Below, piece after piece: positions 1-64,000 of a DNA stretch of 64,000 bases. How positions within the stretch are numbered: the stretch's first letter is position 1; every line of letters begins with the position of its first letter. The stretch is from the NCBI GenBank assembly GCA_964474085.1, contig CAYYRJ010000004.1, forward strand, positions 11,656 through 75,655. Reading direction: 5' to 3'. The DNA comes from an uncultured Planctomycetales bacterium. GTDB lineage: Bacteria; Omnitrophota; Gorgyraeia; Zapsychrales; JANLHA01. The notes beneath the pieces were generated by a model. That model ran no database searches and was not told the DNA's origin. It worked only from the letters and a program-made list of their open reading frames with translations. The translations under genes and the position numbers were made by a program.

Positions 1-575
1 ATCAACCAGCTCAAATCAAAATTTCAACGAAAGAATCGGTAGGGGTTAAACAGTCGACACAGTCCGCTCAAAACTTGGCAACCCAAACTCAAGAAGCTGA
101 GCGGGTTGAAACCGGCGTTTTTTTAACCGTAACACCTCAAGTTGATATTCTCAATAAAGAAATCACCATGGCTGTTGTTCCCAAAGTTATTACAACGCGT
201 CTGAGCACCGTATTTAATAATAATACTTTCTTTAAAGATCCCGAAGAGAGAGGTTCTTTATCACTTTTAAGAGTTGCCAACGGAGACACAGTTGTATTAG
301 GCGGGCTTCTTCGCGAAGATCGAACAACAGCGATAACAAAGCTTCCGATATTAGGAGATATTCCATTTATCGGAGCCGCATTCCGCCATCGTAGCGATAG
401 TATTGCAAATCGGGAACTCATCATTTTTTTAACTCCCCATATTCTTGACGAAGGATTAGAAAAAACTGTTTCAAGTTCTAAAAGACCGATTTTGCGTGAA
501 AAACGTGAACAAACAACAAGTCGCATGGAAACAGTTGAACGTGAACTTTCAAAATCAAAAAGAAAAAAATTATAA
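1..575 (+). CDS. pilQ: Type IV pilus secretin PilQ, C-terminal part; 5' end lies outside the window (frame open from pos 3)
   Basis: Secretin C-domain signature VLGGLLREDRTTAITKLPILGDIPFIGAAFRHRSDSIANRELIIFLTPHIL. The frame is open to the window start. It lies directly upstream of pilB/pilC. Confidence 0.8.
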   Translation, partial: QPAQIKISTKESVGVKQSTQSAQNLATQTQEAERVETGVFLTVTPQVDILNKEITMAVVPKVITTRLSTVFNNNTFFKDPEERGSLSLLRVANGDTVVLGGLLREDRTTAITKLPILGDIPFIGAAFRHRSDSIANRELIIFLTPHILDEGLEKTVSSSKRPILREKREQTTSRMETVERELSKSKRKKL

Positions 576-576
576 T

Positions 577-2292
577 ATGGCTCACTTTAAACTCGGCGAA
601 ATTCTCCTACAGCAAGGCTTGATTAACGAAGCGCAGCTGCGCGAAGCTATACAAGTCCAAAAAAAAGAACCCGGCCGCATCGGTGAAATCTTAATTAAGT
701 TAGGTTTCTTGACGGAAGAAGACATTGTCGCAGCTTTAGGAAGCCAATTAAATATTCCACACGCAAGCACTCAGAACAATCTTCTTAAACCACGCGTCGA
801 ACAAAATCTTGACAAAATTGTTCCCTATGACTTTGCAAAAACAAATCTCGTCCTACCTTTAAATAAAGAAGAAAACAAATTAACCTGTGCGATCGAAGAC
901 CCGCTTGATCTTTTGATGCTCGATAACTTACGAATGGTCTGCGGCTGCGAACTTTCACTAGTGCTTGCAACACGCTCGGACCTTATGGCAGCGATTCAAA
1001 ATTTTTATACCCTTGCGCGATCAAGTTCGACAAATCCGGCAGCGATACCATCAGATAACGTCGATACAGAAACTCCAGTTCCATCTGACCCCAAAATGGG
1101 TGGAAAAGATGGCAACAACCTCGATGATCTTATTGAAAAAGCCGAAGAGCCGCCGGTTATCAAGCTCGTCGACCTGATCATTCGTCAGGCGATTGAACAA
1201 CGGGGAAGCGATATTCATATTGAATCCTACAAAGACAAAATTAATCTGCGTTATCGTATTGACGGCGTGCTTTATCAGATTCCGCCACCGGCTAGGCATC
1301 TTCTGTTGCCAATCGTTTCCCGTATCAAAATTTTGGCTAAATTAGACATTGCCGAAAAAAGATTACCGCAGGACGGTTCAATTGCTTTTAAAATGGGCGA
1401 CCGAACAGTTGACTTGCGTATTTCAACCGTACCGACGGTATGGGGCGAAAAAGTCGTTATGCGTATTCTTGATAAATCTGCTGTCCCTCTGCGACTTGAA
1501 AATTTAGGATTTACTGAAGCGCAACTTGAACGAATCCGAAAATCGTTAAAACGTCCTTACGGTTTATTTTTCGTTACCGGCCCGACAGGAAGCGGTAAAT
1601 CCACAACACTATATGCTTCTTTACATGAGGTTATGGATCCCCGAAAAAACATTGTCACAGCTGAAGATCCTGTCGAATTTAAAATCGACGGCATCAATCA
1701 AGTTGCCGTGCGGCCAGACATCGGTTTAACATTTGCTTCTGTTTTACGCGCTTTCTTACGACAAGATCCGGATATCATCATGGTCGGTGAGGTTCGTGAT
1801 CTTGAAACTGCCCAAATTTGCGTCCGTGCGGCTTTAACCGGGCACTTTGTTCTCAGTACGTTGCACACCAATGACGCCGCCTCGGCGATTACGCGTCTGA
1901 TGGATATTGGGATTGAATCCTATCTTTTAACACCGTCTCTTTCAATGATTATCGCACAACGTTTAGCACGCCGGCTGTGTTCAAAGTGCAAAGAACCTAT
2001 GGAGCCAAATCCTGACCTTTTAGGCGGACTTAAATTTAATAGCGATCTTATTTATAAAGCTGCTGGCTGTGATGAATGCAATCACACCGGGTACCGCGGA
2101 CGGCTTGTTGTGACGGAAGCCATGGTCATCGACGACACACTCCGAGAACTCATGACCAAAAAGGCCGGATATTCAGAAATTCTTGATGCTGCACGAAAAG
2201 GGGGGATGGATACCCTTTTTGAAGATGGCCTGAAGAAAGTTGATGCAGGATTAACCAGTTTGGATGAAATATTAAGTGTCACCGCACTATAA
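577..2292 (+). CDS. pilB: Type IV pilus assembly ATPase PilB (GspE family)
   Basis: N-terminal T2SSE_N-like domain (GEILLQQGLINEAQLREAIQ), Walker A GPTGSGKSTT, Asp box, His box, and C-terminal tetracysteine CSKC...CDEC. ATG at 577 is 1 nt after the pilQ stop; the ORF-track start at 496 is rejected. Confidence 0.93.
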   Translation: MAHFKLGEILLQQGLINEAQLREAIQVQKKEPGRIGEILIKLGFLTEEDIVAALGSQLNIPHASTQNNLLKPRVEQNLDKIVPYDFAKTNLVLPLNKEENKLTCAIEDPLDLLMLDNLRMVCGCELSLVLATRSDLMAAIQNFYTLARSSSTNPAAIPSDNVDTETPVPSDPKMGGKDGNNLDDLIEKAEEPPVIKLVDLIIRQAIEQRGSDIHIESYKDKINLRYRIDGVLYQIPPPARHLLLPIVSRIKILAKLDIAEKRLPQDGSIAFKMGDRTVDLRISTVPTVWGEKVVMRILDKSAVPLRLENLGFTEAQLERIRKSLKRPYGLFFVTGPTGSGKSTTLYASLHEVMDPRKNIVTAEDPVEFKIDGINQVAVRPDIGLTFASVLRAFLRQDPDIIMVGEVRDLETAQICVRAALTGHFVLSTLHTNDAASAITRLMDIGIESYLLTPSLSMIIAQRLARRLCSKCKEPMEPNPDLLGGLKFNSDLIYKAAGCDECNHTGYRGRLVVTEAMVIDDTLRELMTKKAGYSEILDAARKGGMDTLFEDGLKKVDAGLTSLDEILSVTAL

Positions 2293-2310
2293 AATTTTGG
2301 AGAACCCCAA

Positions 2311-3558
2311 GTGCCACGATTTCACTATATCGCCAAAGATTCTACGGGTAAAAGCATAACCGAAGATATCGAAGCTTTTGATAAAGCCAGCCTCATCGCT
2401 CAATTACAACAAAAAGGTTATTTTATCCTTTCCGTTGAAGAACACGCAAGTTTTGCAACCCAAGTTGAAACAACAAAAGAGATCTCCAGAAAATTCACGC
2501 ACAATGGCATTAAGCTGATGGATATGCTCAACTTTGCGAATCAGTTGGCGACCATGCTTGATTCTGGCATCACGATTTTGCGTGCCCTTGAAGTTATCAC
2601 CGACCAGGTTGAAAGCAAAAACTTCTATGGTATTCTTCAAAAAGTCAACGCTGACGTAGAGCAAGGGAGCTCCTTAAGCGAAGCGCTGGCCCGTTTTCCA
2701 AAAGTCTTCGATCAGCTTTGGGTCAGTTTAATTGAAGTCGGAGAAGCGTCAGGAACAATGCCAAAAGTTTTAAAAAAGCTCGCGTTTTATCTTGAACAAA
2801 AAGCGGCCTTTAACTCAACCGTTACATCCGCCGTTATGTATCCTATGGTGCTTTTTTGTGTCTGTTTAGGGGCAATCACATTTTTTGCCCTGTTTGTCGG
2901 CCCACGATTTGAAAGTATTTTTAATACGATGCACGTTGAACTTCCTCTGATCACACGCGTACTTTTGTCGACATTCCGTTTTATTAAACAAAACTTTTTA
3001 ATGTTAGTCTTTAGTGTTGTCGCCGCTATTTTTCTTTTTAAAAAATATGCTAAAACTTCCGTTGGACGTGCGCATGTTGAACAATTTCTCTTTAGTATGC
3101 CAGTTTTTGGCAATATCACAAAATTAATCGTTATTGAGCGTTTCTCTTCACAAATGTCTATTTTAGTCGACAGCGGAGTGCCAATTCTTTATGCTTTAGA
3201 CATTACACAGCGGCTTGTCGATAACTCAATTTGCGCCAACGTGATCAATGACATTAAAGAAAGTGTCCGCCAAGGCGAACTGCTTGTGGCACCCATGGAA
3301 CGCAGCAAATTCTTTCCGTCGATGTGCATTCAGATGATTTCCGTCGGCGAAGAAACCGGCGAGCTTAGTAAAATGCTTACGCATGTCGCAAATTATTATC
3401 AACAAACCGTTGAAACATTTATGAAACGTTTAGGGACACTCATTGAACCGTTTATGCTTGTTTTTATGGGTGGGGTTATCGGGGTCATCGTCCTAGCCAT
3501 GTTTTTGCCGATGTTTAATATCGCGCAATTAGGCGGAGCGGGAGGAGCTAAACATTAA
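2311..3558 (+). CDS. pilC: Type IV pilus platform protein PilC (GspF family)
   Basis: GspF/PilC two-repeat architecture; N-terminus MPRFHYIAKDSTGKSITEDIEA is typical of PilC; three TM segments. GTG start. Confidence 0.93.
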   Translation: MPRFHYIAKDSTGKSITEDIEAFDKASLIAQLQQKGYFILSVEEHASFATQVETTKEISRKFTHNGIKLMDMLNFANQLATMLDSGITILRALEVITDQVESKNFYGILQKVNADVEQGSSLSEALARFPKVFDQLWVSLIEVGEASGTMPKVLKKLAFYLEQKAAFNSTVTSAVMYPMVLFCVCLGAITFFALFVGPRFESIFNTMHVELPLITRVLLSTFRFIKQNFLMLVFSVVAAIFLFKKYAKTSVGRAHVEQFLFSMPVFGNITKLIVIERFSSQMSILVDSGVPILYALDITQRLVDNSICANVINDIKESVRQGELLVAPMERSKFFPSMCIQMISVGEETGELSKMLTHVANYYQQTVETFMKRLGTLIEPFMLVFMGGVIGVIVLAMFLPMFNIAQLGGAGGAKH

Positions 3559-3570
3559 AAACTTGATGCC

Positions 3571-5334
3571 ATGAATCTTGCACAAAAAAACCATCGTTTT
3601 ACTGCTATTTTTTCCCTCATTTTATTAACACTTATTTTTATCTGTCATGGGCTGTCGTTAAAAGCACAGTTTATGATTGATGACTCCTCGCATTTAGCAC
3701 CTAATCAAACACAAGCTTTTTATGTAAATTTCTTTGATTTTTTTATCCGAATTTATGGACACCACTATAATCCGCTTGATATTCTGCTTAATTTTTTTGT
3801 TTTTAAACTATTCCCAATCCCAGCTTATTTATATGCATTTAATCTGCTATTATTTTACACAAACTGCATTTTGCTTTTTTTAAACGTTAAAATCTGGACA
3901 CAAAACCAAGTTCTCGCCGCGACAACTGCAATCTTATTTTGTATTCATCCGATTAATGCCGAAAACTTAAGCCACATAACACTTAATACAATATTTTTCT
4001 GTGCAATATTTCTTCAATTAAGCATGCTTGGATTTTGGAAATATATTTGTTCTCCAAGAGAGCATAAAGTCTGGTTTTATCTAAGTCTCACGTTTTTTCT
4101 ACTTGGACTTTTGTTCTTGGAAACAGCATTGCTTTTTCCAGCATATCTATGCTTATTATGTTTAATCAAACCAGCAAGAGAACGACTGAGGATATTCTTT
4201 TTAAGTTTACCTTTTTGGACTCTTTCGATCTCGTATTTTATTTTGTGGTTTTACATGACACAAGATGGGAGCCAATTAGATCAAAAAGTTTTCCACTTAA
4301 AAATTTCACCCATTAGCTACTTAGCGACTTTAGGCTTATTATCGAAATGGTATTTAGGAAATATGTTTTTCCCTAACGACCCCGTTTTTATAAAAAGTTC
4401 AGCTGTTATAACAGAAAATTTAATACCTTGGATTTCTGGACTAACGATATCTATTGTCATAATTATCGTTCTTATCTATCGCTGGAGAAAAACACTAAAA
4501 AGTTTTGCAATTTTATGGTTTCTCGTTGGGTTCATTTTCATGTTTCCTGCAAGCTTGATGCATGCCTATCAAATGGGCATGGTCATCGAACCAAACTGGT
4601 TTTTCTTTTCATCAATGGGCTTTTTTATATTTTTTGCTTCAATACTAGCCGATTTAAGCAAAAAAATACAACCCGTCCTTGCTCATACGTTGCTTGGAAC
4701 CATTGTTTTTTTCTGGATCGTATCATCTTACCATCATCATCTTATCGCAAAGTCTGAAATAAGTTATTTAGAGTATTGGTTATCAATAAGTCGGGGCAAC
4801 TGTATGCCATCTTTTAGACTCGCCTACTTATATGGACTCCCGGACTCTAGAAAAATCCCGAAAAAAATGATCTTTGATATGGATAGACAAGTAGATTTAT
4901 CGATAAAAAGAAGAGAATACCAGGAAGCTGCTAATTTAATCGATAAATTAATATTATCAGCCCCTGAAGATCCTAATCAGAAAATTTGGGAATCTAAACA
5001 AAAAGCGCTATCGATCCGTTTAGCAAAAACACCTGATAATGAAATTCTGATGGATCAACTAAAATCCAACAAACTATCCCTTCAAGAGTATCTACTAATT
5101 GCCGTAGAACTAGACAAAATTGACCTTCATGAACAAGCGATATCAATTCTTGATCATAGCCTTAGTCTTTATCCGAATGACGTTAATACAACCTATCTAA
5201 AAGCAATAATTCTTTCTAATCAAAACCACTTTAAAGAAGCTCTGGCAATTTTAAGCACAAATCCTTCCAATGACGCTCGTTTTGTTGCCTTGACGAAACA
5301 AATCCATGAATTGGAATCTAAATTCCCAGAATAA
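3571..5334 (+). CDS. Polytopic membrane protein with C-terminal TPR repeats; TMTC/PMT_2-like GT-C glycosyltransferase candidate
   Basis: About 11 TM helices, then TPR-like repeats. It is a paralog of the 8261-10246 (-) protein; shared motifs are HYNPLD and VIEPNWFFFSSMGFFI. Confidence 0.5.
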   Translation: MNLAQKNHRFTAIFSLILLTLIFICHGLSLKAQFMIDDSSHLAPNQTQAFYVNFFDFFIRIYGHHYNPLDILLNFFVFKLFPIPAYLYAFNLLLFYTNCILLFLNVKIWTQNQVLAATTAILFCIHPINAENLSHITLNTIFFCAIFLQLSMLGFWKYICSPREHKVWFYLSLTFFLLGLLFLETALLFPAYLCLLCLIKPARERLRIFFLSLPFWTLSISYFILWFYMTQDGSQLDQKVFHLKISPISYLATLGLLSKWYLGNMFFPNDPVFIKSSAVITENLIPWISGLTISIVIIIVLIYRWRKTLKSFAILWFLVGFIFMFPASLMHAYQMGMVIEPNWFFFSSMGFFIFFASILADLSKKIQPVLAHTLLGTIVFFWIVSSYHHHLIAKSEISYLEYWLSISRGNCMPSFRLAYLYGLPDSRKIPKKMIFDMDRQVDLSIKRREYQEAANLIDKLILSAPEDPNQKIWESKQKALSIRLAKTPDNEILMDQLKSNKLSLQEYLLIAVELDKIDLHEQAISILDHSLSLYPNDVNTTYLKAIILSNQNHFKEALAILSTNPSNDARFVALTKQIHELESKFPE

Positions 5335-5443
5335 TGTAAAACCTAGCAATACAAGAAATCACATATTTTTAACCCCCCACCTTGTAATCAACAATTTTCT
5401 ATGTTATACATGACCTAGAAACGTACCCATTGAAAAAGGTAAA

Positions 5444-5459
5444 CTATCCGTAAGGATAG
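5444..5459 (+). promoter_or_regulatory. Small hairpin CTATCC-GTAA-GGATAG, the first of two direct-repeat motifs (AAACTAT..GGATAG) upstream of pilA1
   Basis: Read directly from the sequence. A second copy lies at 5502-5521, overlapping a weak -24/-12-like GG-N10-GC (GG 5514-15, GC 5526-27). Confidence 0.2.
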
Positions 5460-5711
5460 GGCACAAAACTAGAGGGTCCCTAAAATACAGATAACGATTT
5501 AAAACTATGCTAGGGATAGCCAGTTGCCAACAAACACAAAATATTTTGGTAAATGTGCCTATTCTAAGGTAGAATGCAACATACGAATAGGCTTTTTTAT
5601 TTAACCTGACAACCCTTGAAAGGAGTGATGACGCGACAAAAATGTTCGGTTTTAAATCCAATAAAATAAAAAAAACGTAAAATCTGAAAGTCAACATAAA
5701 GGAGAAATTCA

Positions 5712-6131
5712 ATGAAACTTATGAAAAATAAAAGCGGTTTTACTTTGCTCGAAATTATCATTGTTGTTATCATCGTCGGTGTTCTAGCCAGCTTGGCTTT
5801 ACCAAGATTCTTTAGCACGGTCGAATTTTCACGCGCTCAAGAAGCTTTATCCGGCATTGCAACAATTCGCGGTGGTCTGGAACGTTATTATGTTTCTAAG
5901 GGAAATACCTATTCTGGTGCTTCAACAGCAAATATTGATACCGGCGATCCCTTAGCTGGTCAACCCAATGCACACTTTGCCTTAGCGGTTAGCGCTACAA
6001 CCGCAAGTTCATACACAATTACAGCTACACGTAATACTGTTGACGGTGGGACTGCCACACACACCGTTGTTCTCCAGCAAGCAGGAACTATTTCGCGCTC
6101 TGGTACGACTGCATTTGCTGGTATTAATTAG
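5712..6131 (+). CDS. pilA: Type IV major pilin (prepilin), copy 1
   Basis: Class III signal MKLMKNKSG|FTLLEIIIVVIIVGVLASLALP with Glu+5 and a short basic leader. Ser/Thr/Ala-rich C-terminal half; no Cys. RBS aaggag upstream. Confidence 0.92.
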   Translation: MKLMKNKSGFTLLEIIIVVIIVGVLASLALPRFFSTVEFSRAQEALSGIATIRGGLERYYVSKGNTYSGASTANIDTGDPLAGQPNAHFALAVSATTASSYTITATRNTVDGGTATHTVVLQQAGTISRSGTTAFAGIN

Positions 6132-6153
6132 TTTATAGTAGTATACGCTATAG

Positions 6154-6206
6154 TCGAAGCAGCATCGGAGGAAGATTTATAGACGTATCCTCTGATGTTG
6201 CTTCGA
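6154..6206 (+). other. Stable RNA hairpin downstream of pilA copy 1 (18-bp stem with 2 G-U pairs, 17-nt loop); no U-tract
   Basis: TCGAAGCAGCATCGGAGG ... CCTCTGATGTTGCTTCGA, read directly. Confidence 0.6.
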
Positions 6207-6234
6207 TATATATAATTGAAGGGAGTACCTCCTT

Positions 6235-6645
6235 ATGTCAGCCAAGAATGGTTTTACTTTGCTTGAAATTATTATTGTTGTTATCATCGTTGGTGTTTTA
6301 GCCAGTTTAGCTTTGCCAAGATTCTTTAGCACCGTCGAATTTTCACGCGCTCAAGAAGCTTTATCCGCCATTGCAACAATTCGCGGTGGTCTGGAACGTT
6401 ATTATGTTTCTAAGGGAAATACTTATTCTGGGGCATCCACATCTAATATCGATACAGGGAACCCTTTAGCTGGTCAACCCAATGCACACTTTGGCCTAGC
6501 GGTTACCGCTACAACTGCAAGTTCATACACAATTACAGCTACACGTAATACTGTTGACGGTGGGACTGCCACACACACCGTTGTTCTCCAGCAAGCAGGA
6601 ACTATTTCGCGCTCTGGTACGACTGCATTTGCTGGTATTAACTAG
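6235..6645 (+). CDS. pilA: Type IV major pilin (prepilin), copy 2, tandem near-identical paralog
   Basis: MSAKNG|FTLLEIIIVVIIVGVLASLALP. About 6 aa substitutions versus copy 1 over the mature protein; the leader peptide differs. Confidence 0.92.
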   Translation: MSAKNGFTLLEIIIVVIIVGVLASLALPRFFSTVEFSRAQEALSAIATIRGGLERYYVSKGNTYSGASTSNIDTGNPLAGQPNAHFGLAVTATTASSYTITATRNTVDGGTATHTVVLQQAGTISRSGTTAFAGIN

Positions 6646-6671
6646 TACTTAAGTTTTAGTGTTTAATCAAT

Positions 6672-6725
6672 ATCGAAGCAGCATCAGGGAAAGGTTTACA
6701 GTTGATCCTCTGATATTGCTTCGAT
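6672..6725 (+). other. Second copy of the pilA-downstream hairpin element (about 17-bp stem, 1 mismatch)
   Basis: ATCGAAGCAGCATCAGGG ... CCTCTGATATTGCTTCGAT. It is homologous to 6154-6206. Confidence 0.6.
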
Positions 6726-6757
6726 GCTTACTTAAAGATTGTTCTTCTATAAACCTT

Positions 6758-7216
6758 ATGAAAAACTCTCCTGACAAAAAAGCATTTACGATCATGGAAA
6801 TTCTCATCGTCGTAATTATCGTCGGCATCATTGCTGCTTTTGCCATTCCTAACTATGGTAATTCCGTTGCCAGAACTCATTTACAAGACGCCATCATGCA
6901 ACTTTCGGCAATCCGTACAGCTAATCAACTTTACTTTGCACGAACATCTTCATACTGGCCGACAGCAACTTATACCGGTACCCGTAATGTTAATGACATT
7001 AATTCCAACCTTAGTCTTAATATTATTGAAAACTCAATGATATACACCTGCAATGCGTATGTAAGTCCAACAACATTTACGTGTACCGCGACTTCTACGC
7101 CAGCTGCCAGAAGTTTTACGGTTACAGTGACCGAAGCTCCATTAGTTACTAGTACCCCACCTGCGGTGACTGATAACCCAAGATGTACGGCAGGGACAGC
7201 GCCTTGCCCTCAATAA
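6758..7216 (+). CDS. Type IV pilin-like protein with Ala at -1 and an S/T/P-rich C-terminal tail containing a Cys pair
   Basis: MKNSPDKKA|FTIMEILIVVIIVGIIAAFAIPNY. Tail is TCTATSTPAARSFTVTVTEAPLVTSTPPAVTDNPRCTAGTAPCPQ. Start chosen at 6758 because the ORF-track 5' extension (6659) is occupied by the hairpin. Confidence 0.85.
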   Translation: MKNSPDKKAFTIMEILIVVIIVGIIAAFAIPNYGNSVARTHLQDAIMQLSAIRTANQLYFARTSSYWPTATYTGTRNVNDINSNLSLNIIENSMIYTCNAYVSPTTFTCTATSTPAARSFTVTVTEAPLVTSTPPAVTDNPRCTAGTAPCPQ

Positions 7217-7233
7217 TTTATTTAAGGTAATTT

Positions 7234-7599
7234 ATGAAAATCCTTCGATTGCTCAGAAAAAACAATAAGCTCAAGGCCTTCACGATGACAGAAGTGGTCA
7301 TTGCAACGCTTATTTTTTCATTGGCAATGGCTGGAGTTTTTGCAAGCATTTCCAATCTACGCCAACCTGCCATCGAATCAACCCAAGAGGTAACCGCCGC
7401 ATTTATTGGGAAAAGAATTCTCGAAAATTTACGCAAAGATGTCAGCGCGGCAACCTGGAACAGTGAGAATCTAGCTATAGGGACCTACGGCCCAATTGAA
7501 GCAGCTACTGTCGGGAATCAAACTTATTACTACAACTACATCGTTGCAGCTGATCCAGCAACAAATGCGCGACAAGTGACGCTCGATGTCTATTGGTAA
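7234..7599 (+). CDS. Minor pilin / pseudopilin
   Basis: MKILRLLRKNNKLKA|FTMTEVVIATLIFSLAMAGVFA prepilin-type N-terminus with Glu+5 and Ala at -1. Confidence 0.8.
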   Translation: MKILRLLRKNNKLKAFTMTEVVIATLIFSLAMAGVFASISNLRQPAIESTQEVTAAFIGKRILENLRKDVSAATWNSENLAIGTYGPIEAATVGNQTYYYNYIVAADPATNARQVTLDVYW

Positions 7600-7606
7600 T
7601 GACGAA

Positions 7607-8245
7607 ATGAACATCAAATCTCTTTCCAATCATGCGATGACCTTAACCGAGCTTATTGTGGCTTCGGTTTTAGTCGGGATTGTCACTTTGGGGCTCGTGG
7701 CCGCCGAACAGGCCGTGCGCATGTCTCGCCAATCTTCAAACCGTGATGCCCAAATCTCCGCACAAATGCAAGCTGCAATGATGCGCATAAGCAAAGACTC
7801 AAATTCAACGGTCGGCGATTTTTCAAATACAGGAATATACCAATATGCCGTTGTAAACGACATAACAATATGTTTTCGACATGCAAACGGAGATGCTAAT
7901 AGTTATACGGATGACCTCTGGAATTGTTGGTGGGCCAACAGATCCTCAAGGGCATTAGCAAGTTGTGAAAACTTAGTAAATCCTGTGACTACATGTGCCG
8001 GACAAGCTAGCCTCTTAACTTGGACGACACTGACTTTTGAAGGAACTTACCAAACATTTTATTCAGTTTTTGATGTCACTGATGGAATCGTTGCTCCCGC
8101 AGGTGCCAATATCACTAACACAAAAATTTCATATATCCAAATTGACCTAAGATCCCGCCCTAATCCAACACTCCCTGAACACCCAATCGAAAATCCTAAT
8201 TATAGGCTCACGTCAAGAATTAGTCCGGTAGGATTGAGTCGATAA
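7607..8245 (+). CDS. Minor pilin / pseudopilin
   Basis: MNIKSLSNHA|MTLTELIVASVLVGIVTLGLVA prepilin-type N-terminus. ATG at 7607 follows the stop of the previous gene. Confidence 0.75.
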   Translation: MNIKSLSNHAMTLTELIVASVLVGIVTLGLVAAEQAVRMSRQSSNRDAQISAQMQAAMMRISKDSNSTVGDFSNTGIYQYAVVNDITICFRHANGDANSYTDDLWNCWWANRSSRALASCENLVNPVTTCAGQASLLTWTTLTFEGTYQTFYSVFDVTDGIVAPAGANITNTKISYIQIDLRSRPNPTLPEHPIENPNYRLTSRISPVGLSR

Positions 8246-8260
8246 CTTAACAGGAATATT

Positions 8261-17798: not shown

Positions 17799-18812
17799 GT
17801 GACTGCTCTGCAACGATCCACAAAAAAATATATTTTGGTTACCGGCGCCGCAGGGTATATTGGTTCGCATATGGCAGGGATGCTTCTGCAAGCCGGATAT
17901 CCGGTAATTGTTTTTGATAATCTGTCAAGCGGGGTAAAGTCGTGGGTTCCGCACGAAGCGATTTTTATCAAAGGGGATTTATGCAACACACCTGACCTTG
18001 ATCATTTATTTAAAAAGTACTCTATTGAAACAGTCATTCACTTTGCCGCTAAAATTAATATTCCTGAGTCTCTGCTTAAACCCCAAATATATTACCGAAA
18101 CAATGTCAGCGCGACAGCAAATCTTTTGTCGGTCATGGCCGAAAATAAAGTACGGCGTATTGTTTTTTCATCGACGGCAGCAGTTTACGGGACTCCTGAA
18201 AAAAATCCTGTCACTGAAAAATTTCTCACAGAAGCACTTAACCCCTATGGCACATCCAAGCTAATGTGTGAAAAAATTTTGCAGGATATGGCCAAGACAA
18301 AATCCATCGATTTTATTGTCTTTAGATATTTTAATGTCGCCGGGTGGAACACACGCCGATCATGGCCGACCGAAGATCGTCCACAAACAACTCATTTGAT
18401 TTCTAATGTGATGCGAGCTCTTAAGGAAAATCGGCCCATGACGATTTATGGCACGGACTATAAAACACACGACGGAACCGGTGTGCGGGACTTTATTCAT
18501 GTCGTTGATCTTTGCAAAGCACACTTGCTGGCCATTAAAGCCCTTAAAAAAGGAATTATAAATGAAGTCTTTAATCTCGGCAGCGGGCATGGCTTTTCTG
18601 TCCTCGATATTATCAATATGGCCGCTTTAGTCGTTGGCAAACCAGTCCCTCACAAGGCAGGGCCACGCCGAAGAGCTGACGTAGCGAGTGTTGTGGCCTC
18701 TTTCACAAAGGCAAAAAAAATATTAGGATGGGAACCGCAATTTAATTTGGAAACGATCATTAAAAGTGAATGGGAAAAATTAAACCCGACGCAGCAAGAT
18801 AAAAAAATTTAA
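17799..18812 (+). CDS. galE: UDP-glucose 4-epimerase
   Basis: ILVTGAAGYIGSH Rossmann motif, YxxxK (YGTSK) and GalE-family length. GTG start. Confidence 0.85.
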   Translation: MTALQRSTKKYILVTGAAGYIGSHMAGMLLQAGYPVIVFDNLSSGVKSWVPHEAIFIKGDLCNTPDLDHLFKKYSIETVIHFAAKINIPESLLKPQIYYRNNVSATANLLSVMAENKVRRIVFSSTAAVYGTPEKNPVTEKFLTEALNPYGTSKLMCEKILQDMAKTKSIDFIVFRYFNVAGWNTRRSWPTEDRPQTTHLISNVMRALKENRPMTIYGTDYKTHDGTGVRDFIHVVDLCKAHLLAIKALKKGIINEVFNLGSGHGFSVLDIINMAALVVGKPVPHKAGPRRRADVASVVASFTKAKKILGWEPQFNLETIIKSEWEKLNPTQQDKKI

Positions 18813-18939
18813 AAAATTCTTAAAAGAACCTGTCACAAATCTTTTACGTGATGTATATTGATGCATCTTTTTCTGTGCTGTTTATCGTTTGGGCTTGACC
18901 AACTTAACCAATCCGTACCCGTTTAATGTGAAGGCAAAT

Positions 18940-20034
18940 ATGGAAAATCAGAGATATATTGATGAGCTTGATTTAAAAAGTTGTATCAAGATTATTGTTA
19001 AGAAAAAAACGCTTATTTTAACAACATCCCTTTTATCCGTCCTTATTTTAGCGACACCCGCTTTATTCGAACCTAAAATTTATTCGGCAACAGCTTCAAT
19101 CACAATAACTCCTCATAACATCACACACAAAATCCGGCTCAAATCAAATTTAATTTTAACCAGAATCATCCAAAATCTTAATTTAAAGAATTCTTCCGGA
19201 AAAGAACTAAGCGCAGATGAATTATCTGAAAAATTAACGACACGAAACGCCGGAGAAGATAATTTAACATATCTAGACGCAACTGCTGACAATCCAGAAA
19301 AAGCAAAAGAAATAGCCGATACCTGGGTACAAGAATATTTAAAACACATCCAAGAATTAAATGCTCAACAAGTTGCTATAACAGAAGGGTCCATCGCTAA
19401 ACAACTTGAATTAGCTCAAGCAAAGCTAAACCAAGCCCATGAAGATGTTCTCAACTTTAAAAAAACACATCGCGTTGATCTTTTGCGTACTGAATTACTT
19501 GCGAGAGAAACTGCTTTGGATGGAATAAAAAAACAACTTGCTCAAATGCAATTTGATGTGACTCTTAAGGAAATTATGCTTGCCGAGCTTAAAAATCAAA
19601 TGGCTTCAAAAGATAAACGAAACGCTACTTATCCTGACTTAGAAAAGCTCATCGTCGAAAATACGATAGAAATTAACACTTTCCCCTCCAAAGCTGAGTA
19701 TTTAAAAAAAACGATTGAAACGATGACAAAAGAAAACACACAATTAAATAATGAACTTATCGATAAGGAATTAGAGATCACAAAATTAACGCATGACGTT
19801 GATGTCCGGCAGAATGAATATCACACAGTTTCCGATAAAATGAATACAACGCGTAATGATCTGGCGCTTGTTCTAGGGGAGATAAAAATAATATCGACGG
19901 CTATCTCTCCAACGCAGCCTGTCAATCACGGAAAAATAAACAAGACAATCGCCCTGACAAGCGTTTTAGGCTTAATGCTTGGCATATTTATCGCTTTCTG
20001 CATCGAATTTTGGCAAAAAGGAAAAAAGGAATAG
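18940..20034 (+). CDS. wzz: Polysaccharide chain-length determinant (Wzz/PCP-like)
   Basis: N-terminal TM, long coiled-coil periplasmic region, C-terminal TM (ALTSVLGLMLGIFIAFCIEF). No kinase domain. Confidence 0.65.
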   Translation: MENQRYIDELDLKSCIKIIVKKKTLILTTSLLSVLILATPALFEPKIYSATASITITPHNITHKIRLKSNLILTRIIQNLNLKNSSGKELSADELSEKLTTRNAGEDNLTYLDATADNPEKAKEIADTWVQEYLKHIQELNAQQVAITEGSIAKQLELAQAKLNQAHEDVLNFKKTHRVDLLRTELLARETALDGIKKQLAQMQFDVTLKEIMLAELKNQMASKDKRNATYPDLEKLIVENTIEINTFPSKAEYLKKTIETMTKENTQLNNELIDKELEITKLTHDVDVRQNEYHTVSDKMNTTRNDLALVLGEIKIISTAISPTQPVNHGKINKTIALTSVLGLMLGIFIAFCIEFWQKGKKE

Positions 20035-20039
20035 ATGTA

Positions 20040-20882
20040 ATGGAAACTGTCATCCATGACGCCAAATACGATCTGATCATCGAAGCAGGACGTAGCGAAC
20101 ACCATTATTGGCAAGACATCTGGCGCTACAGGGAATTATTCTATTTTCTTGCGTGGCGGGATGTCGTCGTCAAATTTAAACAGACCGTCATCGGTGTGCT
20201 GTGGGCTTTAATACGACCACTGTTAACGATGGTCATTTTTGTTTTTATTTTTGGCAAATTGGCCAAATTTCCATCAGGAAATATCCCATACCCGCTTTTG
20301 GTCTTTGCTGCAATGCTTCCATGGCAATTTTTTGCCAGTTCTTTAAGCGAAAGCAGCAATAGCTTGATTTCCAATTCCAGTTTAATTTCAAAAGTTTATT
20401 TTCCCCGAATCATCATTCCAGCCTCATCGGTAATTGTCAGCTTGATTGATTTTTTAATATCCTTTTCAATCCTTTTGGTCTTGATGATCTGGTATAAGTT
20501 TATCCCCGGCTGGCAAATCTTAACATTGCCTTTATTTATCACTATGGCTTTCGCCGCTTCTTTTGGCGCCGGTCTGTGGCTGACTTCCTTAAACGTTAAA
20601 TTCCGCGATTTTCGCTACATTGTGCCATTTATGGTCCAGTTTGGGTTGTATATCTCTCCGGTAGGCTTCTCCAGCAGCATCATCCCCGAACAATGGCGAT
20701 TGCTTTATTCCCTTAATCCCATGGTCGGTGTCATTGATGGTTTTCGCTGGGCAATTTTAGGTCAGAAGGATCAAATATATTTACCGGGTTTTATTCTATC
20801 TTTGGTGTTGATACTTTTAGTTTTGGTTAACGGAATTTTATATTTTCGTAAAACCGAAAAAAAATTTGCGGATATCATCTAA
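20040..20882 (+). CDS. wzm: ABC-2 type polysaccharide/O-antigen export permease Wzm
   Basis: ABC-2 permease with six TM helices; N-terminal motif ELFYFLAWRDVVVKFKQTVIGVLWALIRPLLTM is typical of Wzm/TagG. Confidence 0.85.
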   Translation: METVIHDAKYDLIIEAGRSEHHYWQDIWRYRELFYFLAWRDVVVKFKQTVIGVLWALIRPLLTMVIFVFIFGKLAKFPSGNIPYPLLVFAAMLPWQFFASSLSESSNSLISNSSLISKVYFPRIIIPASSVIVSLIDFLISFSILLVLMIWYKFIPGWQILTLPLFITMAFAASFGAGLWLTSLNVKFRDFRYIVPFMVQFGLYISPVGFSSSIIPEQWRLLYSLNPMVGVIDGFRWAILGQKDQIYLPGFILSLVLILLVLVNGILYFRKTEKKFADII

Positions 20883-22166
20883 ATGTCCACCGTTATCAGA
20901 GTTGAAAATTTAGCCAAAAGTTACATGATCAGCCACGAGAGACGTGATCCATACGCGACTCTGCGCGATGTCATTGCGACTAAAGTGAAAAATTTATTTT
21001 CTGGTCGGGGCTCTGATTTAACACAAGAAGAATTCTGGGCCCTCAAGGATATCAATTTTGAAATTAAACAAAATGACCGTATCGGCATTATCGGCAGAAA
21101 CGGCGCCGGCAAGTCAACTTTGCTTAAAATCTTAAGCCGCATCACTGAGCCGACTCGTGGGCGGGTTTCCATTAAAGGACGCGTCGCCAGTCTTCTGGAG
21201 GTGGGAACAGGTTTTCATCCTGAATTGACTGGCCGGGAAAATATATTCTTAAACGGCGCTATTCTAGGGATGCGCAAGACCGAAATTGACCGAAAGTTTG
21301 ACGAGATCGTAAGTTTTGCCGAGATCGAAAAATTTGTCGATACACCCGTCAAGCGCTATTCAAGCGGAATGTATGTTCGCCTTGCCTTTGCGGTTGCCGC
21401 GCAGCTGGAGCCCGAAATTTTGATCGTTGACGAAGTCTTGGCCGTTGGGGACATCGTTTTTCAAAATAAATGTTTGGGCAAAATGGAAAATATTTCCAAA
21501 GAAGGCCGAACGGTCATTTTTGTAAGTCACAATATTGAGGCGATTCAAAAGCTATGCAACCGCGGAATTATTTTACATGAAGGGAAAGTTGCAATGCAGG
21601 GTGATGTTGACCAAGTCGTTAATAAATATCTTGGCGAAGGGTTAGGCTTAATCGGAGAGCAAGTCTGGCAGGACATTCAAAAAGCACCGGGAGATCAAGT
21701 TGTAAAGATGGTAGCCGTAAGGGTTTTAGATAAAAATGATAATGTCTGCACAAAATTTGATGTGCGTGATCCTGTAACTATCGAATTAGAGTACCACATT
21801 TTAGAAGCAGGGCATCGGTTGTGCACACAAATTTATTTTGTCAATGAGCTGGGCCACGTCCTTTTTATATCAAAAGATAATTTAGATTCTCCATGGAAAA
21901 ATACAGGCTGCAGCGTTGGACATTTTAAAAGCCACTGCCATGTGCCCGGCGATTTTCTTAATGAAGGCGAGGTTTCGATTGTTTATGGCATTGATACCGT
22001 CGGATCTTCTCTCGTAAATCATGCAACGGATCGGGATGTTGTCCGATTTAGAGTAACTGACCATATGGATCCGCGCGGTGTTCGTGGCAATTATCCGTTG
22101 ACATGGCGTCATGATGGCGTGCGGCCAAGGCTGCAATGGACTGTCGAAAAATCGATTCAATTTTAA
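20883..22166 (+). CDS. wzt: ABC transporter ATP-binding protein Wzt with C-terminal carbohydrate-binding extension
   Basis: Walker A GRNGAGKST, signature SSGMYVRL, Walker B ILIVDE. A C-terminal extension of about 170 aa after the NBD resembles the Wzt O-antigen-binding domain. Confidence 0.85.
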   Translation: MSTVIRVENLAKSYMISHERRDPYATLRDVIATKVKNLFSGRGSDLTQEEFWALKDINFEIKQNDRIGIIGRNGAGKSTLLKILSRITEPTRGRVSIKGRVASLLEVGTGFHPELTGRENIFLNGAILGMRKTEIDRKFDEIVSFAEIEKFVDTPVKRYSSGMYVRLAFAVAAQLEPEILIVDEVLAVGDIVFQNKCLGKMENISKEGRTVIFVSHNIEAIQKLCNRGIILHEGKVAMQGDVDQVVNKYLGEGLGLIGEQVWQDIQKAPGDQVVKMVAVRVLDKNDNVCTKFDVRDPVTIELEYHILEAGHRLCTQIYFVNELGHVLFISKDNLDSPWKNTGCSVGHFKSHCHVPGDFLNEGEVSIVYGIDTVGSSLVNHATDRDVVRFRVTDHMDPRGVRGNYPLTWRHDGVRPRLQWTVEKSIQF

Positions 22167-22180
22167 AGGAAACAATTACC

Positions 22181-23041
22181 ATGACGAACAATAAAACTTG
22201 TTATTTATGCTTTGGTGAATTGTTCACGAGAAGAAAGGGGATCGTCCGGGATAACCCAAACCTCAAAGTTTTAGAGTGTCAAAAATGCGGGCTGACGTCT
22301 TTGTCTTCTTTTTCCCATATTGATGATAAATTTTATCGTGACTCAAAGATGCACAATTCCGGCAAAGAAATCGAAGTGTGGTTAAAAGAAACTTCTGCTG
22401 ATGACGAAAGACGGTTTAAAACGTTCAAAAATTTTATTAAAAATAAATCCGTTCTTGACTTCGGTTGCGGTGCCGGAGGTTTTTTGAAACATGCAAAAAC
22501 TACCGCTTCTCGCATTCAAGGGGTTGAGTTAGAAAGTCGACTAAAGGCTCATTTTAAAAAAGAAAGAATCCCTCTAGCCACAAAACTTGAAACTCTCAAA
22601 CAAACTTTTGATGTGATCACACTTTTTCATGTCCTAGAGCATGTCCCTGACCCAATTTCATTATTAACAAATCTCAGCAAAAAATTAACCAAAACAGGAA
22701 GCATCATCGTCGAGGTCCCAAACGCTAATGATGCGCTGCTTTCTTTATACAACTCTAAAGAATTTTCAAGATTTACTTACTGGAGTTGTCACTTGTTTTA
22801 CTTTTCTTCTTTAACATTAGAAAAAATAGCAAAAAAATCAGGCTTAAAAGTAAATTACATAAAACAAGTCCAGCGATATCCTTTATCGAATCATTTGCAT
22901 TGGCTTTCAAAAGGAAAGCCGGGTGGGCATAAAATTTGGAATTTTTTCAATGACAGCAAACTAAATGAAATTTATGAATCGAAACTGAGAAATATTGATG
23001 GCTGTGATACACTTTTAGCGAGTTTTTCAAAAACAGGCTGA
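22181..23041 (+). CDS. Class I SAM-dependent methyltransferase with N-terminal Cys4 zinc-ribbon
   Basis: CYLCFG...CQKCGL zinc ribbon; SAM motif I VLDFGCGAGGF. Confidence 0.7.
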   Translation: MTNNKTCYLCFGELFTRRKGIVRDNPNLKVLECQKCGLTSLSSFSHIDDKFYRDSKMHNSGKEIEVWLKETSADDERRFKTFKNFIKNKSVLDFGCGAGGFLKHAKTTASRIQGVELESRLKAHFKKERIPLATKLETLKQTFDVITLFHVLEHVPDPISLLTNLSKKLTKTGSIIVEVPNANDALLSLYNSKEFSRFTYWSCHLFYFSSLTLEKIAKKSGLKVNYIKQVQRYPLSNHLHWLSKGKPGGHKIWNFFNDSKLNEIYESKLRNIDGCDTLLASFSKTG

Positions 23042-23079
23042 CCAGTTTGTATATTTACAAATAAATCCGGGTTCTTAAC

Positions 23080-23577
23080 ATGAAAAAGATCAATGCCAGC
23101 GATATCAAAGTTGTTGTGTTAGATTTTGATGGAGTTTTAACAGACAATAAAGTTTATGTCGATCAATTGGGACGAGAGATGGTTTGTTGTTCGCGGGCTG
23201 ATGGTTTGGCCTGTGAGATTTTAAAGAAATCTAATATTAAAGTCTTTATTTTATCTACGGAGAGAAATCCTGTTGTTGCTCGTCGTGCTGAAAAAATAAA
23301 TGTCGATTTACTTTTCGGGCTAACAGACAAATTGGGAGCATTAAACAAACTTGCTAAACAGCATCGATTTTCTTTGCAACACGTTTTGTACGTTGGTAAT
23401 GACGTCAACGATTTTACTGTTATGAAAGCTTGTGGCTTTCGAGCATCTCCTGCAGACGCTACGAAACAAATTAAAAAAATATCAAATATTCACTTAAAAA
23501 CAAAAGGGGGAGATGGAGTTGTTCGTGAAATTGTAAACGAAATTTTTAAGATTGATGTAACAAAAGACAACATTTAA
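23080..23577 (+). CDS. HAD-IIIA phosphatase of the KdsC/Kdn-9-phosphate phosphatase family
   Basis: DFDGVLTD motif I, about 165 aa, VGNDVND motif IV. This matches the KdsC / BT1713-like sugar-acid-phosphate phosphatases. Confidence 0.8.
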   Translation: MKKINASDIKVVVLDFDGVLTDNKVYVDQLGREMVCCSRADGLACEILKKSNIKVFILSTERNPVVARRAEKINVDLLFGLTDKLGALNKLAKQHRFSLQHVLYVGNDVNDFTVMKACGFRASPADATKQIKKISNIHLKTKGGDGVVREIVNEIFKIDVTKDNI

Positions 23578-23602
23578 AAGTACTCTAATCGAAAGGTGAG
23601 TC

Positions 23603-24451
23603 ATGCTGGAATTCAATAAAATCAAGGCCCCGTACCTTATTGGTGAAGTTGGTATCAATCACAATGGCGACATTCAGATTGCAAAGCGCCTTATCGATGC
23701 TGTTTTTGCCTGTGACTGGAGCTGTGTTAAGTTCCAGAAAAGAGATCCTGATATTTGCGTCCCTGATGACCAAAAAAATATTATGCGCGATACCCCTTGG
23801 GGTCGAATAACCTATCTCGAATATCGCAAAAAGGTCGAATTTGAAAAAAAAGAATTTGATTATATCGATAATTATTGCCGGCAAAAGCCTCTTTCTTGGG
23901 CCGCTTCGGTTTGGGATCTTAATAGTCTTAATTTCATTAAGAATTATGAGGTGGCGTTTATAAAAATCCCTTCTGCAAAATTGACAGACTTTGAACTTTT
24001 AGAGGCAGCAGGAAAAACTAAATTTCCCCTGATCCTGTCCACAGGAATGTCAACCATCGAAGAAGTCGATCAAGCTGTCGATATCATAAGAAAATCGTCT
24101 AATAATTTTATTCTTCTGCATACCAACTCAAGTTATCCTGCCAAAGATAGCGAATGCAATTTAAATTGTATTAAAACATTACGAGATCGTTATAAATGTC
24201 CCGTCGGATATAGCGGGCATGAACAAGGGCTTGAACCGACTGTTATGGCCGCTGTTTTAGGTGCTAATGTTATCGAAAGACACATAACAACCGACCATGC
24301 GTTATGGGGAACAGATCAAGCCGCCAGCGTTGCCCCGATGGGTATGGATATGCTGTATAAACGCGTTCGCAGTGTCAATGAGATTTTAGGAGATGGCGTA
24401 AAACGCATTTTTGATAGCGAAATTTCAGTCCGTAAAAAATTACGCGGGTAA
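23603..24451 (+). CDS. NeuB-family sialic-acid / nonulosonate(-9-phosphate) synthase-like enzyme, lacking C-terminal SAF domain
   Basis: N-terminus IGEVGINHNGDIQIAKRLIDA..KFQK is the NeuB/PseI/Kdn-9-P synthase TIM-barrel signature. At 282 aa it is too short to contain the antifreeze-like SAF domain. Confidence 0.75.
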   Translation: MLEFNKIKAPYLIGEVGINHNGDIQIAKRLIDAVFACDWSCVKFQKRDPDICVPDDQKNIMRDTPWGRITYLEYRKKVEFEKKEFDYIDNYCRQKPLSWAASVWDLNSLNFIKNYEVAFIKIPSAKLTDFELLEAAGKTKFPLILSTGMSTIEEVDQAVDIIRKSSNNFILLHTNSSYPAKDSECNLNCIKTLRDRYKCPVGYSGHEQGLEPTVMAAVLGANVIERHITTDHALWGTDQAASVAPMGMDMLYKRVRSVNEILGDGVKRIFDSEISVRKKLRG

Positions 24452-24473
24452 TATTTAATAGCTAAACAGATCT

Positions 24474-25163
24474 ATGTTAAATAAAAAAGAAGTTATTGCA
24501 ATTATCCCTGCAAGGGGAGGATCCAAAGGGATTGCGCGAAAAAATTTGTGTCTGTTAGACAGAAAGCCTTTGATCGCGCATACAATTCTTGATGCAAAGG
24601 AATCAAAAATTGTTGACCGGGTATATGTTTCTACCGAGGATCCAGAAATTGCATCCGTTTCTTCTTACTATGGCGCGGAAGTTATCGTAAGACCCCGAAA
24701 GCTAGCTGGTGACCGCACAACATCAGAAGCAGTTTTATTGCATGCGCTTGAAAAAATCAAAAAATCCGGGATTTCCCCTAATCTTATCGTTTTTTTACAA
24801 TGTACCTCTCCGATTAGGACTGCCGAGGATATCGACAAAGCTATTCTCACCCTGAATCGTAAAGCCGTGGACTCTCTTTTATCGGTATCCCCATCACATC
24901 GCTTTATTTGGGAAAAAGGCAAAAACCGTGTCCGGTCGCTTAATTATGATTATCGCGACCGATCTCGTCGGCAAGATATGCCGCCGCAATATTTAGAAAA
25001 TGGTTCTATTTACATTTTTAAGCCTTGGATATTAGAAAAATTTAATAATCGACTAGGTGGCAAAATAACGCTTTTTGAAATGAGCCACTGGAGCTCATTT
25101 GAAATTGATACGATTGAAGACTTCAAAATATGTGATTGGATAATGAAACAAAAGTTAATTTAG
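24474..25163 (+). CDS. Acylneuraminate (nonulosonate) cytidylyltransferase, CMP-NeuAc/CMP-Kdn synthetase-like
   Basis: IAIIPARGGSKGIARKNL N-terminal motif of the NeuA/KdsB family; about 229 aa. Confidence 0.8.
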   Translation: MLNKKEVIAIIPARGGSKGIARKNLCLLDRKPLIAHTILDAKESKIVDRVYVSTEDPEIASVSSYYGAEVIVRPRKLAGDRTTSEAVLLHALEKIKKSGISPNLIVFLQCTSPIRTAEDIDKAILTLNRKAVDSLLSVSPSHRFIWEKGKNRVRSLNYDYRDRSRRQDMPPQYLENGSIYIFKPWILEKFNNRLGGKITLFEMSHWSSFEIDTIEDFKICDWIMKQKLI

Positions 25164-25173
25164 AAAACAGCGT

Positions 25174-26124
25174 ATGGACTTTTCATCAAGTGTTTATTTA
25201 CCAAATTCCGAAGAAAGAATCGACGCGTTACGTAAAATCATTGCCGGAAGACCCGTCGCAATTCTTGCCGCCGGCCCGTCTATTGAAAATCTTGAACGGC
25301 GAATTCATGAACTGCGCCACAAGGATATCTGCTATTTTGGACTAAATCAATTTTTTGTTCAAGAAACACACATTTTACAAAAGATTGAAAAGAAATTGTC
25401 TGTCGTTATGTGCAGCAGCCGTGACGGTATGCCGATGTTAATTAAATCGATCACTGATTTCCTAAAAAGAGATGCGCATAACATGCTAATCTCATCTTTT
25501 TGGAGCAACACATTTGAACTCTTAGACAAGAATTTTAACCTTGAGAATTTTCTTAAAGAATATGACAAAAAGCTTCTTTTTTTTAGTTTAAACTCTGAGA
25601 AAAATTGTCCCAATGTCGACAACCCCTTACACTTTATACAGAGCAATTCTTTACTAATATTAATCCAATTAGCATTGATCGGAAAAGCAGAGAGCATTAT
25701 TCTTTTTGGCGCAGATGGACATGTTAAGCAAGGAACCGAAAAATATTACTATCGTCAGAACGAATATTCTAAACAAGGATGGGCTGGCATCAATGATGCG
25801 CTTATTAACGATACCCAGCATTATTTTAATGCCATCGCCGCTGCCGCGATAAAGAATACTTGTCAAACTTATAATCTTGCACTAGTCAATATTTTGAATT
25901 GCTCTTTACAAAGTTTTTATACTCCGTTTCAAAAAATATCCTATGATGACGCAATTGAATACCTGTCAAACGGGAAAAGATTATTTAAAAGCCTGGATTT
26001 GCGAATTCCAGTGCAACCCAAAAAACAAAATCATTATTCATTGACTGTTCAAAGGGCTTTAAGTTTTTGTAAAAAGCACGGAAAGAAATTCTTTAAGGAG
26101 TGTTATGCAACAAAATCGACCTAA
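25174..26124 (+). CDS. GT42-like (CstII-family) sialyl/nonulosonate transferase candidate
   Basis: N-terminal VAILAAGPSI...DICYFGLNQFFVQ matches the CstII motifs IIAGNGPSL and DVFRCNQFYFE. It lies directly after the CMP-sugar synthetase. Confidence 0.55.
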   Translation: MDFSSSVYLPNSEERIDALRKIIAGRPVAILAAGPSIENLERRIHELRHKDICYFGLNQFFVQETHILQKIEKKLSVVMCSSRDGMPMLIKSITDFLKRDAHNMLISSFWSNTFELLDKNFNLENFLKEYDKKLLFFSLNSEKNCPNVDNPLHFIQSNSLLILIQLALIGKAESIILFGADGHVKQGTEKYYYRQNEYSKQGWAGINDALINDTQHYFNAIAAAAIKNTCQTYNLALVNILNCSLQSFYTPFQKISYDDAIEYLSNGKRLFKSLDLRIPVQPKKQNHYSLTVQRALSFCKKHGKKFFKECYATKST

Positions 26125-27076
26125 AATATCGATAATCAGCCCGTCAAAAAATACCGGAAGATTTGCAAAAGAGACTATTGAATCGATTTTAGCCCAAACT
26201 TTTAAAAATTGGGAACATATTGTCGTCGATGGAGTCTCCACCGACGAAACGTTAGATATCCTCAAACAGTATCCTCACATACGTTGGATTTCAGAAAAGG
26301 ACAGTGGCCCAGACGAAGCTTTTAAAAAAGGTCTGGCCATGGCTCAGGGTGAATATATTATGATGTGCTGTATTTCTGATGGCTATCTTGACAAAAATTG
26401 GTTTAAAAAATGCGTCGAAACGTTAGATTCACGGCGAGAAATCTCTTTAGTTTGGGGCATCGATCAAAATATGCTAGAGGATGGGACTCTCGATACCATT
26501 GTTTATAACTCCTGGCTTGAAAACCCACCACCAAGCGGCAAAGACTACCTCTATTATTGGCTAAAGAATGGGACGCTTTTTCATGAGCGTGATCTGTGCG
26601 TAAGAAAAAAAGTCATGGATATATGTTTTCCTCCACTAGATCTACAAAGCATTGGACAGGAATGCGGCCACTTAAAATTTGGTTTTAATTTTAATCGGTT
26701 GGGTTTCTTGCCCCAGTTTATTAGTGCAGTTGCTGCTTATGGGAGATTGCATTCAAATAATGCAGGCCAAAAACAGGCGATTACTGGCGAAGCAGAAAAG
26801 CGCCTCAAGGAATATTTTCATGACATTGAGGAATACAAAAAGAAACTCATAAAAGGCGACCTGACGCATTGCTATCGCGACGGGGATGACAAATTATTGC
26901 CGGGGACATTTGATTTAAGAAAATACCTTCAACTGGACAAAAGAAACAAATTCAAAGAAATCGTCGAATTGTTTATACCACCTATTTTTTTTCGTTTAAC
27001 AAACAAGATATCAGCAAAGTATCGGTCTTATCAAAATTTAAAAAAACTTAAAATGTCGGTTTCTGCTGATCTCTAA
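26105..27076 (+). CDS. Family 2 glycosyltransferase
   Basis: ISIISPSKNTGRFAKETIESILAQTF...VVDGVSTDET GT-A N-terminal signature. Confidence 0.8.
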   Translation: MQQNRPKISIISPSKNTGRFAKETIESILAQTFKNWEHIVVDGVSTDETLDILKQYPHIRWISEKDSGPDEAFKKGLAMAQGEYIMMCCISDGYLDKNWFKKCVETLDSRREISLVWGIDQNMLEDGTLDTIVYNSWLENPPPSGKDYLYYWLKNGTLFHERDLCVRKKVMDICFPPLDLQSIGQECGHLKFGFNFNRLGFLPQFISAVAAYGRLHSNNAGQKQAITGEAEKRLKEYFHDIEEYKKKLIKGDLTHCYRDGDDKLLPGTFDLRKYLQLDKRNKFKEIVELFIPPIFFRLTNKISAKYRSYQNLKKLKMSVSADL

Positions 27077-27095
27077 CTCGCAATAAAATTCAAAC

Positions 27096-27635
27096 ATGCT
27101 TAAATCTTTATTTAAAAAAATTTATAATAGGCTTAATTTATTTTTATATCGTCGCTACATTCCCGGGACTTTAAGTTACAAGTCAGAAAATATTATCCTC
27201 GGAAAGAATGTGGGTTTTGGCGGCAATGTCACACTTCATGGAAGCGCTCAAATTACTATCGGCGACAATACAATGATTGCCTATGGCGTCATCGTTAACA
27301 CTTCTACCCATGATTATAATTTTCACCCAATCTTTTCTAAACGTATAGACTTGCCAATAAAAATAGGCCGGGACGTTTGGATAGGGATTGGAGCTATTAT
27401 TTTACCCGGTGTCATCATTGAAGATTATGCTGTTATAGGCGCAGGCAGTGTGGTGACAGCAAATGTTCCTAAAGGCGCTATTGCAGCTGGGAATCCTTGC
27501 AGAATTTTGTATTTTAGAAACCCAAATGTTTACAATGTTGAAAATTTATTAATTACAGACCCAAGTCAAGGTGAAATAATTTACGGCACCTACAAAAACA
27601 AATATTGTAAAACTATCAAAAAATCAGGAGAGTAA
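27096..27635 (+). CDS. Hexapeptide-repeat (LbH) O-acetyltransferase
   Basis: Left-handed beta-helix repeats VWIGIGAIILPGVIIEDYAVIGAGSVV; maltose/galactoside acetyltransferase-like. Confidence 0.75.
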   Translation: MLKSLFKKIYNRLNLFLYRRYIPGTLSYKSENIILGKNVGFGGNVTLHGSAQITIGDNTMIAYGVIVNTSTHDYNFHPIFSKRIDLPIKIGRDVWIGIGAIILPGVIIEDYAVIGAGSVVTANVPKGAIAAGNPCRILYFRNPNVYNVENLLITDPSQGEIIYGTYKNKYCKTIKKSGE

Positions 27636-27643
27636 TCATTACC

Positions 27644-28204
27644 ATGGAAAACATATTTTTTGACTTAAATAAATTAAAATATCGCGGAAAAAACGTTATT
27701 ATCGGAAAAACCGTCCGTATCCGTTATCCGGAATTAGTTTCAATCGGGGATGATTGCGTTATTGACGATTTTACCTACATCTCAACTTCGCTTGAATTAA
27801 AAAATAATATTCACATCAGTGCGGGCTGTAAATTTGTTGGGGGAAGAGAATCATTAGTAACAATCGATGAATATTCAGCGATTGCACCGGGCGTTGTACT
27901 TGCCGCTGGCAGCAATGATTTTACAGGAGGGATTGCAACGCCTTTTGTTTTAAGGGAAGCGATGGCCGATGCAAAAATTGGATATATCCATATCGCCAGG
28001 CACTGTATTTTAGGATCAAATACTGTCGTATTGCCTAATATTACATTTGGTGAAGGAGCATCCGTCGGCGCTCTGTCTTTAGTCAAACACGATCTTATGC
28101 CCTGGACACTCTATGCCGGCGTTCCTGTTAAAAAAATAAAAGCCAGAAAAAAAGAACAAATCTTAGATTTCGAAAAAATTTTGAAAGCAAAAAGCACTGT
28201 CTGA
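27644..28204 (+). CDS. Hexapeptide-repeat (LbH) acyl/acetyltransferase
   Basis: Hexapeptide repeats (IIGKTVRI, SIGDDCVI, ILGSNTVV). Confidence 0.7.
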   Translation: MENIFFDLNKLKYRGKNVIIGKTVRIRYPELVSIGDDCVIDDFTYISTSLELKNNIHISAGCKFVGGRESLVTIDEYSAIAPGVVLAAGSNDFTGGIATPFVLREAMADAKIGYIHIARHCILGSNTVVLPNITFGEGASVGALSLVKHDLMPWTLYAGVPVKKIKARKKEQILDFEKILKAKSTV

Positions 28205-29079
28205 TGATTACAATAAGAATCTTTGGCGGATTAGGCAATCAGCTGTTTCAATATGCTTTTGGGAGATCTCTTGCATTAAAAGAGAAGGCTGATCTTTGCC
28301 TTGATTATTATGACCAGATTATTCGTACAGACTTTGATGGTGAAAATTTAACAAAAATTACAGATGTCTTTGATTTACCAGTAAAACTTTCGATTGGCAA
28401 AACAAGAAAAGATTTTGTCAATCGCTTTCACCTTGGGCATGCCGATCAATTATTTACAAAAATCTACTTAAAAACACGTTACATCATCGATGAAAATTCC
28501 AATGATTATTACGACAAGCAAGTTAAGATCAACAAAGCCGCTTACGTAATGGGGTATTGGCAAAGTGAAGAATATTTTGCAGACATCAAGGAAGTGATCA
28601 AAAAGGAATACAAATTTAAAATTGAAGATCAAATTAGCTCGCTTGATATCTATAAAAAATTAGTCACGACCAATTCCGTCGGTGTCCACATTCGAGGAAA
28701 AGATTATTTAGTCAATCCGATTTATGGCAGATGTGATTTTAGTTATTACTTAAACGCCATCGAGTTAATCCGAAAAACAAATCCTGACTTGAAGGTTTTT
28801 ATTTTTACGGATGACCTTAATTATGTTAATCAAAATTTCCAGCCACTGCTTAAATTCTCTGAAATTGTCAATGTTCAAACAAAATTCAAACAGGACATTT
28901 TAGAACTACTTCTAATGAGCAAGTGCCGTCATAATATTATTTGCAATAGCAGCTTTAGCTGGTGGGGTGCCTGGTTAAATAATAATCCCAACAAAATCAT
29001 TGTTGCTCCACAAAAATGGTTTATCCACCCGGATTATTCGAGCGAAAAATTAATTCCCGCTCAGTGGGTTAAGCTCTAA
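28204..29079 (+). CDS. GT11 alpha-1,2-fucosyltransferase-like glycosyltransferase
   Basis: GGLGNQLFQYAFGRSLA N-terminal motif, diagnostic of the GT11 family (FutC/WbsJ); C-terminal motifs are present too. Confidence 0.8.
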   Translation: MITIRIFGGLGNQLFQYAFGRSLALKEKADLCLDYYDQIIRTDFDGENLTKITDVFDLPVKLSIGKTRKDFVNRFHLGHADQLFTKIYLKTRYIIDENSNDYYDKQVKINKAAYVMGYWQSEEYFADIKEVIKKEYKFKIEDQISSLDIYKKLVTTNSVGVHIRGKDYLVNPIYGRCDFSYYLNAIELIRKTNPDLKVFIFTDDLNYVNQNFQPLLKFSEIVNVQTKFKQDILELLLMSKCRHNIICNSSFSWWGAWLNNNPNKIIVAPQKWFIHPDYSSEKLIPAQWVKL

Positions 29080-29123
29080 TTTTATTTTTTTAACTCAGTG
29101 TCATAAAAGAGGAGTAACTATTT

Positions 29124-29849
29124 ATGATGAAAGCAATAAAGCAGTGGCTAAAAAAAGTGCCTCTCCTAAAAAAAGTTTTTGGAACTTTTGATAATCAAGA
29201 AGCAAGAAACGAATTTGTGATCGAGGCACTAAAAAACATCCAGCCAGGAAAAGTTCTGCTCGACGCTGGGTGTGGGAGTCAAGTCTACAAAAAATACTGC
29301 GACCATCTTGTCTATAAAGCACAGGATTTCGGCCAATTTGAAGTGGACCACACGCCATCGATGTCCGGTTGGAATGAAAAATATCAATACGGTAAAATCG
29401 ATTATCTAGGAGATATTTGGAATATTAATGAAAAAAATGGAACTTTCGACGTGATATTATGCACCGAAGTTTTTGAACATATCCCGTACCCGATTGAAAC
29501 TATCAAGGAATTTTCTCGTTTATTAAAATCCGGCGGGCAACTTATTTTAACAGCGCCAGCAAACTGCTTGCGGCATATGGACCCATATTTCTTTTATGCA
29601 GGTTTTAGCAATCGTTGGTATGAAAAAATCCTCACTGAAAATAAACTCAAAATTGATACGATTATCCCACAAGGGGATTACTTTAGCTGGATGAGAGCCG
29701 AGGTAGGAAGAACCATGTTGACTTCAAATTTTTTAGCCGCGCTTATACTCTATCCGGCATTCTTATTTTTTTCCTTAAAAAACAAGACCGCCGTATCGAC
29801 GGCAACCTTGTGTGAAGGCTACTATATTATCGCGACCAAACAGGAGTAA
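29124..29849 (+). CDS. Class I SAM-dependent methyltransferase
   Basis: VLLDAGCGSQ motif I, 241 aa. RBS aagaggag. Confidence 0.7.
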   Translation: MMKAIKQWLKKVPLLKKVFGTFDNQEARNEFVIEALKNIQPGKVLLDAGCGSQVYKKYCDHLVYKAQDFGQFEVDHTPSMSGWNEKYQYGKIDYLGDIWNINEKNGTFDVILCTEVFEHIPYPIETIKEFSRLLKSGGQLILTAPANCLRHMDPYFFYAGFSNRWYEKILTENKLKIDTIIPQGDYFSWMRAEVGRTMLTSNFLAALILYPAFLFFSLKNKTAVSTATLCEGYYIIATKQE

Positions 29850-30796
29850 TGACAGTGCCATCCAAGAATCATTGTTGCGTTATCGGCGGATGCGGGTTCA
29901 TTGGCCATCATGTTGTTGAGCTTCTTGCCAGACAAAAAAAAGCGATAACCGTAATCGGCAGAAACCCGCACCCGACAAGAAAACTCCCACCCAAAGTTCG
30001 TTATATCGCCGGAGATTATGGTAATCCCAAACTCTTGTCCGAGACTTTTAAAAATGTCGACCAGATCATTGATCTTGCCTACACATCGGTTCCCAAAACA
30101 AGTTTCGATAATCCAGTCAAGGACATTTTGGGCAACTTGCCAGCGTCGGTCAATCTGTTGGAAGTCGCCAGTTTATTTCCCATTAAAAAAATTATTATCG
30201 TGTCTTCCGGCGGTACCATTTACGGAAATGCCGATAACTTGCCTATCAGGGAAGATCATCCGACTAATCCGATTTCGCCTTATGGCATAACCAAACTCGC
30301 TGTTGAAAAATATGCCATGATGTACCATAAAATCAAAGGTTTACCGATTGTCTGTGTCAGGCCCGGCAATGCTTTCGGTGAAGGCCAAAAGCCTTTTGTC
30401 GGACAAGGATTTGTGGCTACGGCGATCGGATCGATATTAGAAAAACGGGAAATCAATATTTTTGGCGGGCATGGCACAATCAGAGATTTTATTTATGTAA
30501 AAGACTTAGCCAGCGCTATCGTCGCAGCTTTAAACTGCCCGTCGGGAGAATGTTATAATATCGGCACTGGTATTGGCCAAAGCAATCAAGCGATTATCGA
30601 AATGCTCGCGTCGATTACGAAATCAAAAGATATTCTTTCACAAATTAAAATCCTGCCGGCAAGAAAGTTCGATGTGGCTGTCAATATCCTCGACAGCTCT
30701 AAACTTCATAAAGAGACCGGCTGGACCCCTAAGGTTTCGCTCGAAAAAGGGCTTAAGCTGACTTGGGAACATTTTAAGAAACACCATAAAGCATGA
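29849..30796 (+). CDS. NAD-dependent nucleotide-sugar epimerase/dehydratase (extended SDR)
   Basis: CVIGGCGFIGHHVVELL Rossmann motif; catalytic YGITK (YxxxK). Confidence 0.75.
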   Translation: MTVPSKNHCCVIGGCGFIGHHVVELLARQKKAITVIGRNPHPTRKLPPKVRYIAGDYGNPKLLSETFKNVDQIIDLAYTSVPKTSFDNPVKDILGNLPASVNLLEVASLFPIKKIIIVSSGGTIYGNADNLPIREDHPTNPISPYGITKLAVEKYAMMYHKIKGLPIVCVRPGNAFGEGQKPFVGQGFVATAIGSILEKREINIFGGHGTIRDFIYVKDLASAIVAALNCPSGECYNIGTGIGQSNQAIIEMLASITKSKDILSQIKILPARKFDVAVNILDSSKLHKETGWTPKVSLEKGLKLTWEHFKKHHKA

Positions 30797-31890
30797 CACA
30801 ACGCACACCAACTGTTACTGTTTTAATGCCCGTTTATAACGGGGCCCGTTTTTTGCGCGAATCGATCGAGTCTATTCTTAACCAGACCTTTAATGATTTT
30901 GAATGTTTAATTATTGACGACGCATCGACAGACACCTCACGCGAGATTATCCGCTCCTTTACCGATCCGCGCATCAAACTTATTGAAAATGCCAACAATT
31001 GCGGACTGGTCAAAACTCTTAATCGCGGCCTTGCTTTGGCCAAAGGCGAATATATCGCCCGTCAGGATCAAGATGATATATCTTATCCGGCAAGGCTTGA
31101 AAAACAGGTGACTTTTCTAAACAGTCATCCGCAAATCGTTCTTCTGGGAACAAATATCCACAACATCGACGAAAATGGCAAAAAAAGTATTTCCTATGGA
31201 TACTCTATCGTAAGCACTCCTGCGGCGATCCACTGGCAGATCATCTTTGACAACCCATTTGTTCATTCATCTGTTATGTTTCGAACAGAAATTATCCGTA
31301 ATTTGGGTGGTTACAATGACCATTTCAATGCGTGTGAAGATTTTGATTTATTCTCACGCGTTTGTTCAAGCTATGGAACTACAAATTTAAACGAAAAAAT
31401 TATCGAGTATCGTTATCACTCGGCTTCTATGATCGCGACCTCCACAAAAGCAAACAATTTACTGATCGGAGAAATATTAAGTAGAAATTATCGCCACACG
31501 CTAAACCTCGACGCCCCGCCAGAGTGGATCGAGCTTTGGCTTACCATTAACAATCCATACAACTTCCAGCAAAGCGTTGATGCAAAAAAATTAGTGCACC
31601 ACATTCAAACAAATTATCGCCAGTTTATTTCCCGTTATCCTGATGCCAAAGATAATGCCGAAATTAAAAGAAACATAACCCACATGCTGATCCGAAGCGC
31701 ATTTAATCTCGCCTTAAAAGACCGCGGCGCATCGCTCTATTGTTTTTATCAAGTTATGAAAAAAGATCTATTATTGTCCTGCTCGATCTTACCAAAATAT
31801 TTTTTCGCACTTGTTTGTGGCTGCCACCGAGCATTGATCTCCCAAAGAATTAAAACTTTTTTTACACGCTTTAGGATCAAATGGACATGA
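30793..31890 (+). CDS. Family 2 glycosyltransferase
   Basis: VTVLMPVYNGARFLRESIESILNQTFNDFECLIIDDASTD. Confidence 0.8.
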   Translation: MTQRTPTVTVLMPVYNGARFLRESIESILNQTFNDFECLIIDDASTDTSREIIRSFTDPRIKLIENANNCGLVKTLNRGLALAKGEYIARQDQDDISYPARLEKQVTFLNSHPQIVLLGTNIHNIDENGKKSISYGYSIVSTPAAIHWQIIFDNPFVHSSVMFRTEIIRNLGGYNDHFNACEDFDLFSRVCSSYGTTNLNEKIIEYRYHSASMIATSTKANNLLIGEILSRNYRHTLNLDAPPEWIELWLTINNPYNFQQSVDAKKLVHHIQTNYRQFISRYPDAKDNAEIKRNITHMLIRSAFNLALKDRGASLYCFYQVMKKDLLLSCSILPKYFFALVCGCHRALISQRIKTFFTRFRIKWT

Positions 31891-32867
31891 AAACTGTAAT
31901 TGTCGACACAATCCGACAAACCGACTATTTATTAAACAGCGCCTATTTAGGATCGATAGGGGAGAAAAAATCGCTGATTATTTTTCTGTTTCACGCTATT
32001 TTTAGAAATACCGACGAGGCCAAGGCGAATGTCATCGAGCCGCCGCAGGGGATGCTTTTAGAGCATTTTTGTCAATTTATTGAATATTATCAAGCCCATC
32101 AGTACACTTTTGTTTCGCCAGAGGATATCCTCAAAGGATTAGACAAGCACAAGAATTATTGTTTAATCGCCTTTGATGATGGGTATTACAACAATGCTTA
32201 TGTTTTGCCTGTTCTAAAAAAATACAAAACGCCCGCTGCCTTTTTTATTTCAACGGATTATGTGAAAAACAATCAGTCGTTTTGGTGGGATGCCTTTTAC
32301 AGACAAAAAAGAAAAACCGGGATAACCGACCAAGCTTTATCCGCAGAAGTCAATTTACTCATGTCATCTAAGAGCAATGAGGCTATCGAACAAAGCATTG
32401 TTGATCAATTCGGCAAAGAAGCGCTTAAGCCCATCGGTGACATTGATCGGCCATTTACACCCCAAGAATTAAAAAATTTTGCAAAAGAAGATTTCGTCTT
32501 TTTGGGCAATCATACCAGCACTCATCCTTATTTACCCAATTGTTCGTCGGATGAAATCCACTCGACAATTCTTGCAGCTCAAAATGATCTTTATGCTATC
32601 GCAGGGATAACGCCCGCGTATATTTCCTATCCGCACGGAGCTTACAATGAAAACGTTATTCAAATAAGCAAAGAAGCCGGTTTAAAACTCGGGATCACGG
32701 TCGATGACCACAAAAATTATCTGCCAATCAATTTTGGGAGTGATGATCCGCTGCGTTTGGGGCGTTTTGCTTTACAGGATAATGACCAATTGATCCGTCA
32801 ATGCCAGTTTTGCCGAACCGACATCCGATTAACGAAAGTCATCAAAAAGTTAATAGGTGTGAAATGA
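31881..32867 (+). CDS. Polysaccharide deacetylase (CE4 family)
   Basis: NodB-type motifs: LIAFDDGY (TFDDG-like), and HTSTHPYL further downstream. Confidence 0.7.
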   Translation: MDMKTVIVDTIRQTDYLLNSAYLGSIGEKKSLIIFLFHAIFRNTDEAKANVIEPPQGMLLEHFCQFIEYYQAHQYTFVSPEDILKGLDKHKNYCLIAFDDGYYNNAYVLPVLKKYKTPAAFFISTDYVKNNQSFWWDAFYRQKRKTGITDQALSAEVNLLMSSKSNEAIEQSIVDQFGKEALKPIGDIDRPFTPQELKNFAKEDFVFLGNHTSTHPYLPNCSSDEIHSTILAAQNDLYAIAGITPAYISYPHGAYNENVIQISKEAGLKLGITVDDHKNYLPINFGSDDPLRLGRFALQDNDQLIRQCQFCRTDIRLTKVIKKLIGVK

Positions 32868-33694
32868 TAAAGATTGTCTGTTTAATTCAAAATAATCCAT
32901 CGCAAGTTTATTTCCTAAACGCTATTAATAAAAAATATAAGATCGCACTGGCTGTCATCGAGTCGCCAGTTACCCGAATGAATTTATTAAAGAAAATCCG
33001 CAGCAAAGGAATACTCGGCAGCCTCGAAGACATCAAGAATCGTCTGTTATACTCGGCAGAAAAACAAAAGCGTAATACCGACGATTTCAATAAACATTTT
33101 GGCAATCAGTGGCAGTCGATTGATAAAAGTATCCCGTTATTAACAACTACTGACGTCAATTCAAAGGAAGTTTATGATCGTTTAACCAATGAAAAACCGG
33201 ATTTGATTCTTGACCATGGAACTTCAATGGTCAAAGATCACATCTTATCTACCGCTTCTTTGGCTTTAAATCTTCATTGGGGATTGTCCCCGTATTATCG
33301 GGGCGCTTACTGTACCGAATGGGCTTTGGTCAATTGGGACCCTTATAATATCGGCGTAACGATACATAAATTAGCCAAAGAAATCGACGGGGGAGATGTT
33401 TTGGCCCAAAAAAGGGTGATCCCAACCCTTGCGGACAATATTTATTCGATCAATATGCAATTAACAAAAGCCGGCGTTGAATTGATTCTTCAGGCCATTG
33501 ACCATATTCAGGCAAGGAAGAACTTGCATTTTAAAAAACAAGATTTTTCCCAAGGCTTTATGACGAGCATCAAACAATGGGACAGAAATATCCTCAAGCA
33601 AGCCCAAAAAATTGAGTCAACCGGGTTACTCAAAGCCATGTTAGAAAAACCAGCCCGCAGCCAACATTTGCCAATAGTTAATTTTAATTCCTAA
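32864..33694 (+). CDS. Sugar N-formyltransferase (Fmt/ArnA-N/WbkC-like formyl_trans_N family)
   Basis: HWGLSPYYRGAY matches the formyltransferase HxSLLPxxRG catalytic motif; N-terminal Rossmann-like fold. Confidence 0.65.
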   Translation: MIKIVCLIQNNPSQVYFLNAINKKYKIALAVIESPVTRMNLLKKIRSKGILGSLEDIKNRLLYSAEKQKRNTDDFNKHFGNQWQSIDKSIPLLTTTDVNSKEVYDRLTNEKPDLILDHGTSMVKDHILSTASLALNLHWGLSPYYRGAYCTEWALVNWDPYNIGVTIHKLAKEIDGGDVLAQKRVIPTLADNIYSINMQLTKAGVELILQAIDHIQARKNLHFKKQDFSQGFMTSIKQWDRNILKQAQKIESTGLLKAMLEKPARSQHLPIVNFNS

Positions 33695-33699
33695 ATAAA

Positions 33700-35040
33700 A
33701 TGGAAGGATTACTCAATAAAATGACACAGTATATTTTAAAAATCTTTAAAACGAAAACTTTCGTTTTATTGCTCTTATTTTTTGTGGCACTAACGTTAAG
33801 ATTCAGTCTTAATATCGCAAGACAAGAGCTACTCTTCCATAAACCTTTTTTTTCCCCAATAGATCACAGCGATGATAGAACTGCTTCAGATGCAGTATGG
33901 TACATTACCGCCGCAAAAGCTTTTTTAAATGGAAAAGGGATACTTAGTATGGATCGGCGGGTTGTAAGTTGGGACCCACAAAATTATTTTTATAACTCAG
34001 GAGCATGGAAACAAATTGATGATAATTATTTCGCTCACAAATTTGTTCCTCCATTATATCCACTATTTCTTGCTTTCTGTTTTTACATAGGGGGATTTCA
34101 TCTTTTTGCTTATTTTATTCCACAAATTATTCTTAGTTCTTTAACTTGTGTTTTCATTTACCTTATTTCTGAAGAAATTTTTAATAAAACGGCTGCGTTC
34201 TTCGCAGGTTTGTCTATGGCTTTTTATCCTGATTTAATTTTTTGGGCCAGTTTCGCGCGCACAGAAACCTTATTTATGTTTTTTCTTGCATTTGGTTTTT
34301 TGCTTTTATTAAAAGGCAATTCCCAAAAGAATTTATTTTTAATTTATTCAAGTGCCATAATTTTTGGACTTGCTTTTTTAACACGGGTTACACTAACTAT
34401 TTTTCTACCCATACTTATACTGTGGCAAGCATTTTCTTTTTCGAATGACAGAAAAGAAAGTTTAAAAGTTGCTATATTAATGGCTTTGATCATTTCTATA
34501 ATTATATTACCGTGGGGTATACGTAATTATACTGTTTTCGGTAAATTTACTGTTTTGAGTGATGAATCTGGACTATTAACAGATTCCATTGAAAATGGAG
34601 AACGTTTTAAGGATGTCCTGATAAATAAAGGATATACCGCTTATGATGGGACAGTCTTAAAAACATTTGTATTTATTAAAGATAATCCAAAGTTATTTTT
34701 GACAAGCTGTGGCCCCCGATTTTTAACTTTTTGGAGCCCATTTACTGATGCTATGAAACCTCTTGCCAAATTATATAAAGGAATTACTTGGCTTATCATT
34801 ATTCCCGCAGCTTTTTGGGGAATGATTATTACGCAAAAAAAATGGAAAAAAGGGACTGAGATTATCGTGATCTTTATTTTTTGTCATGCCTCACTTCATA
34901 TTTTAAGTTTTGTTGATTTCGGTTTAGTATACCGATACCCTATCCAACCTTTCCTTTGCATTTTTGCTGGATATACTTTCTATCAAATTTTTAAACACCT
35001 AAAAATAAGTTGCCTCTACAACTGGACGAAAACTAGCTAG
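33700..35040 (+). CDS. GT39/PMT_2-like (ArnT family) GT-C membrane glycosyltransferase
   Basis: About 11 TM helices; first-loop motif HSDDRTASDAVWYITAAKAFLNG (the DD...Y..A motif of the PMT_2 family). Confidence 0.6.
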   Translation: MEGLLNKMTQYILKIFKTKTFVLLLLFFVALTLRFSLNIARQELLFHKPFFSPIDHSDDRTASDAVWYITAAKAFLNGKGILSMDRRVVSWDPQNYFYNSGAWKQIDDNYFAHKFVPPLYPLFLAFCFYIGGFHLFAYFIPQIILSSLTCVFIYLISEEIFNKTAAFFAGLSMAFYPDLIFWASFARTETLFMFFLAFGFLLLLKGNSQKNLFLIYSSAIIFGLAFLTRVTLTIFLPILILWQAFSFSNDRKESLKVAILMALIISIIILPWGIRNYTVFGKFTVLSDESGLLTDSIENGERFKDVLINKGYTAYDGTVLKTFVFIKDNPKLFLTSCGPRFLTFWSPFTDAMKPLAKLYKGITWLIIIPAAFWGMIITQKKWKKGTEIIVIFIFCHASLHILSFVDFGLVYRYPIQPFLCIFAGYTFYQIFKHLKISCLYNWTKTS

Positions 35041-35041
35041 T

Positions 35042-35998
35042 ATGAAAGATACAACAACCAAATTTTATGATGACTGGTATTCTAAAGGATATATGGACCA
35101 GTGGCCGCAAGAGAAGAAAGAGAGAATTTTTGAACTGATTGTCAGTTTAAATCTCCCAGAGACAGGGGAAATTCTGGATTTTGGTTGCGGCAACGGCGAG
35201 TTTACCGGCGTTCTCAAAAAAGCCCTGCCCAAATGGACAGTCACGGGTGGCGATATCAGCGCAGTTGCTGTTTCCAATGCCAAAAAACGACATCCCGACT
35301 GTCATTTTCTATTATTGTCAGATTTACACTCGATAGACAAAAAATTTGATTTTCTGTTTTCTCATCATGTCTTGGAGCACGTCGACGACATGAAAAAAAT
35401 TTGGCATGATATTGACCAATACTTAAAGGCGCAAGCTCGTTGCCTGCACATTTTGCCTTGCGGCAATATAGGAAGTTTTGAGTACAATTTGTGCCTATTA
35501 AGAAAAGATGGCATCAATAAAGATAGGGGTAACAGTTTTATTTTTGAAGACACGAGTCATTTGCGAAGATTAACTACAGAAGAAATGAACAAATTCGCTA
35601 TGACGCATGGCTTAAAGCTGGTTTGGGGGTATTATAGCCACCAGTTCTATGGCGCCCTCGAGTACGTTACTTCTTTAAGTCCTACCTTGATTTTGGGAAT
35701 GATAAATCCAACCAGAGGCAAAAATATTTTTTCGGGGTTGAAGTTATTGCTTTTGTGTGGGATATTGCAGGTTATTAAATTTTTTCGATTACCAGCTAAC
35801 ATAATCGAATACCGAAAAGGAAAAATAGCCAACTACAAATACTATTGCCTTTTTGTAGTGCTGTTTATATTTTATCCTCTTTCAAAATTGACGAACATTA
35901 GCCTGCAAATGATGGCACGGCGGGAATGGAAGCATCATCGAAACAACGAGAATGGCAGTGAAATGTATTTATATTATAAAAGGAATCTTGCCGCATGA
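35042..35998 (+). CDS. Class I SAM-dependent methyltransferase
   Basis: ILDFGCGNGEF motif I. Confidence 0.7.
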   Translation: MKDTTTKFYDDWYSKGYMDQWPQEKKERIFELIVSLNLPETGEILDFGCGNGEFTGVLKKALPKWTVTGGDISAVAVSNAKKRHPDCHFLLLSDLHSIDKKFDFLFSHHVLEHVDDMKKIWHDIDQYLKAQARCLHILPCGNIGSFEYNLCLLRKDGINKDRGNSFIFEDTSHLRRLTTEEMNKFAMTHGLKLVWGYYSHQFYGALEYVTSLSPTLILGMINPTRGKNIFSGLKLLLLCGILQVIKFFRLPANIIEYRKGKIANYKYYCLFVVLFIFYPLSKLTNISLQMMARREWKHHRNNENGSEMYLYYKRNLAA

Positions 35999-37557
35999 GC
36001 TTTGCCGATAAAATCTCTTCTTTGGCCATTAGATACGAGCAGGCTATTGTGCTGACCGTTGTGCTTTTGGGGCTAATGCTCCGATTGTATGGCCTTACCT
36101 TGCCACTCATTGAAAGCCATCAAGTTCGCCAAGCCCAGACAGCGATGATGACACGAAACCTCTATGAAGATCATCTGGACATATTGCATACCCGTCTTGA
36201 TTTCTTTGGAAATGTTCCAGGCTATATCATTATGGAATTTCCACTGATGCACACGATAACAGCTTTGCTCTACACGTGTTTTGGTGTGCATGAAGTCTTC
36301 GGCCGTTTAGTGAGCATTGCATTCTCTGTTGGCGCAATGTTTCTCTTTTATAAACTAGCCCGTCAATTTTTATCAACTCTTGGCGCTTTGTCTGCACTCA
36401 TTTTGTATACTTTCTCGCCGATGAATATATTCTTTAGCCGGGCTTTTATGCCAGAATCGTCAATGATGTTTTTCATGGTCGGCTCTGTTTATTTTATTTT
36501 AAAATGGCTGGATAAAAAGACACTGACGCTGTATCTGACGGCCATCCTGTTTGCGGCTTTGGCCTGTTTGACAAAACCAACGGCCGGATTAATTTTCATT
36601 CCGATCTTTACCGCCTGGTTTCTTAAATACCAATGGAAATTATGGAGTCGCTTTGATTTTTGGTTTTATATGTTTTTATCCGGCATGCCGACACTGACTT
36701 GGGCTCTCTATGCGCATTTCTTTAATGCGACGATTCCGTATCTCTCTGGAGGGTTTGGCAATTGGCTAGAAATAATAACAAATCGTGGGGGTATTATCGC
36801 GCATTGGGTTGACCCCAAATTTTATAAATTTGTCGGAGGGTCTGTGAGCGTTTTACTTTTGACTCCGCTTGGGTTTATTGGAGCGATAACCGGCGTTTTT
36901 TGCGCCAAAAACGCCAATGGGATAAAAATTTTGTACTCCTGGCTTGGCGCAGTGATTTTATATTTTTATGTGCTTGCTGGAGCTAATAGCGGACATATTT
37001 ATTATCACTTGCCGCTTCTTCCCGTTACCGCGATATTTTTTGGGTTTACCGTACAATGGGTTTTAAACCAACCAGAATTTTTTAAAAAAATGTTTAAAAA
37101 TCAATTGTCCCTTTTACTTACCAGAGTACTTATTTTTATAATCTTGTTTAGTTATGCAGTTGGTTACTATAAATATTTCCAATATATGTACAGCGCAAGA
37201 CTGCCCTATGTTCTCGAGGTTTCTGAAATAATTAAAAAACATACCCCTAATAACCGCTTTATTATTGATAACGGATCCGGGTTATTGACAGCCGTCATTT
37301 CCTACTATTCTAAAAGTCGCGCTAATTTTTTTACAGTGTCCCCCAGTGCCATCGCCGATTTGGAAAATTGGCGCGCACAGGGCGCAACAACATTTGTGAC
37401 GATGGAAACAAACTACGATCCTAAACTCGTCCCGGCACAAATAAAGAACAAAGAATTCTGGAAATATTTGAATGAAACCGCCACACCCATTGCCCTAACA
37501 GAGCATTACCAAATTTTTGATCTTCAAAGACCATTACCAACAGGAGAAAAAAAGTGA
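35995..37557 (+). CDS. ArnT/PMT-like GT-C membrane glycosyltransferase (polyprenyl-phosphate-sugar dependent)
   Basis: Polytopic (about 12 TM) with a large C-terminal periplasmic domain. Architecture and hydrophobicity pattern fit ArnT/GT83-like enzymes. Confidence 0.5.
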   Translation: MSFADKISSLAIRYEQAIVLTVVLLGLMLRLYGLTLPLIESHQVRQAQTAMMTRNLYEDHLDILHTRLDFFGNVPGYIIMEFPLMHTITALLYTCFGVHEVFGRLVSIAFSVGAMFLFYKLARQFLSTLGALSALILYTFSPMNIFFSRAFMPESSMMFFMVGSVYFILKWLDKKTLTLYLTAILFAALACLTKPTAGLIFIPIFTAWFLKYQWKLWSRFDFWFYMFLSGMPTLTWALYAHFFNATIPYLSGGFGNWLEIITNRGGIIAHWVDPKFYKFVGGSVSVLLLTPLGFIGAITGVFCAKNANGIKILYSWLGAVILYFYVLAGANSGHIYYHLPLLPVTAIFFGFTVQWVLNQPEFFKKMFKNQLSLLLTRVLIFIILFSYAVGYYKYFQYMYSARLPYVLEVSEIIKKHTPNNRFIIDNGSGLLTAVISYYSKSRANFFTVSPSAIADLENWRAQGATTFVTMETNYDPKLVPAQIKNKEFWKYLNETATPIALTEHYQIFDLQRPLPTGEKK

Positions 37558-37994
37558 CAACACCAAAATTATTTGAAGGCGGTTTAGGCATCGATGACCG
37601 AGGAGAGGTTGGCTTTGTCAACGATTTTAGTTTTGACAAAGTTAAACGTTTCTATACCGTCTGCAATCATCGATCCGGTTTTATCCGCGCCTGGCATGGC
37701 CACAAAAAAGAAGCCAAATACGTTACCGTAACCCAAGGCGCGGCTTTGATCGGCGCTGTTGAAATCGATGATTGGAATAATCCCTCAAAAGAGAACAAAG
37801 TATTTCGATTTACACTCGCGGCACACAAGCCCTCGGTGCTTTATATTCCTGCCGGATACGCCAACGGGTTTATGTCGCTGACGGCAGAAACAAAACTGAT
37901 GTTCTTTTCAACGTCAACTTTGGAAGAAACCAAGGGCGACGATATTCGTTTTGATGCTTATTATTGGAATCCGTGGCAAGTGATCGAACGTTAA
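37554..37994 (+). CDS. Cupin-fold NDP-4-keto-6-deoxyhexose 3,4-ketoisomerase (FdtA/QdtA, WxcM-like C-terminal domain)
   Basis: About 146-aa cupin with RAWHGHKK...YVTV and YIPAGYANGF motifs typical of FdtA-family isomerases. Confidence 0.6.
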   Translation: MTTPKLFEGGLGIDDRGEVGFVNDFSFDKVKRFYTVCNHRSGFIRAWHGHKKEAKYVTVTQGAALIGAVEIDDWNNPSKENKVFRFTLAAHKPSVLYIPAGYANGFMSLTAETKLMFFSTSTLEETKGDDIRFDAYYWNPWQVIER

Positions 37995-38007
37995 AAAACA
38001 GGAGGCC

Positions 38008-38985
38008 ATTATCAAAGTCTTAATTGTAGGGGGATCAGGGTATTTGGGAGGGGCCCTGACCGACATTCTCTTAAATTCAAAACATGATGTTCGCGTATAC
38101 GATTTTTTGCTATACGAAGAATCTTATCGAAAACCGATTCCCTTTGTCTACGGGGATATCCGCGATCACGCCAAACTAAAACCGCATTTAGATTGGGCAG
38201 ATGTTGTTGTTTGGTTAGCGGCCTTAGTCGGCGATCCAGCCTGCGGGCTTAACGAAGCAACGACACGGGAAATCAATGTCGATTCCGTTGTGTTTCTAAA
38301 AAATAATTTTAAAGGGCGAATCATTTTTATGTCGACCTGTTCGGTCTATGGCGCAGCTGAGGGAGAGCTGCATGAAGGCTCATCACTCAATCCACTTTCT
38401 TTGTATGCGCGCTCCAAACTTGAGTGCGAAAAAATTTTGGCCGATTCCAATGCCCTGATCTTTCGTTTGGGAACACTTTATGGCATTGGCGATCATTTTT
38501 CCCGGATTAGGTTTGATCTCGTCGTAAACACGTTTGTTATGCGGGCTATTTTTCACGGCAAAATAGATGTTTTTGGCGGGGCGCAGTATCGTCCGCTTTT
38601 GCATGTTCGCGATGCAGCGTATGCGATCTTTTCGTGTTTAGAAAAAAATCCTCGCGGTCTTTTTAATTTACACTCCGAAAATGTGACTATTGTCGAAATC
38701 GTTGAGCGGATCAAGGTATTTTTTCCGTCGCTCATCATTGAAACAAGCGATACGATGTTTCAGGATAATCGCAATTATTCTGTCACAAGCAAAAAAGCGC
38801 AAAGCGAATTTGGGTTTGTCCCGAAACTTAAAATCGAAGATGGCGTCAGGGAATTTAAAGAAATGCTCGAAGCCGGCCGGGTCAAGAATTCATTTATCAG
38901 CCGTTTTTCAAATTATTTATATTTAAAACCTTTGCTTTCCGAGTATAATTCCCCTCTGGGCAAAGTCGTAAAATTAAACATCTAA
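38008..38985 (+). CDS. NAD-dependent epimerase/dehydratase (extended SDR); likely non-canonical ATT/ATC start
   Basis: The Rossmann motif VLIVGDQGYLGG is encoded upstream of the TTG start used by the ORF track (38044). There is no in-frame ATG/GTG/TTG between the AGGAGG RBS (38000-38005) and the motif. Catalytic YARSK. Confidence 0.6.
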   Translation: MIKVLIVGGSGYLGGALTDILLNSKHDVRVYDFLLYEESYRKPIPFVYGDIRDHAKLKPHLDWADVVVWLAALVGDPACGLNEATTREINVDSVVFLKNNFKGRIIFMSTCSVYGAAEGELHEGSSLNPLSLYARSKLECEKILADSNALIFRLGTLYGIGDHFSRIRFDLVVNTFVMRAIFHGKIDVFGGAQYRPLLHVRDAAYAIFSCLEKNPRGLFNLHSENVTIVEIVERIKVFFPSLIIETSDTMFQDNRNYSVTSKKAQSEFGFVPKLKIEDGVREFKEMLEAGRVKNSFISRFSNYLYLKPLLSEYNSPLGKVVKLNI

Positions 38986-38990
38986 AGTCT

Positions 38991-39716
38991 ATGAATGAAC
39001 TCTCAATTATTATTCCGTGTCTCTATTCGACTGAAATTCTTCCCGCTTTAATTGATCAGCTAAGCAATTATCTGCGCGGCAATCCCGGGGACGTTGATAT
39101 CATTGTGGTCACCAATGATAAATCGCCTCATGCAGATAGTTTGATAAGCTATGTTAAGAAAAAATATCCTTGGCTTAAGTTTGAAATGCTGCAAATTGCA
39201 GGCGGGATGCGCAGTTTTGGCGCTTTGGTGCGTTTTGGCTGTGCTTATTCGACAAGTTCCTATGCCGTCATCGTTTCAGCCTATGGCGAAGATGATATCA
39301 GCATGATCCCGCAGATGCTGGCCAAAATTCGAAAAGGGGCCCAGGTTGTTCAAGCCACCCGAACCAGTGACTTAAATTCAGCGAGTGAAGTTTCTTTGAA
39401 ATTTCGTATCTATCAGGCCGTTTATCGTTTTTTGATCAAAATTCTTTTAAGTCTTAAAATCACCGATTCAACCTACGGGTTTAAAATGTTTGACAGAGTA
39501 TTTACGCAGTCCTTTGGCCTGTCCCAAAACGGTTTTAGCATTTCGCCAGAAATAACCTTAAAGGCTTTGCTCGCCGGCGGAAAAGTCGAATACATTGCAT
39601 CCAAAGTTAAGTCAAAGCCATTAAACAAAGATTTCAAACTGTATCGCGAAGGGATTTCGTATCTATGGCTGCTTTTGCGCGGGGCTTTCCATCGAATCGG
39701 AATTCTTTGGTTTTAA
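38991..39716 (+). CDS. Small family-2 glycosyltransferase (polyprenyl-phosphate sugar synthase-like)
   Basis: N-terminus LSIIIPCLYSTEILPALIDQL..DIIVVTNDKS is GT-A-like. At 241 aa its size and architecture resemble the DPM1/ArnC class. Confidence 0.55.
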   Translation: MNELSIIIPCLYSTEILPALIDQLSNYLRGNPGDVDIIVVTNDKSPHADSLISYVKKKYPWLKFEMLQIAGGMRSFGALVRFGCAYSTSSYAVIVSAYGEDDISMIPQMLAKIRKGAQVVQATRTSDLNSASEVSLKFRIYQAVYRFLIKILLSLKITDSTYGFKMFDRVFTQSFGLSQNGFSISPEITLKALLAGGKVEYIASKVKSKPLNKDFKLYREGISYLWLLLRGAFHRIGILWF

Positions 39717-39729
39717 GGGATTTACCATC

Positions 39730-40437
39730 ATGAAAATATGCGTTATTGTTCCAATGTATAATGAAGAAAATATCGTTAATCTAAGCGTCACGACGATCCT
39801 GTCTTACATCAAACAGATTCCCGACAATGTGACCTTGGTCGTCGTCAATGACGGCTCAAAAGATAAAACAGAACATATCCTGCAGTCTTTGCTGCCGCAA
39901 TACTCTTCGCAGGAGTTTAAGCTTATTTCCTATCCAGTAAATCGCGGCTATGGCGGGGCGCTAAAGGCCGGAATCAAATTTGCTGTCGACGAGAATTATG
40001 ATTACGCGGTTTTTATGGATAGTGATTTGACCAATCATCCCAGGTATCTCAAAGACTTTTACGAAAAAATGCTGCAAGGCTACGATTACATCAAAGCCTC
40101 CCGCTACATCAAAGGCGGAGGGACTAAAAATGTTCCTTTTAAAAGAGTCATTATTTCGCGGTTAGGAAATATTTTTGCAAAATGCGTCTTGCACTTGCCG
40201 CTGACCGACTTTACAAATGGTTTTCGGGCAGTGAAGGTCGGCATTCTAAAACAGATCGACCTGCAGGAAAACAGTTATCCTTTGATGGTCGAAGAATTAA
40301 AAAAAGCCAGCCGGCTAACAAAAAGCTTTTGTGAGGTCCCTAATATTCTCGAGACCCGAACGACCGTTGCCGGAGAATCCAAATTCAGATACAATTTTTC
40401 TACCTTTTGGAAATATATAAAATACCTGTTTATTTGA
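39730..40437 (+). CDS. DPM1/ArnC-like polyprenyl-phosphate glycosyltransferase (GT2)
   Basis: ICVIVPMYNEE...VVVNDGSKDKT and FMDSDLTNHP motifs of dolichyl/undecaprenyl-phosphate mannose/glucose synthases; 235 aa. Confidence 0.7.
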   Translation: MKICVIVPMYNEENIVNLSVTTILSYIKQIPDNVTLVVVNDGSKDKTEHILQSLLPQYSSQEFKLISYPVNRGYGGALKAGIKFAVDENYDYAVFMDSDLTNHPRYLKDFYEKMLQGYDYIKASRYIKGGGTKNVPFKRVIISRLGNIFAKCVLHLPLTDFTNGFRAVKVGILKQIDLQENSYPLMVEELKKASRLTKSFCEVPNILETRTTVAGESKFRYNFSTFWKYIKYLFI

Positions 40438-40450
40438 AAGGAGCTGTTTT

Positions 40451-41323
40451 GTGAAAATCATTGTTTTAGGGGCCACAGGGATGTTAGGCAGCATGGTGTA
40501 TTCTGTCCTTAAAGAAGATCCCAGCCTAAATGTCGTCGGAACAGCACGCAAGGAAATGGATCCTTTTATCCTTTGCGATGTCTATGACACACCCGAACAA
40601 TTAAAAAACAAACTTAAAGACTGTGATTATGTGATTAATTGCATCGGCATCACAAAACCCTATTGTCACGATGATAATATGGCCGAAGTCAAAAACGCGA
40701 TTATGGTCAATTCGCTTTTCCCACACCGATTAAATGAAATCGCCCAGAGCAATAATTTTAAAGTGATTCAAATTGCCACCGATTGTGTTTACTCCGGGAA
40801 AGCAGGCCAATACAACGAAGATGCTTTGCCTGATGCACTTGACGCTTATGGCAAGACAAAAAGTTTAGGGGAGGTCAAGTCAAATTCCTATTTGAATATC
40901 CGCTCATCGATCATCGGCCCTGAGAAGTACACAAAAGTTTTTTTGCTTGAATGGTTTTTAAAGCAAGCGCCGAAGGCAAGTTTAAATGGTTTTTCGAATC
41001 ATGTATGGAATGGTGTGACAACCCTACAATTTGCGCAGCTGTGTTTGGCGATCATTAAACAGAATAAATTTGAGGCCCTACGAAGTGTTTGCGGCCTTCA
41101 CCATTTTGTCCCCAATGAAATTGTCAGTAAATACCAGTTGCTTTGTCTGTTAAATGACGTGTTTCAAAAAGGTTATACGATCAATGAGCAAAAAGCCGGC
41201 GACAGTGTTGTCGACCGGACGCTTTCGTCAAAATATAATTCTATTGCCAGCTTTTTTCCTAATTCCAGTATGCTCGCAGAAATAAAACGATTAAAGTCGT
41301 ATATGGACAAAGGGTCTATTTAA
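40451..41323 (+). CDS. RmlD-like NAD(P)-dependent 4-ketoreductase (dTDP-4-dehydrorhamnose reductase family)
   Basis: MKIIVLGATGMLGS Rossmann motif; about 290 aa; RmlD-type substrate-binding domain. GTG start. Confidence 0.65.
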   Translation: MKIIVLGATGMLGSMVYSVLKEDPSLNVVGTARKEMDPFILCDVYDTPEQLKNKLKDCDYVINCIGITKPYCHDDNMAEVKNAIMVNSLFPHRLNEIAQSNNFKVIQIATDCVYSGKAGQYNEDALPDALDAYGKTKSLGEVKSNSYLNIRSSIIGPEKYTKVFLLEWFLKQAPKASLNGFSNHVWNGVTTLQFAQLCLAIIKQNKFEALRSVCGLHHFVPNEIVSKYQLLCLLNDVFQKGYTINEQKAGDSVVDRTLSSKYNSIASFFPNSSMLAEIKRLKSYMDKGSI

Positions 41324-41326
41324 AAA

Positions 41327-42517
41327 ATGGCTAAAAAAATCGCATTTATTCTCGGGATACGGCCAGATGTTATCCGCAGCTCAATTATCTTAGAAAAACT
41401 GCGGCAACAAAAAGATTTTGAATGCGTGTTCATCTGGTCCGGCCAGCATTATTCGGACAACCTTAAGGACATTTTCTTTAGGGATTTAAACGTCGCGCCA
41501 CCTGAGATTGAACTTAACGCGCAGGGAAACAACGATGGGGAAGTCGTCGGTTCTGTCATTTCAAAGCTGTATCCAGTTTTAGAAAAATTAAAGCCTCAAG
41601 CCGCTGTCTTTCTGGGGGACACCAACACCGTCTTAGGCTGTATCGCGGCGGCCCAACAAAATATTCCCATCGTTCATATTGAAGGCTGTATGCGTTCTTA
41701 TGATTGGAGAATGCCCGAAGAAAAATACCGCGGGGTTATCGACCATCTTGCCGACGTTATCTATGCCTATTTTCCTGAATATAAAACGCAAGGGATCGCC
41801 GAAGGCCTTAGTCCCAAAAGAATTGTTGTAACAACCAATATTATTGTCGATGTCATCAACAAATATTATTTTGATGTTAAAGACAAATTTGATCAGTTGG
41901 CGAGCGTCGCATTTTTTAAGAAACGTCTGATTGAAAAAGGTGAATATTACCTGATGACTTGCCATCGACGGGAAAACGTCCACGTCAAAACGTCATTGAA
42001 AAACATTTTAAAGCTTGCTGCTGCGACAAAGCGCAAAATTTATTTTCCCGCAAGCTATCGGACTCAAAAACAATTAAAAGAATATGGTTTTAAACTTCCG
42101 CGCAATGTCATTCTTGTCGATCCGATCGGGTATACCGAAATGCTTGTCCTTATGGTCAACTCACGCGGGGTCATTACAGACTCCGGAACTGTCGTCGAGG
42201 AAACCTGTGTTTTGCAAGTGCCATCCGTGCAAATACGCAGATCTACCGAGCGTCCGCAGGTCTATGATGCCGGATCGAGTGTTAAATTTGATCCAAGCCA
42301 GTCAGAAAATTATCCTTTGGACGGCATTTACCAAAAATTTGAAAATCTTTACGGCAAAAAATGGCACCACAATTTAGGTGACGGCAAAGCTTCACAGCGA
42401 ATTGTCGATGATTTACGCCGCCGCTTTAAAACCGACGGATTTCGTACACACAAGCCAGAAGATTATCATCTTAAAATCGCGCGATCTTACAGGGAAGATG
42501 GCCTTGCAAAAACTTAA
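41327..42517 (+). CDS. UDP-N-acetylglucosamine 2-epimerase (WecB-like)
   Basis: KIAFILGIRPDVIRSSIILEKL matches the WecB N-terminal motif (GTRPExIK); GT-B-like two-domain length. Confidence 0.65.
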   Translation: MAKKIAFILGIRPDVIRSSIILEKLRQQKDFECVFIWSGQHYSDNLKDIFFRDLNVAPPEIELNAQGNNDGEVVGSVISKLYPVLEKLKPQAAVFLGDTNTVLGCIAAAQQNIPIVHIEGCMRSYDWRMPEEKYRGVIDHLADVIYAYFPEYKTQGIAEGLSPKRIVVTTNIIVDVINKYYFDVKDKFDQLASVAFFKKRLIEKGEYYLMTCHRRENVHVKTSLKNILKLAAATKRKIYFPASYRTQKQLKEYGFKLPRNVILVDPIGYTEMLVLMVNSRGVITDSGTVVEETCVLQVPSVQIRRSTERPQVYDAGSSVKFDPSQSENYPLDGIYQKFENLYGKKWHHNLGDGKASQRIVDDLRRRFKTDGFRTHKPEDYHLKIARSYREDGLAKT

Positions 42518-43478
42518 TGGACGTTTGATCGATGGAATTATTTCTTTCATCGACTTTTTTTTGATTCCCTTAACCTTTCTTAGCGCTGGTGTTTGCTTAG
42601 GAATAAAAAGGTTAGGTGTGCAAAGGATGCCTTGGAGTAAAAAAATATTTATGAAGCTTGGGGTTTTTCCTATCCGTGACCATTATTATGAACCGCTTTT
42701 TAATCCGCGGCATTTGAGCAAATCGCTAAGAGATGACAGGACGCTACCGGCCATCGATTTTAATGTTGCCGAGCAATTAAGCCTTTTGCGTAAGTTTGAC
42801 TTTAATCAGGAGTTAAAAAAATTTCCCTTAGATAAAACACAAAATCTGGAATTTTATTATCATAATCCAAGCATCGGGACTGGGGATGCCGAGTATCTCT
42901 ATAATATGATCCGGCTCTATAAGCCTAAAAGAATCATTGAAATCGGCAGCGGGCATTCAACATTAATGGCAGTCAACGCGGTCAAGCAAAATGTCTACGA
43001 CGACCCAAAATATTCTTGTCAACACACATGCATCGAACCGTACGAAATGAACTGGTTGGAAAATTTAGGAATAACGATCGTGCGTGAAAAAGTCGAAAAT
43101 GTTGATAAAAAACTATTCTCAAGTTTAGAAGCCGGTGATATTTTATTTATCGACTCCTCGCACATGATTAGGCCTCAAGGGGATGTACTTTTTGAATACT
43201 TAGAAATTTTGCCTATTTTAAAATCCAAAGTTCTCGTGCACGTCCATGATATTTTTACTCCAAAAGATTATCTAGACGAATGGGTGATACGGGACATGAA
43301 GTTGTGGAATGAACAATACTTGCTCGAAGCTTTTTTATCGTTTAACAAAGAATACCGGATTATCGGCGCGTTAAATTTTTTAAAACACCATTATTTTAGT
43401 GAACTTGCTCTGCGGTGCCCCATTTTGGCCAACGAAACCCATGAGGAGCCGTGTTCATTTTGGCTAATCAAAGCTTGA
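42498..43478 (+). CDS. Class I SAM-dependent methyltransferase (Methyltransf_24-like)
   Basis: IIEIGSGHSTLMAV motif I and ILFIDSSH motif. Start at 42498 chosen to limit overlap with wecB. Confidence 0.6.
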   Translation: MALQKLNGRLIDGIISFIDFFLIPLTFLSAGVCLGIKRLGVQRMPWSKKIFMKLGVFPIRDHYYEPLFNPRHLSKSLRDDRTLPAIDFNVAEQLSLLRKFDFNQELKKFPLDKTQNLEFYYHNPSIGTGDAEYLYNMIRLYKPKRIIEIGSGHSTLMAVNAVKQNVYDDPKYSCQHTCIEPYEMNWLENLGITIVREKVENVDKKLFSSLEAGDILFIDSSHMIRPQGDVLFEYLEILPILKSKVLVHVHDIFTPKDYLDEWVIRDMKLWNEQYLLEAFLSFNKEYRIIGALNFLKHHYFSELALRCPILANETHEEPCSFWLIKA

Positions 43479-43490
43479 CGGTAAAAAAAT

Positions 43491-44396
43491 ATGGCTCATA
43501 AAATTTCATTTATCATCGCCTCTGTCGACCGGGACCAGGATTTACAATACTGCGTCACTTCCATCGAAAAAGCGCATGAATACAAACCGAATATTCCCGT
43601 TGAAATTTTTGTCGTGATTCAGCAAGCCAAGCAAAAGAAAGATATTCATCTTAAGTATCCCGACTTAACGCAGATCCACTATATCGACCAATTAGGACTT
43701 TCGGTTGCCAGAAACCATGCAATAAAAATAAGCACCGGCGATTATCTGGTTTTTATCGATGATGATGCTTCCATCGGCGAAAATTTTATTGATGTGTTAA
43801 CGCAAATAATCGACACGCATAGCTCTGTTGGCGCATTTTGCGGCCGCCTGATTGATAAGATTGAAAAAACTCCCTTTTCCTGTCTTTTTAGCAACATGCA
43901 GACTAAGAAGCTAAGCCGTTTTGACTTTCAGTATTTTATGGGCAGCGCCCATGTCATCCGTCTGGATGTGCTCAAACAAATCGGCGGTTACGACGAACGT
44001 TTTGGGGTAGGTTCAAAATTCTTCGGCTCCGAAGAAAGCGATATGTTTTTTCGATTAAAAGCCTGTGGCCAGCAAGTCCTTTATGTGCCGGATTTGGTCT
44101 TTTTCCATCCGATTCTGACCGTGCCCCCAAGCTATGTTTATAAATATTCCTATGCCATCGCCGCGGCGCTGACCAAAAGTTGCCTTTGTGACAAAGCGTA
44201 TTTTTTTGTGTATGTTCTGATCGTTTTAAAAGCAATAGCCAAGGCCTCGATACGAACTTTGCAAAAAAATATTTTTAAAGGGATCTATGAAAATTTAGAC
44301 AAAAAGTATCATTATCAATCCGTTATCAAGGGGACATTCGACGGCATCAGAGGTTTTATTAATGCAGAAGTTCTCACTAAAGGGAGTTTATCCTAA
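43491..44396 (+). CDS. Family 2 glycosyltransferase
   Basis: ISFIIASVDRDQDL...LVFIDDDA GT-A motifs. Confidence 0.75.
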   Translation: MAHKISFIIASVDRDQDLQYCVTSIEKAHEYKPNIPVEIFVVIQQAKQKKDIHLKYPDLTQIHYIDQLGLSVARNHAIKISTGDYLVFIDDDASIGENFIDVLTQIIDTHSSVGAFCGRLIDKIEKTPFSCLFSNMQTKKLSRFDFQYFMGSAHVIRLDVLKQIGGYDERFGVGSKFFGSEESDMFFRLKACGQQVLYVPDLVFFHPILTVPPSYVYKYSYAIAAALTKSCLCDKAYFFVYVLIVLKAIAKASIRTLQKNIFKGIYENLDKKYHYQSVIKGTFDGIRGFINAEVLTKGSLS

Positions 44397-44816
44397 ATGA
44401 TCGAAAAAGTAACCCATAAAGACAAGCTTTTAGCGATTATCGTCCGCAAAAAATATAAAAAAAACGGGATATCCTTTATCACGCCTAACGATTATTCTCT
44501 GCAGTTAGGATATATGGACCATCCCAAGGATCACAAAATCAAGCCGCATATGCATCACCCGGTCCGTCGAGAAACATTCGGCACACAGGAAGTGCTCATT
44601 ATCCAAAAAGGCGAGCTTCGCATTGATTTCTATTCTTTCGAAAAAGAGTATCTAGAGAGCCGAACGCTTTTTGCGGGGGACGTGATCCTGCTCATTGAAG
44701 CCGGGCATGGGATGACGGTTTTAAAACCGCTGCGCATGATTGAAGTCAAAAATGGCCCCTATCGTGCCGAAGAAGACAAAGTCAAGTTTGAAGGAATTAA
44801 TGATGATCCCTGTTAA
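44397..44816 (+). CDS. WxcM-like cupin domain protein (sugar isomerase/unknown)
   Basis: Small cupin with a His-rich motif (KPHMHHP); it resembles the WxcM N-terminal domain found in deoxyaminosugar pathways. Confidence 0.5.
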   Translation: MIEKVTHKDKLLAIIVRKKYKKNGISFITPNDYSLQLGYMDHPKDHKIKPHMHHPVRRETFGTQEVLIIQKGELRIDFYSFEKEYLESRTLFAGDVILLIEAGHGMTVLKPLRMIEVKNGPYRAEEDKVKFEGINDDPC

Positions 44817-45918
44817 TGAACCGCTGTTAAACGGCCGCGAAAAAGAGTTGCTCATCGAATGCATCAATACCGGATGGATTTCTTCCGACGGGCCTTTTAT
44901 CGCCCAATTTGAAAAACAATTTGCCAGTTACATCGGCGCTGATTTTGGCATCGCGCTTTGCAATGGGACCGCAGCTCTTGAAACCGCATTTTTTGCAGCA
45001 GATATCAAAGCGGGCGATGAAATCATTATGCCCAGCTTTACTATTATCTCGTGCGCTTTGACGGCTCTTAGACTGGGAGCTTTTCCTGTTCTTGTCGATT
45101 GCGAAGCGCAAACATGGAATATGGATGTCTCCCAAATCGAAGCGCGAATTACTCCTAAAACACGCGCCATTCTTGCGGTGCATATTTACGGTCATCCAGT
45201 CGATATGGATCCGCTGTTAGCGCTAGCAAAAAAATATAATCTTATTGTGATCGAAGATGCCGCCGAAGTTCATGGCGCCGAATATAAAGGGCGCAAATGC
45301 GGCGGGCTTGGTCATATTAGCGCCTGGTCGTTTTATGCCAATAAAATCATTACCACCGGCGAAGGGGGCATGGTTTTAACGTCCGATCCGCAAATGGCCA
45401 AACGCGCCGCATCGTATCGCAATCTTTGTTTTCGTCCCGAAAAGAGATTCTATCATACCGAGTTAGGCTACAATTTCAGGATGACAAATCTGCAGGCTGC
45501 TATCGGGGTCGCACAAATGGAACGCATTGAAGAGTTTGTTGCAACAAAGCGGCGTTTAGGCGAAGTTTATCGTCAAGAACTTGCGAATATTAAAGGCATC
45601 AAAACACAGGTTCAGATGCCCTGGGCTAAAATGGTTTACTGGATGTACTGTATTGAATTAGACAAGTCGTTAAAAATCGATGCCGCAACGCTGATGCAAG
45701 AGCTTGGAAAAAGAGGCATTGGGTCACGCCCGTTTTTTTTAGGTCTACACGAACAACCGGCTTTGCTTAAGCTAGGATTGTTCAAAGACGAACATTATCC
45801 AGTCACAGAACGCATCGCGCAGCAAGGATTGTATTTGCCGTCAGGGATGACTCTGACGGAGCAACAAATTCAAGAAGTTACAGCAGCCGTAAAAGATATT
45901 ATTTCGAAAAAATCATAA
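44800..45918 (+). CDS. DegT/DnrJ/EryC1/StrS-family PLP-dependent nucleotide-sugar aminotransferase
   Basis: Family N-terminal motifs EKQFASYIGADFGIALCNGTAALE and SFYANKIITTGEGGMV; this is the usual context for the catalytic Lys. Confidence 0.85.
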   Translation: MMIPVNEPLLNGREKELLIECINTGWISSDGPFIAQFEKQFASYIGADFGIALCNGTAALETAFFAADIKAGDEIIMPSFTIISCALTALRLGAFPVLVDCEAQTWNMDVSQIEARITPKTRAILAVHIYGHPVDMDPLLALAKKYNLIVIEDAAEVHGAEYKGRKCGGLGHISAWSFYANKIITTGEGGMVLTSDPQMAKRAASYRNLCFRPEKRFYHTELGYNFRMTNLQAAIGVAQMERIEEFVATKRRLGEVYRQELANIKGIKTQVQMPWAKMVYWMYCIELDKSLKIDAATLMQELGKRGIGSRPFFLGLHEQPALLKLGLFKDEHYPVTERIAQQGLYLPSGMTLTEQQIQEVTAAVKDIISKKS

Positions 45919-45930
45919 AGGAGATTTAGA

Positions 45931-47148
45931 ATGCAAACCATGGAAACCATCACACGCACAACTTGCCGCCTGTGTGACTGCGATAAACTGCATGAGGTCT
46001 TTTCCGTCGGGGAACAGTACATCAATGATTTTGTCCCACCTGAAAGAGTCGGAAAAGGATTAAAAGCCCCGCTGGATTTGGTCATGTGCGACCGCTGTTC
46101 ACTTTTGCAACTTCGCCATACCGCTCCGCAAGAGCTCTTATATGCGCGTTATTATTGGTATCGCTCCGGGGTAACAGATACGATGCGCCGCGCCCTGCGC
46201 GACATTACCGCAGAAATCGAGTCGATGGTGACTTTAAAACCCGGCGATGTTGTTTTGGATATCGGAGCCAACGATGGAACCATGCTGGCAACGTATACGG
46301 CAGAGGGGATTTGTCGCGTCGGCTGTGAGCCAGCCAATAATTTGATCGATCTTTTGCGCAAAAACACCCCTTACGTGATGCACGATTTTTGGAGTTACGA
46401 AAGTTATATGGAATTAGCCAAAGGCTGGGGATTTGGCAAAGCGAAAGTGATTACCGCTATCGGCATGTTTTATGACCTTGAGGATCCCAACAAATTCATT
46501 AAAGATGCCCAGCGAGCTTTGGCCGACGACGGGATTTTTGTCGCACAGCTGATGTGCTTAGCCCCCATGATCGAAAAAAATGATTTGGGTAACATTTGCC
46601 ATGAACATCTTGAATATTATTCTCTGGCGTCTCTGAAATATCTGTTTGAAACCAACGGCCTTGAAATGTTTAAGATCGAAGAGAATAATGTCAACGGCGG
46701 AAGCTATCGGATTTTTGCGCGTCATTACAAAGGAACCGGGATTTCGTTTGATGAAAAATATGACCGCACCGATATTTTAAACTTTGCGAAACGTTTAGAG
46801 GACAATCGCAAACGTTGCGTTGATTTTATCAAAGCTGAAGTCGCAAAGGGGAAAAAAGTTTATGTTTACGGCGCATCGACGAAGGGAAACGTGATTCTCC
46901 AATATTATGGTTTGGATCACACCTTGATTACCGCCGCCGCTGAACGCAGTCCAGAAAAATGGGGCAAATACACCATCGGCTCATGGATACCAATTATTTC
47001 TGAAGAAGAGGCGAGAAAGGCAAAACCGGATTATTTTTTGGTCTTGCCGTGGGCATTTTTTGACGAATTTTATAAACGAGAAGCCGATTGGCGTGCTGGC
47101 GGTGGAAAATTTATTGTTCCCTTACCAGATTTTAGGGTGGTGCCATGA
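45931..47148 (+). CDS. NDP-hexose C-methyltransferase (TylCIII-like; zinc-binding N-domain + Methyltransf_14)
   Basis: N-terminal CRLCDC...CDRCSLLQL zinc-binding domain, SAM motif VLDIGANDGT, and a C-terminal C-methyltransferase domain. Confidence 0.7.
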   Translation: MQTMETITRTTCRLCDCDKLHEVFSVGEQYINDFVPPERVGKGLKAPLDLVMCDRCSLLQLRHTAPQELLYARYYWYRSGVTDTMRRALRDITAEIESMVTLKPGDVVLDIGANDGTMLATYTAEGICRVGCEPANNLIDLLRKNTPYVMHDFWSYESYMELAKGWGFGKAKVITAIGMFYDLEDPNKFIKDAQRALADDGIFVAQLMCLAPMIEKNDLGNICHEHLEYYSLASLKYLFETNGLEMFKIEENNVNGGSYRIFARHYKGTGISFDEKYDRTDILNFAKRLEDNRKRCVDFIKAEVAKGKKVYVYGASTKGNVILQYYGLDHTLITAAAERSPEKWGKYTIGSWIPIISEEEARKAKPDYFLVLPWAFFDEFYKREADWRAGGGKFIVPLPDFRVVP

Positions 47149-47576
47149 ACTTAATTCCCGTCGAAGAATATCGCAAAATTCTCGAAGTCTTGCCAATCCT
47201 GTGTGTGGATATCATCGCCCAAAACAGCGCCGGCGAATATTTGTTAATTAAAAGGGCCAATGAACCCAAAAAGGATGTTTGGTGGGTCATCGGCGGCCGT
47301 GTCCTCAAAGGCGAGACGCTTAATGAAGCCGTCAAGCGCAAAGTCAAAGAAGAAACAGGCCTTGACGTTACCGACTTAAAGCCCGTTGGATATTTCGAAT
47401 TAGTGCAAGGCGCGAATCCTTTTGGACTGCCGTTTGAATATCACACGGTCAGTGTTGTTTTTTCGGCGGTGATTGACGAGACTCAGCCGATACGTCTAGA
47501 TAAGCAAAGTTTGGGATACAAATTTTCGAAAGAGTTGCCAGCTGATTTTGATGTTAAAGATTTTAAATCCTGTTAA
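47145..47576 (+). CDS. Nudix hydrolase, GDP-mannose mannosyl hydrolase (Gmm/WcaH)-like
   Basis: Nudix box GGRVLKGETLNEAVKRKVKEETGL; size and context next to gmd. Confidence 0.7.
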   Translation: MNLIPVEEYRKILEVLPILCVDIIAQNSAGEYLLIKRANEPKKDVWWVIGGRVLKGETLNEAVKRKVKEETGLDVTDLKPVGYFELVQGANPFGLPFEYHTVSVVFSAVIDETQPIRLDKQSLGYKFSKELPADFDVKDFKSC

Positions 47577-47596
47577 AAGAAAGTGCAGAAAGATTT

Positions 47597-48595
47597 ATGA
47601 GTAAAAAAGCATTGGTTTTTGGCGTCACCGGACAAGATGGCAGTTATTTAGCCGAGGTCCTTTTGGAAAAAGGCTATGAAGTCCATGGAATGGTCCGCCG
47701 TTCAGCAACCGGCAATACGCGCAATGTGGACCATTTAATTGCCGACCCGAAGATCTTTCAAAAAAACTTTTTTATCCATCGCGGCGATTTAGCAGATCCG
47801 ACATCCATCTATCGGATCATCAATGCCGTCAAGCCTCAGGAAATTTATAATGAAGCCGACCAGGATCATGTCGGCTGGAGTTATGATATGGTCGGGTTTT
47901 CAGCTGATATTACCGGCGCTGCCGTCGGGCGCATTCTGGAGATCATCAAACAAGTGAATCCTACGATCCGCTATTTTCAGCCATGCACCTCCAACATGTT
48001 TGGAAAAACAGAAACAATCTCTCAAAGTGAAACAACCCCCTTTAATCCGCAAAGCCCCTATGCGTGTTCCAAACTTTTTGCCTATCATTTGACGCGCTAT
48101 TACCGGGAGGCGTTTGGGATTTTTGCGTCAAACGCGATTCTTTACAATCACGAATCTCCTCGACGCACGCCCGAGTATGTCACACGCAAAATCACACAAT
48201 CCGTGGCAAGGATCGCTTGTGGGAAACAAGATAAGCTTATCTTAGGCGATCTGACGGCGTGTATCGATTGGGGCTATGCTAAAGAATATATGCAAGCGGC
48301 TTGGCAAATCCTTCAACTCGATAAACCGGACGACTTTATCATCGCAACAGGCGAAACGCATAGTGTTGAAGAATGGGTCAAAGAAGCATTTGCGGTTGTT
48401 AATCTCAAATCCGATGACTATGTCTTGACCGATCCTAAACTTTTACGACCGACCAAAACGTCGACCTTAACCGGGGATATCAGCAAAGCCAAAAAGGCTT
48501 TTGGGTTTGACCCCAAAATCAAATTTAAAGAGTTGGTCAAGCTGATGGTAGAAGCGGATTTAGAAAGGGAGCGTGGTCATGGCCACAGAGAATAA
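47597..48595 (+). CDS. gmd: GDP-mannose 4,6-dehydratase
   Basis: KALVFGVTGQDGSYLAEVLLEKGYEVHGMVRRSA is a near-consensus Gmd N-terminus; YACSK catalytic motif. Confidence 0.9.
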   Translation: MSKKALVFGVTGQDGSYLAEVLLEKGYEVHGMVRRSATGNTRNVDHLIADPKIFQKNFFIHRGDLADPTSIYRIINAVKPQEIYNEADQDHVGWSYDMVGFSADITGAAVGRILEIIKQVNPTIRYFQPCTSNMFGKTETISQSETTPFNPQSPYACSKLFAYHLTRYYREAFGIFASNAILYNHESPRRTPEYVTRKITQSVARIACGKQDKLILGDLTACIDWGYAKEYMQAAWQILQLDKPDDFIIATGETHSVEEWVKEAFAVVNLKSDDYVLTDPKLLRPTKTSTLTGDISKAKKAFGFDPKIKFKELVKLMVEADLERERGHGHRE

Positions 48596-49622
48596 AATCA
48601 AGATTTCAATTTGTATCCCGACGCATAACCGCGCCAAATTTTTGGCTGAAACGCTCGAGAATGTGTTGCAGCAAGCTACCGATGAGATTGAAGTCGTCAT
48701 CGTTGACGGAGCTTCAAGCGATAATACAAAAGAAGTTGCCGAAGAATACCGGCAAAAATTCCGCAACTTTATCTATTATCGTGGCGAAAAAAATATGGGT
48801 GTCAATCGCGACATGGGCCGGACGATTGAACTGGCGCACGGCGATTATTGCTGGATGCTCTCGGACGATGATTGTTTGCGTCCCGGCGCTTTAAATCAAA
48901 TGTTAAATGAAATCCAGTCGCAGTGCGAGATTTACCTCTGCAATGTTACCGTCTGCGACTTGTTTCTCAACCCGCTGCGAGACCGCCAGTGGCTTTCTGC
49001 CAAAGTTCCTGAAAGAATCTTTAATCTTCACGAAAAAAATGACTTTATCGAATACTGCCAAAACGCCAATTCGATTGGCGCACTTTTTAGTTATATGAGT
49101 TCCATCGTAGTGTCTCGTAAAGCCTGGAACCAAACCGGTTATCATCAAGATTTTGACAAAACCGCTTACGCGCTGGCCTCATCGCTGATGTCTTTTATCA
49201 AAGAAAAATGCCGGTTAAAGTATCTTCGAACTCCTTTAGTGTTTTGGCGCAATGATAATGCAAGCTTCCAATTCGACGGAGGCTTGGTCAAAAGGTTTCT
49301 TCTGGATTTTGACGGGTATTTGCAGTTGGCCGATAAATATTTGCCCGAAGACACCCCGATGCGTGATGCCTTTTTGCATGTGATGTTGCGCGAGCATCCC
49401 TGGTACACCATTGTTAACGTCACCTCTTATATTCATGACGACCAAGAATGGCAGGATTTCAAAAACAAAATGCTCAAATTCGGGTATCATCCGCAGATGG
49501 CACAGATTTGCTTTTCACTGGGGAGATACAAGAACCTTGTGTCCTTTGCTGTTATGATCAAGCGCAAAATACTTAAAAGCCATCGGCTAAATCAGTTTGC
49601 AAGGTTATTGTGGAAGCATTAA
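48573..49622 (+). CDS. Family 2 glycosyltransferase
   Basis: ISICIPTHNRAKFLAETLENVLQQ...VVIVDGASSD. Confidence 0.75.
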   Translation: MVMATENKIKISICIPTHNRAKFLAETLENVLQQATDEIEVVIVDGASSDNTKEVAEEYRQKFRNFIYYRGEKNMGVNRDMGRTIELAHGDYCWMLSDDDCLRPGALNQMLNEIQSQCEIYLCNVTVCDLFLNPLRDRQWLSAKVPERIFNLHEKNDFIEYCQNANSIGALFSYMSSIVVSRKAWNQTGYHQDFDKTAYALASSLMSFIKEKCRLKYLRTPLVFWRNDNASFQFDGGLVKRFLLDFDGYLQLADKYLPEDTPMRDAFLHVMLREHPWYTIVNVTSYIHDDQEWQDFKNKMLKFGYHPQMAQICFSLGRYKNLVSFAVMIKRKILKSHRLNQFARLLWKH

Positions 49623-49638
49623 TCAGAATATCGTCAAA

Positions 49639-50907
49639 ATGATAACCTTTTTGAATTATTTGCTCGTTCTGAATATTTTTTCGGGAGGTCTGACCTTATT
49701 TACATCACCTTTCGAATTTTATTTCGGATATACCTTCTTACTGGCTTTCCTCATCTTGTATATTTTGCTTTTCCGCAATATCACTTGCCATAAAACTTTT
49801 CTCGCTATTTTATCAATTCTGACGATTTTTTCTCTGGTGAATGTTTATCTGGGAAAAGACACGATGTCTCTTCTGATCAAACAAATTGCCGGCATCCTGT
49901 TAAATGCCATCGCATATTATTTATTGCTTAATATTAACCAATATAAAGTTGAAAGATTATTCAAAGCGTATTTGCAAATCGCCCTTTGCGTCGCTGCCCT
50001 TGGAATTTTTCAGGAATTAAGTTTTTTGATCCACTTCGAAAAGGGTTACGAGTACGGATGGATTTTTAATAAATGGTATTCTTCTCCGGCGACAGGGGGG
50101 ATGTTGAGGGTCAACTCGGTTTTTATGGAACCGTCTCATTTTGCAATCGCAATGGCTCCCGCGATGTTTATCGCCGTATCAAGGCTTTTTAAAAAAAATT
50201 CCCCTTACTTAAAATCCGTATGGAGCAGCCTGATTCTCATTACAAGTTATCTGTTAACATTTTCTGCAATTGCCTATTTTGCGATCGCCTTAAGTATCGT
50301 GCTGTTGCTGAATATTAAAAAATGGAAATACTCGCTTTTATTAATCGTCCTTGTCCCTTTTTTAAGTTTTGCCGCGTATCGTTTTATCCCCGAAATCCGC
50401 ATGCGGGTTGACTCGACTCTTGGTGTGGCACTCGGTTCAAAAAACCTCGCCACATCACACCTAAGCGTCTATGTTGTAGCGAGCAATGCATTTGTGGCTT
50501 ACAAAAGTCTTACCGATAATATCTTGTTCGGACATGGTTTAGGCAGTCATCCGGTTTCTTATGATCAATATATCGTCTTTGATATCGATGGCGGGTTTTG
50601 GTCCAATAAATATCCGCGCGCTAACAAAGCGGATGCTGGGTCTCTTTTGCTGCGTTTGCTCTCGGAAACAGGACTGTTTGGCACAATCGCCGTTCTTTAT
50701 TTTGTGTTTAAATTCCGCCTTAAAATGCGAGATGAAACAGACATGACCCTGATCAGCAATGCGATTTTTGTTTTACTCATTCTGCAGTTGTTAAAACAAG
50801 GGCATTATTTTTATAATGGACTGTTTTTCTTCGTCTGGGTGTATTATTTTGCATATCAAATACATCGTCAGAAAAACCGTCAAATGTTGCAGGTAAAAAA
50901 TCCTTGA
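49639..50907 (+). CDS. O-antigen polymerase/ligase-like (Wzy family) polytopic membrane protein
   Basis: About 11 TM helices with a large periplasmic loop near the C-terminal third (Wzy_C-like). No other function is recognisable. Confidence 0.5.
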   Translation: MITFLNYLLVLNIFSGGLTLFTSPFEFYFGYTFLLAFLILYILLFRNITCHKTFLAILSILTIFSLVNVYLGKDTMSLLIKQIAGILLNAIAYYLLLNINQYKVERLFKAYLQIALCVAALGIFQELSFLIHFEKGYEYGWIFNKWYSSPATGGMLRVNSVFMEPSHFAIAMAPAMFIAVSRLFKKNSPYLKSVWSSLILITSYLLTFSAIAYFAIALSIVLLLNIKKWKYSLLLIVLVPFLSFAAYRFIPEIRMRVDSTLGVALGSKNLATSHLSVYVVASNAFVAYKSLTDNILFGHGLGSHPVSYDQYIVFDIDGGFWSNKYPRANKADAGSLLLRLLSETGLFGTIAVLYFVFKFRLKMRDETDMTLISNAIFVLLILQLLKQGHYFYNGLFFFVWVYYFAYQIHRQKNRQMLQVKNP

Positions 50908-51992
50908 AAAAAGTCATTATTGTCTCTGCGGTCAACCTCACGCAAGCAGGCCCTTTAACCGTCCTTCAAGAATGCCTTAAATATTTATCTGACAATTTGG
51001 CCGATAAATATCGGGTCATTGCGCTCGTCAACAAAAAGAAATTGTTTGACTTGGCTAATATCGAATATTTAGAGTTTCCTAAGTCAAAAAAGTCGTGGTT
51101 TAACCGTTTATTTTACGAATACTATTATTTTCGAAAGATATCAGAACAGTACCGTCCAGATCTATGGTTGTCTCTGCATGATATGACGCCAAACGTCTGC
51201 GCAAAGCGGTTAGCTGTCTATTGCCATAATGCCTCGGCGTTTTACAAGCTGTCTTTGAAAGAAGCGTCTTTGGACGTGCGATTTACTCTGTTTAATCTGT
51301 TCTACAAATATTTATATTTGATCAACATCAAAAAAAATGATTTTATCGTCGTGCAACAAAGTTATTTAAGAAGTATCTTCCAAGAGTTTGCCCCGCAAGC
51401 TAAGATTATTGTGGCGCACCCGAATATAAGCGAAGGCGAAGAAAGCAATTGTTCTGTTTTAAAAGAAAATATTTTCTTTTATCCGTCATTCCCAAGAGTT
51501 TTTAAAAATTTTGAAATTATCGGCAAAGCCTGCGAGATATTAACACAACAGGGCGTTGTCGATTTTCAAGTTATCTTTACCATTTCGGGGAGCGAAAACC
51601 ATTATGCCCGATTGATCTACAATTCTTTTAAACATATTAAACAAATCAAATTTATAGGAATTCAGCAAAAAGAAAATGTTTATGAGCTTTATCGTCGGGC
51701 TTGTTGTGTCATTTTTCCCTCAAAATTAGAAACGTGGGGCATGCCGATCACCGAAGCTAAACATCTGGGCAAACCACTTCTTTTAGCCGATTTGGAATAT
51801 GCCCATGAAACGCTGGGAAGCTATGATAAAGCCAAATTCTTTGATGCCAAAAGCCCCGAACAACTAGCGATAGCTATGAAAAGCGTTATCGACAAAACCA
51901 TCCTTTTTGAGAAACATCACGCCAAGCCGATCATCCCACCTTTCACACAAAGCTGGAAAGAACTGTTTAATATTTTATTGCACGACGTTTGA
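50904..51992 (+). CDS. GT4-family (GT-B, glycosyl transferase group 1) glycosyltransferase
   Basis: C-terminal EX7E-like region (ETWGMPITEAKHLGKPLL) typical of GT4. Confidence 0.7.
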   Translation: MKKVIIVSAVNLTQAGPLTVLQECLKYLSDNLADKYRVIALVNKKKLFDLANIEYLEFPKSKKSWFNRLFYEYYYFRKISEQYRPDLWLSLHDMTPNVCAKRLAVYCHNASAFYKLSLKEASLDVRFTLFNLFYKYLYLINIKKNDFIVVQQSYLRSIFQEFAPQAKIIVAHPNISEGEESNCSVLKENIFFYPSFPRVFKNFEIIGKACEILTQQGVVDFQVIFTISGSENHYARLIYNSFKHIKQIKFIGIQQKENVYELYRRACCVIFPSKLETWGMPITEAKHLGKPLLLADLEYAHETLGSYDKAKFFDAKSPEQLAIAMKSVIDKTILFEKHHAKPIIPPFTQSWKELFNILLHDV

Positions 51993-52023
51993 AAAAATAA
52001 ATAAAATTTGGTAAGGTTAACCC

Positions 52024-52854
52024 ATGTATGACATTATCGCTTCGATTGTCACTTATAAAAATGACACAACCACTTTGTCAAAAGCCATCGCAAGCTTTTT
52101 AAATTCGGGCTTAAAGACGTATCTTTATGTCATCGACAATTCTCCGACAAACGAACTGAAGGATGTTTGCGCCTTTAAAAACGTCGAATACATCTTCAAT
52201 AATAAGAATGTGGGTTTTGGATCTGGGCATAATATAGCCCTGCGTAAAATGTCCAGCCAAACAAAATATTCGCTCATTTTAAACCCGGACGTTTACTTTG
52301 AGCCAAGGACACTCGAGAAATTATTTGATTTTATGGAAAAAAACAACGATGTCGGACTTGTTCTGCCTAAAGTTTTATATCCCGACGGTTCTTTGCAATA
52401 TCTTTGCCGATTATTGCCGGATCCCTGCGATATGCTCCTTCGAAAAATCGAAATAAAATTTTTAAGTCCTCTGCTGGATGCACAAAAAGCCCGCTACGAG
52501 CTTAGGTTTGCCGATTACAATACCCAAATGGAAGCTCCGTATTTGTCAGGATGTTTTATGTTTTTAAGAACAAATATCCTCGAAAAGACCGGTATTTTTG
52601 ATGAGCGTTTTTTTATCTATTTTGAAGATGTTGATTTGTCCAGACGAATTCACAAGCACTATCGCACCGTCTATTACCCAGAAGCGCTCATCACGCATGG
52701 ATATCAGCGCGGTTCCAATAAAGACAGCCATCTGCTCAAACATCTTGTTTCTTCGGGCATAAAATATTTTAATAAATGGGGCTGGTTTTTTGACCGCGAA
52801 CGAAAATTGGCGAACACGAAAGCAATAAAAAATTGCTACAAAAATCGTCTTTAA
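52024..52854 (+). CDS. Family 2 glycosyltransferase (rhamnosyltransferase-like)
   Basis: IVTYKNDTTTL...YVIDNSP and FEDVDLS motifs. Confidence 0.7.
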   Translation: MYDIIASIVTYKNDTTTLSKAIASFLNSGLKTYLYVIDNSPTNELKDVCAFKNVEYIFNNKNVGFGSGHNIALRKMSSQTKYSLILNPDVYFEPRTLEKLFDFMEKNNDVGLVLPKVLYPDGSLQYLCRLLPDPCDMLLRKIEIKFLSPLLDAQKARYELRFADYNTQMEAPYLSGCFMFLRTNILEKTGIFDERFFIYFEDVDLSRRIHKHYRTVYYPEALITHGYQRGSNKDSHLLKHLVSSGIKYFNKWGWFFDRERKLANTKAIKNCYKNRL

Positions 52855-52869
52855 AGGAACAAAGAAAAA

Positions 52870-54573
52870 ATGCCAACCGTTTTAATTACAGGCGCGACAG
52901 GGTTTATCGGGCGTGCTCTTTGCGTAAAAATGTTAAGTGAAGGGTGGAAGGTTAAAGGAACTTTTCGAAAAGAGTCCGAACCAAACACCCTGCCGCAAAG
53001 GGTTATCGGCGTTGCTCTGGACTTAACCAGTCCGTCTGTTTGCCCTCAAAGTGATTTTGCGGATGTCGATGTCGTCGTCCACTTGGCCGCACGTGTGCAC
53101 ATTCTCAAAGACCCGTCGAAAAATCCGCTTGAAGATTTTCGCAAAGCCAATGTCCAGGGAACAGAACATTTGGCGCGCATGGCAAAGGAAGCGGGGGTCA
53201 AAAGATTTATTTTTATCAGTTCCGTCAAAGTCAATGGGCAAGGGGCAAACCGCCCTTACAAAGAAACTGATATCCCGGCACCCGAAGATGCTTATGGAAT
53301 AACCAAGCGGGAAGCTGAAGACGTATTGAAAAATATTTCGCTTCAGACGGGTTTACCGACCGTCATTTTACGGCTACCCTTAGTTTATGGCCCGGGGGTG
53401 AAAGCGAATTTTAAAAATTTGATTAAGCTCGCTTCGTTGGGGCTGCCGTTGCCGTTTAAAAATATCCGCAATCAACGCAGTTTTCTTTATCTGGGTAATC
53501 TTATCGATGCGATAACGCTGTGCATCACGCATCCTAAGGCGATAAGCGAAACTTTTTTAGTCAGCGATGGGGAAGATATTTCAACACCAGATCTTCTGCG
53601 GCTGATCGCTGCGGCAAAAAACAAGCGACTCATTTTATTTTCTTTACCAACAGATTTTTTAAACAGGCTTGGAGCTCTGTTTAGACAAAATAAAACAATA
53701 GAAAAATTAACCGGTTCTCTGTGTGTTGACAACCGTAAAATCCAAAATTTACTCGGCTGGAAACCGCCCTTTACGCTAGAAGAGGGGATTGCAGAAACCG
53801 TTAAATTTCTCGAACATGATAAACCCAGATTTTGCATTAGCCAAACTCCTGTTTGGCCAAAGCAAAATCTGCCCGAAGGGCCGCATGTCTCGACAAAGTC
53901 GAGACGTGCGGGGTTAATCCTTGCGGTAAACCGCAACCGAAGGCAAATTTTGCATTTCCCTTTTTTGTGCGTGACGGATCGTCACGCACTATGTTGTAAT
54001 GCAAAATTTGGGATAAAACGCACCTTTGACCTGACTTTAGCAATTATTTTAATCCTTCTCTTGGCTTTGCCGATTCTTTTGATTGGCGCTTTTATCAAAT
54101 TAAAATCCAAAGGCCCGGCTTTTTTTTGGACGGATCGCGTCGGTGTCAATAACAACATTTTCAAAATGGTTAAATTCCGGACCATGCGCACCGACACGCC
54201 GCAGCTGGCCACGCATCTGATGAAAAATCCGCAAGACTATTTAATTGCAGGGGGAGAATTTTTGCGCAAGTACAGCCTTGATGAATTGCCGCAATTATTC
54301 AATGTGATTAAAGGGGATATGAGTTTTGTGGGACCTCGGCCGGCTCTGTTTAATCAGGATGATTTAGTGGCCCTGAGAACAGCCAAAGGGGTTCACAGGT
54401 TGATCCCCGGGATTACCGGCTGGGCTCAAGTTAACGGACGAGATGATTTGCCAATCCCCCAAAAAGTTTCGTTTGATGAAGAGTACTTACATCGACGGTC
54501 TTTGGCGTTTGATCTGTATATTATTTTTTTAACCGCATATAAAGTTCTTAAAAAAGAAGGCGTACGCCATTAA
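52870..54573 (+). CDS. Fusion protein: N-terminal NAD-dependent nucleotide-sugar epimerase + C-terminal small phosphoglycosyl transferase (PglC/WbaP-C-like bacterial sugar transferase)
   Basis: N-terminal VLITGATGFIGRAL epimerase domain (about 310 aa). C-terminal single TM followed by KMVKFRTMRTD and DELPQLFNVIKGDMSFVGPRP, the PGT catalytic signature. There is no in-frame stop between the domains. The linker is encoded by three perfect hairpins (53887-53989). Confidence 0.7.
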   Translation: MPTVLITGATGFIGRALCVKMLSEGWKVKGTFRKESEPNTLPQRVIGVALDLTSPSVCPQSDFADVDVVVHLAARVHILKDPSKNPLEDFRKANVQGTEHLARMAKEAGVKRFIFISSVKVNGQGANRPYKETDIPAPEDAYGITKREAEDVLKNISLQTGLPTVILRLPLVYGPGVKANFKNLIKLASLGLPLPFKNIRNQRSFLYLGNLIDAITLCITHPKAISETFLVSDGEDISTPDLLRLIAAAKNKRLILFSLPTDFLNRLGALFRQNKTIEKLTGSLCVDNRKIQNLLGWKPPFTLEEGIAETVKFLEHDKPRFCISQTPVWPKQNLPEGPHVSTKSRRAGLILAVNRNRRQILHFPFLCVTDRHALCCNAKFGIKRTFDLTLAIILILLLALPILLIGAFIKLKSKGPAFFWTDRVGVNNNIFKMVKFRTMRTDTPQLATHLMKNPQDYLIAGGEFLRKYSLDELPQLFNVIKGDMSFVGPRPALFNQDDLVALRTAKGVHRLIPGITGWAQVNGRDDLPIPQKVSFDEEYLHRRSLAFDLYIIFLTAYKVLKKEGVRH

Positions 54574-54621
54574 TTTCTGCTAAGATTGATTTCAAATTTT
54601 TTAAATTCCTATACTCGACCT

Positions 54622-56448
54622 ATGAATATAAAATCATTTCTCCTCAAATTCCGTCGTCCAATTGTTGTTATTGTGCATCTTGTTTTGGTGACCATCGCTT
54701 ATGTGATGGCTTTTTATCTGCGTTTGGATTTTAATATCAGCAGCACTTACTGGGGCGTCATCGAACGGACCCTGCCGCTGTTAATTTGTATTAAAACAAT
54801 CATTTTTGGGTCCTTTGGCCTGTTCTCGGGGCTGTGGCGATATATCGGCATTTCTGACATTTGGCGGATCATCAAAGTCCATGTGTTGGCGATGTTGTGT
54901 TTTGTTTTTATTATTTATGTCGCCTATCCTTTAAATGGATTTCCCCGGTCAATCTTTATTTTAGATTGCGTCTTGAGTTTTTGCCTTGTGACAGGCATCC
55001 GTTTTGTGACACGATTATTTAGAGAAAAATACCGGCCTGTTCCCGGTAGCACAAGAAAAAGGGCAATTATTGTCGGCGCGGGGGATGCGGGCGTGTTGGT
55101 GTTGCGCGATGTCAAATCGAATGTAAAAGCCAATCTCCAAATTGTCGGTTTTATCGACGATGATCCGGCCAAGAAGAATTTACATATTCAAGGAATTCCT
55201 ATCTTAGGCAACCAGAATGATATCCCGGAAATTGTCAATAAGTTTGGGGTCGATGAAGTGATTATTTCGATCCCTTCGGCCAAGGGAGAGACGATTCGAA
55301 GCATCGTCGCCAAGTGCGAAATATTATCCGTAAGAATCCGTATCGTCCCGGGATTACAAAAAATATTAAACGGCGAAATTGAAGTCAAACCCCGCGACAT
55401 AAGGCCGGAAGACCTTTTAGGCAGAGAAACCGTCACAATCAATGCGAAGGAAATCAGCAGTTACCTGACCCAAAAAGTCGTTTTGGTAACCGGCGCCGGC
55501 GGGTCAATCGGGTCGTGTCTTTGCCGGCAAATCGTAACGTTTAACCCTAAAGAACTCGTGCTGTTTGATCATAATGAAAATGATGTCTATTATCTAGTCA
55601 TTGATTTCTTGCGAAAATATCCGCACATCAAATTCAGAAGCATTATCGGGGATGTAAAAGATATCGGGCTTTTAAAAAATATGTTTTCACTTTACAAGCC
55701 GCAGGTGATCTTTCACGCCGCCGCCCATAAACATGTGCCTTTGATGGAAGAAAACCCGGTAGCTGCGGTAAAAAATAATGTTATCGGGACCCGCAATCTT
55801 ATTTATGCAGCTGACCATTATGGCGTCGAACGCTTTATTCTGATTTCATCCGATAAAGCAGTCAATCCAACCAATGTCATGGGAGCGACCAAACGTGTTG
55901 CCGAGATGATCCTGCAATCAAAGGCGAAACAAAGCAAAACCAAATTTATGGCCGTTCGGTTTGGAAATGTTTTAGGCTCCAACGGAAGCGTTGTCCCGTT
56001 ATTTAAAAAACAGATCGAACAAGGCGGGCCGGTCACCGTGACTGACCCAGACGTGACGAGATATTTTATGAGTGTCGATGAGGCTTGCCAGCTGGTTTTG
56101 CAGGCCGGAAGTATGGGTAAGGCAGGCGAAATTTTTATTTTGGATATGGGGGAACAAATCAAAATTTTGGATCTGGCCAAGGAACTTATCACGCTCTACG
56201 GTCTTAAACCCGACGAGGACATTAAAATCGAAATGATCGGTTTGCGCCCGGGCGAAAAACTTTACGAAGAAACATTGTTAGACACCGAAAGAGACCAAGC
56301 CACAAAGGAAGAAAAAATATATATCGCCCAATCTCTGCATTTTGACCCGCGGGCACTGCGGCGTGACATCAAAGAACTCGAAAAACTTATCAATGTCATG
56401 GACGGTCCGAAGGTTGCCAAGAAATTAAAAGAAATTATTACCGCATGA
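54622..56448 (+). CDS. Membrane-anchored UDP-sugar 4,6-dehydratase (CapD/WbpM/PglF family)
   Basis: Four N-terminal TM helices, then VVLVTGAGGSIGSCLCRQIV Rossmann motif and the CapD family C-terminal domain. Confidence 0.85.
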   Translation: MNIKSFLLKFRRPIVVIVHLVLVTIAYVMAFYLRLDFNISSTYWGVIERTLPLLICIKTIIFGSFGLFSGLWRYIGISDIWRIIKVHVLAMLCFVFIIYVAYPLNGFPRSIFILDCVLSFCLVTGIRFVTRLFREKYRPVPGSTRKRAIIVGAGDAGVLVLRDVKSNVKANLQIVGFIDDDPAKKNLHIQGIPILGNQNDIPEIVNKFGVDEVIISIPSAKGETIRSIVAKCEILSVRIRIVPGLQKILNGEIEVKPRDIRPEDLLGRETVTINAKEISSYLTQKVVLVTGAGGSIGSCLCRQIVTFNPKELVLFDHNENDVYYLVIDFLRKYPHIKFRSIIGDVKDIGLLKNMFSLYKPQVIFHAAAHKHVPLMEENPVAAVKNNVIGTRNLIYAADHYGVERFILISSDKAVNPTNVMGATKRVAEMILQSKAKQSKTKFMAVRFGNVLGSNGSVVPLFKKQIEQGGPVTVTDPDVTRYFMSVDEACQLVLQAGSMGKAGEIFILDMGEQIKILDLAKELITLYGLKPDEDIKIEMIGLRPGEKLYEETLLDTERDQATKEEKIYIAQSLHFDPRALRRDIKELEKLINVMDGPKVAKKLKEIITA

Positions 56449-57641
56449 AATTAAAAATTTCTAATTACCTGGATATCGGCATCCTCTATTGCCTTTATGC
56501 TCTTATTTTTTTTATTCCTATTTCTATCGCCGGGATTAGCATATTTGCCGGTCTGGCTATTCTTTTATTTGTGATCCGGCAAATTATCACACCGGATTTT
56601 CAAAACATCCGAACAAACAAAACGTTCTTTCTGCTGCTTCTGGTTTTTTTCTTTTTTATGGCCTTATCATTATTCAACAGCGGTCCACTTCTAGGAAAAA
56701 GCCTCAAAGCCCTGTTTCTCAAATGGGGAAGATTTCCTCTGCTTTTGTGGGTCATGATCGACACCTTGCGCGATAGCCGGCGCATTATCAATGCCGTATG
56801 GATTTTTGCCCTTAGCTCGATGATATTAGCGCTGACATCTTTTTCACAAAAATTTTTAGGACACGAATTTATCTTTGGGCATCCTTTAAATCCCGGTGGC
56901 ATCATCACCGGATCGTTTAAAAATCAAAATGACTTGGCGGCGTATCTAACTGCTGTCATCCCGATGATTTTGGGCTTTGCCTTATGGAAAACCGGAAGAA
57001 AATTTACGCAAATCGGTCTTTTTATACTTAGTGCGCTATTGCTTTGCGTTTGTGCGATGACTCTCTGCCGGGGAGGCTGGCTAGGTCTTGCGGTAGGGCT
57101 CATCTCAATTGTTTTACTTATCTGCTCCCACCATTTATCCCAAAAAACATTTTGGCCGCTGGCCGTGTCAGGCTACCTTTTCTTTGTGCCGCTAACAGCA
57201 CTGGCCTTATTTTTCTTTCAGAGCCGCGGGGATAGTGCACGCTTAATGCTTTATGAAGGGGCCTGGAAAATGATCGTCGAAAATCCATTTCTGGGCAAGG
57301 GATTAGGGACTTATATGGACCATTGTGCAAACTACATCCATCAAATTGGCGTTTATTATGTCCATAATTGTTTTTTACAAATATGGGCGGAATCGGGAAT
57401 TTTTTCTTTATTGAGTTTTCTTGTGCTAAATGGGTACGTCATTTATAAAAACTTTAACCTAACTCTACGGATCCCGGCGTCATTGGAATCTTTTTTATTT
57501 ATCGGCTTAAATGCCGGATTATTAGGTTTTTTGGTCCACTGTTTTTTTGATACACAGCTTTATTCTTTGCAGTTAAGTTTTCTTTTTTGGATTACGATGG
57601 GATTAACACTTGCGCTTTATACAAACCTAAAGCAAGGTTAA
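56445..57641 (+). CDS. O-antigen ligase family (Wzy_C domain; WaaL/PglL/PilO-like) membrane protein
   Basis: Polytopic protein with a periplasmic loop carrying CRGGWLGLAVGL, the Wzy_C signature around the conserved Arg. Confidence 0.7.
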   Translation: MKLKISNYLDIGILYCLYALIFFIPISIAGISIFAGLAILLFVIRQIITPDFQNIRTNKTFFLLLLVFFFFMALSLFNSGPLLGKSLKALFLKWGRFPLLLWVMIDTLRDSRRIINAVWIFALSSMILALTSFSQKFLGHEFIFGHPLNPGGIITGSFKNQNDLAAYLTAVIPMILGFALWKTGRKFTQIGLFILSALLLCVCAMTLCRGGWLGLAVGLISIVLLICSHHLSQKTFWPLAVSGYLFFVPLTALALFFFQSRGDSARLMLYEGAWKMIVENPFLGKGLGTYMDHCANYIHQIGVYYVHNCFLQIWAESGIFSLLSFLVLNGYVIYKNFNLTLRIPASLESFLFIGLNAGLLGFLVHCFFDTQLYSLQLSFLFWITMGLTLALYTNLKQG

Positions 57642-57646
57642 AGCGT

Positions 57647-57675
57647 TTGACAACGCTAAGGCTCACAGCTATAAT
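57647..57675 (+). promoter_or_regulatory. Consensus sigma-70 promoter upstream of recA (TTGACA-17-TATAAT)
   Basis: -35 TTGACA at 57647-57652, 17-nt spacer, -10 TATAAT at 57670-57675; read directly. Confidence 0.6.
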
Positions 57676-57817
57676 TTTTCGTCAGTTAAAAAACAAAAAG
57701 AATTCCCCACCCCGATAACCCTTGTAAAGCGAAAAAGTTTCACTTTTATCTACGCCCAAGGCCCCTTAAAGGTGTGGTTGTTATATTTTCGTAATTTAAA
57801 TTACATCGGAGGTTGCA

Positions 57818-58861
57818 ATGACTGAAGTCAAAACAGAAACAAAAGCAATGGAAGCAAAAAAAGCGGCTGATCTCGAAAACAAACACAAAGCGCTCGAACT
57901 GGCCTTAACGCAAATCGAAAAACAATTTGGCAAAGGCTCGATCATGAAAATGGACGAAGCCACGTGCCTGGACATTCCAGCGATTCCAACGGGTTCGTTG
58001 GCTATTGACGTTGCTTTAGGCATTGGCGGCATTCCCCGCGGACGGGTCGTTGAGATTTACGGACCCGAATCGTCCGGAAAAACAACGCTGACGTTAAGCA
58101 TTATCAATCAAGTCCAAAAATTAGGCGGGGTGGCCGCATTTATCGACGCCGAACACGCGTTTGACGCCAGTTATGCCAAAACCGTCGGCGTCAAGTTGGA
58201 AGACCTGCTGATTTCCCAACCTGACACCGGCGAACAAGCTTTGGAAATTGCCGAAACCCTCGTGCGTTCCAACGCGATTGATTTGGTTGTCATCGACTCG
58301 GTCGCGGCTTTAACGCCTCGCGCCGAAATCGAAGGGGAGATGGGCGATTCGCACATGGGTTTGCAAGCGCGTCTTATGTCGCAAGCGCTTCGTAAACTCA
58401 CCGCCGCAATTAATAAGAGTAAGACCTGTGTTATTTTTATCAATCAAATCCGTATGAAAATTGGCGTTATGTTCGGCAATCCGGAAACCACAACCGGCGG
58501 CAACGCGCTCAAATTTTATGCCTCCGTTCGTATTGACTTGCGACGCATCGAGTCGCTCAAACGCGGAGATGAAGTCATCGGCAACCGCATTCGTGCGAAG
58601 ATCGTCAAAAACAAAGTCGCCGCACCGTTTCGCGACGGAGAATTTGAAATCCTTTTTACCGAAGGGATATCAAGGCTCAGCGATATTATCGACATGGGCG
58701 TTAAGTCCGAGATCATTCAAAAAGCCGGCGCTTGGTTTTCTTTTGAAAACGAAAAAATCGGGCAAGGCCGCGACAGCGCGCGCAAGTTTCTCGAAGAAAA
58801 CCCCAAGATCACGAACAAAATCGAAAAAGCGATTATCGAAAAACTGCTTATCAAACGTTAA
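57818..58861 (+). CDS. recA: Recombinase RecA
   Basis: [21 protein letters not shown], Walker [10 protein letters not shown] and the L1/L2 loops are near-identical to canonical RecA. RBS ggagg. Confidence 0.97.
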
Positions 58862-58867
58862 AAAACT

Positions 58868-60289
58868 ATGAAACGATTGTTTCTGTTTCTTTTTATTCTG
58901 TCTCATGCTTGGGCAACAAATCTTTACGCTGACGAACCTAACCTGGTTACGGCCGTCAGCGACGTTGCCCAAAAAACCGGACCAGCCGTGGTCGCCATCA
59001 AAACAGAAAAGATCAAGCACTATAGGATAAAATCCAACTATTTCGGCAATCCTTATGATGACGCTATCATGAACCATTTTTTTGAAGACTTTTTTGGAAC
59101 AACACCGAATTACGAAGAAAAGTCGTTAGGGATTGGTTCGGGCGTCATTGTCGACGGACGCGGCTATATTTTGACTAATGACCATGTGGTCGACGGGGCC
59201 GACAAAATCACAGTGACTCTGCCAGATGGCCGAAAGTTTGACGGAGAGTTGACGGGCATCGATGTGCGCAGCGACCTGGCCGTCATCAAAATCACCGCAG
59301 ATAATCTTCCTGTGGCAAGTTTAGGAAATTCAGAAAACCTTAAAATCGGCCAATGGGTCGTGGCCATCGGTAACCCGTTTGGCAATATTTTAGACGATCC
59401 GCAACCGACAGTGACTTCCGGCGTTATCAGCGCTTTGCACCGGAGTCTGCCGCAAACGTCCCGTCGGGATTCGGACTATTCGGATCTGATCCAAACGGAT
59501 GCCGCCATCAACCCCGGCAATTCAGGCGGGCCGCTGGTTAATTTAAACGGGGAAGTGATCGGCATTAATGTCGCGATCTTTTCGACCTCCGGCGGCTATC
59601 AGGGAGTTGGCTTTGCGATTCCGGTCAATTACGCGAAAGCGATTGTTGACCAGCTGACACAAGGCAAAAAAATCGAATACGGCTGGATCGGCATCGGGAT
59701 TCAGGATATCGATGAGCGTTTGGCGCAATACTTTGCCTTGTCCAGCGATGAAGGTGTTCTGGTTACAAAAGTTCTCTTAGACGCGCCGGCCGACAAAGCC
59801 GGAATTAAGGAAGGCGATATTATCCTTTCGGCTAACCGGATTAAAATCCGTAATTCGTCAGCACTTGTCAAACAGATCAGCAATGCAACAATTGGCAAGC
59901 CGATCGTTTTACAAATCTCGCGCGATCAAAAAAGTTTGGAAATCCCTGTCACCGTCGGGAAAAACGAGTCAGCAAACACGCCTACACCTTTAGCCGCTGA
60001 GCCTGCAGCTAAAAGACACAGCGTTAAATCCTGGCGCGGCTTAAACGTTGACGAAATAACGTCGACGACTGCCGAAAAACTGCGCTTGGCCAATACCAAT
60101 GGGGTTGTCATTACCGAAGTTGCGCCAGCGAGTCCTGCCCAATTAAGCGGTTTGGAAAAAAATGACGTGATTATCAGCATCAACAAACAGGTGATTCGCA
60201 ATTTAGAGGATTATTATCAGGCAGTTGCCGCAGCCCAAGGCAGTTGTTTGGTGCGAACTGTCCGAGGATTTTTTGTCCTCGAACCCTGA
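58868..60289 (+). CDS. htrA: Periplasmic serine endoprotease DegP/HtrA family (trypsin domain + 2 PDZ)
   Basis: Signal peptide, catalytic triad context (TNDHVV, DLAVIK, GNSGGPL), and two PDZ domains. Confidence 0.9.
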   Translation: MKRLFLFLFILSHAWATNLYADEPNLVTAVSDVAQKTGPAVVAIKTEKIKHYRIKSNYFGNPYDDAIMNHFFEDFFGTTPNYEEKSLGIGSGVIVDGRGYILTNDHVVDGADKITVTLPDGRKFDGELTGIDVRSDLAVIKITADNLPVASLGNSENLKIGQWVVAIGNPFGNILDDPQPTVTSGVISALHRSLPQTSRRDSDYSDLIQTDAAINPGNSGGPLVNLNGEVIGINVAIFSTSGGYQGVGFAIPVNYAKAIVDQLTQGKKIEYGWIGIGIQDIDERLAQYFALSSDEGVLVTKVLLDAPADKAGIKEGDIILSANRIKIRNSSALVKQISNATIGKPIVLQISRDQKSLEIPVTVGKNESANTPTPLAAEPAAKRHSVKSWRGLNVDEITSTTAEKLRLANTNGVVITEVAPASPAQLSGLEKNDVIISINKQVIRNLEDYYQAVAAAQGSCLVRTVRGFFVLEP

Positions 60290-60290
60290 C

Positions 60291-60767
60291 ATGGCTAAGA
60301 GAGAAGAACAGGACGTTTTATTTTCAAAAGCTAAAGCGATTGTTTACCGATTTTTTAAGTTTCGTATCCGCAGTGAACAAGAAATAATCACTAAACTTAA
60401 AGACAAAGCTTTTGATAATGCTATTATTGAGCCAGTTATTGCGTTTTTTAAAAAAGCTGGGCTGATCGACGATGCAGTTTTTGCCAAGGCTTGGATTGTT
60501 TCGCGCCTGGCTAAACCAATCGGCGTCAGACGTATCCGGCAGGAATTAAAAGAAAAAGGGGTTGCCGACGAAATTGTCAGCGAACAAGTCGCAAAACTTA
60601 CAAATGATTACGACGAGTTTGAAGCCGCGCAAAAAATTTCACAAAAGCGGATGAAAATTTATCAAAAACTCGATGAGACAACACAACAAAGACGACTAGA
60701 AGGCTATTTACTGCGTCGGGGATTTTCGACGGGAACAGTTTATAGAGTATCGAAATCTATCACTTGA
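60291..60767 (+). CDS. recX: Recombination regulator RecX
   Basis: About 159 aa, three-helix-repeat RecX family (LKDKAFDNAIIEPVIAFFKKAGLIDDAVFAKAWI). ATG 2 nt after the htrA stop. Confidence 0.7.
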   Translation: MAKREEQDVLFSKAKAIVYRFFKFRIRSEQEIITKLKDKAFDNAIIEPVIAFFKKAGLIDDAVFAKAWIVSRLAKPIGVRRIRQELKEKGVADEIVSEQVAKLTNDYDEFEAAQKISQKRMKIYQKLDETTQQRRLEGYLLRRGFSTGTVYRVSKSIT

Positions 60768-60781
60768 TTTTCTGTAAATTT

Positions 60782-60901
60782 GGCAGGGATGATTTGATGT
60801 CCTCTACGAGTTTGGCGAGCCCCAGCCGTGCTCACACCACACAATATTAAGTTTTGGGGCGAGACACTGTTTGAGTAGAGGATCGTCAAAACATCCCTGC
60901 C
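60782..60901 (+). promoter_or_regulatory. Long inverted repeat / structured leader upstream of alaS (26-bp stem, 1 mismatch + 1 bulge, enclosing about 67 nt with an inner GCCCCA/TGGGGC hairpin)
   Basis: Left arm 60782-60807 GGCAGGGATGATTTGATGTCCTCTAC pairs with right arm 60875-60901 GTAGAGGATCGTCAAAACATCCCTGCC. The ATG of alaS is 30 nt downstream. Confidence 0.5.
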
Positions 60902-60930
60902 AATCATGAATAATTAAAGAGAAAACGGAT

Positions 60931-63537
60931 ATGCTAACCGCAAACGACATACGAAAAAGTTTTTTAGAATTTTTTAAATCCAAACAACACTCAGTCATCG
61001 CCAGCGATTCTTTGGTGCCCAAAGATGATCCGACAGTCTTGTTTACCACCGCCGGCATGCAGCAGTTTAAACGCCAATTCTTAGGCCACATCGACGGCTT
61101 TACGCGCGCGACAACGTCCCAAAAATGCCTGCGTACCGACGATCTAGACCAAGTCGGCGTCACCGCGTTTCACCACACGATGTTTGAAATGCTCGGCAAT
61201 TTTTCTTTTGGCGACTACTTTAAAAAAGAAGCAATCGAGTGGGCATGGGAATTTTTGACCCAAGTGCTTAAAATTCCACCCCAAAAACTTTGGGTTTCTA
61301 TTTATCATGAGGACAGCGAAGCGCAAAAAATTTGGCTTGAACACATCAAAATCCCGGCCAACAGGCTTGTCAAACTCGGCGACAAAAGCAACTTTTGGCC
61401 GTCAAACGCCAAACTTAACGGCCCCAACGGTCCTTGCGGCCCGTGCTCTGAAATTTTCTTTGACTATGGGGTCAATCCCAATTGCGACAAAGGGAAAAAA
61501 TGCGATCCGGATTGCAGCTGCGGTCGCTTTAGCGAAGTCTGGAATCTGGTTTTTACCCAATATAACCGCAAGGACGGCGGCGTCTTGGAACCTTTGCCCA
61601 ACAAAAACATTGATACCGGTATGGGGCTCGAGCGCTTGGTTGCGGTCATTCAAGGCAAAAAAACCAACTACGACACGGATCTTTTTATGCCGATTCGCTT
61701 ACGAATCCGCAAAGACATTAGCTCAGAGACGATCAAGTTGTCTTTGAAAGATGAGCTTGTCATCGCAGACCATATCCGCGCGATTGTTTTTGCGATTTCC
61801 GACGGGGTCATCCCATCAAACAAAGAGCGAGGCAGTGTAGTCAAACGGCTTATCAATGACAGCACCAATCTTGTTTTAAGCGCCGGGGGGTTGACGCCCA
61901 GCATATACAAGCTTGTGCCCGCGGTCATCGAAGTTTTTAAAACGCAATATCCTGAAATTGTGCCCAAAGAAAACGACTTGATGCGGCTGATCGAAAAAAC
62001 CGAAGAAGCGTTTATTGCGGTGCGGACACAGCGACTGCCGGAATTTACCATTGAGATCCAAAAAGCGACGAACGCAACCGATCGCGGAGAAATCTATTTT
62101 CGGTTTCATGACACGTACGGCTTGCCTTTGTCGACAATTATTTCGACAGCCCTATTGGTTGGCGTTTCCAGCGATGAGAACAAACAGGCACTGGACGTTT
62201 ATCATCAACTGATGAAACAACAGCAGTCCCGTGCGCGCGCCGCCAGCAAAATGATGGGAGATGTTTTTGTCGATACCGACTTGCGTTTGGATGTGGCCAA
62301 AACCGACTTTATCGGGTACACACATTTAAGCGGCAAAGCCAAAGCGCTCAAAATTTTTATTGATCATAAAGAAGTCCTTGAAGCCAGCGCCGGGGATACC
62401 GTCGAAGTTGTTTTGGACAAAACGCCGTTTTATGCGCAGGCCGGCGGACAGATCGGGGACAGCGGATTTTTGTTAACCGGAACTGCTAAAATTCGTATTG
62501 AGGACACACAAAAGCGCAATGACGTTTACTTGCATAGCGGAAAAGTTGTGGAGGGCTTGGTCCGTGTTGGCGATCCTATTCATGCTGAAGTGGATGAAAC
62601 ACGGAGGCTTTCTATCATGCGAAATCATACGGCGACCCATCTTTTGCAATCGGCTCTGCGAAAAGTTTTAGGCACCCACGTCCAGCAACAGGGATCGCTG
62701 GTCGCGGAGGACCGCTTGCGTTTTGACTTTACGCATCCGGGAAGCTTAAGCGCCGACCAAAAGACGCAAATCGAAAATTTTGTTAACGCCTCAATCAAAG
62801 CGCATGACCACGTCGAAAAAAAGGAAATGGACATCGAAGAAGCTAAAAAACTGGGCGCTTTGTCCTTTTTTGCCGAAAAATACGGCTCGCGCGTGCGGGT
62901 CATTTCAATTGGGAATTTTTCAAAGGAATTTTGCGGCGGCACGCACTTGGATTCAACGGCCCAAATCGAAAAGTTCCGATTAACCAGCGAAGGCGCGGTC
63001 GCGCAGGGGATACGGCGCATTGAAGCAAAAACCGCAAATTTTGCGACACGTTTTGAAGAGGAACAAAAACAGCTCGAGCTTGAAAAACAACAGCGTGAAG
63101 AAGAAAAGCTCAAGCAAAAACAAGAGGCCCAAGAACTCGAAAAACAAAAATTTGAAGCCTTTGTCAAAAACGATCTCGACGGGCTTTTGGCAAAAGCGCA
63201 GGGCAAGGCGGGAACAAAACTGATTATCCAAAAGTTTCCGAATACTTCGATCGAGTTTTTGAGAAAAGTTTCAGATTTTTTAAAAACACATCCGCAGTTG
63301 GAATCAGCTGTCTTGATCTTGGCCAACGATTCGCCTGATCAGGCCAATATCTTAATTGCGGTTTCATCTGATCTTGTCAGTCGAGTCAATGCCAACGAAA
63401 TCATTAAACAAATTGCACCCATTTTTAACGGCAATGGCGGCGGGCGTCCGGATCTGGCGCAAGCCGGAAGCAAAGAAAACAAAAATTTAAATCAAGCGAT
63501 CGAAAAAGCCAGGGAAATCATTTTAGCGAAATTGTAA
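60931..63537 (+). CDS. alaS: Alanine--tRNA ligase
   Basis: N-terminus MLTANDIRKSFLEFFKSKQHSVIASDSLVP..TTAGMQQFK, class II motifs, editing-domain HxxxH...CGGTH motif, and a C-terminal DHHA1 domain. Confidence 0.97.
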   Translation: MLTANDIRKSFLEFFKSKQHSVIASDSLVPKDDPTVLFTTAGMQQFKRQFLGHIDGFTRATTSQKCLRTDDLDQVGVTAFHHTMFEMLGNFSFGDYFKKEAIEWAWEFLTQVLKIPPQKLWVSIYHEDSEAQKIWLEHIKIPANRLVKLGDKSNFWPSNAKLNGPNGPCGPCSEIFFDYGVNPNCDKGKKCDPDCSCGRFSEVWNLVFTQYNRKDGGVLEPLPNKNIDTGMGLERLVAVIQGKKTNYDTDLFMPIRLRIRKDISSETIKLSLKDELVIADHIRAIVFAISDGVIPSNKERGSVVKRLINDSTNLVLSAGGLTPSIYKLVPAVIEVFKTQYPEIVPKENDLMRLIEKTEEAFIAVRTQRLPEFTIEIQKATNATDRGEIYFRFHDTYGLPLSTIISTALLVGVSSDENKQALDVYHQLMKQQQSRARAASKMMGDVFVDTDLRLDVAKTDFIGYTHLSGKAKALKIFIDHKEVLEASAGDTVEVVLDKTPFYAQAGGQIGDSGFLLTGTAKIRIEDTQKRNDVYLHSGKVVEGLVRVGDPIHAEVDETRRLSIMRNHTATHLLQSALRKVLGTHVQQQGSLVAEDRLRFDFTHPGSLSADQKTQIENFVNASIKAHDHVEKKEMDIEEAKKLGALSFFAEKYGSRVRVISIGNFSKEFCGGTHLDSTAQIEKFRLTSEGAVAQGIRRIEAKTANFATRFEEEQKQLELEKQQREEEKLKQKQEAQELEKQKFEAFVKNDLDGLLAKAQGKAGTKLIIQKFPNTSIEFLRKVSDFLKTHPQLESAVLILANDSPDQANILIAVSSDLVSRVNANEIIKQIAPIFNGNGGGRPDLAQAGSKENKNLNQAIEKAREIILAKL

Positions 63538-63541
63538 AACT

Positions 63542-64000
63542 ATGAAAATCATCCAACAAAACGGCCAAAGCGCACAGAACCTTTACAACCGCTACACGAC
63601 CAATCACAAGCGTCACGTCGAGGAAAAGGTGCGAAAAATCATTGAAGACGTCAAGATTAACGGGGATGCGGCGCTCGTGCGCTACACGCGCAAGTTTGAC
63701 CACGCCCAACTGGAAGCCAAGGATATTAAAGTCCCTGAAAGTGAAATCAGCGGCGCTTTCCAAAACATTACCAGTGACTTTGTCGCCAACTTAAAGCAGA
63801 TCATCAACAACGTGACCGGCTTTTATAAAAAGCAATTGCCCAAGCCCTGCCGCGTCAAGGAAGCGGAAGGAATTTTGCTTACCGAAAACATTTGGCCTTT
63901 AGACTCGGTGGGAATTTATATTCCGGCCGGCAGCGCGCCTTTGGTTTCGACGGTTTATATGACCGTCATTCCCGCCAAGGTCGCCGGCGTCAAACGGATC
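63542..64000 (+). CDS. hisD: Histidinol dehydrogenase, N-terminal part (3' end outside window)
   Basis: GDAALVRYTRKFD and YIPAGSAPLVSTVYMTVIPAKVAGV match the HisD N-terminus. The ORF is open to the window end. Confidence 0.8.
   Translation, partial: MKIIQQNGQSAQNLYNRYTTNHKRHVEEKVRKIIEDVKINGDAALVRYTRKFDHAQLEAKDIKVPESEISGAFQNITSDFVANLKQIINNVTGFYKKQLPKPCRVKEAEGILLTENIWPLDSVGIYIPAGSAPLVSTVYMTVIPAKVAGVKRI

What the first reader, a model, noticed from the sequence alone, without database searches (positions are those of the whole stretch)
18940..57641. About 39-kb glycan super-island mixing an ABC-transporter (Wzm/Wzt) pathway, Wzy/WaaL-like proteins without a Wzx flippase, and five GT-C enzymes
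The island holds at least 35 consecutive co-oriented genes. These include Wzz, Wzm and Wzt, at least 9 GT2/GT4/GT11 transferases, two LbH acetyltransferases, five methyltransferases, an N-formyltransferase, a CE4 deacetylase, an aminotransferase, Gmd and more. There are also two ArnT/PMT-like GT-C enzymes plus two DPM1-like polyprenyl-P-sugar synthases, a Wzy-like protein and a terminal WaaL/PglL-like ligase, yet no MOP-family flippase. Polyprenyl-P-monosaccharide synthases paired with GT-C enzymes is the logic of periplasmic protein or glycan decoration. Together with the TPR-GT-C genes around the pilins, this points to an elaborate protein O-glycosylation system or a highly decorated O-antigen/S-layer glycan.
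Basis: partly seen in the sequence, partly recalled or inferred. Interest (0 to 1): 0.7.

Follow-up and report, generated by a model that had tools for sequence, protein, structure and literature searches.

The report
Strain-variable 40-kb surface-glycan gene island
A 39.9-kb block of 41 sugar-chain genes next to recA in an uncultured Omnitrophota-like (PVC) bacterium is a strain-variable factory for a cell-surface polysaccharide, most likely an LPS O-antigen; it is built from known kinds of parts, and only the way they are combined is unusual.

Summary
No MOP/Wzx flippase is present anywhere in the 64 kb.

New findings:
- A 94%-identical relative joins window 17783 directly to 57638. The block 17784-57637 (galE plus 40 genes, 39,854 bp) is therefore an exact presence/absence island. 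Other relatives carry different glycan genes at this recA-proximal site.
- The island is modular. A backbone shared with Omnitrophica MAGs carries Wzz, Wzm/Wzt, a nonulosonic-acid module, a GDP-sugar cassette with a Wzy_C protein, an initiating transferase and a WaaL-like ligase. Two GT-C cassettes (g16-g18, g20-g26) are inserted into it, and both recur elsewhere.
- g8, which no library classifies, has a sialyltransferase/Maf-like predicted fold.
- g40 matches solved WaaL, including its His-Asn motif. g35 is a more divergent Wzy_C protein.
- The pilin-side TPR membrane proteins have a GT-C fold.
- The epimerase-PGT "fusion" was created by a 189-bp repeat insertion.

Best reading: an ABC-transporter-dependent, capped, periplasmically decorated O-polysaccharide locus. 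Protein glycosylation and a dual-chain or Wzx-independent Wzy route are not excluded. Interest is moderate: a new variant of known kinds.

The parts
17784..57637 (+). Whole island: the 39,854-bp block absent from a 94%-identical relative. 41 genes, 98.9% coding, GC 0.404.
   Evidence: L001 1-279 aligns to window 17508-17783 and L001 320-520 to window 57638-57838, with a 40-nt spacer. Statistics.
17799..18812 (+). galE (UDP-glucose 4-epimerase), first gene of the block.
   Evidence: NCBIfam TIGR01179 369.9 bits, above the cutoff of 262.3.
18889..20034 (+). g1: Wzz-like polysaccharide co-polymerase with two terminal TM helices.
   Evidence: PF13807 GNVR 41.4 bits; PF02706 Wzz 25.0 bits (gathering score 25.5). 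TM helices. A Wzz/GNVR gene also opens the related L008 island.
20010..20882 (+). g2: Wzm, the ABC-2 permease.
   Evidence: PF01061 62.8 bits. 55% identical to the L008 homologue.
20883..22166 (+). g3: Wzt, the ATPase, with a C-terminal carbohydrate-binding-type domain.
   Evidence: ABC_tran 82.3 bits; Wzt_C 28.7 bits (gathering score 30.4). Best solved match is Aquifex aeolicus Wzt, 8dku/7k2t, E 3.4e-65.
22136..23041 (+). g4: methyltransferase next to Wzt, a candidate chain-end modifier.
   Evidence: Methyltransf_23 87.1 bits. A 53%-identical homologue is in L008. The role is inferred.
23080..25163 (+). g5-g7: nonulosonic-acid module, made of a KdsC-family phosphatase, a NeuB-type synthase (282 aa) and a CMP-sugar synthetase.
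   Evidence: g5's best hit is the KDN-9-P phosphatase model NF058599, 123.6 bits (cutoff 180), ahead of KdsC. g6: NeuB 235.8 bits. g7: CTP_transf_3 82.1 bits and PseF-like 128.8 bits.
25174..27076 (+). g8 (unclassified family with a sialyltransferase/Maf-like fold) plus g9 (GT2). The two are fused into one protein in some homologues named for CPR (Candidate Phyla Radiation) lineages.
27096..31890 (+). g10-g15: two O-acetyltransferase-like LbH proteins, GT11, a methyltransferase, an SDR and a GT2 (EpsE-like). This stretch is part of the shared backbone.
   Evidence: The same order is seen in L008 and L009.
31881..35040 (+). g16-g18: inserted cassette 1, made of a CE4 deacetylase, a formyltransferase and a GT-C (PMT_2).
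   Evidence: Polysacc_deac_1 87.5, Formyl_trans_N 44.5 and PMT_2 60.9 bits. Absent from L008/L010. Conserved as a unit in L012, L014 and L015 at 56-66% identity.
35042..35998 (+). g19: methyltransferase with two C-terminal TM helices (backbone gene).
   Evidence: 51% homologue in L008/L010.
35995..42517 (+). g20-g26: inserted cassette 2, made of a GT-C, an RmlC/FdtA-type cupin, an SDR, two short soluble DPM1/PpgS-like GT2, an RmlD-like reductase and a WecB-like UDP-GlcNAc 2-epimerase.
   Evidence: Pfam. g24 vs DPMS 5mlz E 4.5e-17, GtrB 5ekp, ArnC and PgfS/PpgS. g26: wecB 207 bits (cutoff 210). The cassette keeps its order in L011, L013, L014 and L015 at 39-74% identity (mostly 49-74%). Absent from L008/L010.
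42378..43478 (+). g27: Methyltransf_24 (backbone gene).
   Evidence: 70% homologue in L008/L010.
43491..52854 (+). g28-g37: conserved 10-gene cassette, made of GT2, WbuC cupin, LegC/PseC-like aminotransferase, sugar C-methyltransferase, NUDIX, GMD, GT2, Wzy_C-family g35, GT4 and GT2.
   Evidence: Same order at 49-84% identity in L004, L010 and L021.
49597..50907 (+). g35: divergent Wzy_C-family membrane protein, either a polymerase or a second ligase. It is not a flippase.
   Evidence: No Pfam or PDB hit of its own. Most of its 402 homologues carry PF04932. Its profile hits WaaL 7tpg only at E 0.008, and it has D-A where WaaL has H-N.
52870..54573 (+). g38: SDR plus a small PglC-type phosphoglycosyl transferase, read as one ORF.
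   Evidence: Epimerase 135.2 and Bac_transf 189 bits. These are two separate genes in L002 and L024.
53824..54012 (+). 189-bp structured repeat insertion with 15-nt terminal inverted repeats, placed just after the original PGT start. It creates the in-frame read-through.
   Evidence: Alignment with L002. Coordinates and self-matches. Fold of -96.7 kcal/mol and no other copy found.
54586..56448 (+). g39: PglF/WbpM-type membrane-anchored UDP-GlcNAc 4,6-dehydratase.
   Evidence: Polysacc_synt_2 406.9 and CoA_binding_3 83.4 bits. PseB/FnlA-like.
56445..57641 (+). g40: WaaL-type glycan ligase (Wzy_C), last gene before recA.
   Evidence: PF04932 53.7 bits. The family profile hits solved WaaL 7tpg at E 6.6e-10, with invariant H307-N308 aligned to its AHN. 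Homologues sit beside the initiating transferase in L002, L003, L010, L021 and L024.
15901..17766 (+). Outside the island: GT-C (PMT_2) + TPR protein at the left border. Its 3' end is retained in the island-less relative.
   Evidence: PMT_2 43.8 bits plus many TPR families. L001 alignment.
3571..5334 (+). Outside the island: GT-C-fold membrane domain + TPR, beside the pilin genes.
8261..10246 (-). Outside the island: paralogue of the 3571 protein (GT-C-like + TPR).
   Evidence: 33.5% identity over 391 residues of the membrane domain. TPR families.

Best explanation
The block is a hypervariable chromosomal locus for one heavily modified cell-surface polysaccharide. It is most likely the O-polysaccharide of LPS, in an uncultured Omnitrophota-like (PVC) bacterium, assembled by the ABC-transporter-dependent route. 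Gene content and modularity are shown; every biochemical step below is inferred.

1. **Initiation.** g39 (PglF-type dehydratase), the g38 SDR and the PglC-type PGT place a 6-deoxy-HexNAc-type sugar-phosphate on undecaprenyl phosphate.
2. **Elongation in the cytoplasm.** Nine GT-A/GT-B enzymes extend the chain. Donors include GDP-6-deoxy/amino/C-methyl hexoses made by g29-g33. Chains are also O-acetylated and methylated.
3. **Capping.** The chain end is capped by a KDN-like nonulosonic acid, made by g5-g7 and transferred by the sialyltransferase-like g8, and/or by methylation (g4). The Wzt C-terminal domain recognises the cap, and Wzm/Wzt exports the lipid-linked polymer.
4. **Periplasmic decoration.** Two accessory cassettes add side residues. 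The PpgS/DPM1-like g23/g24 charge undecaprenyl-P with a UDP-(6-deoxy-L-)HexNAc-type sugar made by g21, g22, g25 and g26. One variant may be N-deacetylated or N-formylated by g16/g17. The GT-C enzymes g18 and g20 transfer these sugars.
5. **Ligation.** The WaaL-type g40 joins the glycan to its acceptor.

The roles of the Wzz-like g1 and the second Wzy_C protein g35 are unresolved.
For: **Gene content.**

**Export and ligation:**
- Wzt's closest solved relative is the O-antigen transporter of Aquifex. Cap recognition by Wzt carbohydrate-binding domains is documented (PMC9445017).
- The g40 family profile hits solved WaaL at 6.6e-10, with the His-Asn motif conserved.
- No Wzx in 64 kb.

**Nonulosonic-acid module:**
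- g8 has a sialyltransferase/Maf-like fold and sits directly after a NeuB/CMP-synthetase module.
- This adjacency to Wzm/Wzt is kept in a relative.

**Periplasmic decoration:**
- g24's best matches are DPMS, GtrB, ArnC and PpgS.
- The GT-C cassettes are discrete units. They are absent from L008/L010 but conserved in order elsewhere, as expected for add-on decoration modules.
- Periplasmic GT-C decoration of both Wzy- and ABC-dependent O-antigens is established (PMC11127046).

**Variability of the locus:**
- One 94%-identical relative has an empty site and another relative has different content.
- There is no tRNA at the borders, no Pfam hit to an integrase among the 41 genes, and GC is close to that of the left flank.
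- A hyper-variable polysaccharide cassette has been reported in Omnitrophota (bioRxiv 10.64898/2026.05.20.726742).

**LPS link.** A GT9 gene (PF01075, Glyco_transf_9; from my own knowledge the LPS-core heptosyltransferase family) lies in a related island.
Against: - A Wzz-like co-polymerase and a second Wzy_C protein are not part of the canonical ABC route. Both are conserved in relatives, so the pathway may not be purely ABC-type.
- Wzt_C and Wzz score just below Pfam's gathering scores.
- No lipid A, core or Lpt genes are in the window, so an LPS acceptor is unproven.
- No GtrA/SMR/MATE-type flippase for the undecaprenyl-P-sugar donors was found.
- WaaL and protein O-oligosaccharyltransferases share the Wzy_C family and cannot be separated by these tests.
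- A PglC-type PGT with a PglF-type dehydratase is also typical of protein glycosylation systems.
- A close relative lacks the whole block, so the glycan is dispensable.
- The PGT start is disrupted by a 189-bp insertion, so activity depends on the read-through or on an internal start.
Confidence: 0.55

Rival explanations
1. Composite or dual-chain locus. Two assembly lines share one island. An ABC-exported polymer is made by g1-g27. A Wzy-type oligosaccharide is made by the g28-g37 cassette, polymerised by g35, length-controlled by g1, and flipped by a Wzx encoded elsewhere. The two products are either separate glycans or are joined outside the cytoplasm, as in lactococcal and enterococcal cell-wall polysaccharides.
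For: - The g28-g37 cassette occurs at 49-84% identity in Omnitrophica MAG L004, followed there by a Polysacc_synt (Wzx) gene.
- g35 lies among the GT genes, lacks the WaaL His-Asn motif and matches WaaL only marginally.
- A Wzz-like gene opens the island.
- Dual-chain loci are known in lactococci (PMC10821137).
Against: - No Wzx or Wzx remnant in the 64-kb window.
- The parts read of the 45-kb Omnitrophica contig (L008/L010, positions ~5.8-43.3 kb) and the 10 kb downstream of g35 in L021 carry the cassette with Wzm/Wzt (L008/L010) and/or two Wzy_C genes, but no Wzx.
- g35 orthologues are unusually well conserved, about 50-59% identical across many MAGs. That is atypical for Wzy polymerases (from my own knowledge).
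Confidence: 0.22
2. Protein O-glycosylation system. The exported undecaprenyl-PP-glycan is transferred en bloc by one of the two Wzy_C enzymes, acting as a PglL/PilO/WsaB-type oligosaccharyltransferase, to pilins or other envelope proteins. This could happen in addition to LPS ligation by the other Wzy_C enzyme. The GT-C enzymes would add single sugars to proteins.
For: - There are two Wzy_C-family genes.
- The PglC-type PGT with a PglF-type dehydratase and an aminotransferase resembles pgl systems.
- Type IV pilin genes and three GT-C+TPR proteins with a PMT-like fold lie 8-14 kb upstream.
- GtrB-like plus GT-C pairs glycosylate proteins in streptococci (PMC12041528; g24's top NCBIfam hit is PgfS).
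- ABC export followed by a Wzy_C-type transferase onto an S-layer protein is known in Geobacillus (own knowledge).
Against: - No target protein or sequon can be identified.
- The pilin-side GT-C genes lie outside the indel block, and at least the nearest is kept where the island is missing.
- g40 aligns well with a bona fide LPS ligase.
- A Wzt with a carbohydrate-binding-type domain and a Wzz-like protein are typical of O-antigen loci.
- No S-layer gene is in the window.
Confidence: 0.15
3. Capsule or free exopolysaccharide locus (group-2-like). Wzm/Wzt acts like KpsMT and g1 like KpsE, and the product is not linked to lipid A.
For: g1 is 381 aa with two terminal TM helices and gives a weak BexC/CtrB/KpsE hit of 20 bits. 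Nonulosonic acids are common in capsules (own knowledge).
Against: - No outer-membrane export protein (Poly_export/Wza/KpsD) and no KpsC/KpsS-like genes in the window.
- A WaaL-type ligase closes the island.
- Wzt carries a C-terminal domain, which KpsT lacks (own knowledge).
Confidence: 0.05

Closest known systems
ABC-transporter-dependent O-polysaccharide assembly with a cap-recognising Wzt (E. coli O9a, Klebsiella O12/Raoultella, Aquifex aeolicus WzmWzt; PMC9445017, PMC3482155)
   Same: Wzm + Wzt with an extra C-terminal domain; a polyprenyl-P initiating transferase; cytoplasmic GTs; candidate chain-end modifiers (a methyltransferase, and a keto-acid sugar module analogous to a terminal Kdo); a WaaL-type ligase; no Wzx.
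   Different: - Wzz-like and second Wzy_C genes are present and conserved.
- The initiator is a PglC-type PGT rather than WecA, although relatives L010 and L021 use a WecA-like enzyme.
- The ligase is inside the locus.
- The cap chemistry is unknown, and Wzt_C scores below Pfam's cutoff.
Three-component periplasmic glycosylation (Shigella/Salmonella GtrABC, Klebsiella gmlABC, Citrobacter pentofuranose system; PMC11127046) and mycobacterial PpgS/Rv3779 GalN addition (own knowledge)
   Same: A DPM1/GtrB/PpgS-like polyprenyl-P-sugar synthase is encoded next to a GT-C enzyme, as an add-on cassette within an O-antigen-type locus.
   Different: - No GtrA/SMR/MATE flippase gene.
- The synthases are short, soluble forms (235-241 aa) present as a pair.
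- The cassette carries its own nucleotide-sugar pathway (cupin, two SDRs, a 2-epimerase).
- A second cassette adds a CE4 and a formyltransferase.
Dual-chain rhamnose-rich cell-wall polysaccharide loci of Lactococcus and Enterococcus (PMC10821137)
   Same: One locus mixes an ABC exporter, a Wzy-type polymerase or ligase, and GT-C decoration systems.
   Different: Those loci encode a Wzx-type flippase (from my own knowledge; not checked in the cited paper), belong to Gram-positives and attach the product to peptidoglycan. Here no flippase is present and a WaaL-type ligase is.
Bacteroides thetaiotaomicron KDN pathway (KDN-9-P synthase, KDN-9-P phosphatase, CMP-KDN synthetase; own knowledge, plus NCBIfam NF058599)
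   Same: The gene trio is a type-C0 HAD phosphatase, a NeuB-family synthase and a cytidylyltransferase. The phosphatase's best model is the KDN-9-P phosphatase.
   Different: All three score below the equivalog cutoffs. The synthase is only 282 aa and aligns with just the first ~275 of 329 positions of the NeuB model. The sugar's identity is untested. Relative L008 replaces the phosphatase with other tailoring genes.
Hyper-variable surface-polysaccharide cassettes in Omnitrophota and other free-living bacteria (bioRxiv 10.64898/2026.05.20.726742)
   Same: A strain-variable polysaccharide locus with an O-antigen ligase and many GTs, differing between close relatives.
   Different: That cassette is a different gene set (Etk/Wzc, AlgI/J, an LPS exporter). 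Here an exact empty site and the modular history are documented.
Eukaryotic PMT/TMTC-type GT-C + TPR protein O-mannosyltransferases (for the flanking genes only)
   Same: An N-terminal GT-C-fold membrane domain with an acidic DD motif in the first loop, and C-terminal TPRs.
   Different: No Pfam match for the membrane domain of the 3571 and 8261 proteins. Acceptor and donor are unknown. These genes are not part of the island.

Membership tests
ABC-transporter-dependent O-polysaccharide pathway | Wzm (ABC-2 permease) and Wzt (nucleotide-binding subunit) encoded together | tested here: met
   PF01061 62.8 bits and PF00005 82.3 bits. The best solved match is Aquifex Wzt, 3.4e-65.
ABC-transporter-dependent O-polysaccharide pathway | Wzt C-terminal carbohydrate-binding domain plus a chain-terminating cap enzyme | tested here: inconclusive
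   Wzt_C scores 28.7 bits against a gathering score of 30.4. Cap candidates are g4 and g5-g8, but they rest only on position and fold.
ABC-transporter-dependent O-polysaccharide pathway | Polyprenyl-phosphate initiating transferase | tested here: met
   Bac_transf 189 bits in g38. Its start is disrupted by a 189-bp insert, but the ORF stays in frame.
ABC-transporter-dependent O-polysaccharide pathway | Product ligated to lipid A-core by WaaL | tested here: inconclusive
   The g40 profile hits solved WaaL 7tpg at 6.6e-10 with H307-N308 aligned. The acceptor cannot be read from sequence, and no lipid A or core genes are in the window.
Wzx/Wzy-dependent pathway | MOP-family Wzx flippase | tested here: not met
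   No Polysacc_synt/MOP hit for any ORF of 100 aa or more. tblastn with a relative's Wzx finds nothing at E<=1. The rest of the genome was not searchable.
Wzx/Wzy-dependent pathway | Wzy polymerase | tested here: inconclusive
   g35 belongs to the Wzy_C family through its homologues and lacks the ligase His-Asn motif. Polymerase activity cannot be tested here.
Wzx/Wzy-dependent pathway | Wzz chain-length regulator | tested here: met
   g1 has GNVR at 41.4 bits, Wzz at 25.0 bits (just under the 25.5 cutoff) and two terminal TM helices.
Three-component periplasmic glycosylation (Gtr-like) | Polyprenyl-P-sugar synthase of the GtrB/DPM1/ArnC/PpgS type | tested here: met
   g24 vs DPMS 5mlz 4.5e-17, GtrB 4.6e-13, ArnC 2.2e-8 and PgfS/PpgS. 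g23 matches only weakly.
Three-component periplasmic glycosylation (Gtr-like) | GT-C-fold transferase | tested here: met
   g18 PMT_2 60.9 bits; g20 PMT_2 48.5 and PMT 28.5 bits.
Three-component periplasmic glycosylation (Gtr-like) | Small flippase for the lipid-linked donor (GtrA/SMR/MATE) | tested here: not met
   No such family appears among the island ORFs. The island is 98.9% coding, which leaves no room for an unlisted gene.
Arn (L-Ara4N lipid A modification) pathway | ArnA/ArnC/ArnD/ArnT orthologues | tested here: not met
   - g17 gives only 72.5 bits to ArnA (cutoff 777).
- g15 is EpsE-like, with ArnC at 22.6 bits.
- g16 gives no ArnD hit.
- g18 and g20 give no ArnT model hit.
Protein O-oligosaccharyltransferase systems (PglL/PilO/WsaB) | A Wzy_C-family transferase acting on protein acceptors | not testable with these tools
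   Two Wzy_C proteins are present. The family does not separate ligases from O-oligosaccharyltransferases by sequence.
CMP-nonulosonic acid (KDN/sialic-type) pathway | NeuB-type synthase + cytidylyltransferase (+ 9-phosphate phosphatase) | tested here: inconclusive
   All three domains are present, but each scores below the equivalog cutoff: 231.7/399.7, 128.8/205.7 and 123.6/180 bits.
Sialyltransferase-like glycosyltransferases (GT42/GT29/Maf) | Sialyltransferase-type fold and a CMP-sugar donor | tested here: inconclusive
Mobile genomic island | Presence/absence between close relatives | tested here: met
   The L001 junction, at 94% nt identity.
Mobile genomic island | Integrase, tRNA target or flanking direct repeats | tested here: not met
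   - No Pfam hit to an integrase among the 41 genes.
- The only tRNA is at 15049.
- Only a 6-nt CCTAAA coincidence occurs at the borders.
- GC is 0.404 against 0.399 in the left flank.

The most novel reading that the evidence does not exclude
A Wzx-independent hybrid pathway that is conserved in this Omnitrophota lineage. Wzm/Wzt would export undecaprenyl-PP-linked, nonulosonate-capped blocks. Then, in the periplasm, the conserved Wzy_C protein g35 and the Wzz-like g1 would polymerise the blocks or join them to a second acceptor, before or in parallel with ligation by the WaaL-type g40. One variant of this reading has g35 and g40 as two ligases, one for LPS and one for proteins such as pilins, sharing a single ABC-exported glycan. 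Support: the same mix (Wzz, Wzm/Wzt, two Wzy_C, no Wzx) recurs in the parts read of the 45-kb Omnitrophica contig, and the two-Wzy_C ending without a nearby Wzx recurs in L021.
Probability: 0.15. Interest if true: 0.65.

Novelty: new variant of a known kind. Interest (0 to 1): 0.35.

Why it matters
Omnitrophota are uncultured, very small cells, so their envelope is known only from genomes.

This locus shows four things:
- They carry a recA-proximal hypervariable surface-glycan site, with empty, alternative and 40-kb states among close relatives. From general knowledge of such loci, this is the pattern expected under phage or host-contact selection.
- The modular history can be read directly: a shared backbone plus two portable GT-C decoration cassettes.
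- There is a concrete candidate for a new nonulosonic-acid transferase family (g8, 111 homologues found, fused to a GT2 in some homologues named for CPR (Candidate Phyla Radiation) lineages).
- A conserved architecture pairs an ABC exporter with Wzz and Wzy_C proteins and no flippase. This gives a testable case for whether the two textbook O-antigen routes can be combined.

None of this overturns current models. Every part belongs to a known family.

Tried and rejected
1. **Arn-like lipid A aminoarabinose pathway for g14-g18** (epimerase, GT2, CE4, formyltransferase, GT-C). Rejected. g15 is EpsE-like and not ArnC. g16 gives no ArnD hit. g17 scores far below the ArnA cutoff.
2. **g35 as a hidden flippase.** Rejected. 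Its homologues carry Wzy_C.
3. **Wzx pseudogene remnant.** None found by tblastn.
4. **g38 as a natural bifunctional epimerase-PGT.** Rejected. L002 and L024 have two genes. The window has a 189-bp insertion and has lost the stop codon.
5. **Integrative mobile element.** No Pfam hit to an integrase among the island genes, no tRNA at the borders, no direct repeats and no GC shift.
6. **Group-2-type capsule.** No OPX or KpsC/KpsS genes.
7. **Single-sequence PDB searches** for g18, g20, g35 and g40 returned nothing. Only family profiles reached WaaL.
9. **Promoter and terminator scans at the island borders** were no better than shuffles, apart from the perfect recA promoter.
10. **Other copies of the 189-bp element.** None in the window or in the fetched loci.

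Full report
**Observation.** The window has 40 consecutive + strand ORFs between 18889 and 57641. Pfam assigns nearly all of them to glycan biosynthesis:

- g1: Wzz/GNVR.
- g2: ABC-2 permease.
- g3: ABC ATPase with a Wzt_C-like tail (28.7 bits, gathering score 30.4).
- Five methyltransferases: g4, g13, g19, g27, g31.
- g5-g7: HAD phosphatase, NeuB synthase and CMP-transferase.
- Seven GT2 (g9, g15, g23, g24, g28, g34, g37), one GT11 (g12) and one GT4 (g36).
- Two hexapeptide acyltransferases: g10, g11.
- CE4 (g16), formyltransferase (g17), two PMT_2 GT-C enzymes (g18, g20).
- Several SDR epimerases or reductases, a cupin (g21), a UDP-GlcNAc 2-epimerase (g26).
- DegT aminotransferase (g30), sugar C-methyltransferase (g31), NUDIX (g32), GMD (g33).
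- An SDR + Bac_transf ORF (g38), a PglF-type dehydratase (g39) and a Wzy_C protein (g40).

Its start, 18940, is simply the first ATG of g1. Co-orientation runs well beyond the island, from 11758 to 63537, so it is not what defines the island.

**No flippase.** The polytopic proteins in the window are PilC, the two TPR proteins at 3571 and 8261, an ICMT-like protein, a BcsA-like synthase, the 15901 GT-C, g1, g2, g18, g19, g20, g35, g39 and g40.

- All of these were assigned to a family directly or through homologues. The only exception is the N-terminal ~300 residues of the ICMT-like protein, which remain unassigned. None is a MOP-family protein.
- g35 has no Pfam or PDB hit of its own, but most of its 402 homologues carry PF04932 Wzy_C.
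- The Wzx of a related locus finds nothing in the window by tblastn at E<=1.

**Organism.** Names attached to homologues are mostly Candidatus Omnitrophica.

- The closest genome hits to g40 are a MAG labelled uncultured Planctomycetales (87% identity) and a Ca. Omnitrophota MAG (40%).
- The window's own proteins are on record on a 97.7-kb NCBI contig. Its record name could not be retrieved.
- I take the host to be an uncultured member of the PVC group, probably Omnitrophota.

**Exact borders and variability.** Contig L001 (GCA_964400065.1) is 94% identical to the window around recA.

- L001 positions 1-279 align with window 17508-17783, the 3' end of the GT-C+TPR gene 15901-17766.
- After a 40-nt spacer, L001 320-520 align with window 57638-57838, the recA upstream region.
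- So 17784-57637 is missing there: 39,854 bp, galE plus g1-g40, 98.9% coding, largest gap 76 nt, GC 0.404 against 0.399 in the left flank and 0.468 in the right flank.
- A 91%-identical contig (L002) carries g35-g40-recA.
- A more distant relative (L024, 82% nt identity, RecA 99% identical over the aligned part) keeps only the SDR-PGT-PglF-ligase end next to recA. Different genes lie upstream of that, and an extra SDR sits before recA.
- There is no tRNA at the borders (the only one is at 15049), no Pfam hit to an integrase among the island genes, and no meaningful direct repeat.
- This is the pattern of a recombining hypervariable surface-polysaccharide locus, not of a mobile element. A 2026 preprint describes a hyper-variable polysaccharide cassette in an Omnitrophota strain swarm.

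**Modular anatomy.** Comparison with fetched loci shows four layers.

1. *Backbone.* A 45-kb Omnitrophica contig (L008/L010) has this order:
   - Wzz, two SDRs, Wzm, Wzt (63% identical), NeuB, CMP-transferase, tailoring genes;
   - a g4-like methyltransferase, g8 (62%), g9 (62%), an LbH protein, an aminotransferase;
   - GT11, methyltransferase, GT2, g19-like and g27-like methyltransferases;
   - the g28-g37 cassette, then a WecA-like transferase, a second Wzy_C and two GT2.
   The stretch read (positions ~5.8-43.3 kb) has no Wzx and no GT-C genes.
2. *The g28-g37 cassette.* It recurs at 49-84% identity in L004, L010 and L021. In L004 it is followed by a Polysacc_synt (Wzx) gene. In L010 and L021 it is followed by a WecA-like transferase and a second Wzy_C, and in L021 housekeeping genes come next.
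3. *Two inserted cassettes.* g16-g18 (CE4, formyltransferase, GT-C) and g20-g26 (GT-C, cupin, SDR, two short GT2, RmlD-like reductase, 2-epimerase) are absent from L008/L010. They are conserved, in order and mostly at about 50-75% identity, in several metagenome contigs (L011-L016).
4. *The 3' end.* SDR, PGT, PglF and ligase are the part most conserved among near relatives.

**Individual genes.**

- *Wzt.* Its best solved match is Aquifex aeolicus Wzt (3.4e-65), and the match extends past the nucleotide-binding domain.
- *g5-g7.* g5's best NCBIfam model is the KDN-9-phosphate phosphatase (123.6 bits, cutoff 180), ahead of KdsC. g6 is NeuB-like (231.7 bits) but only 282 aa, and it aligns with just the first ~275 of 329 model positions. 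g7 is PseF/KdsB-like.
- *g23 and g24.* g24 matches archaeal DPMS (4.5e-17), GtrB and ArnC in the PDB, and PgfS, PpgS and ArnC in NCBIfam. g23 is a weak paralogue. Neither has a TM helix.
- *g26, g10, galE.* g26 is WecB-like, 207 bits against a cutoff of 210. g10 is an O-acetyltransferase type. galE passes its equivalog cutoff.
- *g40.* A profile of 43 family members hits solved WaaL (7tpg) at 6.6e-10, with invariant H307-N308 aligned to its AHN.
- *g35.* Its profile reaches 7tpg only at E 0.008, and it has Asp-Ala at that position.

**The 'fusion'.** In L002 and L024 the SDR and the 187-aa PGT are separate genes.

- The window has a 189-bp insert (53824-54012) with 15-nt terminal inverted repeats, placed directly after the PGT's original ATG ATA AA.
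- The SDR's stop codon has also changed, so one ORF now reads through a 69-residue linker into the PGT.
- The insert folds strongly (-96.7 kcal/mol) and has no second full copy.
- In-frame TTG and GTG codons near its 3' end could also restart the PGT. That is my inference from the sequence.

**Flanking GT-C genes.**

- The 15901 protein is PMT_2 + TPR.
- The 8261 protein is its paralogue.
- 'Five GT-C' is therefore right for the window as a whole, but three of them lie outside the island. At least the nearest one persists where the island is absent.

**Mechanism.**

- *Shown:* gene content, modularity, variability, fold and family assignments.
- *Inferred:*
  - initiation by g39/g38;
  - cytoplasmic elongation and tailoring;
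  - a nonulosonate and/or methyl cap read by the Wzt tail (precedent in PMC9445017) and export by Wzm/Wzt;
  - periplasmic side-branching by g18 and g20, from undecaprenyl-P-sugars made by g23 and g24 (precedent in PMC11127046; the same logic is used on proteins in PMC12041528);
  - ligation by g40.
- The gene set g21, g22, g25, g26 resembles pathways to UDP-6-deoxy-L-HexNAc sugars. That resemblance is from my own knowledge and was not tested.
- The roles of g1 and g35 are open. They suggest either a second Wzy-type line with an unlinked Wzx, a second ligase, or a hybrid route.

**Comparison and novelty.** Every component belongs to a known family, and each sub-logic has precedents: ABC-dependent O-polysaccharide assembly, three-component decoration, nonulosonate synthesis, and hypervariable glycan loci. 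Four things are not standard:

- the conserved co-occurrence of Wzm/Wzt with Wzz and two Wzy_C proteins and no flippase;
- the absence of a donor flippase in the GT-C cassettes;
- the unclassified sialyltransferase-like g8 family;
- the documented empty site.

I rate it a new variant of known kinds and of moderate interest.

Noticed in passing
window 5428-5531 (+): A c-di-GMP-I riboswitch (RF01051, 59 bits, gathering score 35) lies in the 377-nt gap just upstream of the first type IV pilin gene (5712). Pilin expression may therefore be c-di-GMP controlled. A PilZ-domain synthase is also in the window.
   Followed up: no
window 5712-6131 and 6235-6645: Two tandem pilin genes (N_methyl + ComP_DUS-like) are 94% identical to each other. 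Two or three more pilin-like genes follow, at 6659-8245.
   Followed up: no
window 53824-54012: A 189-bp highly structured insert with 15-nt terminal inverted repeats (CCCAGATTTTGCATT / AATGCAAAATTTGGG) sits at the start of the PGT gene and fuses it in frame to the upstream SDR. Its first hairpin resembles a hairpin at 14926-14975, downstream of the GT2-PilZ gene.
   Followed up: partly
window 57647-57675: A perfect sigma-70 consensus (TTGACA-17-TATAAT) lies immediately after the island's right border, upstream of recA. It is conserved in the island-less relative L001.
   Followed up: partly
window 10254-14896: An ICMT/PEMT-like membrane protein (- strand), a HlyD-family protein and a 741-aa GT2 + PilZ (BcsA-like) synthase lie here. 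This looks like a separate c-di-GMP-dependent synthase-type exopolysaccharide system.
   Followed up: no
window 3571-5334 and 8261-10246 (-): Two paralogous GT-C-fold + TPR proteins flank the pilin genes. They share motifs F-x-x-DD, HYNPL and HP(I/M)NAE, which from memory resemble eukaryotic TMTC O-mannosyltransferases. Pfam gives no hit for the membrane domain.
   Followed up: partly
L024 5691-7602: In a related species the PglF-type dehydratase is split into two ORFs (239 + 410 aa). This is either a frameshift or a genuine split.
   Followed up: no
L021 1839-2891; L008 9204-10004; L004, L021 and L003 flanks: Related islands carry a GT9 gene (PF01075, Glyco_transf_9) and several B12-binding/radical-SAM and SPASM enzymes among the glycan genes. 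These hint at unusual sugar tailoring in this lineage.
   Followed up: no
window 35995-37557 (g20): The best NCBIfam hit of this GT-C is the archaeal 'flippase activity-associated protein Agl23' model (43.8 bits, far below its cutoff of 126). This is noted because no donor flippase gene was found in the cassette.
   Followed up: no

What the first reader, a model, noticed from the sequence alone, without database searches (positions are those of the whole stretch)
23080..26124. Kdn/nonulosonic-acid module: KdsC-family phosphatase + SAF-less NeuB homolog + cytidylyltransferase + CstII-like GT42 transferase
A HAD phosphatase of the KdsC family next to a NeuB-type synthase and a NeuA-type CMP-transferase mirrors the Bacteroides Kdn-9-phosphate pathway (synthase, BT1713-type phosphatase, CMP-Kdn synthetase) rather than the classical phosphate-free NeuB route. 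The synthase, at 282 aa, lacks the SAF/antifreeze-like domain. The following ORF carries the GNGPSL / D-x-FRCNQFYF-like motifs (AILAAGPSI ... ICYFGLNQFFVQ) of CstII-family sialyltransferases. This predicts transfer of Kdn or another 9-carbon acidic sugar onto the glycan.
Basis: partly seen in the sequence, partly recalled or inferred. Interest (0 to 1): 0.65.

Follow-up and report, generated by a model that had tools for sequence, protein, structure and literature searches.

The report
Phosphate-route sialic-acid-like sugar module
Four adjacent genes in a cell-surface polysaccharide cluster of an uncultured bacterium most likely make a CMP-activated nine-carbon acidic sugar (probably Kdn) through a phosphorylated intermediate and attach it to the glycan; the pathway is of a known kind, but the putative transferase belongs to an unannotated protein family.

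Summary
Window 23080-26124 holds four tightly packed, co-directional ORFs: a KdsC-fold HAD phosphatase, a 282-aa NeuB-family synthase without a SAF domain, a CMP-sugar synthetase, and a 316-aa protein with no family above threshold.

The phosphate route is well supported. The phosphatase has Glu56/Lys67, the residues found in all 82 phosphatases beside BT1714-like synthases; KdsC has Arg and Thr/Ala there. The synthase sits in a 96%-supported SAF-less clade. That clade falls, at 66% support, with phospho-sugar-using synthases and shares their KFQKR and WG-x-T loop motifs. Close relatives are often next to, or their CMP-transferase fused to, the same phosphatase.

Kdn is the most economical product: there is no NeuC, no ManNAc kinase and no Pse/Leg set, and Gmd implies a mannose-phosphate supply. 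It is not proven.

SAF loss does not mirror Bacteroides, whose synthases keep SAF. It matches the validated Prymnesium Kdn-9-P synthetase and is already known in environmental NeuBs.

The fourth ORF is not a GT42 member by sequence. It does model confidently into a Maf/DUF115- and sialyltransferase-like fold, shows CstII-colinear motifs, and lies within 10 kb of NeuB and CMP-transferase genes in 8 of 9 loci. It is probably a new nonulosonate-transferase family that works with the downstream GT2.

The parts
23080..23577 (+). C0-type HAD phosphatase with the KdsC fold; predicted nonulosonate-9-phosphate (Kdn-9-P type) phosphatase
   Evidence: The best NCBIfam match is NF058599, KDN-9-P phosphatase, at 123.6 bits, below its cut-off of 180. 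PDB matches are 3mmz (1e-32) and BT1713/3e81 (3e-28). In BT1713 numbering it has Glu56, Arg64 and Lys67, as do 82/82 BT1713 orthologues and 18-19 of 19 NeuB-linked metagenome HADs; KdsC has Arg56 and Thr/Ala67. The catalytic DxD motif is present.
23603..24451 (+). SAF-less NeuB-family synthase condensing PEP with a sugar phosphate; predicted Kdn-9-P synthase type
   Evidence: PF03102 matches at 6e-70 and there is no SAF domain. It belongs to a SAF-less clade with 96% bootstrap support that lies on the phospho-sugar side of the tree. It has the KFQKR and WG-x-T loop motifs found in the P. parvum Kdn-9-P synthetase, human NANS and BT1714-like proteins. It is 29% identical to the validated P. parvum enzyme.
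24474..25163 (+). CMP-nonulosonate synthetase (NeuA type)
   Evidence: PF02348 matches at 6e-23. The best PDB match is 6ifd, a CMP-Neu5Ac synthetase, at 2e-33. It is 37% identical over its full length to the validated P. parvum CMP-Kdn synthetase.
25174..26124 (+). Unannotated family with a Maf/DUF115- and sialyltransferase-like fold; predicted CMP-nonulosonate-dependent glycosyltransferase
   Evidence: The only family match is a sub-threshold PF01973 hit. The AF2 model has mean pLDDT 90.5. Foldseek matches are ST6GalNAc2, MptE, and viral DUF115 and GT29 proteins. The CstII motifs align colinearly. NeuB and CTP_transf_3 genes lie within 10 kb in 8 of 9 loci.
26105..27076 (+). GT2 glycosyltransferase, partner of ORF 4
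   Evidence: PF00535 matches at 1.5e-20. It overlaps ORF 4 by 20 nt. A GT2 gene follows the ORF 4 homologue in L002, L003, L145, L146 and L148, and is fused to it in L004 and in many proteins of 490-630 aa.
20010..22166 (+). Context: Wzm permease and Wzt ATPase, the ABC-transporter export route for the glycan that receives the sugar
   Evidence: PF01061 ABC2_membrane; PF00005 ABC_tran plus a sub-threshold Wzt_C domain (28.7 bits against a cut-off of 30.4). The same wzm-wzt-neuB-neuA...ORF 4-GT2 order is seen in the Omnitrophota MAG locus L002.
22136..23041 (+). Context: SAM-dependent methyltransferase directly upstream of the module
   Evidence: PF13489 matches at 1.4e-24. Its role, whether glycan or chain-end methylation or methylation of the acidic sugar, was not tested.

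Best explanation
This is an operon-like module inside an ABC-transporter-dependent surface-polysaccharide cluster. It makes and installs a CMP-activated nine-carbon 2-keto-3-deoxy acid by the phosphorylated route.

Step 1 (inferred): the SAF-less NeuB homologue condenses PEP with a hexose-6-phosphate, most economically mannose-6-phosphate, giving Kdn-9-phosphate.

Step 2 (inferred from residue signature and gene linkage): the KdsC-fold HAD phosphatase removes the 9-phosphate.

Step 3 (family assignment shown, substrate inferred): the cytidylyltransferase makes the CMP-sugar.

Step 4 (inferred from fold, motifs and gene linkage): the 316-aa protein has a Maf/GT42/GT29-like fold. It binds the CMP-sugar through its GPS loop, N58 and the FGxDG motif. 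It then transfers the acid onto the glycan, working with the overlapping GT2.

Sub-confidences: phosphate-route nonulosonate pathway about 0.75; product is Kdn about 0.45; ORF 4 is the nonulosonate transferase about 0.6.
For: Phosphatase
- Glu56, Arg64 and Lys67 match 82/82 phosphatases next to BT1714-like synthases in Bacteroidota, and 18-19 of 19 HADs next to NeuB homologues in metagenomes. Four KdsC proteins, one verified against PDB 2r8e and three read from that same PDB search, have Arg56 and Thr/Ala67.
- The top NCBIfam model is the KDN-9-P phosphatase.

Synthase
[quoted passage not shown] The split from NmNeuB, PseI and the rest has 131/200 support.
- K-F-Q-K-R after strand beta2 and [WFY]-G-x-[TM] in the alpha2-beta2 loop are seen only in that group. 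PMC8208679 cites this loop as favouring the phosphate interaction in the human enzyme.
- Among 11 metagenome loci with at least 55% identity, 6 have the HAD phosphatase adjacent. One of these (L088) has a CMP-transferase::HAD fusion.
- The validated, strictly Man-6-P-specific P. parvum enzyme is also SAF-less (PMC6200933).

Substrate
- The only 2-epimerase in the window is WecB-like (207 bits), not NeuC-like (70 bits).
- No kinase family appeared among the ORFs scanned between 12671 and 56448, and no PseB/G/H or LegB/G/H set was seen.
- Gmd at 47597 implies mannose-phosphate metabolism.

ORF 4
- The AF2 model is confident, with pLDDT 90.5 and pTM 0.89.
- Foldseek matches are human ST6GalNAc2 (E = 4e-4, probability 0.99), MptE (probability 0.98), and at least eight viral MptE-like/DUF115 proteins. 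Three viral sialyltransferases (one annotated GT29) also match, more weakly.
- 20 of 39 family members give sub-threshold PF01973 hits. PF01973 is the Maf nonulosonate-transferase domain and is structurally related to CstII (bioRxiv 10.1101/2020.06.03.131540).
- A colinear 225-column alignment to GT42 pairs GPS with GPS, N58 with N31, A167 with A140, G179 with G152 and D181 with D154. The N-to-(T/N)S spacing is 100 residues in both.
- NeuB and CTP_transf_3 genes lie within 10 kb in the window, L002, L004, L005, L145, L146, L147 and L148, which come from different phyla.
- The domain is fused to GT2, TPR, pyruvyl-transferase and methyltransferase domains.
Against: - No score reaches a curated equivalog cut-off: NF058599 123.6 against 180, TIGR03569 231.7 against 399.65, PseF 128.8 against 205.7.
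- The SAF-less clade is distinct from every biochemically characterised synthase, so the substrate is inferred from context only.
- The classical/phospho split has only 66% NJ bootstrap support. The tree has no confirmed LegI sequence, and the N-terminal part of the human NANS sequence was recalled from memory.
- The phosphatase has Asn instead of Asp at the first position of motif IV (GNDVND). It shares this with 3mmz and 5 of 19 linked HADs.
- About 40% of close synthase homologues have no HAD in the flank available.
- The syntenic Omnitrophota locus L002 has a different SAF-less NeuB subfamily, no HAD, and extra modifying enzymes. ORF 4 relatives are therefore not tied to one sugar.
- ORF 4 versus GT42 is statistically weak (P = 0.027, probability 1.8%). 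CstII is not among the top 50 PDB Foldseek hits, TM-scores to solved structures are low (0.34-0.45), and no conserved His corresponds to CstII His188.
- None of the 57 metagenome loci found with the window synthase contains an ORF 4 homologue.
Confidence: 0.6

Rival explanations
1. The route is the same phosphate route, but the sugar is Neu5Ac, as in animals: ManNAc-6-P plus PEP gives Neu5Ac-9-P, then Neu5Ac, then CMP-Neu5Ac.
For: Human NANS lies in the same half of the tree and shares the loop motifs. The top PDB matches of the cytidylyltransferase are CMP-Neu5Ac synthetases. The best NCBIfam model for the synthase is NeuB_NnaB. A GlcNAc-6-P 2-epimerase (NanE) encoded elsewhere in the genome could supply ManNAc-6-P.
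Against: The 64-kb window has no NeuC, no ManNAc kinase and no NanE among the ORFs scanned, and its 2-epimerase is WecB-like. The enzyme lacks the SAF domain, whose Arg314 takes a direct part in substrate binding in NmNeuB (PMC8208679; contact with the N-acetyl group specifically is from memory). The validated SAF-less P. parvum enzyme rejects ManNAc-6-P (PMC6200933).
Confidence: 0.13
2. The synthase uses another sugar phosphate and makes a different, possibly undescribed, ulosonic acid. The module is a variable cassette in a family of glycans that carry modified acidic sugars.
For: The SAF-less clade is separate from all characterised enzymes. Relatives in ORF 4-containing loci of CPR, Omnitrophota and Chloroflexota sit among B12-radical-SAM enzymes, transketolase halves, GHMP kinases, SDRs, glyoxalases, aminotransferases and methyltransferases. 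A methyltransferase lies directly upstream in the window.
Against: In the window the module itself consists only of phosphatase, synthase and cytidylyltransferase, with no dedicated precursor genes beside it. That fits a central metabolite such as Man-6-P. The close-homologue loci L088-L093 are similarly minimal.
Confidence: 0.2
3. This is a classical phosphate-free NeuB/LegI/PseI pathway, and the HAD protein is simply KdsC for LPS Kdo synthesis that happens to lie next to it.
For: KdsC models also match the phosphatase (TIGR01670 95.7 bits, PRK09484 94.2 bits). The window contains PglF-like, LegC/PglE-like and hexapeptide acetyltransferase genes, which could make a diacetamido-trideoxyhexose.
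Against: Residues 56 and 67 are Glu and Lys, not the Arg and Thr/Ala of KdsC. The phosphatase-synthase linkage recurs across lineages and includes a fusion to the cytidylyltransferase. The synthase is only 22% identical to NmNeuB and 27% to PseI and lacks their motif states. There is no hydrolysing 2-epimerase. The KdsC score is below its cut-off.
Confidence: 0.05
4. ORF 4 is not the acidic-sugar transferase. It could be an MptE-like kinase or pyrophosphokinase, a transferase for another sugar, or an enzyme that modifies the CMP-sugar. The acid would then be transferred by one of the other glycosyltransferases in the cluster.
For: The only Pfam signal is to the MptE-like family, which also contains a pterin diphosphokinase. 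Similarity to GT42 is not statistically significant. There is no counterpart of the CstII catalytic His. Many close homologues of the window synthase have no ORF 4 homologue nearby.
Against: ORF 4 co-locates with NeuB and CMP-transferase genes in 8 of 9 loci across phyla. It is fused or overlaps with GT2 and is fused to other polysaccharide-modifying domains. Fold matches include GT29 sialyltransferases. Maf proteins of the same Pfam family are demonstrated nonulosonate transferases. There are no folate or pterin genes nearby.
Confidence: 0.3

Closest known systems
Bacteroides thetaiotaomicron Kdn pathway: BT1714 Kdn-9-P synthase, BT1713 Kdn-9-P phosphatase, BT1715 CMP-Kdn synthetase (Wang et al. 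2008, as cited in PMC6200933)
   Same: It has the same three enzyme families and the same logic: PEP plus a sugar-6-P, then dephosphorylation, then CMP activation. Synthase and phosphatase are adjacent in all 80 Bacteroidota-dominated loci retrieved. The phosphatase shares Glu56, Arg64 and Lys67.
   Different: The BT1714-like synthases are about 347 aa and carry a SAF domain. They are only 32-34% identical to the window enzyme and form a separate clade with 100% support. The window phosphatase scores below the equivalog cut-off. The gene order also differs: phosphatase first in the window, synthase first in Bacteroidota.
[quoted passage not shown]
   Same: Its synthase is also SAF-less (312 aa, NeuB domain only) and shares the KFQKR and G-x-T loop motifs. 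The synthases are 29% identical and the cytidylyltransferases 37% identical over their full lengths.
   Different: It is eukaryotic. No cognate phosphatase was found, and it falls outside the window's SAF-less clade. Its strict Man-6-P specificity cannot be carried over to the window enzyme at 29% identity.
Vertebrate NANS / NANP / CMAS pathway
   Same: It uses a phosphorylated substrate and product. The C-terminal domain of CMAS has a KdsC-like fold (PDB 3ewi matches the window phosphatase). The metagenome relative L088 has the same cytidylyltransferase::HAD fusion architecture.
   Different: NANS keeps the antifreeze-like SAF domain. From memory, NANP belongs to a different HAD subfamily. 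The vertebrate product is mainly Neu5Ac.
Campylobacter jejuni CstII, a GT42 sialyltransferase (PF06002)
   Same: It has an N-terminal G-x-G-P-S loop, an N-Q-F-[FY] motif about 20 residues later, and a (T/N)-S...A...G-x-D block. Order and spacing are nearly identical, with 100 residues between N and T/N-S. Both have a variable basic C-terminal tail.
   Different: ORF 4 has no PF06002 hit. The profile-profile comparison gives P = 0.027 and probability 1.8%. There is no conserved residue at the His188 position. CstII is not among the top 50 Foldseek PDB hits.
Maf flagellin nonulosonate glycosyltransferases and the MptE-like family (PF01973, DUF115)
   Same: This is the only Pfam family that detects ORF 4 and 20 of 39 relatives. 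Fold matches to MptE and to many viral MptE-like/DUF115 proteins have probability 0.97-1.0. Maf proteins transfer Pse, Leg, Neu5Ac and Kdo from CMP donors.
   Different: All hits are below the gathering score (21.5 against 34.6 bits) and cover only about 35 N-terminal residues. There are no Maf flanking domains and no flagellar context. The acceptor here is probably a glycan rather than flagellin.
Terminal beta-Kdo capping of ABC-transporter-dependent O antigens (Klebsiella O12 / Raoultella WbbB with a Wzt carbohydrate-binding module). This is recalled from memory and is a lead, not a test.
   Same: An ulosonic-acid module sits directly beside wzm-wzt, and Wzt has a C-terminal extension that resembles Wzt_C. 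The ORF 4 domain often occurs in multidomain transferases.
   Different: The acid and the transferase fold differ (WbbB is GT99). No evidence here shows that the acid is terminal.

Membership tests
NeuB family (Pfam PF03102) | Full-length match above the gathering score | tested here: met
   235.8 bits against a cut-off of 22.1; residues 30-267 match profile positions 1-241.
N-acetylneuraminate synthase NeuB/NnaB equivalog (TIGR03569) | Score at or above the curated cut-off of 399.65, and a C-terminal SAF domain | tested here: not met
   231.7 bits, with the match ending at profile position 274 of 329. No PF08666 SAF hit.
Pseudaminic acid synthase PseI (TIGR03586) | Score at or above the cut-off of 340.25, and clustering with PseI | tested here: not met
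   163.7 bits. The protein is 27% identical to C. jejuni PseI and lies on the other side of the NJ tree.
Phospho-sugar-using sialic-acid synthases (Kdn-9-P / Neu5Ac-9-P synthase class) | Groups with characterised Kdn-9-P / Neu5Ac-9-P synthases rather than with classical NeuB or PseI | tested here: inconclusive
   It falls on their side of the NJ tree, but the split has 131/200 bootstrap support and the protein sits in its own SAF-less clade (191/200). No verified LegI sequence was included.
Phospho-sugar-using sialic-acid synthases (Kdn-9-P / Neu5Ac-9-P synthase class) | Signature in the alpha2-beta2 loop: K-x-[QT]-K-[RS] and [WFY]-G-x-[TM] | tested here: met
   The window has KFQKR and WGRIT. 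The signature is present in P. parvum, human NANS, BT1714-like and HAD-linked proteins. K-x-[QT]-K-[RS] is absent from all nine sequences on the classical side; [WFY]-G-x-[TM] is absent there too, and only PseI keeps a Trp at that position. The signature was derived here and is not a curated definition.
Phospho-sugar-using sialic-acid synthases (Kdn-9-P / Neu5Ac-9-P synthase class) | Genomic linkage to a sugar-acid 9-phosphate phosphatase | tested here: met
   The phosphatase is adjacent in the window. It is adjacent in 6 of 11 loci with at least 55% identical synthases, and one of these has a CMP-transferase::HAD fusion.
Phospho-sugar-using sialic-acid synthases (Kdn-9-P / Neu5Ac-9-P synthase class) | Catalysis with Man-6-P or ManNAc-6-P and not with the free sugars | not testable with these tools
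   This needs an enzyme assay.
KDN-9-phosphate phosphatase, BT1713 type (NF058599) | Score at or above the curated cut-off of 180 | tested here: not met
   123.6 bits. It is the best-scoring model and is matched end to end, profile positions 2-151 of 152.
KDN-9-phosphate phosphatase, BT1713 type (NF058599) | Glu56 and Lys67 (with Arg64), the residues that separate synthase-linked phosphatases from KdsC | tested here: met
   The window has Glu, Arg and Lys at these positions. So do 82/82 orthologues, while KdsC has Arg56 and Thr/Ala67. That these are the published specificity residues is from memory (Lu et al. 2009); the paper could not be read.
KdsC, Kdo-8-P phosphatase (TIGR01670 / PRK09484) | Score at or above the cut-offs of 106.95 and 208, and Arg at the position equivalent to BT1713 residue 56 | tested here: not met
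   95.7 and 94.2 bits. The window has Glu rather than Arg at position 56 and Lys rather than Thr/Ala at position 67.
CMP-nonulosonate synthetase (PF02348 CTP_transf_3) | Domain match above the gathering score | tested here: met
   82.1 bits against a cut-off of 22.6. The PseF equivalog is not met (128.8 against 205.7), and the KdsB models score only 30-54 bits.
GT42 sialyltransferases (CstII/Cst-I, PF06002) | Significant sequence or profile similarity to the family | tested here: not met
   No PF06002 hit at E <= 1 in any of 39 family members. hhalign against CstII alone gives probability 1.2%. Against a 28-sequence GT42 alignment it gives probability 1.8% and P = 0.027.
GT42 sialyltransferases (CstII/Cst-I, PF06002) | CMP-binding motifs G-x-G-P-S, N31-Q-F, T131-S132 and G152-x-D154, in order | tested here: met
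   G34-P-S36, N58-Q-F, N158-S159 and G179-x-D181 align colinearly with nearly identical spacing. G34, S36, N58, G179 and D181 are conserved at 89-100% across 226 members.
GT42 sialyltransferases (CstII/Cst-I, PF06002) | Catalytic base His188 | tested here: not met
   His188 is invariant in the GT42 alignment. The ORF 4 family has no residue conserved at 85% or more at or near the aligned position, and H153 is not conserved at 85% or more across the wider family.
Maf / MptE-like (PF01973, DUF115) | Score at or above the gathering cut-off of 34.6 | tested here: not met
   21.5 bits over residues 15-50 only. 20 of 39 relatives give sub-threshold hits, the best at 2.6e-6.
Maf / MptE-like (PF01973, DUF115) | Modified GT-A (sialyltransferase-like) fold | tested here: met

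The most novel reading that the evidence does not exclude
The ORF 4 family has about 500 representatives at 50% identity. It occurs in Omnitrophota, CPR/Patescibacteria, Margulisiibacteriota and Chloroflexota, and possibly in archaea. On this reading it is an undescribed, CAZy-level family of CMP-ulosonic-acid transferases. It would descend from the Maf/GT42 fold but use a different catalytic base. Together with an obligatory GT2 partner, often fused to it, it would act as a two-module polymerase or chain terminator for ABC-transporter-exported glycans. The acidic sugar could then be the non-reducing-end cap read by the C-terminal domain of Wzt. The upstream biosynthetic cassette would be swappable: the minimal Kdn-type module here, heavily tailored acids elsewhere.
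Probability: 0.3. Interest if true: 0.62.

Novelty: new variant of a known kind. Interest (0 to 1): 0.45.

Why it matters
Transferases for nonulosonic acids are the least known step of bacterial sialic-acid-like glycosylation, and only a handful of families are characterised. This work defines a compact family with confidently modelled structure and clear conserved residues: R26, G34, S36, N58, E64, R99, N103, F178-G-x-D-G182, N242 and S247. It is almost always linked to NeuB and CMP-transferase genes in poorly studied phyla, which makes it a concrete target for expression and assay.

The work also yields practical sequence markers for predicting phosphate-route (Kdn-type) against classical NeuB pathways in metagenomes. 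For the phosphatase these are Glu56 and Lys67. For the synthase they are the KFQKR and WG-x-T motifs.

The biosynthetic half of the finding is an ordinary member of a known pathway type, and SAF-less NeuBs are already in the literature.

Tried and rejected
- KDO8P synthase as the identity of the NeuB homologue: rejected. There is only a sub-threshold DAHP_synth_1 hit (16 bits) against 236 bits for NeuB.
- GT42 membership of ORF 4 by sequence: not supported.
- Direct sequence search of ORF 4 and of its family profile against the PDB: only noise plus the N-terminal loop of MptE.
- Reading the primary papers on BT1713 specificity and on BT1714: not held in the library. The specificity residues were therefore re-derived from alignments.
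- Human NANS Met42, the reported Kdn determinant: uninformative. The window has Ala, as does NmNeuB.
Identical genes occur on an unnamed 97.7-kb NCBI contig and in metagenome assemblies. The best synteny is with an Omnitrophota MAG.
- ORF 4 homologues among the 57 metagenome loci found with the window synthase: none.

Full report
**1. What is there**

Window 23080-26124 contains four co-directional ATG-initiated ORFs of 165, 282, 229 and 316 aa. They are separated by 25, 22 and 10 nt. A GT2 gene follows and overlaps the last ORF by 20 nt.

They lie in a + strand run of glycan genes of roughly 40 kb:
- a Wzz-like protein, the Wzm permease, and the Wzt ATPase with a sub-threshold Wzt_C domain;
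- a methyltransferase;
- the four-gene module;
- GT2, two hexapeptide acyltransferases, a GT11, and methyltransferases;
- an arn-like block;
- a WecB-like 2-epimerase, Gmd, an aminotransferase and a C-methyltransferase;
- further glycosyltransferases, an initiating transferase and a PglF-like dehydratase.

G+C content is 37-42% throughout this region, with no compositional break at the module.

Identical proteins occur on an unnamed 97.7-kb NCBI contig and in metagenome assemblies. The closest synteny is with an Omnitrophota MAG (L002).

**2. The phosphatase (23080-23577)**

It is a C0-type HAD protein. Its best NCBIfam model is the Bacteroides KDN-9-P phosphatase (123.6 bits, matched end to end, below the cut-off of 180). 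The KdsC models follow at about 95 bits and are also below their cut-offs. The best solved relatives are 3mmz from Streptomyces avermitilis and BT1713.

I could not read the primary specificity papers, so I re-derived the discriminating positions from alignments.
- BT1713 was taken from the supplement of PMC6200933 and used to fetch 80 loci, almost all from Bacteroidota.
- In all 80 loci a NeuB-family synthase lies beside the phosphatase, upstream of it in 79.
- In those orthologues, position 56 is Glu in 82/82 and position 67 is Lys in 82/82.
- In 19 HADs next to NeuB homologues in metagenome loci, the counts are 18/19 and 19/19.
- Four KdsC proteins, one verified against PDB 2r8e and three read from that PDB search, have Arg56 and Thr/Ala67.
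- The window protein reads STERNPVVARRAEKI, which gives Glu56, Arg64 and Lys67.

It therefore belongs with the synthase-linked phosphatases, not with KdsC. One deviation is Asn at the first position of motif IV. It shares this with 3mmz and 5 of the 19 linked HADs.

**3. The synthase (23603-24451)**

PF03102 covers residues 30-267 and there is no SAF domain. The protein database holds thousands of relatives of 277-297 aa at 60-79% identity, from Omnitrophota, Elusimicrobia, Nitrospirae and CPR lineages. The short form is therefore a family trait.

SAF-less NeuBs in environmental bacteria have been described before: about 30% of 13,941 nonulosonate synthases lack SAF (PMC8208679).

The Bacteroidota synthases next to BT1713 orthologues are about 347 aa, and the two scanned (L024, L044) do carry SAF. 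By contrast, the biochemically validated, strictly Man-6-P-specific Prymnesium parvum Kdn-9-P synthetase is SAF-less (312 aa). It is 29% identical to the window enzyme over its full length.

I built an NJ tree of 46 sequences. It included the window protein, close and distant metagenome relatives, BT1714-like proteins, the P. parvum enzyme and NmNeuB. It also included C. jejuni PseI, Leptospira 6ncs, and human NANS recalled from memory. Only the C-terminal domain of that NANS sequence could be verified, against PDB 1wvo.
- The window protein falls in a SAF-less clade with 191/200 bootstrap support.
- That clade groups with BT1714-like, P. parvum, NANS and other HAD-linked synthases, away from NmNeuB, PseI and the rest, with 131/200 support.

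Alignment inspection gives a sharper marker. K-[FML]-[QT]-K-[RS] after strand beta2 and [WFY]-G-x-[TM] in the alpha2-beta2 loop occur throughout the phospho group. K-[FML]-[QT]-K-[RS] is absent from all nine sequences on the classical side, and only PseI keeps a Trp at the second motif's position. The window has KFQKR...WGRIT. PMC8208679 cites this loop as favouring the phosphate interaction in the human enzyme.

Gene linkage points the same way. Of 11 metagenome loci with a synthase at least 55% identical, 6 have the HAD phosphatase adjacent. One of these (L088) encodes a cytidylyltransferase::HAD fusion.

**4. Which sugar**

The module has no dedicated precursor genes.
- The only 2-epimerase in the window is WecB-like (207 bits against 70 for NeuC).
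- No kinase family appeared among the ORFs scanned between 12671 and 56448.
- No PseB/G/H or LegB/G/H set is present.
- Gmd shows that mannose phosphates are available.

Man-6-P giving Kdn-9-P is therefore the most economical reading. However, the clade contains no characterised member, so Neu5Ac-9-P or another acid cannot be excluded.

The cytidylyltransferase is about equally similar to the P. parvum CMP-Kdn synthetase (37% identity) and to CMP-Neu5Ac synthetases. It does not help decide.

**5. The fourth ORF (25174-26124)**

No curated family reaches threshold. The only signal is a sub-threshold PF01973 (MptE-like/DUF115) match to residues 15-50, which recurs in 20 of 39 relatives.

The family has 111 clusters at 90% identity and 496 representatives at 50% identity with E <= 1e-3.

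An AlphaFold2 model built from 39 homologues is confident, with pLDDT 90.5 and pTM 0.89. Foldseek results were:
- Against the PDB, the top match is human ST6GalNAc2 (GT29; E = 4e-4, probability 0.99). The MptE kinase also matches (probability 0.98). TM-scores are low, at 0.34-0.45.
- Against viral structure predictions, there are 21 matches at E <= 1e-3. Most are uncharacterised phage proteins. Among the annotated matches, MptE-like/DUF115 proteins dominate. Weaker matches include three viral sialyltransferases, one annotated GT29.

PF01973 is the catalytic domain of Maf nonulosonate transferases and is structurally related to CstII. Several GT42 proteins themselves carry precomputed PF01973 hits.

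Direct tests of GT42 membership are weak or negative. hhalign against CstII alone gives probability 1.2%. Against a 28-member GT42 alignment it gives probability 1.8% and P = 0.027.

That alignment is nevertheless colinear over 225 columns and pairs the functional motifs:
- G34-P-S36 with G10-P-S12;
- N58-Q-F with N31-Q-F;
- N158-S159 with T131-S132;
- A167 with A140;
- G179-x-D181 with G152-x-D154.

The spacing is nearly identical in the two families. Across 226 ORF 4-family members the residues conserved at 85% or more include R26, G34, S36, N58, E64, R99, N103, F178-G-x-D-G182, N242 and S247. No histidine matches the CstII catalytic His188.

Genomic context is the strongest functional evidence. 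NeuB and CTP_transf_3 genes lie within 10 kb of an ORF 4 homologue in 8 of 9 loci. These are the window, L002, L004, L005, L145, L146, L147 and L148; L003 is the exception. They span Omnitrophota, CPR and Chloroflexota, and include a locus with AglB/STT3. The synthases in these loci belong to different subfamilies.

A GT2 gene follows the ORF 4 homologue in five of the eight other loci and is fused to it in a sixth. The domain also occurs fused to TPR, pyruvyl-transferase and methyltransferase domains.

In the other direction, none of the 57 loci found with the window synthase holds an ORF 4 homologue. ORF 4 is therefore one of several possible transferases for such sugars.

**6. Verdict**

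ORF 4 is best described as a member of an unannotated family with a Maf/GT42/GT29-like fold that is probably a CMP-nonulosonate transferase.

The biosynthetic genes are new members of a known pathway. The transferase family is a new variant of a known enzyme class and is the part worth experimental follow-up.

Noticed in passing
window 30793-35040: Four adjacent genes resemble the arn (4-amino-arabinose) machinery: a GT2 (ArnC-like), a polysaccharide deacetylase (ArnD-like), a formyltransferase (the best NCBIfam hit is the ArnA formyltransferase domain) and a PMT_2 membrane transferase (ArnT-like). They may add a lipid-carrier-linked amino sugar as a periplasmic side branch to the same glycan.
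   Followed up: partly
window 12671-14896: A 741-aa GT2 with a C-terminal PilZ domain, the BcsA-like architecture of a c-di-GMP-regulated synthase, lies just upstream of the cluster next to the tRNA-Ala gene at 15049-15122.
   Followed up: no
window 15901-17766, 33700-35040 and 35995-37557: There are three PMT_2/ArnT-like membrane glycosyltransferases within one cluster, and one of them is fused to TPR repeats. That is an unusually high number for a single glycan locus.
   Followed up: no
window 52870-54573: An NAD-dependent epimerase/dehydratase domain is fused to a Bac_transf initiating phosphoglycosyl transferase (567 aa). It is followed by a PglF/CapD-like dehydratase at 54586-56448.
   Followed up: no
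window 49597-50907: A 436-aa ORF in the middle of the glycosyltransferase run has no Pfam or NCBIfam match.
   Followed up: no
L088:808-1989: A bacterial metagenome protein fuses a CMP-sugar synthetase to a C-terminal KdsC-type HAD phosphatase, the architecture of vertebrate CMAS. It lies next to a SAF-less NeuB that is 66% identical to the window enzyme.
   Followed up: partly
L148:7038-8825: A 595-aa protein combines radical SAM/SPASM and CTP_transf_3 domains. It lies beside a truncated-looking 232-aa NeuB and an ORF 4 homologue, on a contig that also encodes an AglB/STT3 oligosaccharyltransferase.
   Followed up: no
L002, L003, L004, L005, L145, L146: In CPR, Omnitrophota and other uncultured-lineage loci, the NeuB, CMP-transferase and ORF 4 genes sit among several kinds of tailoring enzyme. 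These include B12-binding radical SAM enzymes, split transketolases, GHMP kinases, SDRs, glyoxalase-fold proteins, aminotransferases and several methyltransferases. This suggests heavily tailored, possibly undescribed ulosonic acids.
   Followed up: partly
window 20883-22166: Wzt has a C-terminal extension of about 170 residues that matches Wzt_C just below threshold (28.7 against 30.4 bits). It is followed immediately by a methyltransferase and then the acidic-sugar module. This raises the possibility that a chain-end cap is read by the exporter.
   Followed up: no
(GT42 proteins P0246, P0260, P0267, P0315, P0330, P0334, P0345): Several genuine GT42 sialyltransferases carry precomputed hits to both PF06002 and PF01973. 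The two Pfam families therefore overlap at the sequence level.
   Followed up: no

What the first reader, a model, noticed from the sequence alone, without database searches (positions are those of the whole stretch)
52870..54573. Epimerase-phosphoglycosyltransferase fusion whose inter-domain linker is encoded by three perfect hairpins
A single 567-aa ORF joins an NAD-dependent sugar epimerase to a PglC-like initiating phosphoglycosyl transferase (KFRTM, DELPQL..GDMSFVGPRP). The about 60-codon linker contains GTCTCGAC-AAA-GTCGAGAC (53887-53905), TTGCGG-TAAA-CCGCAA (53921-53936) and GTGCGTGACG-GAT-CGTCACGCAC (53967-53989). There is no in-frame stop and no canonical start precedes the PGT transmembrane helix. 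This could be an unusual bifunctional initiator. Alternatively it could be a recent gene fusion across a structured intergenic region, or a site of translational regulation by RNA structure.
Basis: seen in the sequence. Interest (0 to 1): 0.6.

Follow-up and report, generated by a model that had tools for sequence, protein, structure and literature searches.

The report
Small transposon fuses two sugar-pathway genes
The hairpin-rich "linker" is a 189-bp miniature transposon (MITE) that landed just after the start codon of a sugar-phosphate transferase gene and, being stop-free in the incoming frame, joined that gene to the upstream sugar epimerase/reductase gene as one 567-codon reading frame.

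Summary
The region folds far better than chance (-97.8 kcal/mol, z = -11.7).

The linker is not an evolved linker or intergenic region. It is a 189-bp MITE (53824-54012) with 16-nt terminal inverted repeats (TIRs) and a perfect 5-bp target duplication, ATAAA.

- The syntenic relative L001 (91-96% nt identity) has an empty site there, with separate 314-aa and 187-aa genes.
- The same TIRs bound about 20 elements in other genomes, nearly all with 5-bp duplications.
- The TIRs resemble the ISEcp1 (IS1380 family) ends at 12 of 17 positions.
- Hairpins are kept across eight copies by compensatory changes, so they belong to the element.

Without the element, the epimerase frame would overlap the PGT start and stop 17 nt further on. 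Element plus duplication adds 194 nt with no stop in the entering frame, so one insertion creates the fusion. The PGT's own ATG now opens a 33-codon dead end.

AlphaFold2 gives two confident domains joined by a disordered tether (residues 319-377). Fusions of this domain order are common elsewhere, so it is plausibly functional, though this is untested.

Related copies sit in frame in murG, neuC-like and comF-like genes. This is a new member of known kinds, of moderate interest.

The parts
52870..53823 (+). Extended-SDR NDP-sugar epimerase/reductase part of the fused ORF (aa 1-318). The last codons, CAT GAT AAA, read across the former PGT start in the -1 frame.
   Evidence: Pfam PF01370/PF16363 at aa 4-310. 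It is 90% identical to the stand-alone 314-aa P0002 in L001. pLDDT is above 90. PDB has only remote matches, so the exact reaction is unknown.
53816..53917 (+). Ancestral ATG of the PGT gene (53816-53818). It now opens a 33-codon dead-end frame that stops at TAA 53915-53917 inside the element.
   Evidence: Alignment with L001, where ACATGATAAAACGC starts the 187-aa PGT. The frame-+2 translation of the element has stops.
53819..53823 (.). Left copy of the 5-bp target-site duplication, ATAAA.
   Evidence: ATAAA occurs once in the empty site of L001 and twice in the window, flanking the insertion.
53824..54012 (+). 189-bp MITE (subfamily B, long form) with no transposase. Read in its frame +1 it encodes P319-G381, the whole "linker".
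   Evidence: It is absent from the syntenic L001, and the blastn alignment breaks exactly at 53823 and 54012. TIR-bounded relatives occur in other genomes. Frame +1 has 0 stops and the other frames have 1-3. AF2 pLDDT is below 50 for residues 319-377.
53824..53839 (+). Left terminal inverted repeat, CCCAGATTTTGCATTA.
   Evidence: It matches the right TIR at 15 of 16 positions. It is 12/17 identical to the ISEcp1 IRL, CCTAGATTCTACGTCAG.
53997..54012 (-). Right terminal inverted repeat (reverse complement CCCAAATTTTGCATTA).
53826..53871 (+). Hairpin 1. The left TIR pairs with a subterminal inverted copy (53826-35 with 53862-71). It encloses an inner stem, 53840-46 with 53851-57.
   Evidence: Five pairs show compensatory double changes across copies.
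53881..53911 (+). Hairpin 2: a 14-bp stem with a 3-nt loop.
   Evidence: It is nearly invariant in 8 copies.
53921..53936 (+). Hairpin 3 (TTGCGG-TAAA-CCGCAA).
   Evidence: In L009 and L031 a different sequence that still pairs takes its place.
53944..54010 (+). Hairpin 4. A subterminal repeat (53944-56) pairs with the right TIR (53998-54010).
   Evidence: The inner stem followed by UAUGUUGU is flagged as only a weak terminator-like site.
53965..53973 (+). In-frame TTG (53965-67) and GTG (53971-73). These are the only candidate internal starts for a stand-alone PGT.
   Evidence: Read from the sequence. There is no purine-rich Shine-Dalgarno-like motif upstream, and the GTG lies in the 5' arm of the 10-bp stem.
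54013..54017 (.). Right copy of the target-site duplication, ATAAA.
54013..54573 (+). Small monotopic phosphoglycosyl transferase (PglC/WbqP-like) body, aa 382-567, now lacking its own start codon.
   Evidence: PF02397 at aa 383-561. It is 95% identical to the stand-alone 187-aa P0121. pLDDT is above 90, with helix-break-helix at 376-412.
54586..56448 (+). Downstream CapD/PglF/WbpM-like membrane NDP-sugar dehydratase gene, in the same operon.
   Evidence: PF02719 and PF13727. The gene order is syntenic in L001, L018 and L002.

Best explanation
A 189-bp non-autonomous transposon (MITE) inserted at the pentamer ATAAA, directly after the ATG of a stand-alone small phosphoglycosyl transferase (PGT) gene. 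The PGT gene lies immediately downstream of an SDR "epimerase" gene in a surface-glycan operon of an Omnitrophota-like bacterium. The element has IS1380/ISEcp1-like 16-17-nt TIRs beginning CCCAGATTTTGCATTAG and makes 5-bp target duplications.

**How the fusion arose.** Before the insertion, the epimerase frame ran across the PGT start in the -1 frame and stopped 17 nt inside the PGT. Element plus duplication adds 194 nt (2 mod 3), and the element has no stop in the frame it is entered in. That one event therefore converted two overlapping, probably translationally coupled genes into one 567-codon ORF. The 63 element-encoded residues (P319-G381) form a disordered tether between two intact catalytic domains.

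**What the hairpins are.** They are the element's own architecture. Each TIR pairs with a subterminal inverted copy, and there are three internal stem-loops. They are not a device evolved for this gene.

**Expression.** The PGT's own ATG now leads into a dead-end frame, so the PGT is most likely made only as the C-terminal half of the fusion. This is topologically acceptable, because the N-terminus of monotopic PGTs is cytoplasmic and natural epimerase-PGT fusions are common.

**Shown:** the insertion, TIRs, duplication, empty site, family membership, frame arithmetic, and predicted intact domains with a disordered linker.
**Inferred:** that the fusion protein is made and active, and that an IS1380-family transposase mobilises the element.
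For: **Empty site and synteny.**
- L001 is colinear with window 46976-57623 at 91-96% nt identity. The alignment breaks exactly at 53823 and 54012.
- In L001 the sequence GTTAAATCCTTTTAAACATGATAAAACGC gives a 314-aa epimerase and a 187-aa PGT, 2 nt apart.
- L019 and L020 show overlapping separate genes.

**Transposon hallmarks.**
- The TIRs match at 15/16 positions and the ATAAA duplication is perfect.
- A TIR..TIR pattern found 14 loci in species-representative genomes and 1 in metagenomes. Twelve of the 15 have exact 5-bp duplications and three match at 4/5. Ten near-identical copies lie in one metagenome-assembled genome (MAG).
- Further copies of the window's subfamily are in L006 (two copies), L009, L031, L032, L033 and L034.

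**IS1380 link.**
- The ISEcp1 IRL was verified next to an annotated IS1380-like transposase. It is 12/17 identical to the TIR, with the same G/A difference between its two ends.
- The IS1380-family element IS1247 has 16/13-bp IRs and a 5-bp duplication (PMC3281130).

**Structure belongs to the element.**
- Fold z = -11.7.
- On 8 copies, 96.8% of cells pair. Eight pairs carry double changes, a level reached by 1 of 500 shuffles. Slid controls pair at 27-41%.

**Frames.**
- With the element removed, the sequence reads ...CAT GAT AAA ACG CAC CTT TGA.
- Frame +1 of the element is open. The chance of that is about 0.24.

**Protein.**
- AF2 mean pLDDT is 86.4. Both domains exceed 90, and residues 319-377 fall below 50 with no secondary structure.
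- Dozens of natural epimerase+Bac_transf fusions of about 490-534 aa exist, some named [quoted passage not shown].
- Bi-PGTs are a recognised class (PMC10312794).
Against: - No second copy of the element lies in the 64-kb window, and the rest of this genome could not be searched.
- No full-length IS with these TIRs and no IS1380 transposase was found in any fetched locus.
- Expression and activity of the fusion are untested.
- The in-frame TTG and GTG inside the element could in principle give a separate PGT.
- The insertion may be too recent for decay to show, so intact motifs do not prove function.
- The fusion depends on the window copy being the 189-nt long form, with an extra A at 53859-61 and an extra T at 53961-66 relative to 187-nt copies. 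I could not check read support for these two short homopolymer runs.
Confidence: 0.85

Rival explanations
1. The fused ORF exists in the DNA but is not the functional product. Either the PGT is translated separately from the in-frame TTG (53965) or GTG (53971) inside the element, or the PGT has simply been knocked out by a very recent insertion and the long ORF is incidental.
For: In-frame TTG and GTG exist 15 and 13 codons upstream of the PGT domain. A stop-free frame +1 is expected by chance about 24% of the time. The perfect duplication and near-perfect TIRs suggest a young insertion. No orthologue shares the fusion.
Against: There is no purine-rich ribosome-binding motif before the TTG or GTG, and the GTG is buried in a 10-bp, 7-GC stem. 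All PGT and SDR motifs are intact, and both domains are predicted confidently. The same domain order works in many natural fusions. In-frame copies of this element persist in essential or conserved genes such as murG, which shows that translation through the element is tolerated.
Confidence: 0.2
2. The frame continuity is a sequencing or assembly artefact. The true element would be the 187-nt form, in which the PGT keeps its own ATG and gains a 64-aa N-terminal insert while the epimerase terminates inside the element. Two homopolymer miscalls would then have created the apparent fusion.
For: The window copy differs from the closest copy (L033, 93% identity) by +1 A in an A-run (53859-61) and +1 T in a T-run (53961-66). 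With both removed, the PGT's own ATG frame would be open, as in the other in-ORF copies.
Against: Independent copies share the long-form lengths. L009 has the same spacing at both sites and L034 has the same T6 run. The runs are short (3 and 6 nt), and both errors would have to occur together. The flanks are colinear with L001 and the duplication is perfect.
Confidence: 0.07
3. This is an evolved bifunctional initiator whose linker RNA hairpins regulate translation, co-translational folding or operon mRNA processing.
For: The RNA structure lies inside an ORF and is extremely stable. Natural Bi-PGT fusions exist. One stem is weakly terminator-like.
Against: The linker is a transposon with TIRs and a duplication, and it is absent from the 91-96% identical syntenic locus. 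The same hairpins occur in copies inserted in murG, neuC-like, comF-like and intergenic sites. Rfam gives no match. Natural fusions have short, unrelated linkers.
Confidence: 0.03
4. The fusion arose in steps rather than at once. A canonical 187-nt copy first inserted in frame with the PGT's own ATG. Two later 1-nt slips in the A- and T-runs then moved the open frame to the epimerase.
For: Four independent in-ORF copies, plus P0245, which shares the L006 insertion, use the 3n (element plus duplication) form, with "P[DN]FAL" entry and "NAK[FS]G" exit. The window path reads canonical frames +1, then +3, then +2.
Against: The intermediate with only one slip closes both frames, giving a PGT-null state. 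Long-form copies already exist elsewhere (L009, L034), so a one-step insertion of a long-form copy is more parsimonious.
Confidence: 0.1

Closest known systems
Prokaryotic MITEs, such as Correia, Nezha, Chunjie and ERIC
   Same: The element is about 190 bp with no transposase, terminal inverted repeats and a fixed-length target-site duplication. It occurs in many copies and has filled and empty sites in related genomes. Its predicted RNA structure is very stable. Chunjie is reported at about -98 to -130 kcal/mol and overlapping protein genes (PMC3184786).
   Different: The sequence is unrelated to the named families. The TIR (CCCAGATTTTGCATTAG) and 5-bp duplication point to an IS1380-type parent. 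I found no description of such a MITE in Omnitrophota or PVC genomes. Here the insertion joins two enzyme genes rather than merely extending one.
Rickettsia palindromic elements (RPEs) and other repeats inserted in frame in protein genes (BOX, ERIC, BRE, Anabaena MITEs)
   Same: A palindromic mobile repeat of about 60 codons is read through as part of host proteins. Related copies lie in frame in murG, neuC-like and comF-like genes and in a secreted-protein gene. The 187-nt and 196-nt forms are open in both orientations, and element plus duplication comes to a multiple of 3. In-frame fusions of this kind are reviewed in PMC10969869 and PMC3184786.
   Different: There is no sequence relation to RPEs. 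These elements have classic TIRs and duplications. The window copy is a length variant that is not a multiple of 3, so it shifts frame and fuses two genes. Evidence that translatability is an intrinsic, selected property is only suggestive (P about 0.05-0.11 per element by shuffling).
ISEcp1 / IS1380-family insertion sequences
   Same: The ends begin with CC, the inverted repeats are about 16 nt, and the duplications are 5 bp and AT-rich. The TIR is 12/17 identical to the ISEcp1 IRL, with the same G/A difference at position 5 between the two ends (IS1247 in PMC3281130).
   Different: The element has no transposase gene. No full-length partner with these TIRs was found, so the assignment is an inference.
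Bifunctional monotopic phosphoglycosyl transferases (Bi-PGTs), specifically [quoted passage not shown] proteins
   Same: The domain order is the same: an N-terminal extended SDR and a C-terminal PglC-like catalytic core with a re-entrant helix. The catalytic motifs are the same, and the operon neighbour is the same CapD/PglF-like dehydratase.
   Different: Natural fusions are about 490-534 aa with short linkers of roughly 20-35 aa and are 40-54% identical to this protein. Here each half is closest (65-95%) to stand-alone Omnitrophota genes. The 63-aa linker is transposon DNA and the fusion is not shared by orthologues. This is an independent, very recent origin of the architecture.

Membership tests
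MITE (miniature inverted-repeat transposable element) | Terminal inverted repeats at both ends | tested here: met
   CCCAGATTTTGCATTA and TAATGCAAAATTTGGG match at 15/16 positions.
MITE (miniature inverted-repeat transposable element) | Target-site duplication of fixed length flanking the element | tested here: met
   ATAAA flanks the window copy. The other copies also have 5-bp duplications, exact in most and 4/5 in a few.
MITE (miniature inverted-repeat transposable element) | Small size with no transposase coding capacity | tested here: met
   The element is 189 bp and family members are 176-197 bp. tblastn with the ISEcp1 transposase finds nothing.
MITE (miniature inverted-repeat transposable element) | Filled and empty sites in related genomes | tested here: met
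   L001 is 91-96% identical, and its alignment with the window breaks exactly at the element ends.
MITE (miniature inverted-repeat transposable element) | Multiple copies at unrelated loci | tested here: met
   Ten copies lie in one MAG. At least 8 subfamily-B copies occur in several MAGs or metagenomes, two of them in L006 and two in GCA_964635405.1. Only one copy is seen in the 64-kb window itself.
MITE (miniature inverted-repeat transposable element) | A cognate autonomous IS with matching TIRs | tested here: inconclusive
   None was found in the fetched loci or the window. A viral-contig scan gave only chance-level single hits.
IS1380-family-derived element | Ends starting with CC, inverted repeats of about 16 bp, and a 4-5-bp duplication | tested here: met
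   (IS1247: IR 16/13, DR 5).
IS1380-family-derived element | TIR sequence similarity to a family member | tested here: inconclusive
   12/17 identity to the ISEcp1 IRL and 10/17 to the IRR. This is suggestive, but it rests on a single comparison.
IS1380-family-derived element | Mobilisation by an IS1380-type DDE transposase | not testable with these tools
   This needs the complete host genome or a transposition assay.
Bifunctional monoPGT (Bi-PGT) | Monotopic PGT catalytic core with a re-entrant helix and conserved motifs | tested here: met
   PF02397 at aa 383-561, E = 7e-56. The KFRTM, DELPQ and PRP motifs are present. AF2 shows helix-break-helix at 376-412.
Bifunctional monoPGT (Bi-PGT) | A second functional domain fused in the same polypeptide | tested here: met
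   A single ORF with no in-frame stop. This holds at the ORF level only.
Bifunctional monoPGT (Bi-PGT) | Common descent with, or conservation as, the established epimerase-PGT fusion family | tested here: not met
   Both halves are closest to stand-alone genes, the orthologous loci are unfused, and the linker is a MITE.
Bifunctional monoPGT (Bi-PGT) | Both activities shown in one protein | not testable with these tools
   This requires biochemistry.
RPE-like translated palindromic elements | In-frame insertion within protein-coding genes without stops | tested here: met
   The window, L006a/P0245, L031 (murG), L032 and L033.
RPE-like translated palindromic elements | An element-intrinsic conserved open frame or peptide | tested here: inconclusive
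   The 187-nt and 196-nt forms are open in frames +2 and -2, even when that frame is unused or the copy is intergenic. Chance is 5-11% per element, and the copies found by protein search are biased towards ORFs.
Cis-regulatory RNA or intrinsic terminator | Match to a described RNA family, or a GC stem followed by a U-tract | tested here: not met
   The only Rfam match is tsr26 at E = 6.9. The 53967-53989 stem is followed by UAUGUUGU, only a marginal match.

The most novel reading that the evidence does not exclude
The subfamily-B and -C elements may be "translation-compatible" selfish DNA, an Omnitrophota/PVC counterpart of the Rickettsia palindromic elements.

- They target WTWAA pentamers that are common in the first codons of genes (ATG/ATA/TTA followed by AAA).
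- The canonical forms plus duplication add a multiple of 3.
- They are stop-free in the matching frame in both orientations, so they can sit inside essential genes such as murG.

Length variants such as the window's 189-nt copy would then act as one-step generators of multi-domain proteins. Here that recreates the Bi-PGT epimerase-PGT architecture. A different palindromic repeat in the linker of the P0001 fusion, and at the same junction in L018, hints that repeat insertion at overlapping gene junctions could be a recurrent route to such fusions.
Probability: 0.35. Interest if true: 0.65.

Novelty: new member of a known kind. Interest (0 to 1): 0.45.

Why it matters
**Annotation.** The feature should not be annotated as an ancestral bifunctional enzyme or as a regulatory RNA. 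The locus is a dated snapshot of how a mobile element can create a two-domain enzyme in one step. The "before" state is preserved in a 91-96% identical relative. The resulting architecture has been fixed independently many times in other bacteria.

**Glycobiology.** It offers a natural test of whether tethering the last nucleotide-sugar-modifying enzyme to the initiating PGT is tolerated or beneficial, even with a 63-residue junk linker.

**Mobile-element biology.** It defines an undescribed MITE family with IS1380-like ends. Members are found in Omnitrophota-like MAGs, a cave MAG and Flavobacterium. Some of them persist in frame inside conserved genes.

**Genome annotation.** It flags a class of repeat that inflates or fuses ORFs in MAGs.

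Tried and rejected
- **Rfam.** Neither the region at a permissive threshold nor the whole window at gathering threshold gave a family for the linker.
- **Second copy in the window.** blastn-short and a TIR scan with 3 mismatches found none.
- **Metagenome scan with the subfamily-B hairpin pattern.** It returned 0 hits. The second, TIR..TIR scan gave a single element of another subfamily.
- **Viral-contig scan with the 17-nt TIR.** The 9 single, unpaired matches are consistent with chance, so this line was dropped.
- **Search for the autonomous IS.** No paired TIRs 1-2.5 kb apart and no ISEcp1-like transposase by tblastn turned up in any fetched locus or the window.
- **Exact-sequence look-up of the 567-aa protein.** It is not on record, so there is no independent assembly support.
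- **PDB sequence search for the SDR domain.** Only remote matches (E about 1e-14) came back, so I do not name the reaction. The CapN/WbpK-type 4-reductase idea rests on my memory of CapD/CapN/CapM-type pathways only.
- **O'Toole et al. 2021 papers on PGT fusions.** They are not held in the library. I cite the classification second-hand from PMC10312794.
- **GTCATTGCGA repeat core at window 20970.** It is a chance match inside a Wzt-like ABC ATPase gene.
- **A separate stop-codon loss (TAA to GAA).** I first thought one was needed. Removing the element shows the epimerase frame already overlapped the PGT start, so no extra step is required.
Full report
**1. The observation**

The window contains an ATG-initiated ORF at 52870..54573 (+) of 567 aa. 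Pfam assigns aa 4-310 to the NAD-dependent epimerase/dehydratase (extended SDR) families. It assigns aa 383-561 to Bac_transf (PF02397, E = 7e-56), the monotopic phosphoglycosyl transferase (PGT) core.

The first extends to 14-nt arms (53881-53911).

As RNA, 53820-54020 folds at -97.8 kcal/mol. Dinucleotide shuffles give -50.8 +/- 4.0, so z = -11.7.

One qualification concerns start codons. There is no in-frame ATG before the PGT domain, but in-frame TTG (53965-67) and GTG (53971-73) exist. The ancestral ATG of the PGT is still present at 53816-53818.

**2. What the linker is**

A protein search gave two kinds of hit:
- Dozens of epimerase+Bac_transf fusions of about 490-534 aa at 40-54% identity. 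Some carry the NCBI name [quoted passage not shown].
- Much closer stand-alone epimerases at 65-90% identity, about 312-338 aa, several from Candidatus Omnitrophica.

The PGT half is likewise closest to stand-alone proteins at 73-95% identity, almost all of 186-191 aa, and none of them covers the linker.

The contig carrying the 90%-identical epimerase (L001) is syntenic with the window. Over 46976-57623 it is 91-96% identical at the nucleotide level, and the alignment breaks exactly at 53823 and 54012. At that point L001 reads GTTAAATCCTTTTAAACATGATAAAACGC, which is the epimerase stop, 2 nt, then the PGT ATG.

The window has an extra 189 bp at 53824-54012. It is bounded by CCCAGATTTTGCATTA and TAATGCAAAATTTGGG (15/16 inverted) and flanked by a direct duplication of ATAAA (53819-23 and 54013-17). 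ATAAA occurs only once in L001. These are the signatures of a transposon insertion.

**3. It belongs to a mobile family**

A pattern requiring both TIRs 142-172 nt apart found 14 loci among species-representative genomes and one in JGI metagenomes. Twelve of these 15 copies have exact 5-bp duplications (ATAAA, TTGAA, TTTAC, TTAAA, TTCAA, TTAAT, TTTAT). The other three match at 4/5.

The subfamilies share the TIRs but differ inside:
- A 176-nt form has 10 near-identical copies, in both orientations, in one cave MAG.
- A 196-nt form occurs in an Omnitrophota MAG (L011).
- A 197-nt form occurs in Flavobacterium davisii.
- A 188-nt form occurs in a metagenome.
- The window's own subfamily B occurs in L006 (two copies within 1 kb) and L009.

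A search with the six-frame translation of the element found more B copies inside predicted proteins. I confirmed these at the DNA level in L031, L032, L033 and L034.

No transposase is encoded. No full-length partner was found in the DNA I could reach.

The ends (CC..., about 16 nt) and the 5-bp duplication fit the IS1380 family. IS1247, for example, has 16/13-bp IRs and a 5-bp duplication (PMC3281130). I verified the ISEcp1 left end, CCTAGATTCTACGTCAG, next to an annotated IS1380-like transposase on pC15-1a. It is 12/17 identical to the MITE TIR. ISEcp1 also shows the same G/A difference at position 5 between its two ends. The IS1380 assignment is therefore a reasonable inference, not a demonstration.

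**4. The hairpins are the element's architecture**

RNAalifold on the B copies gives six helices:
- The left TIR pairs with a subterminal inverted copy, with a nested inner stem.
- There are two central stem-loops.
- A subterminal repeat pairs with the right TIR and encloses the 53967-53989 stem.

On eight copies, 96.8% of cells form standard pairs. Eight pairs show changes on both sides, a level reached by 1 of 500 shuffles. Sliding the partners by 1-3 columns drops pairing to 27-41%.

These copies lie in unrelated genes and in intergenic DNA. The structure is therefore maintained for the element, not for this operon. Plausible reasons are transposase recognition or DNA/RNA stability, but none was tested. 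Rfam has no matching family. The last stem is only marginally terminator-like.

**5. How the fusion arose**

Deleting the element and one ATAAA from the window gives ...GTT AAA TTT CTC GAA CAT GAT AAA ACG CAC CTT TGA. So the epimerase frame already ran across the PGT start in the -1 frame and stopped 17 nt inside it. More distant relatives show the same kind of overlap (L020 overlaps by 17 nt).

Element plus duplication adds 194 nt, which is 2 mod 3. This brings the PGT body into the epimerase frame. Frame +1 of the element, the frame entered from the epimerase, has no stop. A single insertion therefore suffices. Shuffling the interior of the element gives an open frame +1 about 24% of the time. 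The outcome is unremarkable as a chance event that selection then let through.

The PGT's own ATG now reads MINPDFALAK... and stops at 53915-53917.

**6. Is the fusion likely to work?**

AlphaFold2 was run with a 50-sequence alignment. Mean pLDDT is 86.4 and pTM is 0.72. Both domains score above 90, and residues 319-377 score below 50 with no secondary structure. So the 63 element-encoded residues (P319-G381) behave as a floppy tether.

The SDR motifs (GATGFIG, YxxxK) and the PGT motifs (KFRTM, DELPQ, PRP) are intact, as is the helix-break-helix at 376-412. Bi-PGTs with N-terminal fusions are an accepted class (PMC10312794), and this exact domain order is abundant. From established knowledge of PglC-type enzymes, the N-terminus is cytoplasmic, so an N-terminal soluble domain is topologically allowed.

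I therefore consider it more likely than not that the PGT is made, and works, as part of the fusion. Internal initiation at the TTG or GTG is disfavoured, since there is no ribosome-binding motif and the GTG lies inside a GC-rich stem. It is not excluded.

The exact reaction of the SDR domain is unknown, because PDB matches are remote. The neighbouring CapD/PglF-like dehydratase suggests it acts on a UDP-4-keto-6-deoxy-HexNAc intermediate. That suggestion rests on my recollection of CapD/CapN/CapM-type pathways.

**7. A caveat about two bases**

Four independent in-ORF B copies are the short form, where element plus duplication comes to a multiple of 3. They are in murG L031, neuC-like L033, comF-like L032 and the secreted protein L006a. 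P0245 carries the same insertion as L006a. These copies are entered as "P[DN]FAL" and exited as "NAK[FS]G".

The window copy is 2 nt longer, with an extra A at 53859-61 and an extra T at 53961-66. With the short form, the PGT would have kept its own start. L009 has the same spacing at both places and L034 the same T6 run. The long form is therefore a natural variant, and I rate a double homopolymer error as unlikely (about 7%). Read support should still be checked.

**8. Wider pattern, not fully established**

B copies sit in frame in several genes:
- After codon 5 of murG (L031; one TIR decayed to 13/16).
- After codon 6 of a neuC-like gene at an overlapping neuB/neuC junction (L033).
- Internally in a comF-like phosphoribosyltransferase (L032).
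- After codon 4 of a secreted Cys-rich protein (L006). That insertion is retained, still open, in a diverged orthologue, P0245.

The 187-nt form and the unrelated-interior 196-nt form (L011, intergenic) are open in frames +2 and -2 regardless of which frame is used. Chance gives 5-11% per element. Copies found by the protein search are biased towards ORFs. An RPE-like "translation-compatible" design is therefore a hypothesis only.

In-frame repeat insertions as such are well documented: RPEs, ERIC, BOX and Anabaena MITEs (PMC10969869, PMC3184786).

**9. Verdict**

The finding is real, but its striking feature has an ordinary cause: a MITE. The result is a neat and, as far as I could find, undescribed example. 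It is a new IS1380-like MITE family and a one-step, transposon-made epimerase-PGT fusion, with the unfused ancestor-like state preserved in a close relative. I rate it a new member of known kinds, with moderate interest (0.45).

Noticed in passing
L018 2935-3000 (Logan DRR274959 contig; PGT 95% identical to the window's): A different palindromic repeat of about 65 nt (GGATTGCTTCGCTAGCGCTCGC...GCGACTCGCTATCGTTCGCAATGAC) sits at the same epimerase/PGT junction. It extends the epimerase ORF to 339 aa and overlaps the PGT start by 20 nt. This junction appears to be a hot spot for small-repeat insertion.
   Followed up: partly
L002 6394-6500 and 7080-7125 (JGI 3300009538; protein P0001, 574 aa): P0001 is the best full-length fusion homologue. 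It carries the same class of hairpin repeat (GATTGCTTCGC...GCTCGYAATGAC) in its inter-domain linker. A 27-aa in-frame insert (CFGASRLAMTQKP...) lies inside the epimerase domain. Two shorter inserts (GRDSHFFS, RTIKGDSHKR) are also present.
   Followed up: partly
L031 631-817 (JGI 3300038404): A 187-nt subfamily-B copy is inserted in frame after codon 5 of murG (MKPLI|64 aa|LKIVLATGGSGGH). One TIR has decayed to 13/16, so this looks like an older copy tolerated in an essential gene.
   Followed up: partly
L033 1521-1707 and L032 1866-2049 (both from GCA_964635405.1): Two more in-frame subfamily-B insertions occur in one MAG. One follows codon 6 of a neuC-like UDP-GlcNAc 2-epimerase, at an overlapping neuB/neuC junction. 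The other lies internally in a comF-like phosphoribosyltransferase, just before the PRPP-binding motif.
   Followed up: partly
L006 991-1177 and 1953-2080; protein P0245: One copy is in frame after codon 4 of a secreted Cys-rich protein gene, displacing its signal peptide. The same insertion is kept open in a diverged orthologue (P0245). A second copy lies 3 nt upstream of the next gene's start.
   Followed up: partly
L034 2117-2256 (JGI 3300056831, 207-kb contig): A 5'-truncated copy (element positions 50-189) joins the 5' part of hflX, cut at the G1 motif, to what looks like the middle of a clpB-like gene. This is either an element-associated rearrangement or an assembly chimera.
   Followed up: no
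Element ends, e.g. window 53999-54012; L006 1953-1966; L034 2243-2256: Each TIR reads outward as ATG CAA AAT YTG GG (MQNLG). Gene callers use this ATG as the start of downstream ORFs in L006 and L034. In the window that frame hits TAA immediately.
   Followed up: partly
L003-L016 (MAG DYRQ01, labelled Verrucomicrobium spinosum SulCav_GS10_10_56_36): There are ten near-identical 176-nt copies with the same TIRs. A second MITE family with TIR CCCAGATTATGCAATWG is also present. Three 176-nt copies (L003, L004, L014) are nested in members of that second family at TTGAA.
   Followed up: partly
L012 1575-1789 (Flavobacterium davisii CP067378): A 197-nt element with the same TIRs occurs in a Bacteroidota chromosome. 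An extra solo right-TIR copy follows it 2 nt downstream.
   Followed up: no
window 5428-5531 (+) and 15049-15122 (+): A c-di-GMP-I riboswitch aptamer (59 bits, above the gathering score) and a tRNA-Ala(CGC) gene.
   Followed up: no

What the first reader, a model, noticed from the sequence alone, without database searches (positions are those of the whole stretch)
60782..60901. 120-nt structured element with a 26-bp stem immediately upstream of alaS
Near-perfect inverted repeat arms (one A-A mismatch, one bulged T) enclose 67 nt. This region contains a duplicated GGCGAG and an inner 6-bp GCCCCA/TGGGGC hairpin, ending 30 nt before the alaS ATG. E. coli AlaRS autoregulates by binding a palindrome at its promoter, and this could be an analogous operator. 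It could alternatively be an RNase III site, attenuator or small ncRNA. It has no T-box features. The antisense ORF 60804-61163 overlapping it is probably spurious.
Basis: seen in the sequence. Interest (0 to 1): 0.55.

Follow-up and report, generated by a model that had tools for sequence, protein, structure and literature searches.

The report
Orientation-flipping palindromic spacer element before alaS
The 124-base hairpin-forming palindrome between recX and alaS is real and conserved, but related copies sit in the histidine operon and upstream of recA and occur in either orientation, so it is an intergenic palindromic spacer element, not an alaS-specific switch.

Summary
Window 60780-60903 is a 124-nt imperfect palindrome with 28-nt arms. 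Both strands fold far better than shuffles (z about -5.4). It is unique in the window and matches no Rfam family.

The window comes from a Candidatus Omnitrophota genome with the gene order recA-htrA-recX-[element]-alaS-hisD-hisB. In most Omnitrophota recX and alaS overlap (ATGA), so the element is an insertion-like spacer.

Homologues occur at the same junction in only 3 of 11 related lineages. In two of those lineages the whole element is inverted relative to alaS. The closest distinct relative (86% AlaRS identity) lacks it.

A paralogue lies between hisB and hisH, in the same genome just outside the window, and also flips orientation between relatives. A third variant lies upstream of recA in another relative.

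All copies share one architecture:
- a 22-28-bp outer stem kept by compensatory changes;
- a conserved internal loop (GCUCAAACAGUG / CAAACUCG);
- an inner stem and a variable tip.

This argues against an alaS operator or leader. My best reading is an ERIC/Correia/REP-like intercistronic palindrome that acts, if at all, as an orientation-independent double-stranded hairpin in the operon transcript. The conserved loop motif is unexplained. Interest is moderate.

The parts
60780..60903 (.). Whole palindromic element (A-type), 124 nt. The strand carrying the conserved CAAAC motifs is the window minus strand, antisense to alaS.
   Evidence: Model R1 scores 148 bits on the - strand against 42 on the + strand. 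Model R2 scores 82 bits on the - strand.
60780..60807 (.). Left arm of the outer stem (28 nt)
   Evidence: Compensatory changes are seen against L098 and L106.
60875..60903 (.). Right arm of the outer stem (29 nt, one bulged T)
60865..60875 (-). Conserved 5' internal-loop motif CTCAAACAGTG (read on the minus strand)
   Evidence: Exact match. The same motif is present in L098, L106, L096 and L107. A variant, GCTCGAACAGT, occurs in L103.
60807..60814 (-). Conserved 3' internal-loop motif CAAACTCG (read on the minus strand; CGAGTTTG on plus)
60819..60860 (.). Inner stem GCCCCA/TGGGGC (60819-60824 and 60855-60860) enclosing a variable AT-rich tip (60825-60854)
   Evidence: The inner stem covaries (GCCCC/GGGGC in the window, GCGCC/GGCGC in L106). 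The tip is not conserved.
60291..60767 (+). recX, the upstream gene (likely ATG start at 60291)
   Evidence: Pfam RecX_HTH1-3. N-termini of homologues.
60931..63537 (+). alaS, the downstream gene (868 aa)
   Evidence: Pfam tRNA-synt_2c, tRNA_SAD and DHHA1. A 100% identical database protein, P0001, exists.
60740..60907 (-). Spurious 55-aa antisense ORF spanning the element (60804-61163 is likewise spurious)
   Evidence: No Pfam hit. In L098 the element is read in a different frame, as a false N-terminal extension of AlaRS (P0004, 912 aa).

Best explanation
The element is one member of a small, lineage-restricted family of palindromic intercistronic spacer elements in one Omnitrophota clade. Three locus types are seen: recX|alaS, hisB|hisH and upstream of recA. 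It is not an alaS-specific regulator.

It sits inside a co-directional gene string (recA-htrA-recX-alaS-hisD-hisB-hisH...) at a junction where most relatives have overlapping genes. I infer that it is transcribed with its neighbours. In either orientation it would fold into a 22-28-bp double-stranded hairpin. That hairpin would uncouple the flanking cistrons in one of three ways: as an RNase III-type processing site, as a barrier to 3' exonucleases, or as a partial terminator. REP, ERIC and Correia elements act this way in other bacteria.

Shown: the palindrome, its conservation with compensatory changes, the paralogues, the orientation flips, the patchy presence and the operon context.

Inferred: transcription, folding in vivo, and the processing or stability role.

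Unexplained: the conserved internal-loop motif (GCUCAAACAGUG opposite CAAACUCG). It probably marks a binding site for an unknown protein.
For: - Stable palindrome on both strands.
- The 24-bp outer helix is 92% paired across A and H types. 15 of 24 pairs changed on both sides (1/500 shuffles reach this). Slid controls give 33-41% paired.
- Every member has an outer stem of 22-28 bp, about two helical turns of duplex.
- Orientation relative to the flanking genes differs between lineages at both loci: A-type is - in window and L096 but + in L098 and L106; H-type is - in L107, L096 and L106 but + in L104. Only an orientation-independent property such as the hairpin can be the shared function.
- Both main loci are short gaps between co-directional genes, downstream of a conserved sigma-70-like recA promoter.
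- At this junction, almost every Omnitrophota locus with a gap of 50 nt or more carries some strong but unrelated hairpin. Most other loci have an ATGA overlap.
- The element is more conserved than synonymous sites: 73% and 61% identity against 52% and 46% at alaS third codon positions.
- Known analogues: Correia elements are bound and cut by RNase III, and ERIC elements modulate the stability of co-transcribed mRNA (PMC2229807, PMC2649163).
Against: - There are no transcript data. Nothing shows that the hairpin forms or is cleaved.
- A pure hairpin role does not explain why 12 + 8 nt of internal loop are nearly invariant across paralogues and species. After a flip, the mRNA carries the complementary loops.
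- C.A mismatches are about equally common on both strands (8 against 5-6). There is no sign of selection on one RNA strand, which fits DNA-level maintenance equally well.
- Arm-to-arm template switching can keep palindromes paired without selection.
- The element was lost or replaced in most relatives, so it is dispensable.
- No terminator-like U tract follows the stem.
Confidence: 0.4

Rival explanations
1. DNA-level site. The functional form is a hairpin or cruciform in DNA. Its internal bubble presents the same RAAC-containing motif on both arms to a dimeric protein, such as a domesticated or active transposase or recombinase (RAYT-like), or a nucleoid or topology factor such as gyrase or IHF (as at BIMEs). 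Orientation relative to genes would then be irrelevant.
For: - Orientation is free at two loci.
- No strand bias in G.U against A.C mismatches.
- The spacing between the two motifs varies (51-64 nt), yet they are always brought together by the fold.
- The two motif copies change together: CAAAC/CAAAC in A and H types against CGAAC/GGAAC in L103.
- The centre is AT-rich, which favours extrusion.
- Contigs of three independent assemblies break inside these elements.
Against: - No candidate protein was identified and no transposase was seen next to any copy.
- No target-site duplications.
- Only 2-3 highly diverged copies in about 170 kb examined.
- Contig breaks can come from low coverage (3.3x in L107).
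Confidence: 0.2
2. Decaying, non-functional palindromic insertion (an old MITE- or REPIN-like element). Pairing is kept by arm-to-arm template switching. The apparent conservation reflects occasional horizontal replacement through recombination in the conserved flanking genes.
For: - The ancestral state of the junction is a gene overlap, so the element is an insertion.
- Presence is patchy on the AlaRS tree, with many losses or replacements by other palindromes.
- REP-like units of other families occupy the same gaps.
Against: - Loop motifs are nearly invariant (27/29 and 16/17 positions between window and L106), while synonymous sites are about 46% identical.
- The same motifs are kept in paralogues whose stems share almost no sequence.
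- No near-identical copies that would indicate recent mobility.
Confidence: 0.15
3. Independent small RNA genes: two or three paralogues with a long closing stem, a central bubble and a terminal stem (6S-like or a protein sponge), transcribed on their own irrespective of the neighbouring genes.
For: - The architecture resembles a miniature 6S RNA.
- Loops are conserved while stems covary, the classic signature of a structured RNA.
- Two paralogues per genome.
Against: - No Rfam 6S or other family hit, even at E <= 10.
- Length is 107-124 nt.
- No conserved promoter or terminator in the flanks. The flanks do not flip with the element, and in L106 the left arm overlaps the recX stop codon.
- No strand bias in wobble pairs.
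Confidence: 0.1
4. alaS-specific control element: a DNA operator bound by AlaRS (as in E. coli) or a leader or attenuator RNA that senses alanine or tRNA-Ala.
For: - It lies immediately upstream of alaS.
- A palindrome is orientation-independent as a DNA operator.
- GCC/GCG triplets occur in the A-type loops.
Against: - Absent at this junction from 8 of 11 related lineages and from 80 other Omnitrophota or other genomes.
- Paralogues with the same motifs sit between hisB and hisH and before recA.
- Arm sequences differ between species.
- No promoter-like site at the element.
- The RNA sense is inverted in L098 and L106.
- No T-box match.
Confidence: 0.03
5. Phase-variable inverton: the arms are recombination sites and the segment switches orientation within populations to turn something on or off.
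For: - Both orientations exist among lineages at two loci.
- Assemblies break at the elements.
Against: - Orientation is the same in three independent assemblies of each of two lineages: L098, L099 and L100; and window, L096 and L107.
- A 67-bp interior is too short for synapsis of duplex inverted repeats (inference).
- No conserved promoter inside.
- alaS and his genes are unlikely phase-variable targets.
Confidence: 0.03

Closest known systems
ERIC / IRU elements of enterobacteria (127-bp imperfect palindromes)
   Same: - Same size class (107-148 nt here).
- Imperfect palindrome.
- Lies in transcribed intergenic gaps of operons.
- Found in either orientation.
- Present at a site in some species and absent in others.
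- Affects stability of co-transcribed mRNA (PMC2229807).
   Different: - ERIC copies share sequence along their whole length and have short TIRs with TA duplications. Here the copies share only the loop motifs and the architecture, and no duplication is seen.
- Only 2-3 copies were found.
- The same orthologous site carries opposite orientations in different lineages.
Correia repeat enclosed elements (CREE/NEMIS) of Neisseria
   Same: - About 24-26-bp terminal inverted repeats enclosing a conserved core, 105-155 bp in all.
- Co-transcribed with neighbours.
- The long stem is an RNase III substrate.
- The core carries a protein (IHF) site (PMC2229807, PMC2649163).
   Different: - Correia elements are high-copy, near-identical, have TA duplications and create promoters at their ends.
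- None of this is seen here.
- The loop motif does not fit the IHF consensus (my reading of the sequence).
REP/BIME and REPIN elements (for example REPs in malE-malF and hisJ-hisQ intercistronic gaps; REPIN-RAYT systems)
   Same: - Intercistronic palindromes that act in either orientation as mRNA 3'-end barriers (established knowledge).
- REPINs are ~100-nt hairpins that persist vertically for long periods (PMC3116915, PMC3337134).
- Other REP-like units occupy the same gaps in relatives.
   Different: - REPs are 20-40 nt, GTAG- or CGTC-tagged and abundant (PMC3733652).
- No abundance, no clear tag and no RAYT gene were found in the sequence available.
E. coli alaS autoregulatory palindrome (AlaRS as repressor; Putney and Schimmel 1981, from my own knowledge)
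   Same: A palindrome close to the start of alaS.
   Different: - That site flanks the alaS transcription start and is bound by AlaRS.
- Here there is no detectable promoter.
- The element is inside an operon, is missing in most relatives and has paralogues at non-alaS loci.
6S RNA
   Same: Closing stem, central bubble, terminal stem. Two paralogues per genome occur in some bacteria.
   Different: - No covariance-model match.
- Much shorter, with a small bubble.
- No fixed transcription polarity.

Membership tests
AlaRS operator (E. coli type) | Palindrome overlapping the alaS promoter or transcription start | tested here: inconclusive
   No sigma-70-like site at or next to the element in the consensus scan. 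No TSS data. recX-alaS overlap in most relatives suggests co-transcription.
AlaRS operator (E. coli type) | Specific association with alaS | tested here: not met
   Paralogues lie at hisB|hisH and upstream of recA. The element is absent at recX|alaS in 8 of 11 related lineages.
AlaRS operator (E. coli type) | Bound by AlaRS | not testable with these tools
   Needs an EMSA or footprint.
T-box leader | Match to the T-box covariance model, with specifier loop and T-box sequence | tested here: not met
   No Rfam hit at E <= 10 on either strand.
MITE (ERIC/Correia type) | Terminal inverted repeats | tested here: met
   28-nt arms. Arms are 22-28 nt in all members.
MITE (ERIC/Correia type) | Target-site duplication (usually TA) at both ends | tested here: not met
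   The flanks of six members show no duplication.
MITE (ERIC/Correia type) | Several near-identical copies per genome | tested here: not met
   One copy in the 64-kb window and one diverged paralogue 4.5 kb downstream. Whole genomes were not available, so this holds only for about 75 kb.
MITE (ERIC/Correia type) | Filled and empty orthologous sites, and both orientations | tested here: met
   L097 has an empty site (12-nt gap). L098 and L106 carry the element inverted.
REP / REPIN-RAYT | Abundant 20-40-nt GTAG- or CGTC-tagged palindromes in inverted pairs, plus a RAYT gene | tested here: inconclusive
   GTAG and CGTC strings occur in some arms but not consistently. There is no abundance. A RAYT gene was not searched for genome-wide.
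6S RNA | Match to the 6S covariance models; 150-200 nt; large central bubble | tested here: not met
   No hit at E <= 10. Length is 107-124 nt and the bubble is about 8/5 nt.
RNase III substrate | About 20 bp or more of near-continuous double-stranded RNA | tested here: met
   The outer stem is 22-28 bp in every member and in either orientation.
RNase III substrate | Transcribed and cleaved in vivo | not testable with these tools
   No transcriptome or enzyme data.
Inverton (phase-variable switch) | Both orientations coexist within one population | tested here: inconclusive
   Independent assemblies of the same lineage agree in orientation (L098 = L099 = L100; window = L096 = L107).
Integron attC site | Paired RYYYAAC / GTTRRRY cores at the base of the stem, short R and L boxes, arrays with cassettes | tested here: not met
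   The conserved motifs are unpaired direct repeats inside a 22-28-bp stem, and GTTTGAG does not fit GTTRRRY (sequence reading). The flanking genes are housekeeping.

The most novel reading that the evidence does not exclude
The family could be a previously undescribed kind of cis site. It would be a long-lived, low-copy hairpin (in DNA or RNA) with a 22-28-bp stem. The stem positions a conserved internal bubble that carries the same RAAC-containing motif on both strands, for an unknown dimeric protein. The site would be placed at module boundaries of the recA-alaS-his gene cluster and would work regardless of orientation. The whole element would be inverted in situ by recombination or template switching between its own arms.
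Probability: 0.15. Interest if true: 0.6.

Novelty: new variant of a known kind. Interest (0 to 1): 0.35.

Why it matters
The comparative data remove a tempting but wrong annotation, an alaS autoregulatory operator or leader. They replace it with a defined, searchable family:
- two covariance models;
- three locus types;
- a diagnostic loop motif.

The family lies in a poorly studied phylum, Omnitrophota.

If the element is only a REP/ERIC-like hairpin, it is ordinary. It still helps explain false gene extensions such as the 912-aa 'AlaRS' P0004. It may also explain contig breaks in MAGs.

The following combination is unusual for bacterial palindromic repeats:
- near-invariant loops;
- freely covarying stems;
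- orthologous persistence across genera;
- repeated whole-element inversion.

If the loops mark a protein-binding site, the family offers a simple system for asking how such elements are maintained and what they do.

Tried and rejected
- **Rfam:** searched the element, its flanks, the whole window and four related loci on both strands at E <= 10. Nothing relevant was found; one plant miRNA-precursor hit reflects only a generic hairpin.
- **tRNA/tmRNA:** none at the site.
- **BLASTN/nhmmer:** the element against 80 species-representative alaS loci gave no homologue.
- **Metagenome scan** for the outer 11-mers of both arms (TGGCAGGGATG..CATCCCTGCCA) gave 15 loci, all unrelated longer palindromes or a different GC-rich repeat family. 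The 11-mer is usually internal to a longer inverted repeat.
- **Viral-contig scan** for the loop motifs gave 8 chance matches without stems.
- **Conserved small ORF:** reading frames differ between window, L098 and L106, so this was rejected (and sequence reading).
- **Strand assignment** from G.U against A.C mismatches and from folding energies was not decisive.
- **Promoters, terminators and target-site duplications:** none consistent in the flanks.
- **Similarity to the hairpin cluster at 53.8 kb:** not significant.
- **IHF, sigma-54, LexA, parS, dif, attC and k-turn consensus readings:** I considered these from memory. None fits the loop motif.
- **MAFFT alignment of A with H types:** the 3' halves were misaligned. 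I trimmed 8-10 nt from the variable tips of the A-type sequences to obtain alignment A4, which was used for R2 and the pair counts.
- **Literature searches** for Omnitrophota ncRNAs and alaS palindromes returned nothing useful.

Full report
**1. What is there**

Window 60780-60903 reads TTGGCAGGGATGATTTGATGTCCTCTAC-[67 nt]-GTAGAGGATCGTCAAAACATCCCTGCCAA.

- The arms pair over 28 positions, with one A.A mismatch, one T.G wobble and one bulged T.
- Both strands fold much better than dinucleotide shuffles: -58.9 and -58.5 kcal/mol against about -37, z = -5.4 and -5.3, 0 of 200 shuffles as good.
- The arm occurs once in the 64-kb window.
- No Rfam family matches, even at E <= 10. There is no tRNA or tmRNA at the site.
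- No promoter- or terminator-like site touches the element.

**2. Context**

Pfam identifies the neighbouring genes:

| Gene | Coordinates |
|---|---|
| recA | 57818-58861 |
| htrA/degP-like protease | 58868-60289 |
| recX | ends 60767 |
| alaS | 60931-63537 |

All four are on the + strand. Downstream come hisD, hisB, hisH and further his genes. The nearest relatives are Candidatus Omnitrophota MAGs.

Most loci among 80 species-representative genomes carry a RecX-sized ORF whose stop overlaps the alaS start, with a gap of -4 (ATGA). The 163-nt gap in the window is therefore the exception, and the palindrome fills it.

Where other Omnitrophota have a gap at this junction, some strong hairpin of unrelated sequence nearly always fills it. 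Several of these have arms built from short tandem repeats. None is a sequence homologue of the window element.

**3. Homologues, and the surprise**

The AlaRS search found only about a dozen proteins at 64% identity or more. I fetched their contigs.

| Locus | AlaRS identity | State of the recX-alaS junction |
|---|---|---|
| L096 | 96% | Identical element |
| L097 | 86% | No element, 12-nt gap |
| L098, L099, L100 | 82% | Clear homologue, inverted relative to alaS |
| L106 | 71% | Clear homologue, inverted relative to alaS |
| L101, L102, L103, L104/L105, L116, P0010, L117 | 64-77% | Other hairpins or no gap |

- Model R1 scores 148 bits on the window minus strand. It scores 153 and 134 bits on the plus strands of L098 and L106.
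- The asymmetries of the arms flip together with the interior, so the whole element is inverted, not just the loop.
- In L106 the left arm overlaps the recX stop codon.
- On an AlaRS tree, the lineages that carry the element are interspersed with those that do not.

**4. Paralogues**

- Model R1 found a second member between hisB and hisH in L096. The alignment is shown.
- The same paralogue is in L107. L107 is another assembly of the window's own genome and is identical over the overlap from window 60786. This copy lies about 4.5 kb downstream of the first, at roughly window coordinate 65.4 kb, just outside the window.
- The hisB-hisH element is also present in L106 (minus strand, cut by the contig end).
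- It is present in the opposite orientation in L104/L105, which carry an extra small hairpin inserted in the 5' loop.
- Model R2 was built on A- and H-type sequences together. The tips of the A-type sequences were trimmed to obtain a correct alignment.
- R2 recovers all of these. It adds a third variant in L103, between a glycosyltransferase/TPR gene and the recA promoter (20.8 bits).
- No further member was found in the window with filters off.
- None was found in about 610 kb of Omnitrophota loci, nor in viral contigs.

**5. Anatomy of the family**

Read on the motif strand, every member has these parts in order:
1. An outer stem of 22-28 bp.
2. The 5' loop GCUCAAACAGUG.
3. An inner stem: GCCCC/GGGGC in the A type (GCGCC/GGCGC in L106), AUUUUUAUU/AAUAAAAAU in the H type.
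4. A variable AT-rich tip.
5. The 3' loop CAAACU(C/G)CG.

This is seen.

- In the A-type alignment, 10 of 34 pairs changed on both sides and 94% of cells are paired. No shuffle out of 500 reaches the observed percentage paired, double-change count or covariation score.
- Across A and H types, the 24-bp outer helix is 92% paired, with 15 of 24 pairs changed on both sides (1/500 shuffles reach this). Slid controls give 33-41% paired.
- The L103 variant has CGAAC and GGAAC in place of the two CAAAC motifs, so both direct-repeat copies changed in parallel.
- The element is 73% (L098) and 61% (L106) identical to the window copy. alaS third codon positions are only 52% and 46% identical. The loops are nearly invariant (27/29 and 16/17 positions, from the alignment).
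- No reading frame is conserved. In L098 the gene caller read the element as a false 44-aa N-terminal extension of AlaRS (P0004, 912 aa).
- C.A mismatches, which become G.U wobbles on the opposite strand, are about equally frequent on both strands. Folding energies do not consistently favour the mRNA-sense strand.
- The flanks show no target-site duplication, no shared promoter and no U tract.

**6. What this excludes**

An alaS-specific operator, attenuator or leader is very unlikely, for four reasons:
- The element is missing at this junction from most relatives, including the closest distinct one.
- It is inverted in two of the three lineages that have it.
- Its conserved motifs recur at non-alaS junctions.
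- It has no T-box features.

A stand-alone small RNA is unlikely. The flanks carry no conserved signals and do not flip with the element.

An actively switching inverton is unlikely. Three independent assemblies of each of two lineages agree in orientation, and the interior is only 67 bp.

A recently active MITE is unlikely. The copies within one genome share only the architecture and about 20 nt of loop.

**7. Best explanation and its limits**

The shared properties that survive inversion are the long duplex and the position at boundaries inside a co-directional gene string. That string is driven by a conserved sigma-70-like recA promoter (TTGACA-17-TATAAT).

The closest known things are the intercistronic palindromes of other bacteria:
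- ERIC: 127-bp imperfect palindromes, co-transcribed, in either orientation, affecting mRNA stability.
- Correia elements: about 24-bp inverted repeats around a conserved core, cut or protected by RNase III and carrying an IHF site.
- REP/BIME.

These descriptions come from PMC2229807, PMC2649163, PMC3116915 and PMC3733652.

I therefore take the element to be such an intercistronic palindrome. Its 22-28-bp stem, once transcribed, would serve as a processing or stability determinant that uncouples recX from alaS and hisB from hisH. This step is inference, because no transcript data were available.

The weak point is the near-invariant internal loop. A pure hairpin role does not explain it. Its orientation independence and lack of strand bias fit a DNA-level hairpin or cruciform site for a dimeric protein about as well.

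I put about 0.4 on the RNA-hairpin reading and 0.2 on the DNA-site reading. I put 0.15 on a functionless relic and 0.1 on a small RNA. The alaS operator and the inverton each get a few per cent.

**8. Novelty**

The family is not in Rfam, and I found no description of it. It is best classed as a new variant of a known kind, bacterial intergenic palindromic elements. It is unusual in four respects:
- low copy number;
- stems that diverge completely while the loops stay fixed;
- persistence at orthologous sites across a clade with AlaRS identity down to 71%;
- repeated inversion of the whole element in situ.

Noticed in passing
L107 4616-4745 (-), about window coordinate 65.4 kb, just beyond the window end; also L096 5897-6019 (-), L104 ~4692-4839 (+), L106 9490-9562 (-): A paralogue of the element lies between hisB and hisH. 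It has the same loop motifs but different stems (an AT-rich inner stem), and its orientation also differs between relatives.
   Followed up: yes
L103 6464-6574 (-): A third variant of the family lies between a PMT_2/TPR gene and the recA promoter. Both CAAAC motifs are changed to CGAAC/GGAAC (R2 20.8 bits).
   Followed up: partly
window 53800-54030: A 231-nt cluster of hairpins (MFE -100.7, z = -9.2, no Rfam family) lies inside ORF 52870-54573. It sits exactly in the linker between an NAD-epimerase domain and a sugar-transferase domain. It looks like an intergenic palindromic-repeat cluster that stays in frame and fuses two genes, or a true fusion.
   Followed up: partly
window 6153-6207: A perfect 20-bp hairpin with a 15-nt loop (z = -5.6) lies between two tandem type IV minor-pilin genes (ComP_DUS/N_methyl), 5712-6131 and 6235-6645.
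   Followed up: partly
window 57640-57817 (and L098 1170-1354, L103 6590-6775, L106 1695-1855): A conserved recA promoter (GTTTGACAAC..17..TATAAT) is followed by a sequence-conserved ~130-nt leader (CCCCACCC ... CCCCTTAAAGGTGTGGTT ... ATCGGAGGTTGCAATG). The consensus fold is weak (-6 kcal/mol).
   Followed up: partly
window 5428-5531 (+) and 15049-15122 (+): A c-di-GMP-I riboswitch (59 bits) and tRNA-Ala(CGC).
   Followed up: no
L107 start (= window 60786); L104/L105 starts; L106 contig end: Contigs from independent assemblies begin or end inside these palindromes. This could reflect low coverage at hairpins (L107 is 3.3x) or heterogeneity.
   Followed up: no
L028, L032, L038, L041 (recX-alaS gaps); L102 1204-1231; L103 9725-10000; L098 7613-7700; L107 6095-6290: Other Omnitrophota carry unrelated strong hairpins at the same junctions. 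Some have arms made of short tandem repeats. Others are REP-like units (GTCATCCCCGC..GCGGGGATGAC, CATTGCGAGGA.., GGAGAGGGG..).
   Followed up: partly
L084, L085, L087, L089, L091 (metagenome contigs): An unrelated GC-rich family of 110-123-nt palindromes starts with TGGCAGGGATGCCGG. Two identical copies lie 660 bp apart in L091. It was found only because it shares the 11-mer used in the scan.
   Followed up: no
L098 3001-3132: The database protein P0004 (912 aa 'AlaRS') carries a false 44-aa N-terminal extension translated from the palindromic element.
   Followed up: yes
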